Assembly: GCA_017654855.1 (NCBI GenBank)
Contig: CM030338.1
Span: 2,914,001 to 2,978,000, forward strand
Direction: 5' to 3'
DNA from: Podospora anserina
Lineage: Eukaryota
Length of the DNA stretch: 64,000 bases
Shown piece by piece: positions 1 to 64,000 of the stretch; within the stretch, counting starts at the first letter, position 1, and every line of letters begins with the position of its first letter. The position numbers were made by a program, and so were the translations under genes. Under the pieces are notes generated by a model. It did no database searches, had not been told where the DNA came from, and saw only the letters and a list, made by a program, of their open reading frames with translations.

Positions 1-3000
1 AACAGAAGAAGGGCAAGCTCGCCAAGGATGCTCTCTATCAGTACAAGAATATTGCTCAGAACACCAATGTTGGCACGATCGAGGTGGGTTATGAGTGGAG
101 TCAAGTTGGGTTATATTGCCGGTATTGACAAAAGTACTGCAGCTTGTTCTCAAGAAGTTCATCGAGTTGGCTGCCGAAAAGGTCACCGCTGCTCAGCAAA
201 AGGCCGACGAGGTTCAGTCCAGCATCGAGGCGACCACCACCTCCGACAACGTTGAGGATCTCGAAGCCAGCGAAACCCCCGAGTCCATCCTCTTGGCCAC
301 CGTCTCCGGCGAGCAGTCCCGCGATCGTACCGACCGTGCCATTGTCACCCCCTGGTTAAAGTTCCTGTGGGAGGCGTACCGCACAGTTCTGGACATTCTC
401 CGCAACAATGCTCGTCTCGAGTTGCTCTACCAGAGCACTGCCATGCAGGCGTTCGACTTCTGCCTCAAGTACACCCGCAAGACTGAGTTCCGCCGTCTTT
501 GCGAGCTTCTCCGCAACCATGTCCAAACTGCTGCCAAGTACTCGGCTCAAATGCATGCCATCAACTTGAGCGACCCGGATACCCTGCAGCGCCACCTCGA
601 GACTCGTTTCCAGCAGCTTAACGTGGCGGTCGAGCTTGAGCTCTGGCAGGAGGCTTTCCGCAGTGTTGAGGACATCCACACCCTCCTCAACCTGAGCAAG
701 CGCCCCCCCAAGAACATCATGATGGCCAACTACTACGAGAAGCTCACCCGTATCTTCCTCGTCGGCGAGAACTACCTGTTCCACGCCGCTGCCTGGTCCC
801 GCTACTACAACTTGCTCCGCCAGTCTGCTGCCATTGTTGCGGCCGGTGGCAAGAAGTCCGAGAACCCCCCAACCAGCGAGGCTGATCTCCAGAAGGCTGC
901 CACTTTCGTCGTTCTCTCGGCCCTGTCCATTCCCGTCATCAGCACCTCCCGCTCCCGCGGTGCCATGGTCGACTTCGACGAGGCTCGCAAGAACAAGAAC
1001 TCGCGTCTCACTCACCTCCTCGGCATGTCTCAGGCCCCTACCCGTGCGCTCCTCTTCCGTGATGCTCTGTCCAAGTCTTTGATCCGCCGCTGCCGCCCCG
1101 AGATCCGCGACCTCTACAACATTCTCGAGGTCGACTTCCACCCCCTCTCGATTTGCAAGAAGATCTCCCCCATCTTGGCCAAGATTGGGGCCGATGAGGA
1201 GATGCAAAAGTACATCATTCCTCTTCAGCAGGTCATCCTCACTCGTCTCTTCCAGCAGCTTTCTCAGGTGTACGAGACTGTCGACCTGGACTTTGTCGAG
1301 TCCCTAGCTCAGTTCCCCGAGCCTTTCCAGGTTACCCGCGCCACGATTGAGAAGTTCATCATGAACGGCAACAAGAAGGGCGATCTCGCCATCCGCATGG
1401 ACCATGCCACCGGTGTCCTTAGTTTCGATGCCGATGTCTTCTCCTCCGCCAAGGCTGCCCACGCTGGCTCCTCTGCCGGCTCTGCTGAAAGCGAGACTGG
1501 CTCCGTTCAGCGTCTCCAGAGCACTCCTTCTCAGATTGTGCGCTCTCAGCTCACCCGCGTCGCCGAGGTTCTTTACACCACATGCCAGTACATTGATCCC
1601 AAGTTCAACGAGGCGCGCATCCAGGCTCGCGATGCTGCTTTCGCTCGTGCCAAGGCTGGTGCTGAGAAGGAGCACCTCGAGATCCTCGCCAGAAAGGAGA
1701 TTATTCAGAAGCGCAAGGACAAGGCCTCTGAGGCTCAGGCCGCCCGGGATAAGGAGAACGCTCGCAAGAAGATGGTTCAGGAGCAGCTTCTCCAGCAAGC
1801 CGAGGCTGCCCGTTTGGCTGAGGAGCAGAAGCTTCGTGAAGCCAAGCGTCTCGCCAACGAACGGGAGCAGATCAAGCGCAAGGAGGTCGAGAGCATGCTC
1901 AAGGATATGAAGCTTGAGGATCTGGCTGGTGAGGACCTCGATACCCTGGACAGCAACAAGATCCGCATGATCAAGCTGCAGCAGCTTGAACGTGAGAAGA
2001 ACACGGTTGCCGAGAAGCTCCGCATCACCGGCAAGCGTCTTGACCACTTGGAGCGTGCTTTCAGAAAGGAGGAGGCTAAGAAACTCCCCGAGGACTCTGC
2101 TAAGCAGCGCGAGCGTGATCTCAAGGCCTATGAGTTGACCAAGGCCCAAACTCTCAAAGAGGCCGAGGAGAAGCACAAGGCTGATGTCGAGATCAAGCAC
2201 CGCCTGTCTCGCCTGATGCCATTCTACGAGTCATTCAGATCTAACCTCCACGAGCGCCGCCGCGACGAGTTTGAGAAGAGACGTCGTGATGCCGACCGCG
2301 AGTTGGAGAAGATGATCAATGCTCGCAAGAAGGAGTACCGCGATCGCAAGATCCGCGAGAAGAGGGAGCGTGAGGAGAAGGAGCGTGCCCTCCGCGAGGC
2401 CGAGGAGCGTGCCGCCAGGGAGAAGGAGGAGGAGGAGAGGAGAAAGGAGGCCAAGAAGGAGGAGATGGCCAGAATCAAGGAGGAACGCGAGAAGGAGCGC
2501 GAGAAGGCTCGCGAGGCCCAGGCCCGCCAGCAACAACGCGAGGAGGAAGCCATGGCCCGTCGCAAGGCCGAGAAGGCTGCCGACACTGCTCCTCCTATCC
2601 GCCGGGAGATTCCACCAGTGGAGGCCCCCTCGGCCGCCGCCCCCCCCCGTATTGCCCTTGCCGGCAACAGACCCAGCTGGAGAGAACGCGAAGCCGCCAA
2701 GGCTGCCGGTGGTGCCCCACCAGAGCCCGCTGCCGCCGCTCCTCCTCCGGCCAGAGCTCCTCCTGTCGAGCGGACCGACTCCAACGAGCGCCCTCCTGCC
2801 GCTGGTGGTCCTCCCCGCCTCGCCCTTGCTGGCAAGACTGGAGGCTCCAGCTGGCGTGAGAGAGAGGCTGCTAGAGCTGCTGGCGGCGGTGCTCCCATTC
2901 CCGAGCGCCCTGCTCCTCAAGGCAGAGTGTCTTCTGGTCGCGGTGGTGCCCCCATTGAGAGGGAAGGTTCCGGCCGTGGTGAGCCTGCCAAGGATGGTGC

Positions 3001-3073
3001 TACTCCTGAGCCCCTGAAAGCTAGCGGCGCTCCGGGCAAGTATGTTCCCAAGTGGCGGAGAGATAATGCTTAA
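1..3073 (+). CDS. TIF32: Translation initiation factor eIF3 subunit A; 5' end lies outside the window; intron 84..142
   Basis: Spliced read ...[31 protein letters not shown]. Conserved eIF3a blocks [37 protein letters not shown] and [16 protein letters not shown], then a long charged coiled-coil region. Intron GTGGGT..ATTGAC..CAG. Confidence 0.96.
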
Positions 3074-5084
3074 ACAAAAGCGGGCATGTATTGGGAGTTT
3101 CTGGCATTTTTCTGTTTCCCTCCATCTCTCGCGCTTGCTGGGTTCCGGTTCATACATGACACACATGACATGCGACACGAAGGATGGGCATGATGCAGCT
3201 TCTTCTGGAGTTTTGATTTCTGGGTCTGGAAGGGGTACGGGAAAGAAAAGGTTTTTATTTTTTCGGTCCTTGATCCTTTTTCCTTGCTCCGGATTTGCAT
3301 GTGTGTAGAAGTAGCATTTCTCGCCATTCGATAGCGAAGGGAGGCAGGGGCAGCAATGAACAAAAGTGATTGCTGCGTTAGGAAGAATGATAGGAATGGA
3401 TGAGGTTGTGTTTTATTTTTGCTGTTGAGTTGATGAATATAAATTGCATGGCATGTGTGTATTGTTTTGCTGTGTATGAGTTGTGTAGGTAGGCATAAAA
3501 CCACGTCGGCACTCGTGTGAGAAAGTTCGGACTGAGGTCAGTGATCGACAATTCCAGATACCGGGGAAGATCATCATCAAGCCGCGGCTACCACAACCCA
3601 CCCGCTCGACTGACAATCGCGAATCGCAACGAGCTACCCGATCTGGCGCCATCGGATGCTGAAGATTGTTGTCGATCACTTCCTCATAGGGCTTGACGCA
3701 ATCTAGAACTTAATTGACTGAACATGGCGTGGGATCCCGTGCCGTTGAAGGGTCCAATATTGACCTTTTCAACACCCACTGCACCATGGATGGAAAAGTA
3801 GCAGGCAGGCTTTCGTAGGGCCACTTCCTTCGGTGAGAGGAACATGGCATGATGAGGGCATCATGATATGTAACACGAGGAAATGCTACCCACACTTTTG
3901 ATTGGGGGGCGGGCATGCGGTTGTGTGGCAGCGATGAGTCTGTGGAAGTATGGATTTATGCACGGCGTTTAGGGGAATTTTCGCAAAGTTGACAGCCCTC
4001 CGGCGTGTTGGATGTATCTGAATTCCGGGATGTTTTTGGTTTATACTTATTTGATCCTTCTCTCTTCAGACTCCACATTGAGTTCCGAGAATGGCAGTCT
4101 CGTCGTCGTCCTCTTTTGCACAGACATCTTTTCTTTTACCTAACAAATACGTCTTGGGAAATAGAGCGCAGTGAAAAGTTAGGCTGAAACGTTTTATTTT
4201 CTCCTCTTTTTTGACTATTGTCCTTGGTATTTCTTTGGCTGTTCTTCCTTGGTAATTGAGGCTGTGATGTGTTTCAGTTGAGCCCACCTACCTCCTGCCA
4301 AAGGTGAAAGAACGAAGGATGGAAGCCAAGATGAGCTCTGAAATAATGTTTCGCTCCCTGTTTACGGGGTAGACATCCTCCAGTGGCGAGAGAACCCCGC
4401 GCCAGAAGCCATATCTTCTCGAACAAATCTCGTTCATCATCTTCCTCTCGGCTTCGCCTGTTGGAAGCGATACATACACGTGGCCCAGCACAAAACGAAC
4501 GGTCTTTAAAACTGAAGAAGCAACTGCGATCGGTTGTCCGGCGGAAGTTGATGCGCAAGCCAAAAAGCTAGCGTTCAGACCCTTGCTCACCTGAAAAGCT
4601 GCCAATTGCGGCCAGAAGGACGTTTTGCTGGAAGGAGAAAAAAGGTTGGGGAAGGGGTGGTGGTTAGCTCGTATGCACGGGCAGGGTACCTTTTTTTGTG
4701 ATGGGATGGGGTGTCATGCTACCCCGCAGCCACATCGGAAGATATGGGCAGCCGTGTGTGAGATCACGATTGGTGATGGGTGTGGAGTGGGGTGTACTGC
4801 AGATGGATGGGTTGGGACGTAAAAAGAAGCGGTGATGGTGATGGTGACTTGTTACGACTACCTCAGCCCTAAGAAATCAATAGTCCGGTCAAGGCCGAGA
4901 GAAAGACGCTATAATAATACTCCGTGAAGTGCTGGCTGGTATGGAAGTGCTGCGAACGTTCGGTGGGTTGTACGGTGGGTTTCTGTGGATGAGGAACAGG
5001 GTGGACAAGCTCATATAAATCCGGAGGTCCTTCACTGCTGTGTAGATTAAAAGCTGAAAGAGAAAAAAGATTGTGATGATGACG

Positions 5085-5112
5085 GTGTGTGTGTGTGTGT
5101 GTGTGTGTGTGT
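5085..5112. repeat. (GT)14 microsatellite
   Basis: Read directly from sequence. Confidence 0.95.
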
Positions 5113-6785
5113 TGTGTGTGTTGCCAACCCGGAGTTTGGGTAGGTTGTCTCTTCTGATGGCTCTGTTGTACAAATATTTTTCTCTTGGGAAGAGCGGAAA
5201 TTGGCGTCTGCATGGTGCGTCGTCTGCATGACAGGAGATATTGCAGCAGTTGGGGGTAGGACGCCCTCTACATGAGTGGCTTATACCAGGTCGTAGTGCA
5301 GCATAGCTCTCCAGTCCCCAACACGACGCCAACTCTCTAGGTGCAGCTTCCAGCTGAGAACTTGTACGCGAGCTTTTCCAATAACTTCAAAATGGGCGCG
5401 TCTCGTGGGCAAACATCTTTCGATGTGAGGGTTTATTTGATCATGTCTGTCAGCTGACGGGGAGGCCACCTCAGTGGCCAAGGAAAGGCTGAACAGAGCC
5501 TGAAAGAAAGAAAAAATAAATCAAAAAAGGCTCGGCATTGAAGCTGGGAGCGAGCGAACAGAGCTTGAATCGTGATTTGGTGGGGTCGTCGAGGATATGC
5601 CGTAGCGGTTGATCAATTTCAGGGGGTGGTTTTCTTCGCTTCTCAGTTGACAGGCAGCCTTAATCGAGGAGAACCCGGGATTTTGGGTCCGTCTCTCTGT
5701 TGTTTTCTTCCCCGGAAAATCAATGAACAGAAGGACGAATGAAGAGACAGAAATACCCATTGCGTGCTTGAATTCTCCTGTGAGATGCCCGTCGCTGACA
5801 TCAGGGCTTGCCCCCCTTCCCTCCCGTCAAATCGATCGAGGCTGTGAGATGCAGAGAAAAAAAAAAAGGGGGGTCGATGCGTTCAGGGTCCAAGCTGGCA
5901 AGGGTTGGAGAGGGTCTGGCCAAAGCGGGTGTGGAGAACGGGAGCTGCAGGTACGCCGACCAATGGCAGGGTTCTTAAGGACGTCGACTTTTCTTCTTTG
6001 GGACGACCTCTTCATCTCCACAGGCGCTCTGTGCGACAACAGCAAGCTCTGCGAATGACTACAAACCTACCCACTTGGGTCCCCGAGCTGAAGGAGCAAC
6101 ACGTCAAGAGAGTCACATTGACAATGTAACCGACTGTCCATCCCGCGGTGGAGTGTGTGTCCGAACCCGAGCAGCCTTCCCTCTGGTTTACTCTCTCGTC
6201 TTCACTGTTTATTTTGGGTTCTAGGAGTAGAGATGAAGGACTGCTGTTCCGCTGTCGATGTGCCGCCGCTAGGAACAAGAACAATGTCTCAGAGACATGT
6301 GCTGTGGCGGCTTAGAATGGGTTGATGAGGCTCTCTCCCCGGGTGCTTTGCTTCCATCACGCCGCTCGTCTACGGGTACCTGATTTGGGGCTTTTGGGCT
6401 TGCCGAAGTTGCCAAAAACAGACCATCGACGAGGCCCGGAAATCGGATATTGGGTACACTCTTGGAGCCAAGCTTTCCACGTCTCTTCTGCCTTGACCCT
6501 TGGTGTCGAAGCGCTACCACGGTGATGGCTTGGCCCACCTTCCATGGATCCAATAGTGTGCGGATGCTTCCCATGCCATGTCGGCGACGGGATTGGGGAG
6601 GGGGAGGGGGGAGTATTTCCATAAGACCAGCTTCCCCGACTTCACGATGCTTTCTCTTTTTTTTTTCTCTTGCTCTTCAGGGTCTTCCTCACAGCCGCGA
6701 ACACGACAGTGATACCTAATCAACTAATCTACGACAAGGCCTCTTTACTTGTCGATACATTCGTTCTTTTCGACTTTGTTGAAAT

Positions 6786-8627
6786 ATGGCCAGCCTCAAG
6801 GCCGTGGCTGCCCTCGCGGCAGTCACCTTGGTTGGTCGTGTCACCGCCACCGAGGTCTTCCTCCCACCATGCCTGGACCCCTTCCAGCCTTTCGTCTACT
6901 CGGGGTGCTTCTCCGAGGCCAGTGGCACCCAGATCCTCCCCTACCGCAGCCCGGCAACTCCTGATGACATGACCGTCGAGAAGTGCGTTGCTGAGTGCAA
7001 GGGCAATGGCTACAGGTATGCCGGTCTCGTCTACTACGGCGTCTGCTACTGCGGTCAAACCGTGAAGGGTGACCTCACCGAGGAGTCTGAGTGCAGCTTC
7101 CCCTGCAAGGGTGATGACACCCAGATCTGCGGTGCCAACGGCAAATTCTCCATCTACCAGGACCCTACCTTCGTCCCCGTCGACCAGACCACCATTGCCG
7201 ACTATGATCCTCTTGGATGCTGGACCGACGACTCTCCTCAGGGGAGAGCCCTTTCCTACCGCCAGGACTCCGTCGATGGCGCCACCATGACCACTGAGAA
7301 GTGCTTGCAGGCTTGCCATGCCGGCGGTTTCCCCTTTGCCGGTACTGAGTACGGCGGTATGTATCCATCTATCCGAGGCTTCTGTCAGCAAATCTCGTGA
7401 AACTAACATGACGCAGGTGAATGCTACTGCGGTGTTGTCATTGGCAATGACACCTACTCTGCCCCCGCCTCCGAGTGCAACATGGCCTGCAACGGTGCCC
7501 CTGACGAGAAGTGCGGTGGCCCTGGTCGCCTTAACCTCTACGCCGCCGACGAGCTCCTGTCTCTCGAGCCCTGCGGCTATGAGCCCCCCGTTGTCTCCAG
7601 CAGCTCGGAGCTCCCTGTCGTCAGCACCGTCAGCACCGAGTCCTCCACCAGCACCCCCCTTGTCGAGGAGGAGCCCACCACCAGCACCACTGTCGAGGAG
7701 CCCACCAGCACCAGCACTCCCCTTCCTACTCTCCCCCCTACCACCTCCACCACCGCGCCCGTGAGCACCACCTCCACCACCAGCTCCGTCTGCGTGACCA
7801 CCACCGTCATCCCTCCCAAGTGCGAGTACAAGTGCGGCAAGTGGTGCTCCAACCCCCTTCCCGACTGGGAGAACGACGCCAAGTCCTGCAAGGCCGCCTG
7901 GACCAACTGCCTCTTGCAGGTTGCCTCCTGCTTCAAGAACGCCGGCTTCCCCCAGTCTCTTGAGTGCTTCAACTTTGGCCAGTGGTGCGCCGATGTCGAC
8001 GACTACTGCGTCAAGACCCCCAAGGGCAAGAAGCACGACTTTTTCGGCAAGAAGCCCCCCAAGGGAGGCAGCCCCGCCACCACCGTGACCGTCACCACCG
8101 CTTGCCCTACCGCCGCTCCCACCTCCACCAAGCCTGCCACCACCACCAAGCCCGCGACGACCACCACCATCTGCCCCACCCCAGCGCCCACCAACATCTG
8201 CAAGCAGCCCACCAACAACTACTACGGCTACAAGCCCGGCAAGCCCGTCGGCGGGATTGACCTGCCCGTCGTGACCTGCAACGACTTGGTTTCGGACTGG
8301 CCTAACTACCCCTTGAAGCGGTACTCGGACCCTGACACGAGAAAGTGCAAGAAGTACAGCCGCTCGACGCCGAGCACTGCCTGCCAGGACGCGTGCAAGG
8401 AGCAGTACGAGGACTGCTTGGATGTTTATGCCGAGGGGTGCAGGAATAATAAGTTTAGGCCGAGGCAGGATAGTTACTTTCAGCAGATGGAGAAGAGGAC
8501 TTTCTGGGGGGGGTGGAGCGACAGCTTTAATGGGGCGAAGGATAAGTGCAGGGCGCAGTATAATGACTGTTTGAGTGTGAATAGGAATGTGGATGTTAAG
8601 GGGAAGTGTAATAAGTTTTGCGAGTAA
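6786..8627 (+). CDS. Secreted protein with two WSC domains, Ser/Thr-rich linkers and Cys-rich C-terminal modules; intron 7357..7416
   Basis: Signal peptide MASLKAVAALAAVTLVG. WSC motifs YSGCFSE..MTVEKCVAEC..YAGLVYYGVCYCG and LGCWTD..MTTEKCLQAC..FAGTEYG|GECYCG. Intron GTATGT..ACTAAC..CAG joins ORFs 6786 and 7482. Confidence 0.9.
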
Positions 8628-8970
8628 AGGGGGAAGGGAAAGAGGTTGGGGGGAAAGAGGGGGGGTGTGATATGATAGGTATAGGATACAGTTCTTACGC
8701 TCTTTGGAGGTATGTGAGTTGACATGTAATTATTAATGAGATTTTTACCGTTTGTTGGTATGTTGCTGTTTCTTGTTCTTTGTGACATGATTTTATTACG
8801 CAGAAAAGAGAAGCAGGGTATTGCAGGCTGTTGTGGCTGGAAAAACTGATGTGGATAAGAAATGGTGGTGTTGGGGGAGAGGGTAGGTTGGCTGAAAGAA
8901 GGTGGCGGCGACCTTAACAATATGAGGGGTAATTCCGCACCCACACAGCATCAATCAATAATACCTCACC

Positions 8971-9070
8971 GGGTGACTAGTCTAGTGGTCAGGACGCTTC
9001 GTTGTGGTTGTTTCCAAAGAAACATCACATACGATCCGAAGAAACCCCGGTTCGATTCCGGGGTCGCCCA
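8971..9070 (+). tRNA. tRNA-His (GTG) with 28-nt intron 9008..9035
   Basis: Acceptor stem GGGTGAC/GTCGCCC; D-arm TAGTCTAGTGGTCAGGAC; anticodon arm CTTCG-TT-GTG-G^C-CGAAG; T-arm CCCGGTTCGATTCCGGG; downstream T-tracts. Confidence 0.95.
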
Positions 9071-9919
9071 CATCTTTTGCCCTCTCTTCTTTTTTACTCC
9101 CCACTCTTCTTCTCTTTTGGCTTGGAGTTGAAGCAATCTGGAAAACACTTGCACTAGAGTTTTCTTTTTCTTCGGGGGTAGCTGCTTCCTCCACAGCATC
9201 TGATGAGGCATGCATGGCCCTGCATCTGCCGCATTATCCTCTTGACGGTGTCTCATGACATTCAAGGAAGATATCTCGACCGTTTTCTCCTGCCCCATCT
9301 ACCTTGGCTTTCATACCCTGATCTTGCTGTCGTCTATAAGTGATGATACCAATGTCGGGAGAGTATAAGTCCTGAAGCTCTTGCAGGGGTGTGATTATGT
9401 GGTTGGTGAAAGGAAACTGTAGTTATGTCTGATGATGTGGCTTTGTGTGTGGGAGACTAGATGTAATTCAGCGGAGGGTTTAAAAGCTAGACGCCAGGGC
9501 AGAGAAGGAAATGAGACCAGATGGAGATTACCCAGGTCGGATATGGATATCAAGAGGAAAGAAAGTTGGGCAATGATGAGTGACGGAGAGACGAAGAGGG
9601 GGAGAGAGCCACTGTCCGAGTTAATCACTACACAACTTAATTGTGTTAGATGTAAGGTATCGAGATAATGTTGAAGGAAGAGAAAGAGGGTGAACGCTAA
9701 GGTGGTTCTTGGTAACGAATTACAACCGTGTAAGGTGTTTCGAATGTACACCTACCTACCCTGATCAGCGCCTGTTGGAACAACCCACCCAGATACTAGC
9801 AACATCTCCAGCACTCTATCTTCCAATTCTCATTCTTCCAACCCAACTACTAAGCTTTGTTTCAAGTTTGCCCCCCAACAATGACCCGCCGCTCCGTCAT
9901 AAGCAAACACCCACACAAT

Positions 9920-10204
9920 ATGTACAACCCTCCCTTCCCCCCTTCTTCCAGCGAAAGTAGCGGAACTCCTTTTTCAACTAAAAGAACCCACAATCCACCA
10001 AAAGTAAACCCGTGTTCCTGCCTCTGCCTGCCTTGTGAAAACCCGGACGGAGTCTCGCTAGGATGGTTCTTCCTGGGGAGCCGGAGCGAATCTATTCGAG
10101 GAAGTAGCTACAGGCCGGTGATTGAAATCCTGGCCGGGTACGGGGTTGAAACGGTGGATAGCTTCGCTTTCTTTTTGCCTTTTGACTGTGAGGAGACTTT
10201 GTAG
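9920..10204 (+). CDS. Possible orphan small ORF (94 aa), or a structured non-coding RNA (see findings)
   Basis: ATG in good context (CACAATATG) and a CSCLCLPC motif; no recognisable family. Confidence 0.2.
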   Translation: MYNPPFPPSSSESSGTPFSTKRTHNPPKVNPCSCLCLPCENPDGVSLGWFFLGSRSESIRGSSYRPVIEILAGYGVETVDSFAFFLPFDCEETL

Positions 10205-10553
10205 AAAAACTTGACTTGAAATCAAAGGGCGAGGTGGGTGGGCATTTGGAGACTTCAGGTTCGCGCTGATCGTTGCATAGGAAGGAAAGGAAAAGAAAAC
10301 CATCTGCTGTGTTTCCGCCGCCTTGTGCTGAAGGATTTCATCTGGTGGAGGAATCGCGAAATGATATTTCTGTCAACAAGAGAGGAAAAAAAGCTGTTGA
10401 CATACATACCTGCACCAGTGAGAAGCCTTGCACAACTATCCCATAACCACACACCACTTGGTTAACTCCTACAGCATAATGCGGGTGAAAAAGAACCAGG
10501 CACCTAAAAAATTTGACAACATGATTGTCCGAGGACATGCACGTTGCAAAATA

Positions 10554-10624
10554 TGCATCAGCCGTGAATCGAACACGGGGCCCATCGATGGCAACGATGG
10601 ATTTTACCACTAAACCACTGATGC
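10554..10624 (-). tRNA. tRNA-Gly (GCC)
   Basis: Reverse complement GCATCAGTGGTTTAGTGGTAAAATCCATCGTTGCCATCGATGGGCCCCGTGTTCGATTCACGGCTGATGCA folds as a 71-nt cloverleaf with anticodon GCC. Confidence 0.97.
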
Positions 10625-11103
10625 TGATCTTTTGAGATGTTGTATCCATTCGGAATGTGGGTTCAACATCGACAGAGCCTGAGTCTGATGACAAACTCAT
10701 GAATGGAGTCCAGAAGAGCTAACACGATGTTCACATACCTCCAAGACAGTAACAAATTCGAGCTTGTATCTAATTCAAGGGGATTTTTGTACAGATATGA
10801 GCTGCACCAGTCAGATCGACAATGCCCCTGAGAAATTGTCTCACAGAATGCGAGACTGGACTTTCTCTCAAAAGCGAAATGACTGCTCATGTCACCCATC
10901 TTCAAGATCATTGCTTGACAGGCTTTTCCAAGCCACCCGCCCCTCCTATCTCACTCATCCCCCTTCTCACGCATCCAAATAGATTCATAACCCAACAACA
11001 AATCTTTTTTCAATATTCCACAAGTGATATACACAGGCAACCCCCCTCCCCCATTGCCCCCTCCCCCATTGCCCCCTCCCCTTCACCCCTCCTATCCTCA
11101 CCC

Positions 11104-11903
11104 TCATTTCCTCTTCTTCCCACCCTGCCCACCCTGCCCCGCAGCCTTCCCCTTGGCCCCCTTAGTCTGGAACACCCTCCTGCTCTTCCTCCAAGCAGAC
11201 ACAAAGTCAGCCACACTCCCCATATCATGCTTCGGCTTCCTCATGTACGTCAACCTCGCCCTCCTCGCCCTCTTCAACCTCCTCTTCACAATCTCAATCC
11301 CGGCAACGTTCCTGTTGTAAATCTTGAACCACATCTCCACTCCCACCTTGCCGATGTGGTTCCGCAGCAGCACCGCAGTGTCAATACCTGCCCTGCGGAT
11401 CGAGAGACAGACACCGGCGAAGGGCTCGCCGCCGCGGCGGTGGGTGACGAGGAGGATGTCGCCTACTTTGGCGGCCTCGCGGGTGCGGGCGAAGAGGGCG
11501 GTGCGGGCGCCGGTGGGGTCGAGCTTTTTGATTTGAAGGTCGTGGAGGGCGGCGACGGGGTTGGTGGTGGAGGGGGGGGAGAGGGGCTTGCCGGCGGCGG
11601 CGAGGGGTGGGGGGTAGAGGGCGAAGGCGGAGCGGACGGACTTGGTTTTTTTGTCGACTAGTCGGTCTGTTTTGTAGGTGTTAGCAACTAGTTGGTAGAG
11701 AGGAGGGGGTTGAGAGAGAGAGAGAGAAACATACAAAAGTTCTGGTCGGGGCCTTGTGATGGTGTTTTTGATGTAGCAGCAGCAGCAGCAGCTTGAACCT
11801 CTGTCGCCAAGGAGCGGGAAAACATCTTTTGTTGTCTCGCCTGGCGGAGGAGGCTGGTCTTGAGACAGCTTAGAGGCCGTCTAGCCAGAGGGGTGACGTT
11901 CAT
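11104..11903 (-). CDS. IMG1: Mitochondrial large-subunit ribosomal protein bL19m; intron 11667..11734
   Basis: Arg-rich presequence MNVTPLARRPLSCLK. L19 core KVGDILLV..FAGVCLSIRRAGIDTAVLLRN..GVEMWFKIY..RARRARLTYMR. Intron GTATGT..GCTAAC..CAG restores frame. Confidence 0.9.
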
Positions 11904-12243
11904 CTTGGGTGAGTGTGGTGATATCCCGCGGGATCTCGGCGAGGGGGTTAGTTGACAACTCTACCAACCTTCACGGCTGGCTGTCTGGGGAAGAGACGTT
12001 CAAGATGGTTGAACCTGAGCCTGAATTGCGGGCTGTGATTGGTCAAAACTAGACTGCTGTGGTGGGGTGACAGGGGATTAGGTGCGGCTCCACAAAATTT
12101 TCTGACCCGCCAACCAGCAGGTGGGATTGGACGACGGTACCGGCTTTCGAGGTGTGGTGAGGAAGTTCAAGCTCTTGTGACGCTCATTTGATATACACCG
12201 CTTTGGAACCGAGGGGAGAAGCAGGCCCAAGTGCAAGTGCGCC

Positions 12244-13511
12244 ATGTTCACGACATCGAGCGCCGGTGCCCTCAGGGCCGGAGCGAGGAGATTGGAGACG
12301 ACGGTGTGTCACAATGCTAGCCTTCAGAGGAGGTTATTCTCAGTAACGTCGCAAAGAGGTACAGCACAGCACTTCTATATGATAGCTTCTTTTTGTAGAG
12401 GGGTTAAAACTGACTCTACCACCTTACTCTAGCCGGCGGCTTCATCGTCTTCAAAAAGGGCTCCAACCCCGAGCTCCAAGAGCGCCTCGACACCCTCTAC
12501 AACAAGATCGTCCTCCCTTCCTACCTCAGCCAAGAGCAGCAGCGCAAGCTCACCAAGACCAAATATAAAGAACAGCTCCGAAACGACCCCATCACCATGG
12601 AAATCGACGGCGAAATCCACAAGTTCCGCTACGTAGATCCCACAAAGGACATTCCCAGCGCATCCAAACTAGTCAGACAGGCTGTCGAACACATGCAACA
12701 CGAAGACTACCACAACCTCCACCTCGTCCTGAAAGGCTTCAAGCGCGCCAACAGAAAACTTCACGACGAGCTCGCCCTCCACATCATCAGGAAAGCCCAC
12801 CAAGCCGACCGCCTCGACGCTGTCATCGACTGCGCCAAGCAGGTCGAGCTGACGGGCTTCAAGCTCGACTCACCCTTGAAGCTGTCTTCCCTCCTCGTAG
12901 GGGCGCAGACAAGGGCGATCGAGTCCGGCTTTAATCCTAAGCCAGCAAAGAAGGCGCTCAAGCAGACGGAGAAAGTGATTGACTTGCTGGAATTCGAAGG
13001 CAAGAGGCACCAGCCCAGCAACAGGTCCAAGACCCAAAGGCCCTTCTACCACGAGCCGATGTTCCTCGGTTTGAGACTAAACCTTGCCGCCACTCTTGCG
13101 GTAAAAGCCAGGGACGGCCAGGATGAGGACGGGAAGGTGACTCAGTACGCTGAGCAGATGGTTCACTTTTGGCCTGAAAACACTGGCATCCTCGACCTCC
13201 AGCCCGATGCTGCGTATGAGGACCCGCAAAACGTACAATATCTCCTCGACCGCAACGAGTTCCTTTACCATGTGTCGCCTGTGCTTCATGGCTTGCAGAT
13301 GGCTGCCAAGGTGGTGGACCCGGGTCTTTCGATGAAGCTTCAGAACAGGGCGGATGCGCTGGAGGACGAGATTAGACAGGCGTATGAGTGGGACGAGCGG
13401 ATGCCGGCGTCGGGAGAGGTCATGTATAACTGGTTGTTCAACACGGAGGAGATGCTGGGGCGTATCAAGGCGGAGAAGAAGAAGAAGGTGGAAGCGGAAG
13501 TGAACCCATGA
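12244..13511 (+). CDS. Uncharacterised, probably mitochondrial, helical protein (~397 aa); intron 12359..12432
   Basis: Presequence-like MFTTSSAGALRAGARR..RRLFSVTSQR. Intron GTACAG..ACTGAC..TAG joins in frame to ORF 12597; codon usage looks coding. Confidence 0.8.
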
Positions 13512-13637
13512 GAGGCCCCTTTCAAAAAGAGAGGAGCAGTAAATATGATCACATATTTCCCAAACTATGTACCAGTACATATGTAAGAGTATTTACTTGT
13601 AACAATATTTCTTTTCTTTTTGGTATCGAGATGGTTG

Positions 13638-14780
13638 CTATGGGAGGACAATGTACTTCTTGAGATTCTCCGGGATCGCGCTCAGCAAGTTCTTGTTCTC
13701 AAGCCACTTCTTGGAGAACAACCTGTCGGCATATCTGTATGCGCCATCGCAGAGAACCGTGACTACGGTGTGCCCCTTGCCAAGCTTCTCCGCAACCTCC
13801 TTGGCTGCTACCACGTTCAACGCGGAGCTGGCACCGAGATACAAGCCCTCCTCATCCAAACACCTATACACCATCTCGATGGTCTTCTCATCACCGATGT
13901 GCAAACTGCCATCCAGCAACTCCACATCAGGAGCGAGATTGTCGGTTACTCTGCCCTGTCCAATACCCTCCGTGATGCTCGACCCAGACCTCTCAATCAG
14001 TTTTCCGCCCGACTGCAGGTAAGAGTGGAGGACACTCCCAGGGGGGTCGGCCAAAAAGCTCTTGACTTTCCCGTTGGACTTGTCTTTGAGATATCTCGTA
14101 ATCCCCGCCAACGTCCCGCCGGTACCAGTCGCACAAGTAAACGCATCGACCTTGCCCCCAGTCTGATACCAAATTTCCGGTCCCGTCGTCTCGATATGCG
14201 CCCTCCTGTTGGCGGTGTTGTCGAACTGGTTTGTCCAAACGGCGTTGTCCAACCTCTCGGCATGCCTCTTTGCCTGGTGGTTGTAATTTTGTGGGTTCTC
14301 AAACGCGACCGCAGGCACGGGGTAGACCTCAGCTCCTAACAACCGCAACAAATCGATCTTGCCCTGGGACTGGGTGTCGGGCATGTAGATGACCAGCTTG
14401 TAACCTCTTGACCGACAGACGTGGGCGAGACCGATGCCGGTGTTGCCTGCGGTTCCTTCGACCACGGTGCCGCCGGGGCGGAGGAGACCCCTTTCTTCGG
14501 CGTCTTTGACCACGTAGAGGGCTGCGCGGTCTTTGATTGAGCCTCCCGGGTTCATGAACTCGGCTTTGCCGAGGATCTCGCAGCCGGTTTGGGAGGAGAG
14601 GTGGTTCAGGCGGATGAGGGGGGTATAGCCGATTGCGCCGGCGAGCCCTTGGGCGACGCCTTGGGATTTGGAGAGGTTGATTAGGTAGTCGGAGGGGGGT
14701 GCTGGGGGGAGGGGGGCGTTGGCGAGGCGGCGGGTGGTGGTCGCAAAGGTGCGGATGGTGGAGGGGCGTGGGCGGAACAT
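13638..14780 (-). CDS. cysB: Cysteine synthase (O-acetylserine sulfhydrylase, PLP-dependent) with mitochondrial-type presequence
   Basis: PLP lysine motif [31 protein letters not shown] and GTGGT. First ATG is at 14780 (MFRPRPST); the ORF-track start at 14813 is a TTG. Confidence 0.93.
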
Positions 14781-14974
14781 CTTCTCGGTGGTTTGTGGTT
14801 GCCAATGAGGCAACTATACTGTGGGAGACTTGAAGGGAAGAAAACAATGAGAAACTGAAGCTCTACCCAAGTCAAAAGAAAATAAAAATCCGACCTCGCT
14901 CGCCTCGTTTCTTTCAATGACACCCCCCCCGAGAGCGCCGTTGCGGCTTGTAGACCGAGGTGGGGCAACAGTCA

Positions 14975-14984
14975 ATGGCGCAAT
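14975..14984. promoter_or_regulatory. Possible CYS3/MetR-type sulfur-regulatory site upstream of cysteine synthase
   Basis: ATGGCGCAAT has one mismatch to the Neurospora CYS3 consensus ATGRYRYCAT and lies ~195 bp upstream of the ATG. Confidence 0.25.
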
Positions 14985-15292
14985 CAAGCGCTAAACCCGC
15001 CTGAAAGGTTAAGCTACGTAAGGGACCTCCCGCCATTGCCGGCCGGCAATTTTTGGCCAGTGTCAAATCCTTGCCACATCTTCCAAGTCGCGGTTCCACT
15101 GTATTTTGTTCGCGGTGCACAGTGACGAACGAAGCCTTTCAAGTTCAACGTAAATGCCATCAACCTAGTTCCTCACACCACTACCTCTTGTCGGATATAC
15201 CACAAATCTGATATCATTCTTCATGGCTCGAATTGCTCCAAATCATCATTATTATTAAAAACCCAGCCGCTTGAAGGCTTCATCGCCCAAAA

Positions 15293-17968
15293 ATGACCCC
15301 CCCAACCCCCCTCCCCGACGAGACTACCTCCACCAAACCCTCCACCCCAGTCCTCGATTCTTTATCCTCATCAGACTCCGACTCCGACTCCGACATCGAC
15401 GCCACCTCCGTCAAGAAACCATCCCCCCAACAACAACAAACAGAATGGCTCGCCACCTCCCGCACCAAGCGCTCCACAGCCGGCAACCGCATGAAAGCCC
15501 TCCTCGCAAACGAAGCCCCCCTCCTCACCACAACCACAACCTCGACCGACGCCGACGCCGACGACCTCGAACTCTTGTTCGCCGAAGATGAAGACGACGC
15601 CGGCTTCACCCCCGAAGCCAAAGACGACGCGTCCGATGTCCAAATGGATAGCTCCTCGGACGAAGAAGACAACGATGCCGCCAACGCCGACGAGGACGAA
15701 GGTGAGAAAGAGCTGGAGAGACAAGCCAGAGAAAAGAGAGCGGCTCAGCGGAAGAGGAAAACTCAAGAGGCTATCCCGGCCAAGTTCCGCAAAAAGGTTA
15801 GGATAGAGCCGCCGGGGAGCTCAAACGCGGGGAGCACGGTTGCCAGCCCGGCGCCGAAGCCGCCGAGGCCGAAGAAGAAGAGTGAGAGGGCTAGTTGGTT
15901 GCCTACGCTGGCGGATATGCCTACCAGAGCGTCGGAGCGGTCGACGACGAGGATGAGCAAGCAGCAGCTGCATGAGAAGATGGTGACGGATGAGATTAGG
16001 AGGAGGAAGCAGATTGAGAGGATGGAGAAGAAGGCCAAGTTGCTGGAGGCGATGAAGAAGCCGCCTATGACGCAGGCGGAGAGGTTGGCTGAGGCGGCCA
16101 AGGTGGAGAAGAGGAATGCGAGGAGTTTGAATCGGTGGGAGGAGGCGGAGAAGCAGAGGGAGGAGGAGAGGCTGAAGAAGATTGCGGCGTTGAATAGTCG
16201 GAAGCTGGATGGGCCGGTGGTGACTTTTTGGAGTGGGATTCAGGAGTTGAGTGAGGGGCAGGGGAAGCATGTGGGGAACTTGGTGTCGATGGAGGAGAGG
16301 GCGCCGAGGAAGAAGAGGCAGAGTGCGGCGGCGGTGTTGGCTGCGAAGGAGATGGGGGTTGGTGAGGAGCCGGGGACGCCGACGACGACGCCGGTGGAGG
16401 GGGAGAAGATGAAGGTGGGTGGGAAGGAGGGGGAGGTCAAGGCTGAAAAGGTTGATGCGAAGATGTTGGCTGGCACTGTTCCAACAGAGACGCCAAACGC
16501 TGGGACGACAGCTGCTCCGGTGAATTCGCCTGCTGTGCCGGTAGCGACATCAACATCGGCAACACAGGGGCCAGTCTTCGCTCCAACCACGGAACCACCA
16601 GTGTCTGTTCCAGCAACGCAACCACCATCTACTGCCCCAGTTTCGGCACCAGCAACACCTCTCCCAACCCCACTGGCAAGCCCAGCACCGGCTGTCTCTG
16701 CTCCAGCTTCAACGCCCACACCTCCAGCAGTAGCAATGCCCGCACCACCGCCACCCGTCGCAGCACCAGCGCCGGTTCCTGCTTTGGGGACATTCCAACC
16801 GCCAGTTCCTTCACCACCACCACCACCACCACCACCCGCTCAAATACCTACGGCTGCCTCAGCACCACCGTCAGGTCCAGTCTTTGCGCCTCCACTTCCA
16901 CCAACAACCTCAGTATCACCACCCAAGGGGCCGGCAGCACCAGTACTATCAATGACACCTCCAACAGCCCCCTCAATGGCACCACCGCCGATACCACCAC
17001 CACCAGAGGCGAGACCGCCCACATCAGGGGTTCTTGCTGCCCCTATTCTCGCACCACCACCTGGCCCAATGCTTGGAGCCCAGATGCCAATGTTGGGGTT
17101 TCCTCCGTCAGGCGGGAAATCCAATGTCCTCGCTCTGCCCAATACATCACATACCCCATCACCACTCTCCATGCCGCTTTCTGCTCCGGCTGTTCCCGCA
17201 CCAGCGCTGCCCATATTATCTACCCCAACTATGTCCGCCCCTGTACCACCAACTGTACCAAAACTGAACATTCCCGCTCCTCCTATTCCGTCAACTCCTG
17301 CTCAGCAGAAGTCGGCGCCAGCTCAGACGCCGGTATCAGCAACACCTGTCTCGGCGACACCAATATCAGCAGCCCCAGTCTCGGCAACCCCAACAACAGC
17401 CAAACAGCCCGACACACCCCAATCAGCTCTCCCCCAGTCCACCGCCACCAACCCAGAACCACCAGCTCAAGACCAGCAACCACAGGGCAAAGTCACCAGA
17501 AGCTGCATCATCCTCCAAAACTTTGACGACGCCGCCATCAAGGACAAGCAGATCCAGAACCAGATCTTGTTTGGTCGGAAGATGAACCGGCTGGCCAAGC
17601 CGGCGCACCCGCCGCTGTGTGTCATTACCAACCATCCTGCCCGATACCGAGACCCAAAGACGGGGTTGCATTACTATAATAGTTATGCGTACAAGGAGAT
17701 TCAGAGGGTGAGCAGGGGGGATTACAAGTGGAGCTCGCTGCTGGGGAGTTATGTGGGGAGGGGATGGGGAGAGTTTGCGGCGAAGGGGGTGCCGGAGAGG
17801 TTTACGGATCCGAGCAGGCCGAGCGGGATTGTTGCTGGGGGGGAGAAGCCGGAGGAGGTGGGGGTGGTGGAGGCGAGGTTGGTGCCTATTGAGGGGGCGG
17901 AGCCGGTGGTGAAGATGGAGGGAGGGGGCAGCAGGGTGTTGTTGTGCCTGCTGCTGCTCCGGTTGTGA
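15293..17968 (+). CDS. VPS72: SWR1 complex subunit Vps72/Swc2 (YL1 family); true end may be 18171 if a G is missing near 17924
   Basis: YL1 N-terminal motif WLATSRTKRSTAGNRMKALL, MTQAERLAEAAKVEKRN, and YL1-C motif CVITNHPARYRDPKTGLHY..AYKEIQ; long Pro-rich linker. Confidence 0.9.
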   Translation: MTPPTPLPDETTSTKPSTPVLDSLSSSDSDSDSDIDATSVKKPSPQQQQTEWLATSRTKRSTAGNRMKALLANEAPLLTTTTTSTDADADDLELLFAEDEDDAGFTPEAKDDASDVQMDSSSDEEDNDAANADEDEGEKELERQAREKRAAQRKRKTQEAIPAKFRKKVRIEPPGSSNAGSTVASPAPKPPRPKKKSERASWLPTLADMPTRASERSTTRMSKQQLHEKMVTDEIRRRKQIERMEKKAKLLEAMKKPPMTQAERLAEAAKVEKRNARSLNRWEEAEKQREEERLKKIAALNSRKLDGPVVTFWSGIQELSEGQGKHVGNLVSMEERAPRKKRQSAAAVLAAKEMGVGEEPGTPTTTPVEGEKMKVGGKEGEVKAEKVDAKMLAGTVPTETPNAGTTAAPVNSPAVPVATSTSATQGPVFAPTTEPPVSVPATQPPSTAPVSAPATPLPTPLASPAPAVSAPASTPTPPAVAMPAPPPPVAAPAPVPALGTFQPPVPSPPPPPPPPAQIPTAASAPPSGPVFAPPLPPTTSVSPPKGPAAPVLSMTPPTAPSMAPPPIPPPPEARPPTSGVLAAPILAPPPGPMLGAQMPMLGFPPSGGKSNVLALPNTSHTPSPLSMPLSAPAVPAPALPILSTPTMSAPVPPTVPKLNIPAPPIPSTPAQQKSAPAQTPVSATPVSATPISAAPVSATPTTAKQPDTPQSALPQSTATNPEPPAQDQQPQGKVTRSCIILQNFDDAAIKDKQIQNQILFGRKMNRLAKPAHPPLCVITNHPARYRDPKTGLHYYNSYAYKEIQRVSRGDYKWSSLLGSYVGRGWGEFAAKGVPERFTDPSRPSGIVAGGEKPEEVGVVEARLVPIEGAEPVVKMEGGGSRVLLCLLLLRL

Positions 17969-18332
17969 TGCCTTCTTCTCCTGGGCCGGTTGTAACGCCT
18001 GCAGGTGGTGGTTCTGCGCCCGCTGCTCCAGCTGGAGTGGTGATGAACCCTCCTCCTTGTCCTCGTCCTCCAATTGTGTCACCAGTAGTATTTGATGTCC
18101 CTCCTGCTGTCCCGGAGGTGGGTATGGCTGCTGACCAGAATAACCACCACCAGCCTGTGCGAACGCAGTAGGATGTGGTTTTTGTGCAGGCTAGGTTTGT
18201 GGTGGGGTATCTGGAGAGGCAGGAAGAGGAGACAGGTATATCAACAAGGAGGAGGGTAGAAAGAGGGAGGGATATATGTTAGGAGGGTGAGGAAAAAGTT
18301 GCTTTGATGAGAGAAGAAAAAGAATAATGGGT

Positions 18333-18360
18333 GGTTGGTTGGTTGGTTGGTTGGTTGGTT
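18333..18360. repeat. (GGTT)7 microsatellite
   Basis: Read directly from sequence. Confidence 0.9.
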
Positions 18361-18753
18361 GTATACCTAACCATGGATGTTGGAAGAGTATTTGAACAGC
18401 ATTGTTTATGGGCTTTTTCGGCTGCGTTAGTTAGTCAAAGTTGGGACAGTTTAGATATGTTATTTAGGTAGGTGGGTATGTATATTATATAGCTCGAGGC
18501 AGAAGCAAGGAGGTTTTCAGAAACGGGTGTCTTCTGATGCTGACGAGAACGGGTTATAATGGATAGATACCGAGTCAAGAACAATCTGATACAACGTTTG
18601 AAAAGAGTTAGTTGTTTATTTGTTGATTAGTTTTGATTTTGCGGGGCTGGGATGGTTGGTTAAAGAGACTATGTGTCGTTGCACTTGGGTTTGAACAGCG
18701 AGTTTGATAAATGTTGGGCAGGTATGTGACGTTGTAGGAAGGATATTGGTATT

Positions 18754-18793
18754 ATGATGATGATGATAATGATGATGATGATGATGATGATGA
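18754..18793. repeat. Imperfect (ATG)n microsatellite
   Basis: Read directly; one ATA interruption. Confidence 0.9.
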
Positions 18794-18940
18794 CAAGGAA
18801 AAGAAAACATAATAAACCAGCAGTGATGTTGGCATAACAGCGGAAGCAAACTGTTCAATTACGTAGTTTGAATCTATTATCTTTTAGACCAGCTCAAGAT
18901 TGCCCGCCGTTTTACTCGTCAAGTTTTTATTTTAATCTGT

Positions 18941-19681
18941 TTACTTTACACGTTTAAGTTGATAGTTGCTTATACCTCCACAGCGGCCTCTGTTTTGATC
19001 TTTTTGTTGTTTGGACTCTTCCTTCTCGGCCTTGGCCCTCTTCTTTCTCTCACGTCTGACTTCAACTTCGAGGGCTTTCATCTGCTCGCTGAGGGTTGCT
19101 AGTTTGGGGATGATATCCTCGACGGCGGTTTTGGCGTCTGCTTGGGCGAGGCGGAGGGGGAGGGGGGTTAGGATGCCAAACCAGTGGAGAGGGTTGGTGG
19201 AGTTCTTGTGTTTTGATGTTGGGGTTGGTTGCGAATCATCCCTTTTTGACTCTGCTTCGTCTCTGGCCTTGCCATCACCAGGTTCATCTTGGGGCGGTGG
19301 ATGTGATGACGATGGGTTGCTGTTGTTGGCATGCTGTGTTGATCCTGGCCCGTCCTGAGTTTGGGGTTGCTCTTTGGTGTTGTCGTTGGGTTTTGGCTTC
19401 TCTGATGGTTTATCATTTGTGACTGGTGGTCTTACAAGGCTGAACTCGGGTGTGTTGGTTTCGGAAGAGATGGTGATGTCGAGATGGGAGGTGGATTGCA
19501 TTCGCTCATCGTAGTAGTCTTGGCCGTAGTGTCTCACGCCGGGTTGTGCGGAAAAGTTCGCGCGGGCGAGGTGCTGGTAGAGGGATGACTGGAGGTTGTT
19601 GAGGGTGGTGCGGAGGGTGGTGTATTCGTTGAGGAGGAGGAGGTATTGTTGGAGGAGGGAGTCGATTTTGTCGGTAGACAT
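18941..19681 (-). CDS. VMA22: V-ATPase assembly factor, Vma22/CCDC115 family (an upstream in-frame ATG exists at 19789)
   Basis: N-terminal coiled coil IDSLLQQYLLLLNEY..LARANF, YGQDYYDERM, and the family-typical NPLHWFGILTPLPLRLAQ. Confidence 0.82.
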   Translation of the reverse strand: MSTDKIDSLLQQYLLLLNEYTTLRTTLNNLQSSLYQHLARANFSAQPGVRHYGQDYYDERMQSTSHLDITISSETNTPEFSLVRPPVTNDKPSEKPKPNDNTKEQPQTQDGPGSTQHANNSNPSSSHPPPQDEPGDGKARDEAESKRDDSQPTPTSKHKNSTNPLHWFGILTPLPLRLAQADAKTAVEDIIPKLATLSEQMKALEVEVRRERKKRAKAEKEESKQQKDQNRGRCGGISNYQLKRVK

Positions 19682-21003
19682 CTCGGTTGAAGTTGGAGAT
19701 GTGTGGTGTTGGCGAGTGAGTAAGTGAGCTTGAAGTGAGCTGATGCGTTGTGAGATGTTGGAAAGACCAAACGCCCCACTTTCCACCATTTAGTCGTTTA
19801 TTCCGCGATAAGCACGGCTTCGTCTCAGCTTCATCAACTTGGATAGTGCTTCCGAGGCAGCTGATGGCTGTTTGCTGTCTCATGTATAACAAGTAATTAC
19901 ACGCAGGACCTACTCCAACTGCAGGACCCTTGCCAAGGTGGACTGTGAATGCCTCTACTGCAGACCTTTTATGCAATGGAAGCAGTTGTACCACTGAAGA
20001 CATGCATTCTTCAAGCTACGGAGGCCATAACCCTGGTGCCGCGGCCAGGCGTCCGCCGTGCAACTGGTCCCCCCCTTCTTGGGTGAGCTGGCATCTGATG
20101 AGACTGCTGCCTCTCTGATAGGACAGGACTGCACAAACACGCCTGTTCATAAAATGATGTGCTTTTTCTCTCCCACTTCTTCCACTTTCCCACTTCTCCC
20201 ACTTCTCCCACTCTTGTGCTCCCAGTCCTATCTCCTCTCTTGCCATGAAAGAGGCAAGTGGATGCGAAGAGCTATCGCTGCCCTGGCTCTCAAGAGGCGT
20301 ATCGAATTACAGCGAGGCGTAACTGTGCTAAGTTCTGATAGTAGGACTTTAGCGCGGGTGATAGTACTGCGCTAGTAATAATACGGTGTTCGGTTACCAC
20401 TCCCCCACAGGCAGCGGACGACCTAAACAAGGAACTCGCCCACTGATCACTCCTATGCTCGTGCTTCCCTCACGGCCTGTAATCTTACGAGGTTGCTGGC
20501 CTGGCTGCATAACAAAACCACCATCCCCCCCTTCGGTATCCGTAAATTCAATTGTCATCTCTTTCCCCCCCCCCCAAGAAACCCAATTGCCCATCTTGCT
20601 CCACGCTGTGTCCCGCCTTCGTTCAGTCCAAGTCGTCGTCTTTCTTTGTCCGTGCAGGAGTCAGTCACCCGTCGACAGCCGCATACCACACACCGACGAA
20701 TTACTTTCAGACCTCACACACCTCGTCATCGCCCGCTGCTGCCCGCTGCCCACTGCCACCACCACACCCCATTTTACCTTCCCGCTTTTCCCCCCCATCG
20801 CATCCCTTACCGACTCCACATCGGTCCCCTTCGCACCCTCGAATTGCATTTGCCGGGTCCATTCCCTTTGAGCTGTTCAGTCGCGCGATAAGGGGAGAGC
20901 TGCTGTTGGACGCAAGGCTTCTGAACGAGAGGCGGTCGACGATAGAGCCCTGTGATCAAACAGCCCGGCAAGACAAACCGAGAGCCCTGTGCCATCCGTC
21001 AAA

Positions 21004-22065
<1,062 letters not shown>

Positions 22066-23035
22066 GTCACGAGTTTGGATATATCTTGTTGTCTAGTCAA
22101 AATACCACCCAGGGTGGAAAGCAGCGTCAAAGTTGGAAGAGCGAATCTGGACATTGATTTAACCCAGCCCTGTCTTCAGCAAACCAAATAGACCTCTGGC
22201 AGGTTGGGGGATTTCTAGAGATCAATGCACCATAAAGCGGCAACGCTACAGGCCTGGGATTTAGCATCATCATTATCGTCATCACACACACACACACCCC
22301 GATACCTACGCACCACTATTCTCATCCCCCTCCCTACCTTGAACGGCAGCCTCGATCTTCAACGACGAACTATGCGCCAACCGCCGTCCTTAGCTGCTTG
22401 GGTCCGGGACAGGCACGGGTAATTTCTGGTATGGGAGATGCCCTTTCCGAAGCTGGGAACGAAGTGGTCAGGCTGGAACAGAGTTTCATTTTCTTCTACG
22501 GAATTTCCTCCCCCTCTTCCAAACCCAGTCGAACAACTTCTTGGTATCTCTTCCACGGCCTGTTTAGCACATTTCTTCCTTCTTGATTCTATCCCCCTTC
22601 CCCTCCCCTTGTTGCTGCGCGGGTGGGCCACCGTGTAAGGTACCTGCTCCGAGAATACAGGAAGCTTTCGATAGGACAGTTTGGCGATTGGAGTGCAATT
22701 GAATCAAAGTTTACTATCTTTTTTTTTTCTGTTTTGTTTGCTTGTGCTGATTTTTTGATAACTCGGGGTATTGGAGAGCTACACTTGATTCTGACTGATT
22801 GATATCCGGGTCATGTATGTGTAACAGGTCTGAGCAAAAGTCTCCGCTGGTTTGTCTGCAAATCGGACGAGGGGTCTGATCGAGTTCTGAGATGAACACG
22901 GGGAGAGAATCACCCGAACTCGACAGCCCAGGGAGAAATATCCTTTGAGTGCAGCTGCCAAAGAGTCGTAGTGTAAGACCGAGGTTGGTCTTATCTACAA
23001 AGAGGGCTTGGTATTTACTTCAAGGTTCACCGCCC

Positions 23036-23214
23036 TGACTCAATCCAGGAGGTGTCCTGTCTGTTTCTCACCCCTGGGGGCGAAGTTGATAAGGAAACGT
23101 GTTACAGGTGAATCATGTGAAACTTGATCTTATCTTTTACAGGTTGTGGCTTTTGAGGGTTGCTTTGATAACAGATAGCTCTACCGACCACGGAAGGTGC
23201 GCGCCGTTGAGTCA
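23036..23214. promoter_or_regulatory. Two Gcn4/CPC1 (cross-pathway control) sites upstream of Asn-tRNA synthetase
   Basis: Perfect TGACTCA at 23036..23042 and TGAGTCA at 23208..23214. Aminoacyl-tRNA synthetases are established Gcn4/CPC1 targets. Confidence 0.6.
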
Positions 23215-23395
23215 TTGGGTTTTTTTTCCCCCTTGTGTGAGGGGTCTGGTCCCCTTCAATCGACAAGTGGTGCCCCGCCATACACTTTTCTTCACCCCCA
23301 CCATCTCTCTTTCTCCCTCTTCTTTTCTTTCCCCCAACCACAAAAAGACACACACAGACATTACATACCTATCGCGACCAGCAGCAGCCGCAATC

Positions 23396-25193
23396 ATGGC
23401 CGCGACCCAAGATCTCGCCGACCGCACCGCTGCCCAAAAGGTGTACATCGACCCCGCCTCGGGCAAAGACGACGCCTCGGCCGACGGCACCGAGGCCAAG
23501 CCCTTCCAGTCGCTGTATCATGCCCTCATCACCCACCTCGAGACCACCCCCGCGCCCACGTACCTGACGCTCGTCAAGAAGGAGGACGCTGCCACCTCGT
23601 GGGAGGAACCCGCCAAGTCTGCGCTCAAAAAGGCCGTCGGCCGCGTGGACGCGTACAAGAAGAAGCTGGCCAAGGAGAAGGACGCCGCGAGGAAGGAGGA
23701 GGAGGAGCGGCTGCAGAGGTTGAAGAACCTGGAGGACAGCAAGAAGATCGTCCTCAAGCAGGACGAGTCGCTCCCCAAGGCGGAGAGGATCAAGCTGAGC
23801 CAGAAGGACGAGGGGCTGATTGGGAAGAGGGTCAAGGTGTTTGGGCGGATTCACAGGATTAGGGTGCAGAAGGCGGCGACGTTTCTGGAGATCAAGGACG
23901 GGTATGGGAAGCTGCAGTGTATCCTTCCTGCTGGGGATCTGACCAGGAACCATGATGCGCTGTTGTTTGCGCAGGAGACTGCGCTGGCGGTGTATGGGCT
24001 GTTGAAGAGGGTTCCCGAGGGGGCTGAGGCGCCGGATGGGAGGGAGCTGCACGTGGATTATTTTGAGGTGGTGGGTGGTGCGCCGAGTGATTTGGAGGCG
24101 TTTAGCAACAAGGTTAGCAAGGATCAGGACCCGTGGGAGGCGAGCATGTTGGACAACAGGCATTTGGTGCTGAGGGGGGACAATGCGAGCGCGGTGATGA
24201 AGTTGAGGGAGGCGATTGAGCTGGCGTTTGTGGATAGTTATAGGGAGATGGAGTTCACCAAGGTGTCGCCTCCTGCCATGGTCCAGACTCAGGTTGAGGG
24301 TGGTTCTACTCTTTTCGGGTTTCCCTACTATGGCGAGGAGGCTTACCTTACCCAGTCTTCTCAGCTGTACCTCGAGACTGTGATCCAGTCGCTCGGCAAC
24401 GTCTACTGTATCGAGAAGTCTTTCAGAGCCGAGAAGTCGCTCACCCGCCGCCATCTGTCCGAGTACACGCACGTCGAGGCCGAGATGGACTTTATCGAAT
24501 TTGACGACCTGCTCGAGCACATTGAGGAGCTGATTTGCCGCGTCGTCGACAAGGTGCTTGCCAACCCCACCTCTGCGGCCTACCTCAAGCTTCTCAACCC
24601 CGGCTTCCAGAAGCCGAGCAGGCCGTTTATGCGGATGAGGTACGCCGACGCGATCGACTGGCTCAACGCGCAGGAGGAGCCGATTCTCAACGAGGAGGGC
24701 AAGCCCCACGTGTTTGGTGACGACATTGCCGAGGCTGCGGAGAGAAAGATGACGGACATTATCAACCGGCCCATCTTCTTGACGCATTTCCCTGTCGAGA
24801 TCAAGGCGTTTTACATGCAGAAGGACCCCAAGGACTTGAGGGTGACGGAGTCGGTGGATGTGCTGATGCCGGGGGTGGGTGAGATTGTGGGCGGGTCGAT
24901 GAGGATGTTTGATTATGAGGAGTTGATTGAGGCGTATAAGAAGAATGATATTGGGCATGAGCCTTACTACTGGTATGTATTCTTAGGCCGGGGGGTGGGG
25001 GAGGGTTAGAGGATGATGATGATGCTAATATGATGATGGTTATTATAGGTACACGGAGCAGAGAAAGTACGGCACCAGCCCGCACGGTGGGTATGGGTTG
25101 GGGTTGGAGCGGTTCATTGCTTGGATTGCGAACCAGCATACTGTGAGGACGTGCAGTTTGTATCCTAGATTTATGGGGCGTGCGAAGCCTTAG
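23396..25193 (+). CDS. DED81: Cytosolic asparaginyl-tRNA synthetase; intron 24973..25048
   Basis: OB fold [33 protein letters not shown], motif 2 [15 protein letters not shown], and motif 3 [12 protein letters not shown] in the last exon. Confidence 0.96.
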
Positions 25194-25537
25194 AAAAAGG
25201 GTGAACTGGGATGGGGTTCTTTTAGAGAGGAGGGGGGAAAAGAAGGCTTGGAGTTTGGGGGATGAGGTTAGGCTTTAGGTTTACATTTTAGTCTTTCTGT
25301 CATAGATGAAAAGATGGATTTAGATGTTATGGGTTTGAGTGGTGATGTGTGTGTCATGCTGTTTGGATTCCATCCGGCGGCGAGGGAGCTATCAACGCCA
25401 AGATGCAAGAGAACTCGGACTATGTGAAGTTGAAGGATATGAATAGCGTTGTTGTTTGTTTTATGCCATGAGTGTGGCTGCGGTGCAGTCGGGGGTTGGA
25501 TGATGAGGTCGGAGTCGTGGTTGTTGAAGATTATCTC

Positions 25538-25552
25538 AACCCTAACCCTGAT
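25538..25552. promoter_or_regulatory. Telomere-like AACCCT box, copy 1
   Basis: AACCCTAACCCTGAT, identical to the 15-mer at 31395; regulatory role is inference. Confidence 0.4.
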
Positions 25553-26220
25553 CTTGAAGTTGTGCAAAATGGATGATGAGATGCCTTTTATTTTATAATT
25601 TTTCTTATATTTTTATAAAAAAAAATTTATAATTTTAATTTTTTTAAAAAAACTCTCATTTGTTGGATTCGTATTTGTTTTGTTTCGAGCCCAATGGATT
25701 ACATATATAGAGGCATGTTGCCTACGTTGAAGGAATCAGGCGAAGGTACTCGGCCGAGTTAAATTGGCCACAGTTGGGAAGAACCACATCTTCGGGTTTT
25801 GGGGGGCAAATCCTTTGGGGGAAAGACGGCGCAGTTCTTTTGTTCCTTTTCCAGGTTCTCGGTTTGACTCTGTATGATACAGATGTGAGGATTTGTTTGG
25901 GTTAACTGATCAACAACAGGCAGGCAGGCAGGCAGGTAGGTAAGCGGGCGGGCGGGTAGATCTGGACTGGACCCTTGAATATCCGTCTTTCCAGGATGGA
26001 CGGGGAGAATATCTGAAACGGGTGGTTTCGGGGGAGAGGACCCTGGGGGCTTGTGGGTTATGATTCTAGAAAGGGTGGGATATCATGCGAATATCCATGC
26101 ATACGGGACAGAGTGAAAGAGTGTTTCCTTCAGACTTGAGTCTTGGGTAAATACGGAATGCGTAGCCGTTGATAAGCCTTGTTGGGGGCCAATGTGCGTG
26201 TGGTCAAGTGATTCGGGCGT

Positions 26221-26248
26221 CCATCCATCCATCCATCCATCCATCCAT
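26221..26248. repeat. (CCAT)7 microsatellite
   Basis: Read directly from sequence. Confidence 0.9.
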
Positions 26249-28283
26249 CTATTCAGGGGTAGTATCAAATTCGGCGGTCTGGATAAGGCGGCCACCACCG
26301 CGGTACCTGCATCAGCCATTGGCGATTCCTGACCATCCAAATGCGAGCATTATTTTTCTCGACTTTTAACAGAATTTCTATGTCGGGTGTGTATGTACTG
26401 ACCTGTGCAACCTGCAGGCGCCTACATACCTAGTGAAGCAAAATGTTGAATGGTGCCACGAAGACATTTTGGTCTTTTTTTTTCTTTTTTTTCTTCTTCC
26501 CACCGAAGCTTTCTTTCAACGGTGGGTGGTTTGGTTTTGGTTGAGGTTGCATAACACACACAGTGTGGAGAGAGAGAGGTGAGAATGCTTGGGGCGTTAT
26601 TTCCCCTGGTTTCACCACACCACTACCTTACCCCAGGTAACAGTCTTGTTCTCTTGGTGCTATGGAGAACTATTTTGGGGTGTGTGGTTGGGGAAAGTTA
26701 AAAGTTTCGATTCATTGAAGTGTGGGATCGAAACTCAATTGCAAAAGATGCTAATTCGTGGCAGGGCGACGTAATTCATGGGGGAACGGGAAAAAAACGG
26801 TGCCCGGACTCCCGGAAATTGATATTGGGAAGGATTTCAATAGGGTAAGGTGAGTAAAAAAGAACAGAACAATTGCTGAGATGTGAGAGAGAGACAATGT
26901 CAGCAAAGCCAAAATAATGGCTGGGCCCAATCGGGAGAATTGAATGGTAAAATGTGACAATGATTGGGATGGCTTGGTTCGGAGGCAATGATGATGAGGC
27001 GGGTGGTGGTGGTGGGACGGGTGGGACGGGCGGTCGGGAGGTCGGGAGAGAGCGCGGAACGGGCAGACTGTGGCCACGGACACTGCTTGCGTTGCTTGCT
27101 GATGATTTCTTTCTTGTTGTTCAGACATTGTCCGTGAAGAGAGGATTGTGATTGTCTGTCTGTCTCGTGAGGTCTGAACTCTGAAGCGAAAGCCTCGTGC
27201 CGCCAAGTCTCGGATTATGGTACCTGGACACGGTGAGAGCAAGAGACAAGAGACAAGACAAAAGAGAGGGGCAATCGATGTCGTCTTGGTCGTCGTCTTC
27301 AGATGGACTCGACGGGAAGAGGCATGATGACATGTCCTTCAACGGTAGGGACAATGCAGAAGAAATGCGTGGTCTTGTGCTGGGCCGACCCCATTCCCCT
27401 ACCTTAAGGCGACGCTGGTTGCAATGCTGAGCGGCAGGGGGGGACTCCTGAGGGTACTTTTAGGCCAAGTATCTCATGCATACTAGTGACTAGCCACAGT
27501 GACTTTGGTCAAAGGTACGGCGCTAAGTGGCCAGGCAATTAAAGCTCCATCCACTTCACCTTCTTGTCCTTGCCAATCTTTCACCTCTCCCCTTTTTTTC
27601 GCTCCGTCCTGAGCGTCCTCTCTCTTTTATTGTCGCTGGCACCTCTCGCTTCTTCATTTTTGTTGCCGCCTTTCCTCCGCCTTCTAACCTACCCAACCTG
27701 CCTTTTCTTTCCCTTCGGCATCATTCTTTTTACTATATCCTAGGTAATAATTCTTTTGGAGCCGCCCACGCAACCCCTTGACTTGACCCCTAGTCGACGA
27801 CCATCTCAACCCACCCTTCGTCGACACCCGTCTTCAGAGAACTCTCTCGCTCTCTCGGACTGGACCTAAAGCCCTCGCTCGTCGAATCAATTATACGATA
27901 ACAACTTTAATACGAAGCATCCTTCTTTGTTCGAAATCGCCAACAGCCCGCACGAAAACGTTCCTGAGTCCTTTTGGTCGGCCAGCCACACGTCGGACCC
28001 CTCGGTCAATTGGGTCGTCGTCTTTCATTGATAGCCAGCATTTTCTTTCACACGAATCTGCCGCGCTTCTCCCGCTTTTTTAGCCCGTCTTTGCTGTCTG
28101 AAAAAGACAAAACACACTTGGTGAACAGGGGGGGGATTCGCTTCACCGCATCTTCCGGGGGCCATACATTCCAGCACGCGTCTGATTCTTCCCGTGCCTC
28201 TCACCAGGCACGTCTAATCCTTCAAAACGGCGGTTCTATCTCACGTCACCAGGGACAGTCTTGTCCCCCCGCATCTTCTCGGG

Positions 28284-30725
28284 ATGCAGGATATCTCTGC
28301 CCCCCAGACGGGGTCTAGCAGCCACCGTTTCGGCCACGCCTCCAAGCCCTCCAACAGCGATACCGGCTTTTCCCACGGTGCCTTTGCCTCCAACATCTCT
28401 GGCTTTTCTGACAGGCATCCGAGACGCGGAAACATTCCGACCATCAACACCCAGCCTGTCTCTCACCAGCAGCAGCAGCAGCAACAACAACACCAGCAGC
28501 AGCAGTATAACCAACAGCAGCAGCAGCAACAGCAGCAGAACCATCACAATGGCGAGCTGACTTCTCCTGGCACTGGTTTCGAGTTTGCCTCGCTGCTGCC
28601 GTCCCAGCTTCTCCTCAGCCCCTTCCAGCCCGGCACCCCTGCCGCATTTGCGAGCCCTCATTTCCAGAATGTGAGCAGCTTCCAGCAGCTTCAGCAGCAA
28701 AACCTTCAGCAGCAGAATGGCGCGTCGAGCCCGATCCAGCAGAGCATTTCTTCCCAGATGTACGGCGGAATCGTCTCTCCTTCGGCTTATGGCGCCCCCC
28801 AGTTCTATTCGCCCCAGTCGCCCACGGCGTCTTTCAACAATATGGCTGGCCTGCAGATGCCCGTTCAGCCTGCTTCTCCCATGCCGATGACACCGGGTCT
28901 TGTGACTGGTACCAGTAGAACTGTGTACCTGGGCAACATTCCCCCTGACACTTCGGCCGAGGAAATTTTGGGCCACGTTCGCAGCGGTCAGATCGAGTCG
29001 GTCCGTCTTCTTCCCGATAAGAACTGCGCCTTCATCTCGTTCCTGGACCCCGCCTCGGCCACTCACTTCCACTCTGATGCCATCTTGAAAAAGCTCTGCA
29101 TCAAGGGACAGGATATCAAGATTGGCTGGGGCAAGCCCTCGCAGGTGCCCACCTCGGTTCACCTGGCTGTTCAGCAGTCTGGTGCTTCCAGAAATGTGTA
29201 CCTCGGCAACCTGCCCGAGGACATTTCCGAGGAGGAACTTCGCGAGGATCTCGGCAAGTTTGGTGCCATTGATACCATCAAGATTGTGCGCGAGAAGAAC
29301 ATTGCCTTTGTGCACTTCTTGTCCATTGCCAATGCCATCAAGGCCGTCTCTCAGCTTCCCCAGGAGGCCAAGTGGCAGGCGCCCCGCAGGGTGTACTATG
29401 GCAAGGACCGGTGCGCCTATGTGTCCAAGACTCAGCAGCAGAATGCCGCCCAGTACCTTGGAATCGCCCCTGGCTATGCCCACATGTTGACGGGTGCCGA
29501 CCGTGACTTGATTTCCAGCGCCCTGGCTCAGCAGTCGGTCGCTGCCGCTGCCGTAGCCACGACGGCCGGTGGCATCACCAACCTGGGCAACCGGACCATT
29601 TACCTCGGCAACATTCATCCCGAGACCACCATCGAGGAGATTTGCAATGTTGTTCGCGGCGGTCTTTTGCACCACATCCGGTACATTCCCGACAAGCACA
29701 TCTGCTTTGTGACCTTTATTGATCCCACAGCTGCTGCGTCTTTCTATGCCCTCAGCAACCTGCAGGGTCTGATGATTCACAACCGCAGACTCAAGATTGG
29801 CTGGGGCAAGCACTCTGGTGCTCTCCCTCCCGCCATTGCCCTGGCTGTCAGCGGTGGTGCTTCGCGCAACGTGTACGTTGGTAACCTCGACGAGACCTGG
29901 ACCGAAGACAGACTGAGACAGGATTTCTCCGAGTACGGTGAGATTGAGCTGGTCAACACGCTGCGTGAGAAGAGCTGCGCGTTTGTCAACTTCACCAACA
30001 TTGCCAACGCCATCAAGGCTATCGAAGCTGTCCGTGGAAAGGAGGAGTACAGGAAGTTCAAGGTCAACTTTGGCAAGGATCGTTGCGGCAACCCGCCCCG
30101 CCAACTCCAGCAGCAGGCTCAGCAGTCCCCTCGTGGCGAGCAGGTGCCTTCCCCTTCGGCCAACGGGTCTAGCCAGAGCGGCCACTCGCCCACCGGCAAC
30201 GGTCACAACCAGCAGAACGGCCAGGCTGCTGCCGCCTTGTTCAACCAGAACAGCAACCCCTTGACCATGTATCTCACTCATGTGTCTCACCAGGCCCAGC
30301 AGCAACAACAGCACCAGCATCACCAGCTGGCCGCTCAACAGGCTGCTCTGTTCGGCACTGCTCAGTCTTCGCCCAACGAGCCCGGCATCTCCCTCGAGGT
30401 TCCCCAGGGTCATGGAGGCATGGGCCACCAGCAGTCGGCCAGCATTTCCAACGGCTACGCCACCAGCTCTGGCGCGACCACCATCGGCGGTCTTCTCGCT
30501 CCCGTCAACACCAGGGGCTCTCACAACCGGGCCGTCAGCTTGCCAGTATTAGCCCCCGGCTTCGAGAACGGCGTTGGGAACGGCAATATGGGCGGTGGAA
30601 ACGATGATGGTCAGCGCCGTGGACACCAGTACCAGGCCAGCTACGGTGGCATGGGATCCGGTTTCGGGTTGGCCATTCAGGGAAACATGAATGGATGGAC
30701 TGTTGAGGAGGAGGTTGTCAACTAA
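28284..30725 (+). CDS. MRN1: Four-RRM RNA-binding protein, Mrn1 / S. pombe Nrd1 (negative regulator of differentiation) family, with Gln-rich termini
   Basis: Four RRMs starting SRTVYLGNI, SRNVYLGNL, NRTIYLGNI and SRNVYVGNL, with KIGWGK and YGKDRC/FGKDRC ends typical of this family. Confidence 0.9.
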   Translation: MQDISAPQTGSSSHRFGHASKPSNSDTGFSHGAFASNISGFSDRHPRRGNIPTINTQPVSHQQQQQQQQHQQQQYNQQQQQQQQQNHHNGELTSPGTGFEFASLLPSQLLLSPFQPGTPAAFASPHFQNVSSFQQLQQQNLQQQNGASSPIQQSISSQMYGGIVSPSAYGAPQFYSPQSPTASFNNMAGLQMPVQPASPMPMTPGLVTGTSRTVYLGNIPPDTSAEEILGHVRSGQIESVRLLPDKNCAFISFLDPASATHFHSDAILKKLCIKGQDIKIGWGKPSQVPTSVHLAVQQSGASRNVYLGNLPEDISEEELREDLGKFGAIDTIKIVREKNIAFVHFLSIANAIKAVSQLPQEAKWQAPRRVYYGKDRCAYVSKTQQQNAAQYLGIAPGYAHMLTGADRDLISSALAQQSVAAAAVATTAGGITNLGNRTIYLGNIHPETTIEEICNVVRGGLLHHIRYIPDKHICFVTFIDPTAAASFYALSNLQGLMIHNRRLKIGWGKHSGALPPAIALAVSGGASRNVYVGNLDETWTEDRLRQDFSEYGEIELVNTLREKSCAFVNFTNIANAIKAIEAVRGKEEYRKFKVNFGKDRCGNPPRQLQQQAQQSPRGEQVPSPSANGSSQSGHSPTGNGHNQQNGQAAAALFNQNSNPLTMYLTHVSHQAQQQQQHQHHQLAAQQAALFGTAQSSPNEPGISLEVPQGHGGMGHQQSASISNGYATSSGATTIGGLLAPVNTRGSHNRAVSLPVLAPGFENGVGNGNMGGGNDDGQRRGHQYQASYGGMGSGFGLAIQGNMNGWTVEEEVVN

Positions 30726-30735
30726 GGGAAGACCG

Positions 30736-30740
<5 letters not shown>

Positions 30741-30778
<38 letters not shown>
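30741..30778. repeat. (GA)19 microsatellite just after the RRM gene stop
   Basis: Read directly from sequence. Confidence 0.95.
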
Positions 30779-30785
<7 letters not shown>

Positions 30786-31394
30786 CATGTGGACAAAAGC
30801 GGGTGGGAATCGGGATCCAAAGTTTTTATTATTTTTTATACTTGAGGGTATTTGTTTGTAATCTTGCTCTTTTTTTTTTAATTGGGTGATAGCTCTTGTT
30901 TCACTTTGGTTTTTTCTTGTTTATCTACCCATGTGTTGTTGTTGCTCCTTTTGCAAAACCCTTCGCTCCTTGTAATAAGCCCATTCTTTTTCTCTTTTTT
31001 GATTGTGTCTTTTTTGGTTTTTTTTGGCATTTCTCTTAACTTTCCAATCCCAAAAATGAAAAGTCCAGGTGGGAGGGAGGGTGAAGGGGGGAAATGATAT
31101 ATGCCCTATTTTTGGGAGGGAGAGATGGATGGCATGGTAGCAAGGCATTTGGCAACAGCGGTAGTTTTGGATTTGGCATACGGGGAGGGTAGGGTGGTGG
31201 TGACATGGTTGGAGTTGGGAGTGAGGGGGTGATAGGTTAGGGAGTGAATTGAAGGGTATGAATTACTTTTGTGTGTGTGTGTGTATGTGTGTGTGTGTGT
31301 GTATTCTTGTGATGATGTGTGATGTGTAGCATGTGAGGAATGTGCACGGTATGAGAAAGGGGGTTGTTTTGTCTGATGGGGGGATGGGAAGGGT

Positions 31395-31409
31395 AACCCT
31401 AACCCTGAT
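31395..31409. promoter_or_regulatory. Telomere-like AACCCT box, copy 2, ~220 bp upstream of MIS12
   Basis: AACCCTAACCCTGAT; regulatory role is inference. Confidence 0.4.
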
Positions 31410-31626
31410 TTTGGAAGGTAAGACGCGACTGAGACGCGTCGTCGGATTTTGTTCAACGTCATTTTTGTCAAGGTTGATTTTGGGGGAGGAGGGGGGGCAC
31501 TTTTTGTTCGTTCACACTTTTTGTTCGTTCACACTTTTTGTTCGCTTTTTTGCCGTTGCGCGTGTTTTCGGTCACTTTGCAGAGGAGAAGTTTATGTCCT
31601 GATCAAAAGAGAAAGTTTCGCACATC

Positions 31627-32721
31627 ATGGCGAGCCGATCCGACACTGAGCTCTTGACTGAGCACTTTGGGTATCCCCCCGTGGTATGTTTTAACCATAC
31701 CCCCCCCCCCTCCCCCCCATCCCTTCCCTTTTCTTTTCCTGTCCTCCCGCCCCTATACCTTCTCTGCATCTAACCGTGTCCATAGAGCCTGCTAGACCTG
31801 ATAATCAACACAACCAACACCCTAGCCGACCGCGCCCTCACTTCAATCGAATCCGGGCTCTTGAACGCGCCCCCCTCCGCGCTCGGGTTCCGACCCCCGG
31901 CGTTTTCCTCCCCTGCCGACAGCCACCGGAACGAAGTCGAGGAGGGGGTGCATAAACTCGAGACATTGCTGTTCGCGGCGCTGGACAAGAATTTTGACAA
32001 ATTCGAGATCTACACCATGCGCTTTCTTTTGACTGTTAACCCTGAGGACGAGCCATACACCACGCTGTCGCACTACAGGGGGTTGGATTTTGAAACCGGA
32101 GAGGAGGAGGTGGGAGTCAGGGGGGTGAACGAAATCAGGAGGAGACTGCAGGAGAGTATGAAATTGGGTGTTATGCTCGAGGCGGAGAGGGCGAGGAATG
32201 AGGGGTTGCTGGGGGAGTTGAGACGGTTGGTTGGGACACAGGGTGGGGTTAAATCTGAGGGGAATGAGGGGGGGAAAGAGAAGTCGGTTTTTGGGTTTCT
32301 GGCTGAGGGACGGAGGGGACTGGAGGGGGTGGACAGGGAGAGGCCATTGGAGACGACGGCGAGGTTTGGGAGGAGTCAGCTGGGGAGCTTGAGGGAGTTG
32401 AGTGTGGGATTGGGGGGGCTGCTGCCGCGGTTGGCACAGGAGACGGCGGCGGAGGATGGGGGAGCAACAACGAGGGATTGGAGGAGGGAGAGGCTGGAAT
32501 ATGTCGAGGCTGCTGCGAGGAGGCATTTGGAAAATGTGAGGGGGTTGGAGTTGACGAGGGACGGGGCGGTGAGGGATGATAATGCTGAGATGGTGGTCGG
32601 GGGGCCGAAGACGATGGAGGTGGGGGATTTGGAACGGGTGGTTGGGTTGCTCGGGGTAGGGGAAGCAGAAGAAAAGGGGACGGGGAAGGAGGCGGAGGGG
32701 GATAGGATGGACGAGTCTTGA
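31627..32721 (+). CDS. MIS12: Kinetochore protein Mis12/Mtw1; intron 31684..31785
   Basis: Spliced ELLTEHFGYPPV|SLLDLIINTTN..EVEEGVHKLETLL..LDKNFDKFEIYTMR are Mis12 signature blocks. Intron GTATGT..CTAAC..TAG. Confidence 0.92.
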
Positions 32722-33533
32722 TTTCTCTTGTTTTATCTGTGGGCAGGCGTTTGGGATGGTAGGCTGTGATGGATGGATGTTGTGATACCAGTGAACGTGG
32801 CGGTTGATTTGTTTTCTTTGTGGTACTCTCATGTACGAACGAGTAGGACTCTGTTTGCCAATGATGTTTTTGTTTGATGCCCTAAGCTCGCAATATCGAG
32901 CCTCACTAAACTCGAATGAACCGAATAATCAGTTATCGGTTCAACATGTCACAGAAATACAAAGCACATAACACACCAACTATCCGTAAGATATCACCCG
33001 CCACTACCTCCCAGCAGCGGCATATATTAGATTCTACATACATTACCCTTCTATATTTCCATAACCCTAACATCCCATATATACTCTCCTTTTCCTTGCC
33101 ACCCCCAGCATATACATATTCCCTCCCCACCATCAACAACAATCTTCTTCTTGTAACCCTTTCCTACCACAATCCCTCTCAACCATCTTTCTTAAATCAT
33201 GATAGTAACCTGATACCAAAAATAAATAATGTAAACACCATGTCATGCCAACCATGCATCACGTTACTGTCATAACGTGTTTGTTCCCTGTACATAAACG
33301 CCACGAACCCTCATCAAACACCAACTACCATCAACAACGAAAATGAGAAAAACACACATAAACGCCCACCCTGTCTAGGATAAAACCCATTTGCTATGCT
33401 ATGCTCGTGTTGAGTAAACCGGGGGTATAATTCTCGAAACGAGCGAAAATGAAACAAACTCTGTAAAAAAAAAATCAACACAAAAAACCCCCCCCAAAAA
33501 ACCGCCATGTTTTTAAAACCCTCAAGCCCAAGT

Positions 33534-36423
33534 CTAATCATCCTCATGCCCACCAGCAGTCCTAGGCCTGGGCGAAAACAAGTGACTAACCGATCTCCGC
33601 ACAACACCGGGCTCGGTACGTCTCGAGGTGACCCGCATAGGTTGCGGCTCCGCGTCCGAGCCAGGGTCGGTCGATCTCCTATGAATAGCTTCCATCGGGG
33701 GCTCGGGCGGCACGGGAGGACCTGGATGCAAAATGGCAGCCAGGACATGTCCCAGGCCCCTCTGGTTGTGCGTCGTGTCGCTGCGGTGTGTCGCCACAGA
33801 CATGCGAGAAATCTGCCTAGCCAATCTGCCTTCTGTATCTGCAGCCATTGCGTCCTTCGCATTGAGTGCATCGCTGGGCAGAAGAATGGCCCTGTCCAGA
33901 CCGTACGGGAGACCACGGTGTCGGCCGCGTATCATCAAGCAGATAATAACCAGCTTTCCAACGTCCGAAAACTCGGCCGAAAGTGATGCGTTGATTGTCG
34001 AGTACCCCAAGCTCATGCCGACTGTGCCGTAAGCGCTGATGGACTCGAAGAGCATGCTAAACATGGTGAAGCCATTGGCGGCGTCCTCGGGGTTCATGAT
34101 ACGCGGCCCTTCCGAGATGGCCAAAATGAAGAGGCCCAAGGCAATAAACGGCAAATCAAACGAGAGCTGGCGGCGAGCGTGAGTGCCGACGTGCGACCAG
34201 TCGTTGTGGTTTGCCTTGGAGTGTTCCTCTTCTTCGCCGTGCGAGTAGATTCCCAGTGCATTCTCCTCATACACATTCGTCCTACGAACCGATATGGCGA
34301 TGGGAAAGACCGAAATGTACATCATGATCATGTAGGAAACCTGGACGGCGGGGTGAAGAAGTGAGAGATTCACACAGGAGAAACCAGCGGTCCTCGTGGA
34401 TGCGGCTTCGAAAATACCATTAAGAACTTTTTGGCCGTCCGACATCGAGGCTACAGGGCCCTCTTGCCCAAGCTGGTCGAGAGTTAGCATGCCTGGTCAT
34501 CGCCTAGGAACCAAACAGAGATGAGCTTACATCCAAGACGATAAAAAACATCACGTCGAGGCCGTTTAGGAGGACAAGGAAGCCCAGCAGCCACCAGGTG
34601 GCTTTGGAAGGGAACAAAAGTGTGAAGCAGCGGCGAGGGTGGTCGAGCAAAAACCGCAACTCCTCATACATGCCAGAATTCTTGGGTACAATGAGCGAGA
34701 GCACCCAAATCATGAAGCGGAGCATGATGGGGAATCCAGTGTTGCCGATGACGATCAGGAAGCTCATCCACAGAAGTGGCCATGTCGCGGTGCTGAATGA
34801 ATTCATGCTGTCTGGCGTCAAAGTAAAACCCAGATCCATGAAAGCCGATTGCGAAGTAAAGAAAGCCCACCATACTTTGTTTTGGCCTGCCGCCTCGACA
34901 ACTTGCCCGTACTGAGTGGCCTGCAGAATCCACGGCAAGAGCCCAACCACACCCAGCGCCGTATAGCCCCAGAAGTAGACCGTCAGGACCCGGGCAAGCG
35001 TCTTCAAAGACCTGTACTCAATTCCTCCCAGCTCTTCGCGCTGCTCTTCAGTAAGCTCCGGGAAAAGAGAGTTGCGGCCGACGGTGGGCTCCCAGCTCAG
35101 ATACGGCGTGCCTTCGGCCTTGTTGTTGGAAAAGGCGGTTCGCAGCGTCTGCATCGACTGGCGACGCCTGTTCTGGGAAGGGCCGGGAATGACGGGTTCC
35201 TTTTCCACGTCGTCTTGCTTCTTTTTGTGCCGAGGAAAATGCGGCTTCAAAAAGCCAAACGTGTGGGCAGCGGCTCTAACATCGTCCATGAATTCATCTG
35301 AATCCGTCTCCTGCAACTTGCGACGATCAGGCTCCTCAATAGTGATGGCCGGATGGCGGCCGTCAGCTGCTTGGGCTCGAGGTTCTCCATCCAGATTGAA
35401 AGCTTCCGCATGAGGTGACAGCAATTCGTCCTCATTGTCTCCAGCCTCAACACGCTTGGGGCCCAGACCGCGTTCTACGTCTCTCGGATTCGGGATTCGC
35501 AGCACCTCGTCGTCTCCCTTCTTTTGTCGTTCGACTATGGCAATATGCTCCTCGTCCGATCGTATCCGTGGGAGTTTGAGGAAATCCTCGCCCAGACCGT
35601 CGCTTTTCGTGACCGTGTCGGCGAACTTGAGAGCTGGCCTCCGGGGTTCCGTCATGGATGATGTGACGGCTGGGCCGGTATGCCGATCTGCCTTATCCAA
35701 TGGGCCGTCCAAGCCCCCATCTGTGGCAGTCCGGTTTGCCGCCGTGAGGCCGAGACCATGCCTGCCCTTATTCTTAGCATCGCCCAGCAGGGTCCCGTCG
35801 TTGTTGATGCGTGACTTTTTTCCGTTTAACATAACGGTAATCTTTCTGCCATTTACACCCTTTTCGACGTCGCCGTCCTGCTGCTTCGCCTTAGTCCGCG
35901 ACTTGGTAAACGATTTCGCGAGAGGGACCCTGACGAGTCGGGCATTTTGGGTTATGTGTTGGAACTTCTTTTCGAACCAGTAGAGACGGAGTTGGACAAC
36001 AAGCGAGTTTACCGTGATGGGATTTGCCATCATGGGCCACAGGTAGAAAATGGCTTGCTGAAAGGTGGTCAAAAGGTTGATGTCGACCGTGTTCAGGCCG
36101 GCCTGGGTGGAGGCGCCGGCCGTGAAGAAGAGGGCGTCGATAAATCTAATCTCGGCAGTACCACCACTGTGTTTGCCAGCTCCCCAAGTGATAAGGGCGC
36201 CGATCAGCGCGAGGGATATGATCAAATAGTCTGCCATCACAATCAGCACCGTGAGGGCTACAGGGGAAAGACACGGCCACCTACAGTGATATCTTATGAA
36301 GGGGAAGCCCTGGTTCTGCGGAAAGATGCATTCGAAGAGCCAGCGGGGTCTAGTATAGATGAATTGCTTGCAGCGCTGGGCCGTGAAAGGCTTGGTGGCG
36401 ATCCATTGCTTGAACCGCTCCAT
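33534..36423 (-). CDS. TRK1: Trk-family potassium transporter; introns 36231..36284 and 34473..34530
   Basis: Four pore-loop motifs ASTQAGLNTVD, SAFMDLGFTL, STRTAGFS and SAYGTVGMSLGY, plus LGGIEYRSL, LLDHPRRCFTLLFP and GRHRGLP. Confidence 0.93.
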
Positions 36424-39255
36424 GGTGGAGGTGGTTGTGTCCTGGGAGGGCTCAAGGGTAGTAGGATAGCAGCGAGTCTAGAATGATGCGGGTTGAGACG
36501 TAGGTTGAGAGGATAAGCCAAGTAGGTGGCGGCTAGAACAGATGGTTTGGTGTGTTTTCGGTAGATGAGAGGGTGAAACGCAAAGTCTGGATAGATCACA
36601 AAAGGGCTGTGAACAGTCGAGAGTCGAGTTGGCCTCTCCTCGAGAAGTCTGCGGCTTCCTGCGATGCAGGAACTAACCACGTTTACAGGCGCGGTTGACC
36701 AACATGACGACCTTGAGGAAGAGGTGAACGGTGGGGGAAGTAGCAAGGCGGGCGGGCAGCTGGTCGCGAAGGTAAGCGGTAGTGGTGGTGGCTGAAGGCG
36801 ATAGATATCTTGGGTAGTAGGTAGCTGCCCAGAATAGGTGGAATCCCGGCGGTGAGCGAACAGGACTTGGCAGGGTTGTAAACGGTGCAGAGTGAATTAA
36901 AATCTCCTATCTGGGGTAGCAGTTTCTTGGTAGGGTAATGGCCCTTCGGAGCAAGTTAAAATAAGGCGAGCAGAGCGTCAAGCGATGGATGTAGATGACC
37001 TTTTTGTTCGCTGTAGCGCTGTAGCGGCGTGGTGGCTGACCACTTAAACCAACAGTTTAAGTGCCAAGGAAAAGATTCAAGAAGTAGAGATCCGAGGGAC
37101 GGTTGCCAAGGTGCCAAGTTGCCAAGCCACTTGGTCCCAGTGTTGGTGAGCATTTGAGGCGTGGGTCCAGACCGCGCACCCCGGTCAATGGTGGATCCTG
37201 TGCGCTTTGGCAGAAGGACCTCTGGGACACGTGGGGGCGATGAACAAAATGTGAGGACAACCACCAAGAGCAACACTTGATTCTGTCAACAGCAATACCA
37301 CTGTATGTACGGATATCTTTATATCTCCATGTTGTCTACCTGCTCCCGTCTTGTGTCTCGATCCTCCCCGCGCTCTTTGCTCCCTCCCGAGCAGCGCTTG
37401 CGGATCAATGGAATTTTTGCACAGCCTCCCAGCCAAGATCTCCCAAGCTTTCCATCCGGCGGGCAACATCCAGCATCGGGAAAACGTCCTGAAAGCGGTC
37501 TCGCTGACAAAGGAAAATAATCAGAGGGCAGTGCCAATTGCACAGCATTAGCGTCCTGTGCTCCCTAAGAGTGAGCGTCACGCTTGTTCAAACCATCTCG
37601 GAAAGTTTGCATCATGGATCAGAAATAAATAAAAATTCCACCAGCGAGTGTCAGTGTTTCACAGTCTTCGATATGCACCCTGCGACAGGGGTCTCCATTG
37701 CCAAGCCAACCAACCGGATCCCGTCCATTACTGTTGTCTCGACAATGTCGTCACTGTTAAGAACCACGATATCGGATGAAGATCAGAGGGGAGCACGGTC
37801 TAGAACTGCAACCTCAAGCTTACTCAGATGTTATACGACACGGCATATTCCCTACCGCCGAAGCTTCACAAACACCACACCGCTGACATGCAACACTTAG
37901 TTATATGCGCAATTTTGTTTCCCTTCTTGCTTCAGTAACAACCCCGCATGAGATGGGTATACAAGACAAGCTTTGTTCGGAAGGACCAGATGACGGGATG
38001 GGACTCAACTGAGGGCGGCACAAAGGGCACCGAGATGGCGCTACAACAGACACAACACACACCCGAGCCACACCCAACTGCCGCCTGCTCCTTTTTCGGT
38101 ACTGGTTCTGATACGCCACTTGTCTCCTCCCCAGAGATCCTTCAGTGTGTAACTCTCGGAACATACCACCACCACCACCACCTCCACCACCTCCACCACA
38201 CTCTGGGTTTGTTTCATGTCACCACAGTTGGCAACTTTAAGAGTGGCTTGCTTGTCTCCGAAAGTAGTACGTATAACTTGGGACCGGACTGAGGGCTCGT
38301 GATCATTTTTGTGATATGTTGTCACGACTGTTGGGGGTGGGGTTGGTGGGCTTCAACTTGCAAATGGGAGCAGAAGTAGCTCTGTGGGATATATATCAAA
38401 CAAATGGTTTTCTTGCGATATCGCATCTGCCACGGCGTGACTGCGTTTTGAAGCAAGTTTGGCAGCTCTTGATGGCCGCTGGGCAGGCAGCAATTTGGGA
38501 AGCTTGCATATTTCTCCCAAGTCCAAAGTTCAGATGGACAACTCCCATTTGGTGTCAAGCACACCTAACTAACACCCCTGATTACTCACCTGGCTCAACA
38601 TAAGCAACGGTCAACACTGTCAGGTGCCTGAATCTCTCAAGAGCCGAAAGAATTTCCCGTACAAACTGGAATCTTTACGGCCACTGGATTGGAAAAACTC
38701 ATCTACTCAAAGACCAACAACACACACTGACAAGACATCAAACACCTCAGCCATCGTGATAACTTGCCTGCCACAAACGCCCAAAGTGGGTAGGGATGCC
38801 AACTGACATCTTGTCAACCTTGAATATGCCCAATGGCTCGTGGTGAGCTACTTTACGGCCGCCCAGTGACCTACACAAGTAGCTCTTTACCACACATGAT
38901 CTCCAAAGATGTTAGTAGGCTTGTTGTTTTGTCCATAGCGTGCCAGGTTACCAACAGGAACCAATATGTTGCTGTTGGCCATTGAGCCTCTAGGTAGCCA
39001 GGCTGTACAACCTGCCAAACCTGAAATTAAGGAACATCACAAAACATTTTTATCAACTTATTCCAGCTGCATACAGAGAGAAAGAGAGCCCACTTGTTTG
39101 ACCACAACACTGCACGAGCATTTATTTTTCCCAAGTTCTATATCATCATGTCAACCTTGATTTTATTGTCTAACCCGCAAGAACCCTTTTATATCTCATC
39201 TATTCTTACACTCCCATCTATATACACTTTATGTACTTAAACTGGCCCCCCAAGC

Positions 39256-42198
39256 CTAATTCATAACCCCTGCCCTCTCAGCAATATGCCAAAACCTATG
39301 CTTCCACCACCTAGCCGTCATCACCAACTCGCCTTCCTCCCTCCCCATCCCCGCCCCAGGCCTGACAGCCTCCAACCTCATCCCCCCCTTCCCGTCCTTC
39401 ACCCCATCAACAACAACCAAATCCTCCCTCACCTCCCTCGCCCTCCTCACCAACCTCCTCGCCCCCTCCCGATCCCCACTGTTCAGCAACCCGACCAAAT
39501 AATCACACAGCATCCCAAACGTCATCCCCACCTCCTTCTCCCCCTCAAACTCCTTCCGGAAAACCTCCTTCGCCTTCTCCACCTCACCAGCCTGACAAAA
39601 CCCACTGATGACCCTCTCCCAAAAAACCCTGTCCACATTCGCCTTTGGCCCGTGAAGACGTCTGTTCTTGATCAAATCCGCAACCGCCTTCGAGTTGGGC
39701 GGGTTCTGATTGAAAAAGTGTTCCACCAACATGGTGTAGATATGCGGCGTCGGCTCCAACCCAGACTGCAAAATCTGCCCATACACCGCCTTGAGCGTCT
39801 CCTTCCCCTCCTCCCCCTGATCAACCAACAGCTTGATAATCTTGGCATAAATCATCATATTCGCCCTTATCCCACTAGCCTCCATCTCCGTGATAAACTT
39901 CCTCACATGCGCGAGCTGCTCGCCCTTCGGCCGGTCAGCATAATTCCTCATCGTGCCCTCGAACAGAATCGTAAACGTCGCGGCATCCGCCTCAATCCCG
40001 GCGTCCTGCATCTGAGACAGCAGCCTCCGAATACCAGGGATATCCATCTTGAGAACCAACGGCCGAAGCAGGATGTTGAATGTATGGATATCAGGGTTAA
40101 TCCCCTGCTTCCCCGCCCACGCAAGCACAGTCATGACATCCTTTTGCCTGTTCGCTTTGAGCAGGCCCGATATCGCGGCATTGACAGGCTCGATAGACGG
40201 CTTGACCGCCACAAGCGGATTCTTCTCCCTGCTCGCCCACGTCCTCTCCATATCCACCAACGCCCTGATCCCCCCTTCCGCATCCCCGGATTTGAACAAC
40301 CCCGCCACGCGAGACGTCCAGATATGCGTATCCAGCTTCACCCCAGCCGTGATCAAATTCTCCCACATCTTATCCAGCGCCCCCTTGGACCGAGCCCTGC
40401 TACACCCCTCAATCAGCGCGCTCCAGGTCCTGATCGTAGGCTTGACATTAACCCTGTGCATGCTCTCCCAGACATGGTTCGTCAGTTCCGTCTGCCTGAG
40501 CTGCATAAACGCCTGAATAAAATAGTCAAACAAAGTCGGATCCTCACTCATGACTCTGATCCTCTCCTCGTCCGGGTTCTTGTCCGGTCCCCAAAAGTCA
40601 ACCCACGCCGCCTTCACCTCTCGAAGGTTGGCCCTCTTGAGAGCGGTTCCAATCCTGCGGTGGATCCCCTCCCGGTGTTGACGCCGCTCCGCCTCCGGAG
40701 TCCTCACCCGCATGTACCAAATGTGATTGCCGTCTTCCTCGCCGAGGTCGCGGATGTACCTGAGCAGATCCTGATACTCGGCAAAGTTATACTCTAGATC
40801 CCGATCATTCGGCGGTTTCGCCCGCGTCAGGACATTTTTCATCATCTTGGTAAACATCGAGGCTTGATCCCTCGTCTGGTAGTTGGTGTTGATGCGGTCG
40901 GTGAGCATTCGATACGTCGCATAGGCTGCCCAGCTGATGTTGTACCGAGAGGTGTTCAGCTGCAGTTTTTCAGGGGACAGTGAAATAAAGAGCTGAGTAT
41001 AAGGCACTGCCAAGCTCGTCTCCAAGCCATGGACTGTTTCATGGAGCTTCTTCGTATCAGGCGTCGGAGCGGCGTTTCGTCGAGGCACTTCTTTCAGGAA
41101 CTCGGGGTTGTGCTCGATGAAAACGTCCCACGACTGCAGCAGGTCTCTTATGAGGATTGCACGGTTGGCCATGGCGGCCTCATAGTCTTGCAACGTCGGA
41201 AAGGCATCTGGTGTTGTCTCCTGCCGGGTGATGTGCTGGACCAACGTGAGAATCAGTTTGCCCCAGGCGACATAGTACAAATTGGACAGCCCAAACGTGA
41301 CTTCGGTGATACGCGAGACAGAGGGAAGCCTGGGATCGTCCGGGTTGGCGATCTTGACTCTTGTGAGATAGCTCAGAAAATCGCGAGCCACTTCGTCCTT
41401 CATGAGCTCGCGTATGCCGGCCTTGGCCTCCATCAGTGGCTGCAGTTTCTCCTCGAAGAAGGCAAGGGCGGCCTCGTAGTCATGGTCGACAGTCATCATC
41501 TGCTTCAACTTGGCCACATCTTCGAAAAATTCAAGGCTGCTGCCCACGGGACTGATGTTGATGCCCTCCTTCTCTTCTCGTGTCTCTTCCCGTGCGTTGC
41601 GCGTTTCCGATACTGGCTGGGGGTTCTCTGGTTCCTCTGCTGCTTCTAAAACCTCGGGTGTCTCTTGTGCTTCTGGTGTCTCGATTTTCTCGGGCGCCTC
41701 TGTCGTTTCCATGACGGCTTGTCCCACTATCGTCTCCTTGCTCTCTGGCATCGGCGCTAGCTCTATCCTCTCTGGTGCCTCAGCTGGAGCCGAGACCGGC
41801 GCAGGCCGGGCTGCTTGGGGCACCGAGGGCGAAGAGAGTTTGACACTGCGAGGACTTGGTCCACTCGGCTTGATCGACGGCACAGAAGGAGCTGGTGGTG
41901 CGGGAGTAGGTGGTGGTCGGACTGGACCATCTGGTTGCGCTATATCCCCAAGAATGGACCTAAACATGGCCACGGCAGCGGCACGTTTTCTCGAGGCAGC
42001 CTCGAGTAGATCGGACGGTGGTTCGGGTTCTTCATGCTGCTGCCGGGTGCTGTTCGTAGCTGTTCGAGCAGGTCTCGGTCTGGGGCTGGAGTTGGAGCTA
42101 TAACTTCGTGGTGTTGAAGGACGAGGACCCCGCCCTCTGACGGCGGCCAGCAGCTGGACTTCGCATCGTAGACAGACGTTCCTCCCAAGATCGCGCAT
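39256..42198 (-). CDS. Mitochondrial pentatricopeptide-repeat (PPR) protein
   Basis: Presequence-like N-terminus (VCLRC..RSYSS) and tandem ~35-aa repeats: KPTIRTWSALIEGC, KLDTHIWTSRVAGL, NPDIHTFNILL, EADAATFTILF, EPTPHIYTMLVEHF. Confidence 0.9.
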   Translation of the reverse strand: MRDLGRNVCLRCEVQLLAAVRGRGPRPSTPRSYSSNSSPRPRPARTATNSTRQQHEEPEPPSDLLEAASRKRAAAVAMFRSILGDIAQPDGPVRPPPTPAPPAPSVPSIKPSGPSPRSVKLSSPSVPQAARPAPVSAPAEAPERIELAPMPESKETIVGQAVMETTEAPEKIETPEAQETPEVLEAAEEPENPQPVSETRNAREETREEKEGINISPVGSSLEFFEDVAKLKQMMTVDHDYEAALAFFEEKLQPLMEAKAGIRELMKDEVARDFLSYLTRVKIANPDDPRLPSVSRITEVTFGLSNLYYVAWGKLILTLVQHITRQETTPDAFPTLQDYEAAMANRAILIRDLLQSWDVFIEHNPEFLKEVPRRNAAPTPDTKKLHETVHGLETSLAVPYTQLFISLSPEKLQLNTSRYNISWAAYATYRMLTDRINTNYQTRDQASMFTKMMKNVLTRAKPPNDRDLEYNFAEYQDLLRYIRDLGEEDGNHIWYMRVRTPEAERRQHREGIHRRIGTALKRANLREVKAAWVDFWGPDKNPDEERIRVMSEDPTLFDYFIQAFMQLRQTELTNHVWESMHRVNVKPTIRTWSALIEGCSRARSKGALDKMWENLITAGVKLDTHIWTSRVAGLFKSGDAEGGIRALVDMERTWASREKNPLVAVKPSIEPVNAAISGLLKANRQKDVMTVLAWAGKQGINPDIHTFNILLRPLVLKMDIPGIRRLLSQMQDAGIEADAATFTILFEGTMRNYADRPKGEQLAHVRKFITEMEASGIRANMMIYAKIIKLLVDQGEEGKETLKAVYGQILQSGLEPTPHIYTMLVEHFFNQNPPNSKAVADLIKNRRLHGPKANVDRVFWERVISGFCQAGEVEKAKEVFRKEFEGEKEVGMTFGMLCDYLVGLLNSGDREGARRLVRRAREVREDLVVVDGVKDGKGGMRLEAVRPGAGMGREEGELVMTARWWKHRFWHIAERAGVMN

Positions 42199-42503
42199 GT
42201 TCCGTTTTGAATGCGCCGACCTTTTGTCGCCTGCGATTGCGAGTTGTGTCGAGGTTTACATATAAAAAGAAGCTCTAGCTTTCAAATTTTGGGGACAAAA
42301 GCAAAACGGCCAAAGCCAATTGGGGGGGGACCAGGAACAAAAATGCCCCACATCCCCCACATTTCGACAACAGGCAGCATCCATTGACATGCTTGGCACC
42401 CGAGGGTACCCCCAAAGGGGCAACTTGGTCTCCCGATACGTCATTGTAACCTTTGACCTGATATCTTGGTGATATTCATCTTATCATATCAACAAATATC
42501 AAG

Positions 42504-44079
42504 ATGACCACCCTCCAACCCCGGCCGCCGTATACCGATGCCGAGCTGCAGAAGCTCTACCCCCCCAACCTGGACCTGCAGCTCGTCCAGATCCTCATGC
42601 GCCATGTAAGTCATTCCTTCACCGTCCTATACCACGAACCCAACATACGTCTAACCACCCCCCCCCAATCCCCCAGGGCGAACGCACCCCCGTCTCTCCC
42701 CGCTTCCAAAACACCGGCCTCCCCCCCTTCTGGCCCTACTGCACCTCAGTCCGCCAAATAACCTCCACCATCCTCTCCCCCTCTTCTTCCTCTCTCACAA
42801 CCCTCCAATGGACCCGCCGCCTCGAGACCTTTTCGCGGGAATCCGACTCCCCCACCCTCGCCCTCTCCCCCACCTCCCACCCAGACAACATCTGCGACAT
42901 GGGCACCCTGACCGACCTAGGCCGGCAAACAACCTCCTCCCTCGGCGCCCGCCTCCGGGACCTCTACATCACCCGCTTAGGCTTCCTCCCCCCGGCAATA
43001 ACCTCCCCCTCCCAAATCTACCTCCGCACCACCCCCGTCCCTCGCGCGTTGGAATCCCTCCAACAGACATTTTCTACCCTCTACCCCCCTAACACGCGCC
43101 TTCCCTCCCCTGAAACGGGCATCTTCCCTACACCGGTGATCATCACGCGGGCACATGCGGATGAAACGCTTTACCCCAACGATGGCAACTGCAGGCGCTT
43201 TGCGGCTTTGTCACGGGCTTTTGCGCAGAGGGCGGCGGATAGACATAACAACACGCCTGACATGGAATACCTCAACCAGCTGATAGGCAAGTGGATGGAC
43301 GGGGGGAAGGTGGCGGTTGACAGCAGGCCGAGACTTTCTGGTGTGATGGATACGATTAATGCTACTTTGGCGCATGGACCCGAGACAAGACTACCGAAGG
43401 AGTTTTATGATGAAAAGGCGAGGGGGATAATCGAAAAGATTGGGGTGGAGGAGTGGTTTCAGGGTTACAGAGAGTCGGAAGAGTATAGGAGGTTGGGGAT
43501 TGGGGGTTTGGTCGGGGATTTGGTTGAGCGGATGGTCAAGAGTGTGGAGGGGAGGGGTGATGGGGTGAGGTTTGGGTTGCTTGGGTGTCATGATACTACG
43601 CTTGCGGGGATGCTGGCGAGTTTGGGGGCTTTTGGGACGGAGAGGTGGGTGCCGTTTACTAGTCATGTTGCTGTTGAGTTGTTTACGGATAATATGAAAG
43701 GGGGAAGGGAAAGGGGGGGGTGGTTTGGGGGTTTGTTTGGAAAGGGGAAAGAGATTGGGAGACGGCCGGCGGAGGAGTTGGGGGAAGAGGAGAAGAAGAA
43801 GTTGGAGGGGTATTATGTTAGGTTGAGATATAATGATGAGGTGGTTACTGTGCCCGGGTGTAGGATGGAGGGGAGGCATTTGGAGGGGGATGAGTCGTTT
43901 TGTACTCTGGTGAGTGAGACTTGATGTGTTTGGGATGGGTGAGTTTGCTGACTGGGATGTAGGCTGCCTTTAAGGAGATTGTGGATAAGTTCACGCCCAA
44001 GAACTGGAAGCAGGAATGTCGGATGGGCAGAGGGGAGACGGTTTCTTTGCCGAAGGTGCCGGAGCCGGCTGGGTATTGA
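42504..44079 (+). CDS. Histidine acid phosphatase (branch 2, ACP6-like); introns 42606..42676 and 43910..43962
   Basis: Catalytic RH|GERTP is formed by splicing; also GTLTDLG, YLRTT..RALESLQ and the HD motif GCHDTTL. Confidence 0.9.
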
Positions 44080-45326
44080 TGGCTTTGAGACTGTGGGAGC
44101 ATGAGTAGATGCATTTGGCCGAGTGCGTAGGCTGGAGCTGGGTGGTTGCATATGGTAGGAAACCATCGTACATTATCATCACATGAAAGCACACCTTCTA
44201 AAGCTCAGCTATGCCTTGAGTTTCTGAGTGCCAGTTCTGGGGTTTGGCAATCATGATACATCATCTTGTGTGTGTGTGTCGATGAAGTTCAACCACTGGG
44301 GTGTAGTATGTGGCTTGGTCGGTGTCCGAACGGACGAAAGAAACAGCTTCTGACCAAACAATAAAGGGGGAGTTAAAAGCGGGAAGGAACGTGTGTCTTG
44401 ATCATCATTGGTTGTTTGCGGGTGAGGCTCGAGTCTATATTGACCACATCTCTTTTCCTGCTCCCTCGGGAGAGAGCGATGAGCGGCCTCCCTCGGACTT
44501 GTTTTACTGTGAATTTCCATGTTTTGACTTGCTGAAGACCGAACAGCAAGTACGAGCTGAACGAGATTCGGAACACTCCTTGTTCTGGAGTAAAGAGTTG
44601 CGGTTGCGTAGGTTATGTGTGATTGGGGCGAAGGTTCAGCTGGCACTTGTACACTCTCTCTTGGCGCAGGGGACTGTAGGCAAAGTAGCAGTTTGTAACC
44701 AGGTAGGGAGATACCCTAGATTTAAACTTGACATCGGTCTTTTTGGAGGTGGCTCTGCCAGGAGAGTTTGATTTTGAGAAGAGTAGGATCTGCAGTATCA
44801 TTATTGAGACATTTGCAGGTCGGATCCGCTTGAGAGTTTGCCTGAGAGTGATCTTGGACATGCTGCTGATGTCAACTGTGATGAAAGGGTAAGGCGAGTG
44901 AGACGATTCCATGACAAGTAGCTAAAGTTTTCATGATAAATCACCTGTGAGAAAGTAGAGAGATAGTACCTTGATCTAAACACTTGAATCTCAATATAAT
45001 ATATCTTAAGCCGTCTCAAATGTTGATGTATGCCATACATCATCTAAAATCTATTTACCACCCAACCAAACCCAAAGTCTTTGGAAGAAAATAAACCGAA
45101 AAGGCAAAGAAAAAGAATGCAACGTAAAACAACAAAAGCCGTGAGAAGCGTTCAAAAGCCCAAACCGGATATTAGTATATATACCAAAGAAAAGAAGAAC
45201 AGAACCCCCACTCGTCCAGTAAAGGAATACCTTCTCTAGTACAGCCCAACACAGTCCCGCTGTATTTTTTTTTTCTCTCTCTCTCTCTCTCCCTTTATCC
45301 ATCTCTATACAAATCCCATTTCCCCC

Positions 45327-47201
45327 TCAAAAACTCACATAATCAACCCACCCCCTCCCCCCAACAACCTCCCCAATATCCCTCCCCCTTCCTTGCACCC
45401 TCTCCCTCAACCCCCTCACCCACCCCATCTCCAACCTCCCGTCCCCGCCAACCATAACCCCCTCATCCCACCCCGTCATCATCCCCGGCAGCTCACCATA
45501 AAACCAGTCCAGAACCTCAACAACCCACCCCACCAAATCCGGCTGCGCAGCCCCCTGCAAAACCCAATATCCCCCCCGACAGACACTCTCTGCCACCCCC
45601 CTCGTCTCCTTCCACCCCCACCTCATCGGGTCAACGCCCGCTAGCTTCCCGGATAAAGTAACTTCCACCCCTATTGGGCCGTCGATTACCGCCTCAAACA
45701 AAACCCAATACAGCCTCCACATCTTCGGCCAAAGCAGCACCAACCCCGACCAGTAAAACAACAACCCAAGCCCAGTCTGTGTATCCCTAAACGCAAACGT
45801 TTCCATAAACGGAATCTCCGGTTGGTATGGCAGGGTGGCTGGGTCCGCTATCCAGAATGCTGACCGGGGGAGGGAGGTGAACCATGCTGAAAGTCGGAGT
45901 TCAATATCCATCATGTTTGACAAGAGGTCTTGGGCAAGTAACCGGCGGGAGAGGGTGGGGGGTGTGTCAGGGGAGGCGATGCTGTTGAATCTGGCGAACA
46001 AGGCCGGGAGGAGGGATAGGAGGGACAAGAGATTGTCGAGCGGGGATGGGGGGTGGGATTCGTAGGGTGTGGTTTGCCATTCTGGACTTGACAAAAAGGT
46101 TGGGGTGGAGGAGAGGAGGGCCGTCCAGATTGCTGCTGGGCGGTAGATGCGAGCGAAGAAGTGGTGGTTTGGAAACTGACGAAACCCGGAGGGGCCGAGG
46201 CGGCGGACGGTGGAGGTTTGGAGGGAGGGGTCTTTCCATGGTGGGAGGGTGGGGTTGTATGTGATGGAGTTGTTGTGCTAGACGTCACATCACGGGTTAG
46301 AATGGGAGAGGAGAGGGGAGGGGAGGGGAGAAAAAGGGGCAGATACCTCGTAGAGAAACATGAATATACTATCCGTCTGCGTTCCTTGACCTCCTCGGGA
46401 TTCGCTCGGCGGTGCGAGGTGGACCATACACTGCGAGAACAGCTGGAAATCGTCCTCCCCGGGGTAGGGCGTCAGATCAGGGGATTGGTAAGTAGGAAAC
46501 GACACAAAGATTGTCCGGTTTTGTTCACCCTCGTCTTCATCGGTGGCGTAGGCTCTGATCACTGAGCTTAGTGGTGTGAAAAGGGCCGCGATCTGGACTT
46601 GAAAGGTTTGTCCTCCGCAAGAGACTGAAATCAAGTCATCCCATGCCGGCCGAAGGGGCGTGTTGGCTACGAGCTGGAAGCTGCCGGTGTCGTCGCTTCG
46701 TTTGGATGACAACTGCTTTCCGCTGCTCTTTTTGGATTTGACCACTCGGGGAGGGTGCGAGGAACACCGCCCTTGGTCTTCGATAGTGCCGATGATGAAT
46801 ACCGTCTCGCGCTCGTAGCCGGCGCATTCTCGGCCGCTGTCGAGGCATTTTCTGCAAAAAGGGCGCTCGTTGTCACACTGGGGATGCTGGGTTAGTTTCT
46901 GAGACTCTTCCAGAAGATGATGGTCATCCTCGAGGTTGGCTATATGGAAGAAATTACCTTGACTCGACGAACTCGGCAAGCTAGATATCATCGTCAGCTA
47001 TGACTCCTCCCACTTAAACCCGACAGCTTGGACGCCAGACTTACTGTTGCAGCCTTTGTACTTTCCTGGAACTCCGACTGTACCGGGGATAGTCAGCAAG
47101 ATATCTCCCTGTGTGGACAAGGACAGTACCGTAACTACCCAACAGCCCGTGCTAGGGCCGGTGACGTCTTGCCACAAGGAGAAGTAAGAAAACTCACCCA
47201 T
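45327..47201 (-). CDS. Zn(II)2Cys6 transcription factor; introns 47078..47197, 46981..47044, 46878..46957, 46278..46346
   Basis: Hand-spliced N-terminus MVGVPGKYKGCNTCRVRRVKCDNERPFCRKCLDSGREC (Cx2Cx6Cx6Cx2Cx6C). All four introns have GT..branch..YAG and the phases join the ORFs at 46290 and 45327. Confidence 0.88.
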
Positions 47202-48833
47202 ATTGATGACTATCGGCTTAGTAGGTATATATGCAGCGACGACTCGGCAGACTGAAACGGCAATAACGACAAAATCAGACAAGACAGATACTCATGGTGG
47301 TGTGTTCCGCGGCCCATTTGTACTTATTCTTCACCCTATGGTTTGCCTTCAGGTAACTCATCCATCAAGGGGGGGGGTTCAGAAAACAAGCCACGCAATA
47401 CACCTTTCTTCGCAATCTTCTTGTTGGCTCCAGAATAAACAGGATGATGGGTGATGGGTACACTCTTCGATCCAACAGGTCACTCTTCTAGTACCCGACG
47501 CCGTCCGGCTCATATCGTTGGGTGGTGACTTGGATCGGCACTGCCGTTGGGAAGGGAGAGGGGGGGGGGGGTCAACTAGGTACTAGAACATCAAAGACCT
47601 GCGACTGGGCTACCGTACATGACCTGCAGGTAACTCGTGAAAGATATCTTCAAGTTGGGAAAGCGCGGTTGTTTAGTAACTTTTATTTTCTTGTTGGATC
47701 TTGGAGAGTTCCTAACCAAACGGCGTCTACCTTGGCACTCACCACGACCACATGGTGGTAGGCTGAGATCAACACCCTCATCCCTCTCTTCGCTTTTTCC
47801 AACACCCCCCACCCCCTCCTAGCTTGAGAGGCAAGGCACGTCATAGAAGGCCTGGTGGAAAAAAGAACGTTGATGCTAGCTGCATGGGGTCATCTGGTGA
47901 GAACACGAGCACGCCCCGTTGGCGTTGAGTCGCAGTCGCGGTATGCGGACCCACGCAGTAAGAACTCACTTGCTTTGAGAGCGGAGTCGGACTCAAAGAA
48001 ACAATAAGATTGGAACTGACCGGCCGTCATGTGTGGTCTCCCAAACGAGCGGGAGGGAGGGCACTCGGCCAGTTCTAGCCGTACTCCACTAAGAGACAAG
48101 TATACTCGGCCGAGGCTTGAACGAGAACGAGAAGTCATAGGGCATAGGGCTGAGCACACGGGCGTTGCAGCATGGGGCATGATGGGATGGTTAGGTGAAG
48201 AAGGCGTGCAAGCATGTTCGGGACGCAGGCTGAGGTGGCTGACGAGGGGGGACGGTAAGGGGTAAGCCAGCGACAGTTCCATTGGACGAATTGGCTATTG
48301 GCCAACTACCAAGTTTGGCATGCGGCGCAGGCGGGAGCTCCATAGGAGGCCATACATGATCCAATCCAATTATCGCAACCGAACCAATGAAACCAACGAG
48401 AAGCGCCAACTGCTCCCCGATGAAGGCATCGCATATCATGGGGCACTGGGCATCTGGAGAGAAACTCGCCGACTGCCTTGAAGGGAGCCGTGAGGGAGCA
48501 CGCTGCAGTTGTAGGTAGGTAGGTAGCCTTCGGCGTGTGATGTCGAGATATCCACAGATGGTGTGCACAGGCTGACTCAGTTTAAGCATCTTTTGAACCT
48601 TGCATCATCCACACGGAACAGTTCCGGAATTCGGGTTTCAACTCCGTCATATTAGAGACGACCGTCGACTTTGCCGCGTCGCCTGAAATTTGGGGCCAGC
48701 CGCTGTCGAAACTTATGTACAAGAACGGTAGGAGGTATCATCAGCGTCGTGGCAGCTTACCAATTAGCACAGCCGTTGTCATGCTGTTGGTAGTGTTGCG
48801 TCTCGGATATTGGCGTGTGCAAGAAATACCTTC

Positions 48834-50540
48834 TCACAGGTACTTGTATGGGTTGAGGATACCGTTCTATCGCCTAGGTCAGCCTTGGCTGCCACAAAGT
48901 CTGGGGAAAGAGAGAAAAGAACCTACCGGGTCAAACGTGTTCTTGATGTTCTTCATCAGGCCAACCATGGTCGGGTTGCGGCTGTAGCCGATGTACTTCT
49001 TCTTCATGAGGCCAAGCCCATGCTCGGCGCTGATGCTGCCCTGCCTTTCCGCAATCCACTCATAGACATATGGCTCCAGCACTTTTTCCACCCGCTCGTC
49101 GAACCGCCGCGTGGACACATTGAGGTGCAGATTGGCATCGCCCATGTGGCCGTACCCGACGACCGCTCTGACAGGGAACTCGTCCGTGTCGCCAAGCAGA
49201 CCCGCGGCGTCGATCCGGGCCTTGACGTCCTCGACCATCTGATAGAGTTCTTTCAGGGGAATCGAAACGTCGTACTTGTACACGCCGCCGAGATGGCCCA
49301 GCGCCTCGGTGATACCCTCACGCCATGTCCACAACGACCTGATCTGTGTCTCGTTCTCGGCAAGCGTTCCATCAGCCACAATGCCCTTTTCCATGACGTC
49401 CTCCAGGAATGACTGAAGCTTCTCTGCGTCGTGCTCGGCGTTGGAACCGCTGGTCTCGATCAAGCAGTAGAAGGGATACTTTTCCTCCAATGGGCTCTTG
49501 TTGCCTGTGACATCTCGTACCAGCTGCTGACTGCCCTCGTCCATCAGCTCGAAAGCTGAAAGAATCTCGCCCAGCTGACCCTTGGCTTCACGGAAAGCCT
49601 GTTGGGCCAGCTCGTAGGACTCAATGCCGAACAAGGCCACGTTCTGGGCCGCCGACCGCTGGGGACATTGGATCGAGACCTTGGTGATGATACCGATGGT
49701 GCCCTCAGCCCCGATGAACAGCTGCTTCAGATCGTAGCCAGTGTTGTTCTTGCGAAGCTTGCAGAGGTCGTCCACAATGGTGCCGTCGGCCAGAACGGCC
49801 TCAATGCCCAGGGTGGTGCCGTGCAAGCTCCCGTAGCGGAGAAGACGCAAGCCTCCGGCGTTGGTAGCCAAGTTTCCTCCGATGTGGCATGAGCCCTTGG
49901 CCCCGAGATCCAAGGGGAAGATATAACCCTTGCTCGCCAGAAACTGATCCGCCACTTCCAGAATGGTTCCCGCCTCTGCCACCAAGATGCCGCTGACCTC
50001 GTCGAACTCGATAATCTTGTTCATGCGGCTCATGTTGATGACAATCTCGTCAAAGACCGGAACAGAACCGCCAACCAGACCGGTATTGCCACCCTGAGGT
50101 ACCACGGCCAACATGTTGTCATTGCAGTACTTGAGGATCTTGCTGACCTCTTCCGTGGTACCCGGCTTGAGCACCAACCTGCAGTGGCCGCGATATTTGT
50201 TCATCCAATCACTGTTGAAGGGGGCGATGTCGTCGGCAGCGTCGCTTGTCACACCGTCAACCACGGCAGACTCACTTCCCAGTACGTCCTTGAAGAACTT
50301 GACATGTTCTGGGGTGACTTGGGCGAATCTCGAGTCTCGTTGGATGTCGGGGTACTTTTCGCTGGTGAGCTCGCCCTTTTGGGACACGGCTGTCGGTTGG
50401 AAAAGTCTTGGCCTCGATGTGCTGATGTGTCTGACGGTATGGCGGGAGAGGGACTGCCTCAGGAGTGGTTGTCTGCTCACTTCTGTGGTGGATCTGGCGA
50501 GCCTTCTCAAGACGGGCGGTAACTGGCAACGGGCGGCCAT
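48834..50540 (-). CDS. DLD2: Mitochondrial FAD-linked D-2-hydroxyglutarate/D-lactate dehydrogenase; intron 48867..48926
   Basis: VPQGGNTGLVGGSVP, FPLDLGAKGSCHIGGN, LRKNNTGYDLKQLFIG, GHMGDANLH, GSISAEHGLG, and spliced end FDP|NGILNPYKYL. Confidence 0.94.
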
Positions 50541-51077
50541 TGTGAGCTTGTTAGGTAGATATCCAACTTTTTTTCCCAGCTGAACAGATATTCGGGGGGA
50601 AAGCTGGATCTATATGGTGCGCCCGGCAGAGGAACTGATTATAAACTGAGCGCCTGTCTCGTCCAAGACCGTGGGTTGGGGGCCGATATATAACAGAGAG
50701 TATGACTTCAACTTTGAGATTTCAATGAGAGCAGCGACATCGGTTCACACACTGTTAAAACAGCCGGCCCGCCTAAACCCCGCTGCCAGCTGCAACTAAC
50801 TTTCAGCAGCGGCAGCAGCTGCCCCGCGAGAACACTGAGAGATATGGCTTGGCAGAATGGTCTGTGCTTCCCCTCTTGGAGCTGGGCTGGGGGGAGCTGT
50901 CAGCCTCAAGCTCGTCGTCACAGCTGTGGTAGCCTGCCCTTCCAAACCAAAGCCAACATCAACCACCACGACCTCGAATTCCACTGCCCAACCCCACTGC
51001 CCGAATTGCCATCTAAACCCCCGAACCAGTACTCGAACCTCCAGACTTAACATCCAAACCCCCAGAAATCTACAATC

Positions 51078-52092
51078 ATGGCATCGGGCTACGATAGAGC
51101 GCTCTCAGGTACGTGTTACCTCCCATCCAACCCCAACACCACCACCAATTCCCCACATCCTTGCTTGCAGCCATCACTAACAACCCTTACCACGTACAGT
51201 CTTCAGGTACCTTTCCCACCACCACCACCCTCTCTCCTCAAACCCAAACTAACCCCCTCCTCCCCAGTCCCGACGGCCACGTCTTCCAAGTCGAATACGC
51301 CGGCGAGGCCGTCAAGCGAGGAACCTGCGCCGTAGGCGTCAAAGGCCAAGATGTCGTCGTCCTCGGCTGCGAGAAGCGCTCGGCCATGAAGCTCCAAGAC
51401 ACCCGCATCACCCCCTCCAAGATCGGCCTCGTCGACACGCACGTCTGCCTCGCCTTTGCCGGCCTCAACGCCGACGCCCGCATCCTCGTCGACAAGGCCC
51501 GGTTAGAGGCCCAGTCCCACAGGCTCAACCTCGAGGACCCCGTCACGATCGAGTACATCACCAAGTACGTTGCCGGAGTGCAGCAGCGGTACACACAGAG
51601 CGGTGGCGTGAGACCTTTTGGCATCTCCACGTTGATTGTGGGGTTTGATAAGGGGAGTGAGGTACCGAGGTTGTATCAGACGGAGCCGTCGGGGATCTAT
51701 TCTGCTTGGTAAGGTTTTTTGGTTCTGGGATTTTGGGGTAGAAGGATGCTGATACCCATTCAAGGAAAGCGAATGCCATCGGCCGTTCCAGCAAGACAGT
51801 CCGCGAGTTCCTCGAGCGCAACTACAAGGAGGATATGGACCGGGAAGCCACTGTTAGACTCGCCATCAAGTCTTTGTTGGAGGTGGTGCAAACTGGCGCC
51901 AAGAATATCGAGATTGCCATCATGGCGCCTGGTAAGACGTTGGAGTTGCTGCCGGTGGAGGATATTGAGAATTACGTCAAAAATATCGAACAGGAGAAGC
52001 AAGAAGAGGCGGACAAGAAGAAGAAGGGCCGGACTCCAGGGCAGGGCAGTGCTGCCATATTGACTCGGCAAAAGGATGAGTCTGAGCAGTAG
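51078..52092 (+). CDS. PRE6: 20S proteasome subunit alpha-4; introns 51109..51199, 51207..51267, 51709..51764; 7-nt micro-exon 51200..51206
   Basis: Spliced [74 protein letters not shown]. Confidence 0.96.
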
Positions 52093-52355
52093 GGTGTTGG
52101 TCAAGGAGCAGAGATAGATGGGATGGCGCCTGGCTTTTAGAGCAGAAGCGAGCGCTGGTTGGTTGAGGAATTCAAATGTATGATAATACCACCCACTTGC
52201 AGTTCACACGATGAATTCATATCAAAGATGGCAAGACTCCATGCTGTCGTCTCCCAGATGTATGTTTTTATTCTTCTTCCATGGGTATCGTAAATCCAGT
52301 AAGTAGTAAACGCTCGCTTTGTTTTATATATATGCTTTCTTGGTCTTCCTCCTCC

Positions 52356-52822
52356 TTAACCCAACTTGTCAACATCGGCATCGGGATCAAACACGGTCGG
52401 CCTTTCTTTCTTGGCGGCTACCCTGTCATCCTTGAGCATCCTGGCGTCGACCCGGACGTCGTCGGCCTCGACGGTGATGGCGGCCTTGGGGGTGAGGGCG
52501 TCGAGGACGAAGTGATTGTCGCAGTGGGGGCAGTACTCGTCCGCCTCCTCAAACTCTTTGACGTCCTTGCGGAAGCACTTTTTGCACTTTTTGCAGGCGA
52601 AGACCATCTCGAAGGACTGGAGGAGGGGGTGGGTTTGGGATTCGGTGTGGCAGTCTACGCAGTCGAACCATTTCCTGCAGCAGGGGGAGCGGATCGAGAC
52701 TTGGGCGTTTAGGATGTGTTTACTGGGAGGCGAGCGTCAGCGAGCGAGACCTATGTTGTGATGGACTGGTTGGGATAAGGTGTGATGGTGTAGTTTGGGG
52801 AAATGAGGTGTACGTACCACAT
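52356..52822 (-). CDS. Small CHY-type zinc-finger protein; intron 52723..52817
   Basis: Spliced MCKHILNAQVSIRSPCCRKWFDCVDCH..ACKKCKKCF..YCPHCDNHF. Intron GTACGT..GCTGAC..CAG. Confidence 0.85.
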
Positions 52823-53618
52823 GTTGTCAAAGGGGGGTAGTCCTTGCGGTGGTGGTTAAGCTTTCGTTGGTGATTATCGTGAGGCAGTTGGTTTGTGAGA
52901 TTCGGAGGGTGGGCAAGGATCGGAGATACGGCTTGGCTATCCCGTGGTTTGTTAAATTAGGTATCGGCTTTGGAGGAGCCCTCATCATCATGGTGTAGAA
53001 GGTTGTAGTAGGTAGTGGGTGGGTGGGGGGGGGGGCGTGGCAGAAGCGGTGGAGTGGGGCCGGTGATAAAAGCTTGGCATTATTTGTAAGAAGTGTGGGG
53101 ACATGTACCTTTATTACGTGGGGCTTCTACAGGGCAAGAGACAGATGCACTCTAGGAACTGTGCATGAGAAGATCTAGGTTTGGAACCAACAGACGGAGC
53201 TTCTAGAAGGGGGCTGTTGGTGTGTAAGAGGGATGTTGTTGGTCGGTTGGTGGTTTGGGGCTTAAGTAAGATTTGTAGTGAATATTCTACTTTGTAGAGA
53301 CCAGTGAAGAGGTACCCGGGAAGTGGGTGAACAGGTACCGGTGGTCGGGACTCGGGAGCGCACCGTGCACGTGGAAGGGCTGTGGGAAGAACTGCACTGT
53401 GGGGCTTCGCAAGGCACACCCTTGGATTAGTCAACCAACAGGCAACCAACCCGCAGCCACTATGTCAGAGCGCCGTTTCAACTCTTGCCATTGAACTTTT
53501 AACTTCTCTTTCTCACCACCCAATTGCCACTGACAAAAGAGTCGCTGCCATCCCATCGCCCGGCGTTTGTTTGCGGCAACCTCGCCGCGCCCGTACCGAT
53601 AAGATACATTGGGACAAG

Positions 53619-56198
53619 ATGCCGCCGAAAAGAAAGGCGCCTGGCACTCAGGGTGCGGCGGCGAAAGCTGGTCGCACCTCGGCGCTCTCAACGCCCGGTC
53701 CTGGCACCCCGCGCAGTCTTGATAGCTCCATGATGTCCGAGGAGGATGAGGACTTTTTGAACGACGAGGATGTCGATGAGGCTCAGAAGCAGCGCGAGGA
53801 CATGCTCGCGAAGGAGGCGGACCAGTTCGTGAACAAGTGGGCCCTCACCTCCAAGAATGTGGACGGCGGTGAGGAGGCGGGTCAAAGAACCTACGATGCC
53901 GCCTCTCAGTACTTCAAGAAGAGAGACTACTCTCACTACCAGCTCAAGCCCGATCACCAGAACCGCCCGCTCTGGATCGAGCCGGACGGGACCATTGTGC
54001 TAGAGCGCTTCAGCCCGCTGTCAGAGCAGGCCACAGACTTTCTGATCACCATTGCCGAGCCAAAGTCGCGTCCATCTCTGCTTCACGAGTACCGCATCAC
54101 AACGCACAGCTTGTATGCCGCTGTGTCGATTGGTCTCAGGCCGCAAGATATCATAAACACGCTCGATCGCTTCCTGAAGACACCGCTGCCTCCCAGGATT
54201 CTCAACTTCATTAGCAGTTGTACCCAGAGCTACGGCAAGGTAAAGCTCGTGCTCAAGAACAACAAGTACTTTGTAGAGAGCGTTGATACACAACTGCTTC
54301 AGAAGCTGTTGGCTGATCCACAAATTCGTGCAGCCCGCATCTCTGGGACTACTGACATCAGCACCAGCTATGCGCCCACCATGGCCGGCTTGGTCATTCC
54401 CGGCACCAAGAACGCTGCCGGCGTCCACCAGGCCGATCTGAAGCAGGGGAATAATCAAAATGGCGAGCAAGGGCAGGCAGGCGCCGAGGCCGATGTCTTT
54501 GCTGCCTTGAATGAAGAAGATGATGATGACGAGAAGGAAGCCGTTCACTCTTTTGAGATCTCGGATGCCTCGGTCGAAACGGTGCAGAAACAGTGCCTGG
54601 AGATCGGCTTCCCAATCCTCGAAGAGTACGACTTCCGAAACGACAATGTGAACCCTAACCTCGAGATTGACCTCCGGCCCAACACTCTGATCCGGCCGTA
54701 CCAGGAGAAGAGTCTCAGCAAGATGTTTGGCAACGGCAGAGCCAAGAGCGGTATCATTGTCTTGCCTTGCGGAGCGGGCAAAACGTTGGTGGGTATCACG
54801 GCTGCTTGTACCATCAGGAAGGGAGTTATTGTCCTCTGCACGAGTTCTATGTCAGTCGTCCAGTGGCGCCAGGAGTTCCTCAAGTGGTCCAACATCAACC
54901 CAGAGGACATCGCTGTCTTCACAGCCGACAGCAAGAACAAGTTCTCGGGGAGTACTGGCATCATTGTCACCACATACTCCATGGTGACCAACTCCAGAGA
55001 ACGGTCTCACGACAGCAAGAAGATGATGGATTTCCTCAGAGGGCGAGAATGGGGTCTGATGCTCCTCGACGAAGTCCACGTCGTCCCCGCCGATGTCTTC
55101 CGCCGCGTCATCTCGTCTATCAAGTCGCACTCTAAGCTTGGTCTCACCGCCACCCTCCTCCGTGAGGATGACAAGATCTCCCATCTCAACTTCCTCATCG
55201 GCCCCAAGCTCTATGAGGCCAACTGGATGGAATTATCTCAACAAGGCCACATCGCCAAGGTCCAGTGCGCAGAAGTGTGGTGTTCCATGCCCCCGGAATT
55301 CTACGACGAGTATCTCCGCGCCAACTCCCACATGAAGCGCACCCTCTACGCCATGAACCCGAGGAAATTCCAAGCTTGCCAGTACCTGATCAACTATCAC
55401 GAAGCGCGCGGCGACAAGATCATCGTCTTCTCTGATGAGCTTTACTCTCTCAAACAGTATGCTCTCAAACTCAAAAAGGTCTTCATCTACGGCGGCACCG
55501 GCCAGGCGGAGCGCATGCAAGTCCTCGAAAACTTTCAGCACAATCCCGATGTCAACACTCTCTTCTTGTCCAAGATTGGCGACACCTCCCTCGATCTGCC
55601 CGAAGCAACCTGTCTCATCCAGATTTCCTCTCATTTCGGCTCCCGTAGGCAAGAGGCCCAGCGTCTCGGCCGTATCCTACGAGCCAAGCGCCGTAACGAT
55701 GAAGGCTTCAACGCCTTTTTCTACTCTCTGGTATCGAAAGACACCCAAGAGATGTACTACTCCTCCAAGCGCCAGGCCTTCCTCGTTGATCAGGGGTACG
55801 CCTTCAAGGTTATCACTCAGTTAGCCAACATCAACGACACGCCCGATCTTGCCTTTGCCACGCCTCAGGAACGCCGGGAGCTTCTTCAACGAACGTTGGT
55901 CGACAATGAGAAGGGCTTTGAGCAAGACGCCGAGACTGATGATTTGTTTGGGAAGCCCTCTGGCAGGAGAGGTGCTGGGGGTGCCAGGGGAAGGAAGGCT
56001 GGGAATGGGGTTAGGAGGACGGCGGGTACGCTTGGGGAGCTGTCGGGTGGGCAGGATATGGCGTATATTGAGCAGAACAAGGCTGCGAATAAGGGGTTGA
56101 AGGGCAAGGGGGCGGGGAAGAAGGCAGATGCTGGGGGGCAGAATTCGTTCTTCAAGAAGATTCAGAGGGAGAAGGAGAAGATTAAGGGGGCGAGATAA
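53619..56198 (+). CDS. SSL2: TFIIH DNA translocase/helicase XPB
   Basis: [49 protein letters not shown] and [17 protein letters not shown]. First ATG (MPPKRK) is at 53619. Confidence 0.96.
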
Positions 56199-56638
56199 GG
56201 GGCGTGTCCATTGCGGCTTTGCGTTGTCGTAGCAGTGGCTTTTGGCGTTTTGAGACGTTTAGCGAGCAGGGCAAAGGGTGTATTAGATTGTATTTTTTTT
56301 GGATCAACAAGATTGACACAGCATCATATCACAAATGGCGTTGGGCTTGGGATGGGGTTGGGCTGGATGGCTTGCTCCGAGAAGGGGGTATATAGACAGT
56401 TTGCCTTTGGCTCTGTTTCGTGAAAACTGTTAATTGAATGACCAATACATGATGCCATCGTGAACTGCATTTGCCTGATGCTCTGGAACATCAAAATTCT
56501 ATAAAAAAAATTAAAAAAAGAAAACCAATTGACAAAAGAAAACCAATTCTAGAGCCATGATCTAAGTCGGGCATAGTGTCTTTGATGTATACACCTGCCA
56601 TGGCAAATCTCCCCCCCCCTTTGAAAGAGGTAAACAGC

Positions 56639-57140
56639 CTAATCAAGATCATCCTTTTCTACCCAAGTAGGTATTCTTTCAAACAATGCTCGAAAGTCTA
56701 ATGAATCTGTGAGAGATCTATACGCCCCCCTCACTGCCTCGGCGAGAACCTCGCACAAACCGAACCCCCTTCCACGAGCAGCCCCAAGATTGACCTCCAC
56801 CCCTCTACCCACTGATTCCCATCTTTTTGGAGAGAATGATACCCCATCTGATGCCGCCCTCCCATTTACTGACGCCCCGTCTTTTTGAGAATTGTAGCTC
56901 CCAGACGACCTCATCTCAAGCTGTCTTCCTCTCATTCTCCCATCCTGCTGGGAATAGTCGCTGTCAGACGGCCTCATGCCATACTCTCCTTCTCTCATCT
57001 TCCAATCTGGCAGGCGGTTATTTGAAGAATTCGCCGTTCAAGTCCCATGATTCACCACATCACTCCCCCCACCGAGACTGCTGACAGTTCACACCGGTTC
57101 CCCCATTCCCACCATCCTGCTGGAAGTAATCAGGAGGATA
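56639..57140 (-). pseudogene. Possible decayed ORF downstream of PRO3
   Basis: 119-aa ORF preceded by interrupted frames; a repeated DY[FS]QQDG-coding motif. Confidence 0.2.
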
Positions 57141-57208
57141 CCACGTCCCAACTCACCCAAACCCCCTTATCTTCACCACCCTCATGAGACTTTTCCTCAC
57201 TCCCTACC

Positions 57209-58254
57209 CTACTGGAAGTTATTACCAGGAAACCGCGTCCCATTAACCCCCTGCACCCCCTGCCCCAACTGACTAGCCACCACCGTCGCCTCCCTCACAG
57301 CCCTAGCAACCGTCCCCCTCACCCTCCCCTCCTCCAGAACCAACAACCCCCCAATGGTGCACCCCCCCGGCGTGCTAACCTTATCCCTCAACAACGCAGG
57401 GTGATCCCCATTCAGCACCAACCCCGCAGCCCCCTTCATAGTCTGCGCAGCCATCCTCTGCGCCTCCGCCCTCGGCAAACCCATCGCAACAGCCCCATCA
57501 ATAGCAGCCTCAAGCATCAACGCGAAAAAAGCCGGCCCTGACCCACACAGCGAAGTGCAAACATCCATGTTTGACGGAGGAAGGTAGACCACCTCGCCAA
57601 TCCGCTTGAAAATCCAGGTAACCGTCCCCATCGTCTCGGGGTCAAGAGGGGGGTTGCTGATTCCGATGACGGTCATGCTTTCCCTGATGAGGGAGGCAGT
57701 GTTTGGCATTGCGCGGACGATTTGGCAGTTTACGGGCTGGCCGCCGTTGGCGGTGGTGAGGGTTTGGGAGAGCTGGGTTTCGGTTACGCCGGCGAGGATG
57801 GAGATGAGGAGTTTACCACTGAGGGAGGGGGCGAGGGAGGGTTCGGAGAGGAGTTCGTTGACCATGTAGGGTTTGCAGGCCAGGAGGATGATGTCGGCGG
57901 ATTGGACGGCGGGGAGGTTGGAGTTTGTGAGGATTGTTACCGGGGTGGTGTAGGAGGAGAAGGCGGTCTTGAGCTTTTTGGCGGATTCGGGACGTTTGAC
58001 GCAGGCGATGAATTTGGAGGGGAGGCGGGGGGTGGTGGTTGTTTCGTAGAGGGGGGTGGAGGTGCCGGAGGGGGTGGGGGAGGTGGATTTCTCGTCGAGG
58101 GAGGCGAGGATGCCGGAGAGGATTGCTATGCCCATTGTTCCTGGGGGGAAAGTTAGTTATGTGAGTGGTGGGAAGGGGGGTGAGGGGGGGACATACCGCA
58201 GCCGATGACGGCCATGGTGAGCTCGGGGGAGCTGGTGGTTTGAGAAGCGCTCAT
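57209..58254 (-). CDS. PRO3: Pyrroline-5-carboxylate reductase; intron 58141..58196
   Basis: Spliced Rossmann motif AVIGCG|TMG, LLACKP, ISILAGVT, VRAMPNT, GSGPAF and LRDKVSTPGGCTIGGL. Confidence 0.95.
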
Positions 58255-59072
58255 TGTGTTGTGTAGTTGGGTTTAGATGTGTAGTATAAATGTGAGATTG
58301 ACCGATAGGTTATGTGAGTTGAGATGTTCTCACAGAAAACTTGTGCCAAAGTTCGGAGTGAGATGTGAAAGAAGAAGGTGCGTGTAAGTTGCTGCGTTTG
58401 AAGACTCACTCAACTTTTGTGGACACTGTTGTGACGGAGAGGGGCAATTTTGATAATACAACAGACAGAAGAAAAGGAAAGAGCAACATGAACACACACA
58501 CTATAATAAATCACGGGCGACAGCTGACCAAATTTTTTTTTTTTTTTTCTGTTTCTACCATTTATCACACCGAACTCTCATCACCAAACCCATCACAACT
58601 CATCTTCCACACCCTCTTCTTGTGTCACCAACATCTTTTTCTCAAAATTCCAAAATCATTTCCCAGGGTCCAAGTGGCCAAAAACTCACCCCACTATCCC
58701 CCGCCACAACCCTCACCGCCTACCCAAAAAGCGCCTAGATTACCCGTATCCCCAGGGCGGTGGTGCACGAGCCATCACTAGGTAATGGACGACTCTCACA
58801 AGCCTCCAATTGCCCATCAAGGTCCAGCAGCTCAACAACCACCATCATCTTCAAATACAACTGTGCCAAGACAGCAACCACAAAACCCACAACCAGAACG
58901 CGCCGCCGCTGGTCATGGTCCAAAAGTTAATAACACCCCCAACAATACAAAATGGTCCAAAAACAATAGCCAAAAAATAAAAAACCTTTCCAACTACATC
59001 AACAACAACAACCCAACCGGCACAAACCATCATTATCATCATCATCATCACCACCATCACTCCACCAAAAAA

Positions 59073-59936
59073 ATGGCCGATCCCTTCGAAGTGCGAATGC
59101 GTTTCACAAACCAGCTGAGGCAACTCAACGCCTCGGTTATGTCTGCCCAAAAGGCGGCCCAGTTCGCGCTTAAACACCATGAGATGGGGGAGGATTTGCA
59201 TTCTTGCATTTTGGAGCAGCTTGAAAAGGTCCCTTTACCCTCCGCCCCTTACATCCCCACATCATTACTGACAAAAGGACAGAACAACATGAACACCCGC
59301 GCCAACATTATGTACTTTATCGAACACTTCCTCGACCTTGCCCAGAAGGAATCCCACCCTGAATACGTTGTTCTCATGCAGCGGGACATCATCCGCGTCG
59401 TTGACGCTGTCGCTCCCGAAGATGGGACCGGGATCGCAAACGTCAAAGTTGCGAGGAAGGTCCTGCAGGCGTTGGCGGCAAAGTCGTTTCTTGATGGGGA
59501 GCTGCTGAGTCAGATTGAGGAGGTGTTGAGGGAGAGGTATTCTGCCGCGCAGCAGGATCTGGCGCTCATGTCGTCGCCTACTACTGCTGTTGGGGATGGT
59601 GATGTGGGTGGGGGGGGGGGGGTGCCTACGCCGCAGACTAGGGTTTCTACTGGTGGTGGTGGTGGTGGTGGTGGGAAAGGGAAGATGAAGTTGGATAGGA
59701 AGCAGGTTGAGCAGAGGATTGAGGAGGATAGGGAGCGGCATAAGAGGCAGAGGGAGGGGATTTGGGCGGTTAGTCCGGAGAATGAGGCCGAGTTGAGGAA
59801 GTTGTGGGAGGAGACGAGCGAGCTGGGGGAGGATGATGAGAGGATGTGTGATGAGGAGTGGGAGGAGTGGGAGGAGGCGATGGGGGGTGGGTGTGGGCAT
59901 TGGGGGGAGAGGACCAATGGAGATCATCACTCTTGA
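59073..59936 (+). CDS. CTK3: CTD kinase I gamma subunit; probable intron 59229..59282; an upstream in-frame ATG exists at 58785
   Basis: MADPFEVRMRF..LNASVMSAQKAAQFALK..EDLHSCILEQLE|NNMNTRANIMYF and C-terminal RIEEDRERHKRQREGIW are Ctk3 blocks. Confidence 0.9.
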   Translation: MADPFEVRMRFTNQLRQLNASVMSAQKAAQFALKHHEMGEDLHSCILEQLEKVPLPSAPYIPTSLLTKGQNNMNTRANIMYFIEHFLDLAQKESHPEYVVLMQRDIIRVVDAVAPEDGTGIANVKVARKVLQALAAKSFLDGELLSQIEEVLRERYSAAQQDLALMSSPTTAVGDGDVGGGGGVPTPQTRVSTGGGGGGGGKGKMKLDRKQVEQRIEEDRERHKRQREGIWAVSPENEAELRKLWEETSELGEDDERMCDEEWEEWEEAMGGGCGHWGERTNGDHHS

Positions 59937-60358
59937 GTGTTTTACTGGTGGAGATTTGTTATGGTACGTATGGCGTTTTGGGAAGGGGGAAATAATAACT
60001 TGGGGAAACAGCGGGTGTTTGGGGCGTTTATTTTTATTTTGATGGGGAGGAAAAGCAGGATTGGACGGCTGTTGATTAGGTGTGATACCATACCTATAGT
60101 GCTTGTGTATATATATATATCTTGCGGGACTTGGAGGTAGGTACAGGCCTCTTTGAAGAAGCGTCTGGGAAAACAACTGTAACTTAATTATTGACACGGG
60201 GTGCTGTTTTATAGCGACTACCTGCCTGCCTGCCTCCCAACACCAAACCAGAAACGCCGCTGTAAAATTTACACACAAAAGTAAACGTACAAAAAAAAAA
60301 ACCAGAGAAATAATCCGCATGATCCTGGCCTGTTACCAAGCTTTGCTTGCTACCAAAT

Positions 60359-60409
60359 TTACTACTACTACTACTACTACTCCTCCTCCTCCTCCTCCTC
60401 CTCCTCCTC
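60359..60409 (-). repeat. Compound microsatellite (GAG)10(TAG)6TAA spanning the HAT1 stop
   Basis: Plus strand reads TTA(CTA)6(CTC)10. Confidence 0.9.
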
Positions 60410-61962
60410 CTCAACCCTAGCCTTCTTCCTCACACTCCCCCCATTATCGTCATTATCAACCCCCTCCGTCGTCGACTTCCTCTTCCCCTTCCCATTCATC
60501 ACCACCACCACCCCCTCGCCCTCCTCCCTCAGCTTCTGCTCCTGATCCTCCATCTTGACAAGCAACCTCGCATAATCAAACTCAACCCCCTTCACCACCT
60601 CCCCCAGCTTCTCCACCCTCTCCTCTAGTTGGAGCTGTCCAAGCGCGTCCCTATTGTGCACGTACAGCCTCTTCTTGAGCATCAACTTCCAGAGCGCGTA
60701 CTCCTTCCTCTCCGTCGCAGTGGCAACTTTTTTGCTCTCGTCCAGGCCGATGCCCGGACGGACAGACTCTCCCAGCCGGGACATGAGCTGCATTTCCAGG
60801 ACGCGATAAAACTGCCTCTTTGTAATCTTTGCCTCTTTGCGTACCTTTTCGGCGGCGGCCTCGTCGATGATGTTTTTGGGTACGGGCCCTGTTTTGGGGA
60901 TCGGGGTGGAGGTGTTGATCTGGAGGGCTTGGAAGGAGGGGAGGGAACGTAAACAGCGGAGGTCGTTGATGTCGCGCATGTCGTCAAAGGCCTCGTTTGG
61001 GTCCTCGACGGTGATTTCCTTTGTGGGGGGGTGGGAGAGGTAGGTTTGGTAGACCGTGTGGTAGAGGCGGGAGCCGAGGGAGAGGTGCTGGAAGGGGGGG
61101 AGGATGAGGAACTGGGAGATGCGGGAGCGGCAGGGGAGGGTGGTGATGTCGACTGTGGGGGTGCCGAGGGGGAAGTCTTCCTTGATTACGATGGGGTCGT
61201 TGATTGGGGAGGGGGAGGAGGTGTTGTCAGAAAGGGGGGTGGTTGGTGGGGTTGGGGGGAGGTGGAGGAAGAAGAAGCGGTAGACGGTGGAGTAGCCGGC
61301 GAAGATGTAGGTTGGTTTCTTGTTGGAGGGGTCGGTTTTCTTTTGGTAGAGGAAGAAGACGGTCCAGTGGCCGGCGTCTTTGTCGTCGACGTTGATGGCG
61401 GTGCCGCCCTCGATGAAGAGGGGGACGAGGATCTGGATGCGCTTGACGAGCTGCTTGACGGCCGGGTCGGAGAGGGTGCCTTTCCAGACTTCAAAGCGGC
61501 CGGCCTTGTTGGTGAAGCTGGTGAGTAGCTCGCCGGGGGGTGTCCAGTCGTCGCGGGGTTTGGCAAGTTCGGATTTCCAATCTTTCAGGGGTTGGAAGGC
61601 AACCTCGGGGAGGAACTCGGAGAGGACTTCCTTGATGTCGAGGGGTTCGGCGTCGCCTATGGCGGGGAACTGCTTGCTGAACTTGATCTGGAGGTTGGGG
61701 CGCATGTCCGTCGCATTGTAGCGGAGGTTGATTTGGAGGTCTTGGTAGCCAAAGATTTCCTCCTCTTCGCCAAAGATGGGGTATGTGAATCTGGGGTGGA
61801 ATTTGGACTCTTTGCCATTGGAGCCTGGGGCAACGAGAGAGATCACGAAAGCCTCGTTGGCGGAGGCCGTCCCTAGGTAGGTAAGGAAAGCTGGTTAGTA
61901 AATTGGTTTGCGTGGAGTGAAGAAAGCTGGAGTAGCTTACAGGCGCCGTCGTCGTCGGCCAT
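60377..61962 (-). CDS. HAT1: Type B histone acetyltransferase catalytic subunit; intron 61873..61940
   Basis: FHPRFTYPIFGEEEEIFGYQDL, LFIEGG, RISQFLILPPFQHLSLGSRLY and EITVEDPNEAFDDMRD. Exon 1 reads MADDDGA|W. Confidence 0.94.
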
Positions 61963-62420
61963 GGTGGTGATGCGGCTGGCGGTTGCTATAGGATGTATGC
62001 GGCTGGTATGCGGCTGGTAAGCAAAATAAAGTTCTGCGGCTGGTGAGGTTGTGCGGCTTGAATGCGACAACAAAAGCTTCAAGTCGTCGACGAGAAAGTG
62101 GTTCGCGACGCGCTCTAATTGTACGACGCGTTCCACTGCGACGGTTTAATTGAAAGCTCGGGCCACCTTTGACATCCTTGCTGCCACTTGAGCTCCAACT
62201 GGCAACATTCACAACGTTCACAACTAGGTGAATAACAAGAGACTGTACGAAGTCCATGTGTTCACTGGCCACCCGATACCACAACACCCCTCATTCACAC
62301 TGTCCAACCGAGCCAACCCATCCTCTCCTCCTCGCAGTTCCTCGCAGTTTCCTCGCATTCTGCAATAACCAGCCCTTCCCAATCGAGGCTCCCACCAGGG
62401 GTTCTCACCTCAATCTGTAC

Positions 62421-62431
62421 AACCCTAACCC
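62421..62431. promoter_or_regulatory. Telomere-like AACCCT box, copy 3, in the HAT1/ATX2 divergent promoter
   Basis: AACCCTAACCC followed by AAT; regulatory role is inference. Confidence 0.3.
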
Positions 62432-62693
62432 AATCCAGCCAAGCGTAACGGGCTGGCGGGGCCGTCTTGCGCATCTTGCGGCCAGATCGTCCGCCATTGA
62501 TCACCAACCTTTTTGCGCTTGCGACGACACCACCGTTATCTTTTTCTGTGCGGCCGTCGCAAATTTGGTGGTTGGGCCCGTCTTGACCCTCATGAATCGA
62601 CAAAGGGGTCTTTCCCTCTCTCCTCCTGCTCCCCCCGTCAAATAATAGATATACCTATTCAATTTCAAATATCTACCTGCCTGGTGCCCCATC

Positions 62694-63890
62694 ATGAGTG
62701 GCTTAATCTTCCTCGTCGTGACCTCGGTAAGTTTGATGATGCGCCAGCCACCCTTCCCCGCGGCGATTTGTAAGACAACGGGCTAACTCACTGTTTCTCA
62801 TTTCCATAGGTGGTCATGGCCGTGGCGTATGTTCATCACAACCTTCTTCCTCAAGCCACCATCTAATTGACCCCCCCCTCTTCGCGTTTGTTACAGCTCC
62901 TTCCTCGCCGGCGCACTCCCCTTATCCATCAGCCTCACCCAATCCCAACTCCGCTTCGTCGCCTCCCTCGGCGCGGGTCTTTTAGTTGGATCATGCCTTA
63001 TAGTCATTGTCCCCGAGGGCATAGAAGCCATCGCCTCCGCCTCCTCCGACCATCACCACGACGATAATGCCCCGCACCGTCACCGTCGCGATGATCCCCC
63101 TCAGACCGAAGACGACGAGCTCCCAGCCTTCCACATCGGCCTCTCCCTCATCCTCGGCTTCGCCCTCATGTTCCTCATCGACCGCCTCCCCCGCCATCTA
63201 ACAGACCGCTTCACCCCTCCCCCCCAATCCCGCCACGTATCCCTCGACAACCTCTCCACTCACCAACCCGATTCCGACCTCGAAGACGAGTCCTTCCTTG
63301 GAAGTTTGACACCCTCCCCGAAACAATCACGATCACTAGCAACGACAATAGGACTGGTGATCCACGCGGCAGCAGACGGGGTTGCGATGGGGGCGTCAGC
63401 GACAACATCAAACATGAACGTCGGCCTGATCATCTTCTTCGCCATTCTGGTCCACAAGGCCCCCGCGGCGTTTGGGCTCACGTCTACGCTGCTTAAGCAA
63501 GGGTTGAGCAAACGAGCGGCGAGGGTGCATCTCATGGTGTTCAGCCTGGCGGCGCCGGTGGGGGCGCTGGTGACGTATTTCATGGTGGGCATGTTGGGGG
63601 GGGAGCATTTGGAGGGGGAGGAGGAGGGGGGGAAGTGGTGGACGGGGATGCTGCTCTTGTTCAGCGGGGGGACGTTTTTGTATGTGGCTATGCATGCTAT
63701 GCAGGAGGAGAATTCTTTTGGAGTTGGGGGGCATGATCATGCTGGGCAGGGAGGTGGGGGGGGTTATTCAGAGGTTGGGAATGGGGGGAATAGGAGGGGG
63801 GGGAGGTTGGAGTTGAGGGATACTTTGGGGACGGTGGTGGGGATGTTGCTGCCTTTGGCGACGAGGTTTGGGCATCATCATCATCATTAG
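62694..63890 (+). CDS. ATX2: ZIP-family Zn/Mn transporter (Atx2/ZIP9-like); introns 62727..62809 and 62827..62896
   Basis: Spliced MAVA|SFLAGALPL..GAGLLVGSCLIVIVPEG; TM4 GLVIHAAADGVAMG, TM5 VHKAPAAFGL, and LLFSGGTFLYVA. Confidence 0.9.
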
Positions 63891-64000
63891 GGGGAGGGGA
63901 GCTGATGTGTGGGTTTTTTTTTCTGATGGCGTTATTGGGACAAGGGCGGGCTTGGATAGCGATGTTTATTGTTTTTGTGGGATAAAAAGGGGGGTGATGG

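Follow-up and report, generated by a model that had tools for sequence, protein, structure and literature searches.

Why should one DNA strand run C-rich for several hundred nucleotides and then turn G-rich, gene after gene, and does this alternation belong to the proteins, to the mRNAs or to the DNA itself? The question is raised by a 64-kb window of the Podospora anserina genome (the whole stretch of DNA analysed here, and the scope of every count given below). Averaged over 200-nt windows, the absolute GC skew is 0.264 versus 0.079 in 20 mononucleotide shuffles, and it exceeds 0.4 in 24.8% of such windows versus 0% in the shuffles. Segmentation after 150-nt smoothing (absolute skew >0.25, length at least 150 nt) assigns 37% of the window to blocks of 150-800 nt; these are single-copy, the self-BLAST of the window giving only one 34-nt match. 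The initial annotation had drawn attention to C-then-G blocks in the WSC, IMG1, phosphatase, PRO3, HAT1 and ATX2 genes, and also in MIS12, CTK3 and PRE6, and all of these are recovered by the independent segmentation. Gene models were built in this analysis, 9 of the 19 from spliced RNA contigs and the remainder from ORFs, Pfam hits and predicted introns. The principal features are as follows, with blocks read on the + strand.

6786..8940, + strand: WSC-domain gene (Pfam; CDS 6786-8627, predicted intron 7357-7416); C 7627-8252, G 8433-8940 (into the 3′ flank); switch centre by logistic fit about 8377.
10872..11903, - strand: IMG1 / mitochondrial L19 gene (Pfam; CDS 11903-11104, predicted intron 11667-11734); C 10872-11353 (gene 3′ end and flank), G 11461-11794 (5′ part); centre 11398.
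12435..13511, + strand: unnamed gene (coding score; ORF 12414-13511, start uncertain); C 12435-12606, G 13338-13499.
13638..14826, - strand: PLP-dependent enzyme gene (Pfam); C 13790-13950 (gene 3′ end), G 14589-14826 (5′ end).
15166..17975, + strand: YL1/SWC2-like gene (Pfam; CDS 15293-17968); two cycles, C 15166-15594, G 15920-16488, C 16584-17510, G 17688-17975.
18941..19789, - strand: VMA22 gene (Pfam).
31627..32831, + strand: MIS12 gene (Pfam; predicted intron 31684-31785); C 31653-31886, G 32080-32831; centre 32077.
39099..42198, - strand: PPR-repeat gene (Pfam); C 39099-40444, equivalent to about 1.2 kb of sense G-rich 3′ end; 5′ end weakly skewed (fourfold skew -0.14, +0.28, +0.62).
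42482..44131, + strand: histidine-phosphatase gene (Pfam; CDS 42504-44079, predicted introns 42606-42676 and 43910-43962); C 42482-43150, G 43332-44131; centre 43227.
45203..47230, - strand: Zn(2)-Cys(6) regulator gene (Pfam; three RNA-supported 5′ introns; coding model incomplete and left out of codon counts); C 45203-45768 (gene 3′ end), G 45874-46380; centre 45785.
50933..52165, + strand: PRE6 proteasome alpha gene (spliced contigs from 4 runs; CDS 51078-52092); C 50936-51301, spanning the 5′ UTR, two introns (skews -0.77, -1.00) and a 7-nt micro-exon; intron 51708-51763; G 51934-52165.
55928..56390, + strand: G-rich end of the SSL2/RAD25 helicase gene (Pfam; CDS 53619-56198).
56654..58442, - strand: PRO3, P5C reductase (Pfam; CDS 58254-57209; RNA-supported intron 58140-58195, without any G); C 56654-57512 (gene 3′ end and 3′ UTR), G 57687-58437 (5′ end); centre 57621; by smoothed segmentation (absolute skew >0.25), C 56963-57512 and G 57687-58437.
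58517..60146, + strand: CTK3 gene (Pfam; start more likely at 59073 than at 58785, RNA-supported in-frame intron 59227-59280, stop 59936); C 58517-59112, G 59455-60146; centre 59432.
60276..62058, - strand: HAT1 gene (Pfam; CDS 61962-60377; RNA-supported intron 61872-61939, skew -0.77); C 60276-60686 (gene 3′ end), G 60864-61422 and 61831-62058 (5′ part); centre 60783.
62219..64000, + strand: ATX2/ZIP transporter gene (Pfam; CDS 62694-63890; RNA-supported introns, 15-nt micro-exon at 62812-62826); C 62219-62406 and 62803-63311, G 63528-64000; centre 63475.

Along roughly the first 300-700 nt of the transcription unit C prevails on the sense strand, with some enrichment in A, and along roughly the last 300-700 nt G prevails, joined at neutral sites by T; a short gene thus shows a C block followed by a G block, and a long gene is nearly neutral in between. 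All-site sense skew is higher in the 3′ third than in the 5′ third in 18 of the 19 gene models, and 16 show this rise at fourfold-degenerate sites. The blocks had been described as independent of strand. Since a C-then-G order is its own reverse complement, the description amounts to each gene having a sense strand that is C-rich 5′ and G-rich 3′, and it adds no separate property.

Skew is strongest at synonymous sites, which flip from C to G along genes, as had been proposed. The pooled fourfold-site change is 0.705, compared with 0.100 ± 0.038 when synonymous codons are shuffled (z 15.8; 0 of 1000 shuffles match it), so the skew exceeds its codon-shuffled controls. For the 12 switching genes, fourfold composition goes from 63% to 15% C, from 13% to 57% G and from 13% to 21% T; A+C falls from 74% to 22%, the purine share rises from 24% to 64%, and G+C is near constant (76% then 72%). 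At twofold sites in the same genes C/(C+T) drops from 0.77 to 0.41 and G/(G+A) climbs from 0.61 to 0.90. The composition change is thus an amino (A+C) to keto (G+T) signature, a direction that fits loss of cytosine (and adenine) from one strand, in line with the cytosine loss suggested at the outset. The strongest case is PRO3, with fourfold skew passing from -0.94 to +0.95 and the fourfold G fraction from 0.02 (n=101) to 0.92 (n=52); the corresponding fraction in the WSC-domain gene is 0.08 then 0.75, and fourfold skew moves from -0.74 to +0.80 in IMG1 and from -0.76 to +0.55 in the unnamed gene at 12435..13511.

Noncoding sequence carries the same bias. Introns in the 5′ third of genes (n=11) have a pooled skew of -0.71, and two of the three in the 3′ third stand at +0.73 and +0.74. 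Individual introns behave as the initial annotation described them, those beginning at 31684, 42606 and 51207 being C-rich (-0.81, -0.83 and -1.00) and those at 24973, 43910 and 51708 G-rich (+0.74, +0.73 and +0.50). In a metaprofile of the 19 gene models, skew extends into the 5′ and 3′ flanks, with values of -0.32 to -0.39 from ATG-100 to ATG+199 (18 of 19 genes negative in each bin) and +0.46 in the final 100 nt ahead of the stop codon (17 genes positive, 1 negative). Because introns and UTRs track the local block, and fourfold and twofold sites are biased as well, protein-level selection is insufficient as an explanation, as had been argued; that introns carry the pattern also counts against selection on mature mRNA. 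The proteins nonetheless bear its mark, and the residue drift described in the initial annotation is present: Ser, Pro and Thr are commoner in the first third and give way to Gly, Trp, Met, Glu and Val, Gly (1.87-fold) and Trp (2.17-fold) being commoner in the last third. The bias is seated in DNA or pre-mRNA, and protein ends are reshaped secondarily.

The geometry of the switches is equally regular. G-to-C switches reach an intergenic gap in 17 of 18 cases and C-to-G switches lie within the coding span in 15 of 18, which bears out the proposed arrangement about intergenic sites. An identical G-to-C switch is found in divergent, convergent and tandem gaps, the plateaus of 5′ and 3′ blocks are equal (G/(G+C) about 0.2 and 0.8), and 3′ blocks at the convergent gaps between CTK3 and HAT1, MIS12 and TRK1, and SSL2 and PRO3 match 5′ blocks in strength. 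Skew is therefore laid out as a mirror image about intergenic regions. The C-to-G switches are fairly abrupt, with 10-90% widths of 0-390 nt in 10 of 11 logistic fits, and among PRO3 orthologues the switch position varies from residue 84 to 263 and hence is not tied to a protein feature. Where PRE6, PRO3 and ATX2 begin, RNA contigs end no more than about 55 nt from a block edge, a coincidence that hints at a weak link to transcription and is a hint only, because contigs are no proof of a transcript start.

Several genes depart from this scheme. A single G-to-C switch falls within a coding span, that of the YL1/SWC2-like gene, where the second C block is due to codon positions 1-2 in a Pro/Thr/Ala/Ser-rich region and fourfold sites are A-rich. 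In VMA22 the sense strand remains C-rich from end to end, and the G-rich block expected at the 3′ end is missing (fourfold skew -0.71, -0.60, -1.00). SSL2/RAD25 becomes G-rich only in the final 8% of its coding sequence and in the 3′ UTR, its body being C-biased at fourfold sites; the G fraction steps from 0.30 to 0.95 at codon 794 of 860. The fourfold-site pattern is slight or absent in MRN1, SSL2 and DLD2, of which MRN1 and DLD2 had already been named as largely lacking it, and MRN1 and SSL2 are flat along most of their length. The CTK3 C block begins about 330 nt upstream of the sole hinted transcript start. The exceptions VMA22, YL1, MRN1 and SSL2, the CTK3 block and the abruptness of the switches are awkward for a mutational process.

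Opposite 5′ and 3′ GC skews have been described in about 60 fungi (McLean & Tirosh 2011, BMC Genomics 12:638, PMC3315797). The window displays this published gene-end skew at very high amplitude in the Podospora anserina complex, and we give roughly an even chance to the reading that it is the equilibrium of strand-asymmetric mutation or repair. Most likely, such a process would be tied to transcription units and act mirror-wise on both flanks of each intergenic region. Of the two strands, it would enrich in G+T the one that runs 5′ to 3′ towards the nearest intergenic region, which would be the template strand for transcripts leaving that region; the 3′ blocks could originate in a separate termination-phase regime, or in antisense and divergent transcription that begins downstream of the gene. 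If the non-template strand were exposed in the ordinary way, or R-loops formed, one would expect a G-rich 5′ end, the opposite of what is observed. Against mutation bias, the change in PRO3 fourfold G/(G+C) from 0.02 to 0.92 needs an asymmetry of tens-fold, and the fourfold purine shift means that transitions alone are insufficient and that C-to-G transversions or selection are required.

It is very improbable that the blocks are an artefact of amino-acid composition (Pro/Ser/Thr-rich N-termini, Gly/Glu-rich C-termini) and ordinary codon usage. Codon positions 1+2 do also move (pooled skew -0.105 to +0.199), protein-fixed shuffles still average a change of +0.100, and the second C block of YL1 comes from positions 1-2; yet the fourfold change lies 15.8 standard deviations above the shuffles, introns and UTRs match their local block, and the strongest effect is in a conserved enzyme, PRO3. 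The codon shuffles reject this account for the whole pattern, and it holds locally in YL1 only. Selection on the nucleic acid itself, rather than on protein, deserves more weight and is still unlikely. A G-poor, A/C-rich 5′ region would yield unstructured nascent RNA without stable RNA:DNA hybrids, and at the 3′ end, abundant G and scarce C would make RNA polymerase II slow down or pause and would aid termination in a compact genome; in a variant resting on CTP limitation (McLean & Tirosh), shunning C at the 3′ end would pace polymerases. Near-saturated synonymous sites, fairly abrupt switches, the shift in fourfold purine/pyrimidine ratio and the equal plateaus speak for selection, and of the two hypotheses put forward in PMC3315797 one is adaptive. 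The skew amplitude of the PRO3 region, 0.351 versus 0.113-0.301 in 33 loci of other fungi, could also reflect selection that is stronger in a compact genome. However, the switch position varies between orthologues, the pattern is missing in several genes, the CTK3 block reaches upstream of the hinted transcript start, and a role of skew in polymerase speed or hybrids is purely hypothetical for this organism. Two selective readings suggested earlier fare poorly: neither G-quadruplex motifs (14 versus 21.9 ± 8.9) nor G-runs (137 versus 165 ± 7.5) are enriched in the 3′ blocks, and the 5′ and 3′ blocks of one gene pair no better than blocks of different genes.

An origin in break resection is improbable as well, if less so than the compositional artefact. 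Recurrent double-strand breaks in intergenic nucleosome-free regions would be resected 5′ to 3′, and the exposed strand would lose cytosine by deamination, giving C-to-T changes and, after uracil removal, C-to-G. Left flanks should then be G/T-rich and right flanks C/A-rich, and the flank signs and the mirror symmetry about intergenic gaps are as predicted; anchoring to transcription-unit ends predicts identical signs. The fourfold shifts in C, G and T fit cytosine loss, block lengths are on the order of yeast meiotic resection tracts, and Podospora goes through meiosis every generation. On the other hand, varied resection lengths should yield a gradient rather than plateaus, break frequency is low per site, and promoterless convergent gaps are flanked by equally strong 3′ blocks, so that breaks would be needed in every gap. 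Saccharomyces cerevisiae has known promoter break hotspots. Its skew is weak and that of Candida albicans strong in the parts of PMC3315797 drawn on here, the reverse of what these hotspots and the sexual cycles of the two species would lead one to expect.

Fungal gene-end skew is unusually strong in this stretch. In mammals, transcription-associated mutational asymmetry produces a coding-strand G+T excess that is weak and of a single sign along the gene. Podospora 3′ blocks likewise gain G+T and lose C+A on the sense strand, whereas Podospora skew is many times greater in amplitude and changes sign inside the gene. Passages on human GC skew (PMC4911931) describe G-rich sense 3′ ends in gene-dense regions, with a proposed role in termination; the 3′ ends are alike and both skews are tied to transcription-unit ends, but at the 5′ end the skew is towards G in humans and towards C in Podospora. 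GRINS (genetic repeats of intense nucleotide skews), known from polyketide synthase genes of bacteria (PNAS 2021, PMC8256042), share intense strand skew inside coding sequence but are repeats in bacterial gene clusters, unlike the single-copy Podospora blocks. A C>G skew at transcription starts in plants and some fungi (Fujimori, Washio & Tomita 2005, BMC Genomics 6:26, PMC555766), thought to be transcription-linked, resembles the sense C excess at the start of Podospora transcription units (18 of 19 genes); in the sections of that paper used here it is confined to the 5′ end, within about ±100 bp, with no 3′ counterpart or synonymous sites deep in the CDS.

The initial annotation left open whether the phenomenon had been described, and in fungi it had, by McLean & Tirosh (PMC3315797). 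The portions of that paper on which we draw include the Sordariales Neurospora crassa and Chaetomium globosum, and also Magnaporthe grisea; the Podospora anserina complex, likewise Sordariales, is absent from the species list there. Correlations of skew with expression are already published, in these portions among others. Shared features are a sense C bias 5′, a G bias 3′ and an intermediate middle, biased fourfold sites, extension into promoters and 3′ UTRs, shifted amino-acid use with Trp frequency roughly doubled at the 3′ end, a 3′ skew maximal near the stop codon, and a flat, positive all-site AT skew. From that AT skew the paper argues against C-to-T deamination; in Podospora, T as well as G increases at the 3′ end where sites are twofold or fourfold degenerate, unlike in that account. 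Its profiles, as given there, are all-gene averages with gradual ramps and a similar effect at degenerate and non-degenerate positions, whereas in Podospora single genes switch within a few hundred nucleotides and synonymous sites (-0.94 to +0.95) exceed positions 1+2. Beyond the text of that paper drawn on here, the window presents near-saturated synonymous sites, fairly abrupt switches, an amino-to-keto signature, equal 5′ and 3′ plateaus, and switch positions that differ between orthologues.

Strand skew, (G-C)/(G+C), ranges on the + strand from about -0.8 to about +0.7 across the window in 300-nt windows. In 200-nt windows over its whole length the mean |skew| is 0.264 versus 0.079 in 20 mononucleotide shuffles, and |skew| exceeds 0.4 in 24.8% of windows and in none from the shuffles. 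Segmentation with 150-nt smoothing, a threshold of |skew| > 0.25 and a minimum length of 150 nt yields 62 blocks that occupy 23,678 of the 64,000 bases, and it recovers, with nearly identical coordinates, every C-rich and G-rich block that the initial annotation had named as an example. The blocks are ordered along genes. Fifteen of 18 C-to-G switches on the + strand lie wholly within a coding span, and 17 of 18 G-to-C switches reach an intergenic gap, the exception falling within the YL1/SWC2-like gene (YL1). With gene strands assigned by Pfam, the sense strand is C-rich in 14 of 16 blocks whose centre falls within the first 40% of a coding span, and G-rich in 20 of 23 that fall within the last 40%. 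The architecture had been described as independent of strand, and C-then-G order on the + strand is indeed found for genes in either orientation; however, a C-then-G block is its own reverse complement, and the description therefore adds nothing beyond one rule, by which the sense strand is C-rich at the 5′ end and G-rich at the 3′ end.

This arrangement was quantified with 19 gene models. Nine of them, all in 44-64 kb, are based on spliced contigs from four public RNA runs, the contig ends being used as weak hints of transcript ends only, and the others were built from ORFs, Pfam matches and predicted introns and are approximate. Over all sites, sense skew is higher in the last than in the first coding third in 18 of 19 genes, YL1 being the exception; at fourfold sites the same holds for 16 of 19 (not VMA22, MRN1 or SSL2). 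The metaprofile reverses sign about 250 nt upstream of the ATG, lies at -0.32 to -0.39 from ATG-100 to ATG+199 (-0.34 over ATG-100 to -1), and is around zero by about +600. Toward the other end it climbs from zero about 500 nt before the stop codon to +0.46 just before it, remains at +0.42 over stop+0 to +99, and is near zero by +200, so that the bias reaches beyond the coding sequence on both the promoter/5′ UTR side and the 3′ UTR side. TIF32, MRN1, TRK1 and DLD2 had been singled out as largely lacking the pattern, and the blocks of these long genes are weak or restricted to the ends; SSL2 behaves likewise, with a switch confined to the last 8% of its coding sequence.

The bias acts on DNA or pre-mRNA, not on protein. 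Pooled fourfold skew in successive coding thirds is -0.51, -0.20 and +0.20, and from first to last third it passes from -0.94 to +0.95 in PRO3, -0.73 to +0.84 in the phosphatase gene, -0.83 to +0.91 in ATX2 and -0.74 to +0.80 in IMG1. The pooled fourfold change, which the initial annotation had proposed to set against codon-shuffled controls, is 0.705 versus 0.100 ± 0.038 when synonymous codons are permuted within each gene, preserving the protein and the codon usage of the gene (0 of 1000 permutations, z 15.8). An artefact of protein composition is rejected overall by this synonymous shuffle and holds locally, in the second C block of YL1. Introns match the local block, as had been noticed: pooled skew is -0.71 for the 11 introns located in the 5′ third, two of which contain no G at all, and of the three in the 3′ third two lie at +0.74 and +0.73, the remaining one (-0.19) belonging to DLD2, a gene without the pattern. 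The drift from Pro/Thr/Ser toward Gly/Glu/Val that had been described among variable residues is also present, with Ser, Pro and Thr favouring the first third (last/first third ratios of 0.53, 0.69 and 0.70) and Gly, Trp and Met (1.87, 2.17 and 1.63), together with Glu, Val and Lys, favouring the last. AT skew inside coding regions is +0.05 to +0.18 over all sites; at fourfold sites it is -0.14, -0.12 and -0.44 by thirds, and twofold sites at the 3′ end move from C to T and from A to G.

Read along each gene, the fourfold positions show extended stretches of C and then extended stretches of G; the G/(G+C) ratio in PRO3 jumps from 0.02 (101 sites) to 0.92 (52 sites). A step model, which carries one extra free parameter, describes 18 of the 19 genes better than a linear logistic trend does, and in nine of them its advantage exceeds 5 log-likelihood units. 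When all G/C bases are fitted by a logistic curve, 5′ and 3′ blocks alike reach plateaus near 0.2 and 0.8, and the 10-90% width of the C-to-G switch is 0-390 nt in 10 of 11 cases. The G-to-C switch is alike at divergent, convergent and tandem gaps, and the pattern is mirror-symmetric around intergenic gaps. Composition at the step was measured at the fourfold sites of 12 switching genes.

Base composition at fourfold sites on either side of the step, 12 switching genes
A: 11% before the step, 7% after
C: 63% before the step, 15% after
G: 13% before the step, 57% after
T: 13% before the step, 21% after

Across the step fourfold A+C falls from 74% to 22% and G+C moves from 76% to 72%, and at twofold sites C/(C+T) goes from 0.77 to 0.41 and G/(G+A) from 0.61 to 0.90. 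The change on the sense strand is thus from amino (A, C) to keto (G, T) bases, with both transitions and C/G transversions involved, and the C, G and T rows agree with the synonymous switch from NNC to NNG/NNT that the initial annotation had described.

The same behaviour is found at other fungal loci. A protein cluster bearing the name Podospora pseudoanserina matches the large PRO3 exon with 100% identity, which places the window in the P. anserina complex, and 38 metagenome-contig loci encoding PRO3 relatives were retrieved. Among the 24 examined, some of them near-duplicates, fourfold skew rises from first to last third in 21, and in 17 of the 19 that lack in-frame stops. The phenomenon is widespread, and the skew is unusually strong here as measured against these metagenome loci: the fourfold change in PRO3 is 1.89 in the window and at most 1.18 in the relatives, and mean |skew| in 200-nt windows is 0.351 at 53001-62000, the region around PRO3, and 0.269 over the whole window, versus 0.113-0.301 in the other fungal loci that span 3 kb or more (n = 33). 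The best-fit switch position varies from residue 84 to 263 among 18 PRO3 orthologues, and the boundary is therefore not fixed at a conserved protein position. Pairwise comparison at conserved fourfold codons reveals directional C/G differences in the intervals where boundaries differ; of 35 sites in PRO3 residues 91-169, 14 read C in the window and G in the relative L001, and one reads the opposite. Synonymous sites in the orthologues are too diverged, and the strain differences in the RNA contigs (n = 10) too few, to polarise substitutions, and fluxes at compositional equilibrium would not tell mutation from selection.

Several features of individual genes accompany the skew. The centre of YL1 (16283-17572) has 39% A at fourfold sites versus 7-11% in other genes, and codon positions 1-2 there are C-rich (Pro/Thr/Ala/Ser) and carry the skew, which makes it an A/C-rich tract with A-ending codons replacing C-ending ones. 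The skewed ends also contain homopolymeric amino-acid runs that agree with the base bias around them.

Homopolymeric amino-acid runs, coordinates approximate
~60377-60410: poly-Glu, C-terminus of HAT1
~63873-63887: poly-His, C-terminus of the ZIP transporter
~59700-59760: poly-Gly (GGT repeats), CTK3
~28480-28560: poly-Gln, near the N-terminus of MRN1

Long stop-free ORFs also run antisense to genes. The strong skew probably gives rise to them as a side effect, and gene callers could be misled.

Stop-free antisense ORFs of 355-770 codons without a Pfam match
6729-8729, - strand
23369-24982, - strand
28236-30548, - strand
39241-40797, + strand
59265-60332, - strand

Spliced RNA contigs contain a 7-nt micro-exon in PRE6 (51200-51206), inclusion of which restores the conserved proteasome N-terminus, and a 15-nt micro-exon in the ZIP transporter gene (62812-62826), where RNA run X6 has an alternative joint, 62725/62809. 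In the CTK3 ORF (58785-59280) the Pfam CTK3 domain begins at ORF residue 99, contigs of two runs start with adapter sequence at 58848-58850, and the 54-nt intron 59227-59280 is in frame and stop-free. The long ORF therefore probably over-reads, its His-run ‘N-terminus’ being 5′ UTR and the start lying at 59073. The start was taken as 58785 in the thirds, shuffle, intron, metaprofile, step, composition and G-quadruplex/pairing analyses; use of 59073 instead would turn 96 codons into 5′ UTR and leave all directions unchanged. RNA contigs of two runs bridge the convergent genes SSL2 and PRO3 (53604-57273), whose transcripts therefore abut or overlap, and the PRO3 3′ UTR may extend about 700 nt; the G-to-C switch between the two genes is centred at 56488, near the end of other runs' contigs (56481). 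DLD2 contigs run about 1 kb past the stop codon (47830-48834), beyond a 60-nt intron at 48867-48926, and the extension is a 3′ UTR of very great length or else a small - strand gene that has gone unrecognised. The stretches 3100-6700, 8700-10800 and 25200-28200 have no Pfam-supported ORF, and a Pfam scan of 20 ORFs from unannotated stretches, 17 of them in or near these three, gave a Ras-family GTPase (21537-22157) as its sole match. Strong blocks occur in these three stretches all the same, G-rich at 4624-5193, 8433-8940 and 26694-27116 and C-rich at 9765-10005 and 27529-27906, and orphan genes, long UTRs or non-coding transcripts may be present in them.

As a whole the architecture noticed by the initial annotation is confirmed, and the interpretation that came with it is partly supported. 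Repeats, transposons and RIP are rejected as the source; the blocks are single-copy in a self-BLAST of the window, which returned four non-self HSPs, all of one 33-34-nt match. A skew of the replication-origin type was dropped, as the period is about 1-2 kb and tracks genes. Selection for G-quadruplexes at gene ends had been suggested and fails in the last 300 coding nt of the 12 switching genes, where runs of at least three G number 137 versus 165.3 ± 7.5 in shuffles and canonical G4 starts 14 versus 21.9 ± 8.9. [quoted passage not shown] A/C-rich 5′ blocks and G/U-rich 3′ blocks are broadly complementary whichever genes they come from, and so generic pairing may be possible.

We attribute the pattern with moderate confidence to mutation or repair that is strand-asymmetric and linked to transcription units; the strand with its 3′ end toward the nearest intergenic region would thereby become enriched in G+T. 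Of the two ideas for a cause given by McLean & Tirosh 2011 (PMC3315797), a study of opposite GC skews at the two ends of fungal genes, one invokes mutational regimes that vary with the phase of transcription, and the other selection against C at the 3′ end, linked to CTP supply and polymerase collisions. Resection of breaks at intergenic sites, the process put forward in the initial annotation, predicts the correct signs; however, it would require breaks in every gap, convergent ones included, and it sits poorly with the strong skew of Candida albicans and the weak skew of Saccharomyces cerevisiae reported in PMC3315797, which makes it quite improbable. This species contrast, together with the weak links between skew and expression reported in PMC3315797 and PMC555766, is why transcription is favoured over meiotic breaks. 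Three results speak against a purely mutational cause: synonymous sites are near saturation, the purine/pyrimidine ratio shifts, and the switches are fairly abrupt. Selection on the nucleic acid itself thus stays a rival, possible if somewhat unlikely.

The 5′ and 3′ ends could also be a single phenomenon, arising from outward transcription at every intergenic nucleosome-free region and a skew that reinforces itself, a proposal that we advance as speculative and consider unlikely. Each such region would fire transcription in both directions, the first few hundred nucleotides of any transcript, coding or antisense, would come to have an A/C-rich non-template strand, and what is seen as the 3′ G block of a gene would represent the 5′ C block of another transcript, antisense or divergent, that begins downstream. 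Skew would favour strand-specific exposure or repair, which would in turn add skew, and each stretch would settle in one of two states with a mobile boundary between them. If the skew is self-reinforcing in this manner, near-saturated plateaus, fairly abrupt switches and switch points that shift between orthologues would follow.

Whatever its cause, the skew is so strong that codon usage reverses within a gene, and proteins appear to acquire from it N-termini rich in Pro/Ser/Thr and C-termini rich in Gly/Glu. The long false ORFs that it probably opens antisense are an annotation hazard, and a strand bias that varies with position should be taken into account in Sordariales when codon usage and selection (dN/dS) are analysed or genes are predicted. 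Since Podospora anserina is genetically tractable, it could serve to test the cause of the gene-end skew described in fungi and plants between 2005 and 2011.

Fujimori et al. 2005 (PMC555766) report a 5′ excess of C over G in plants and some fungi. McLean & Tirosh 2011 (PMC3315797) cover about 60 fungi, and their species list includes Neurospora crassa, Chaetomium globosum and Magnaporthe grisea and does not include Podospora. A later paper cites their work in a passage on the low GC skew of yeast. Judged by title among the matches listed, literature on Podospora GC skew concerns organelle genomes only, the Neurospora, coding-strand and R-loop literature contains only the 2011 paper on fungal gene-end skew, and later literature using the phrase of its title deals mostly with mitochondrial or organelle genomes or the brain-abscess microbiome. 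The R-loop-linked skew of human gene ends described by Ginno et al. is G-rich on the sense strand downstream of the transcription start, whereas 5′ ends in the window are C-rich, and the skewed tracts described as GRINS are repeated, whereas the blocks here are single-copy. [quoted passage not shown] The window shares the sense-strand polarity, also at fourfold sites, the spread into promoter/5′ UTR and 3′ UTR, and the codon-linked shift in amino acids. AT skew in that account is flat and positive, which holds here over all sites, whereas at fourfold sites it is negative. The skew is therefore already in the literature, and the window is a further, extreme example from a species not listed in the 2011 paper.
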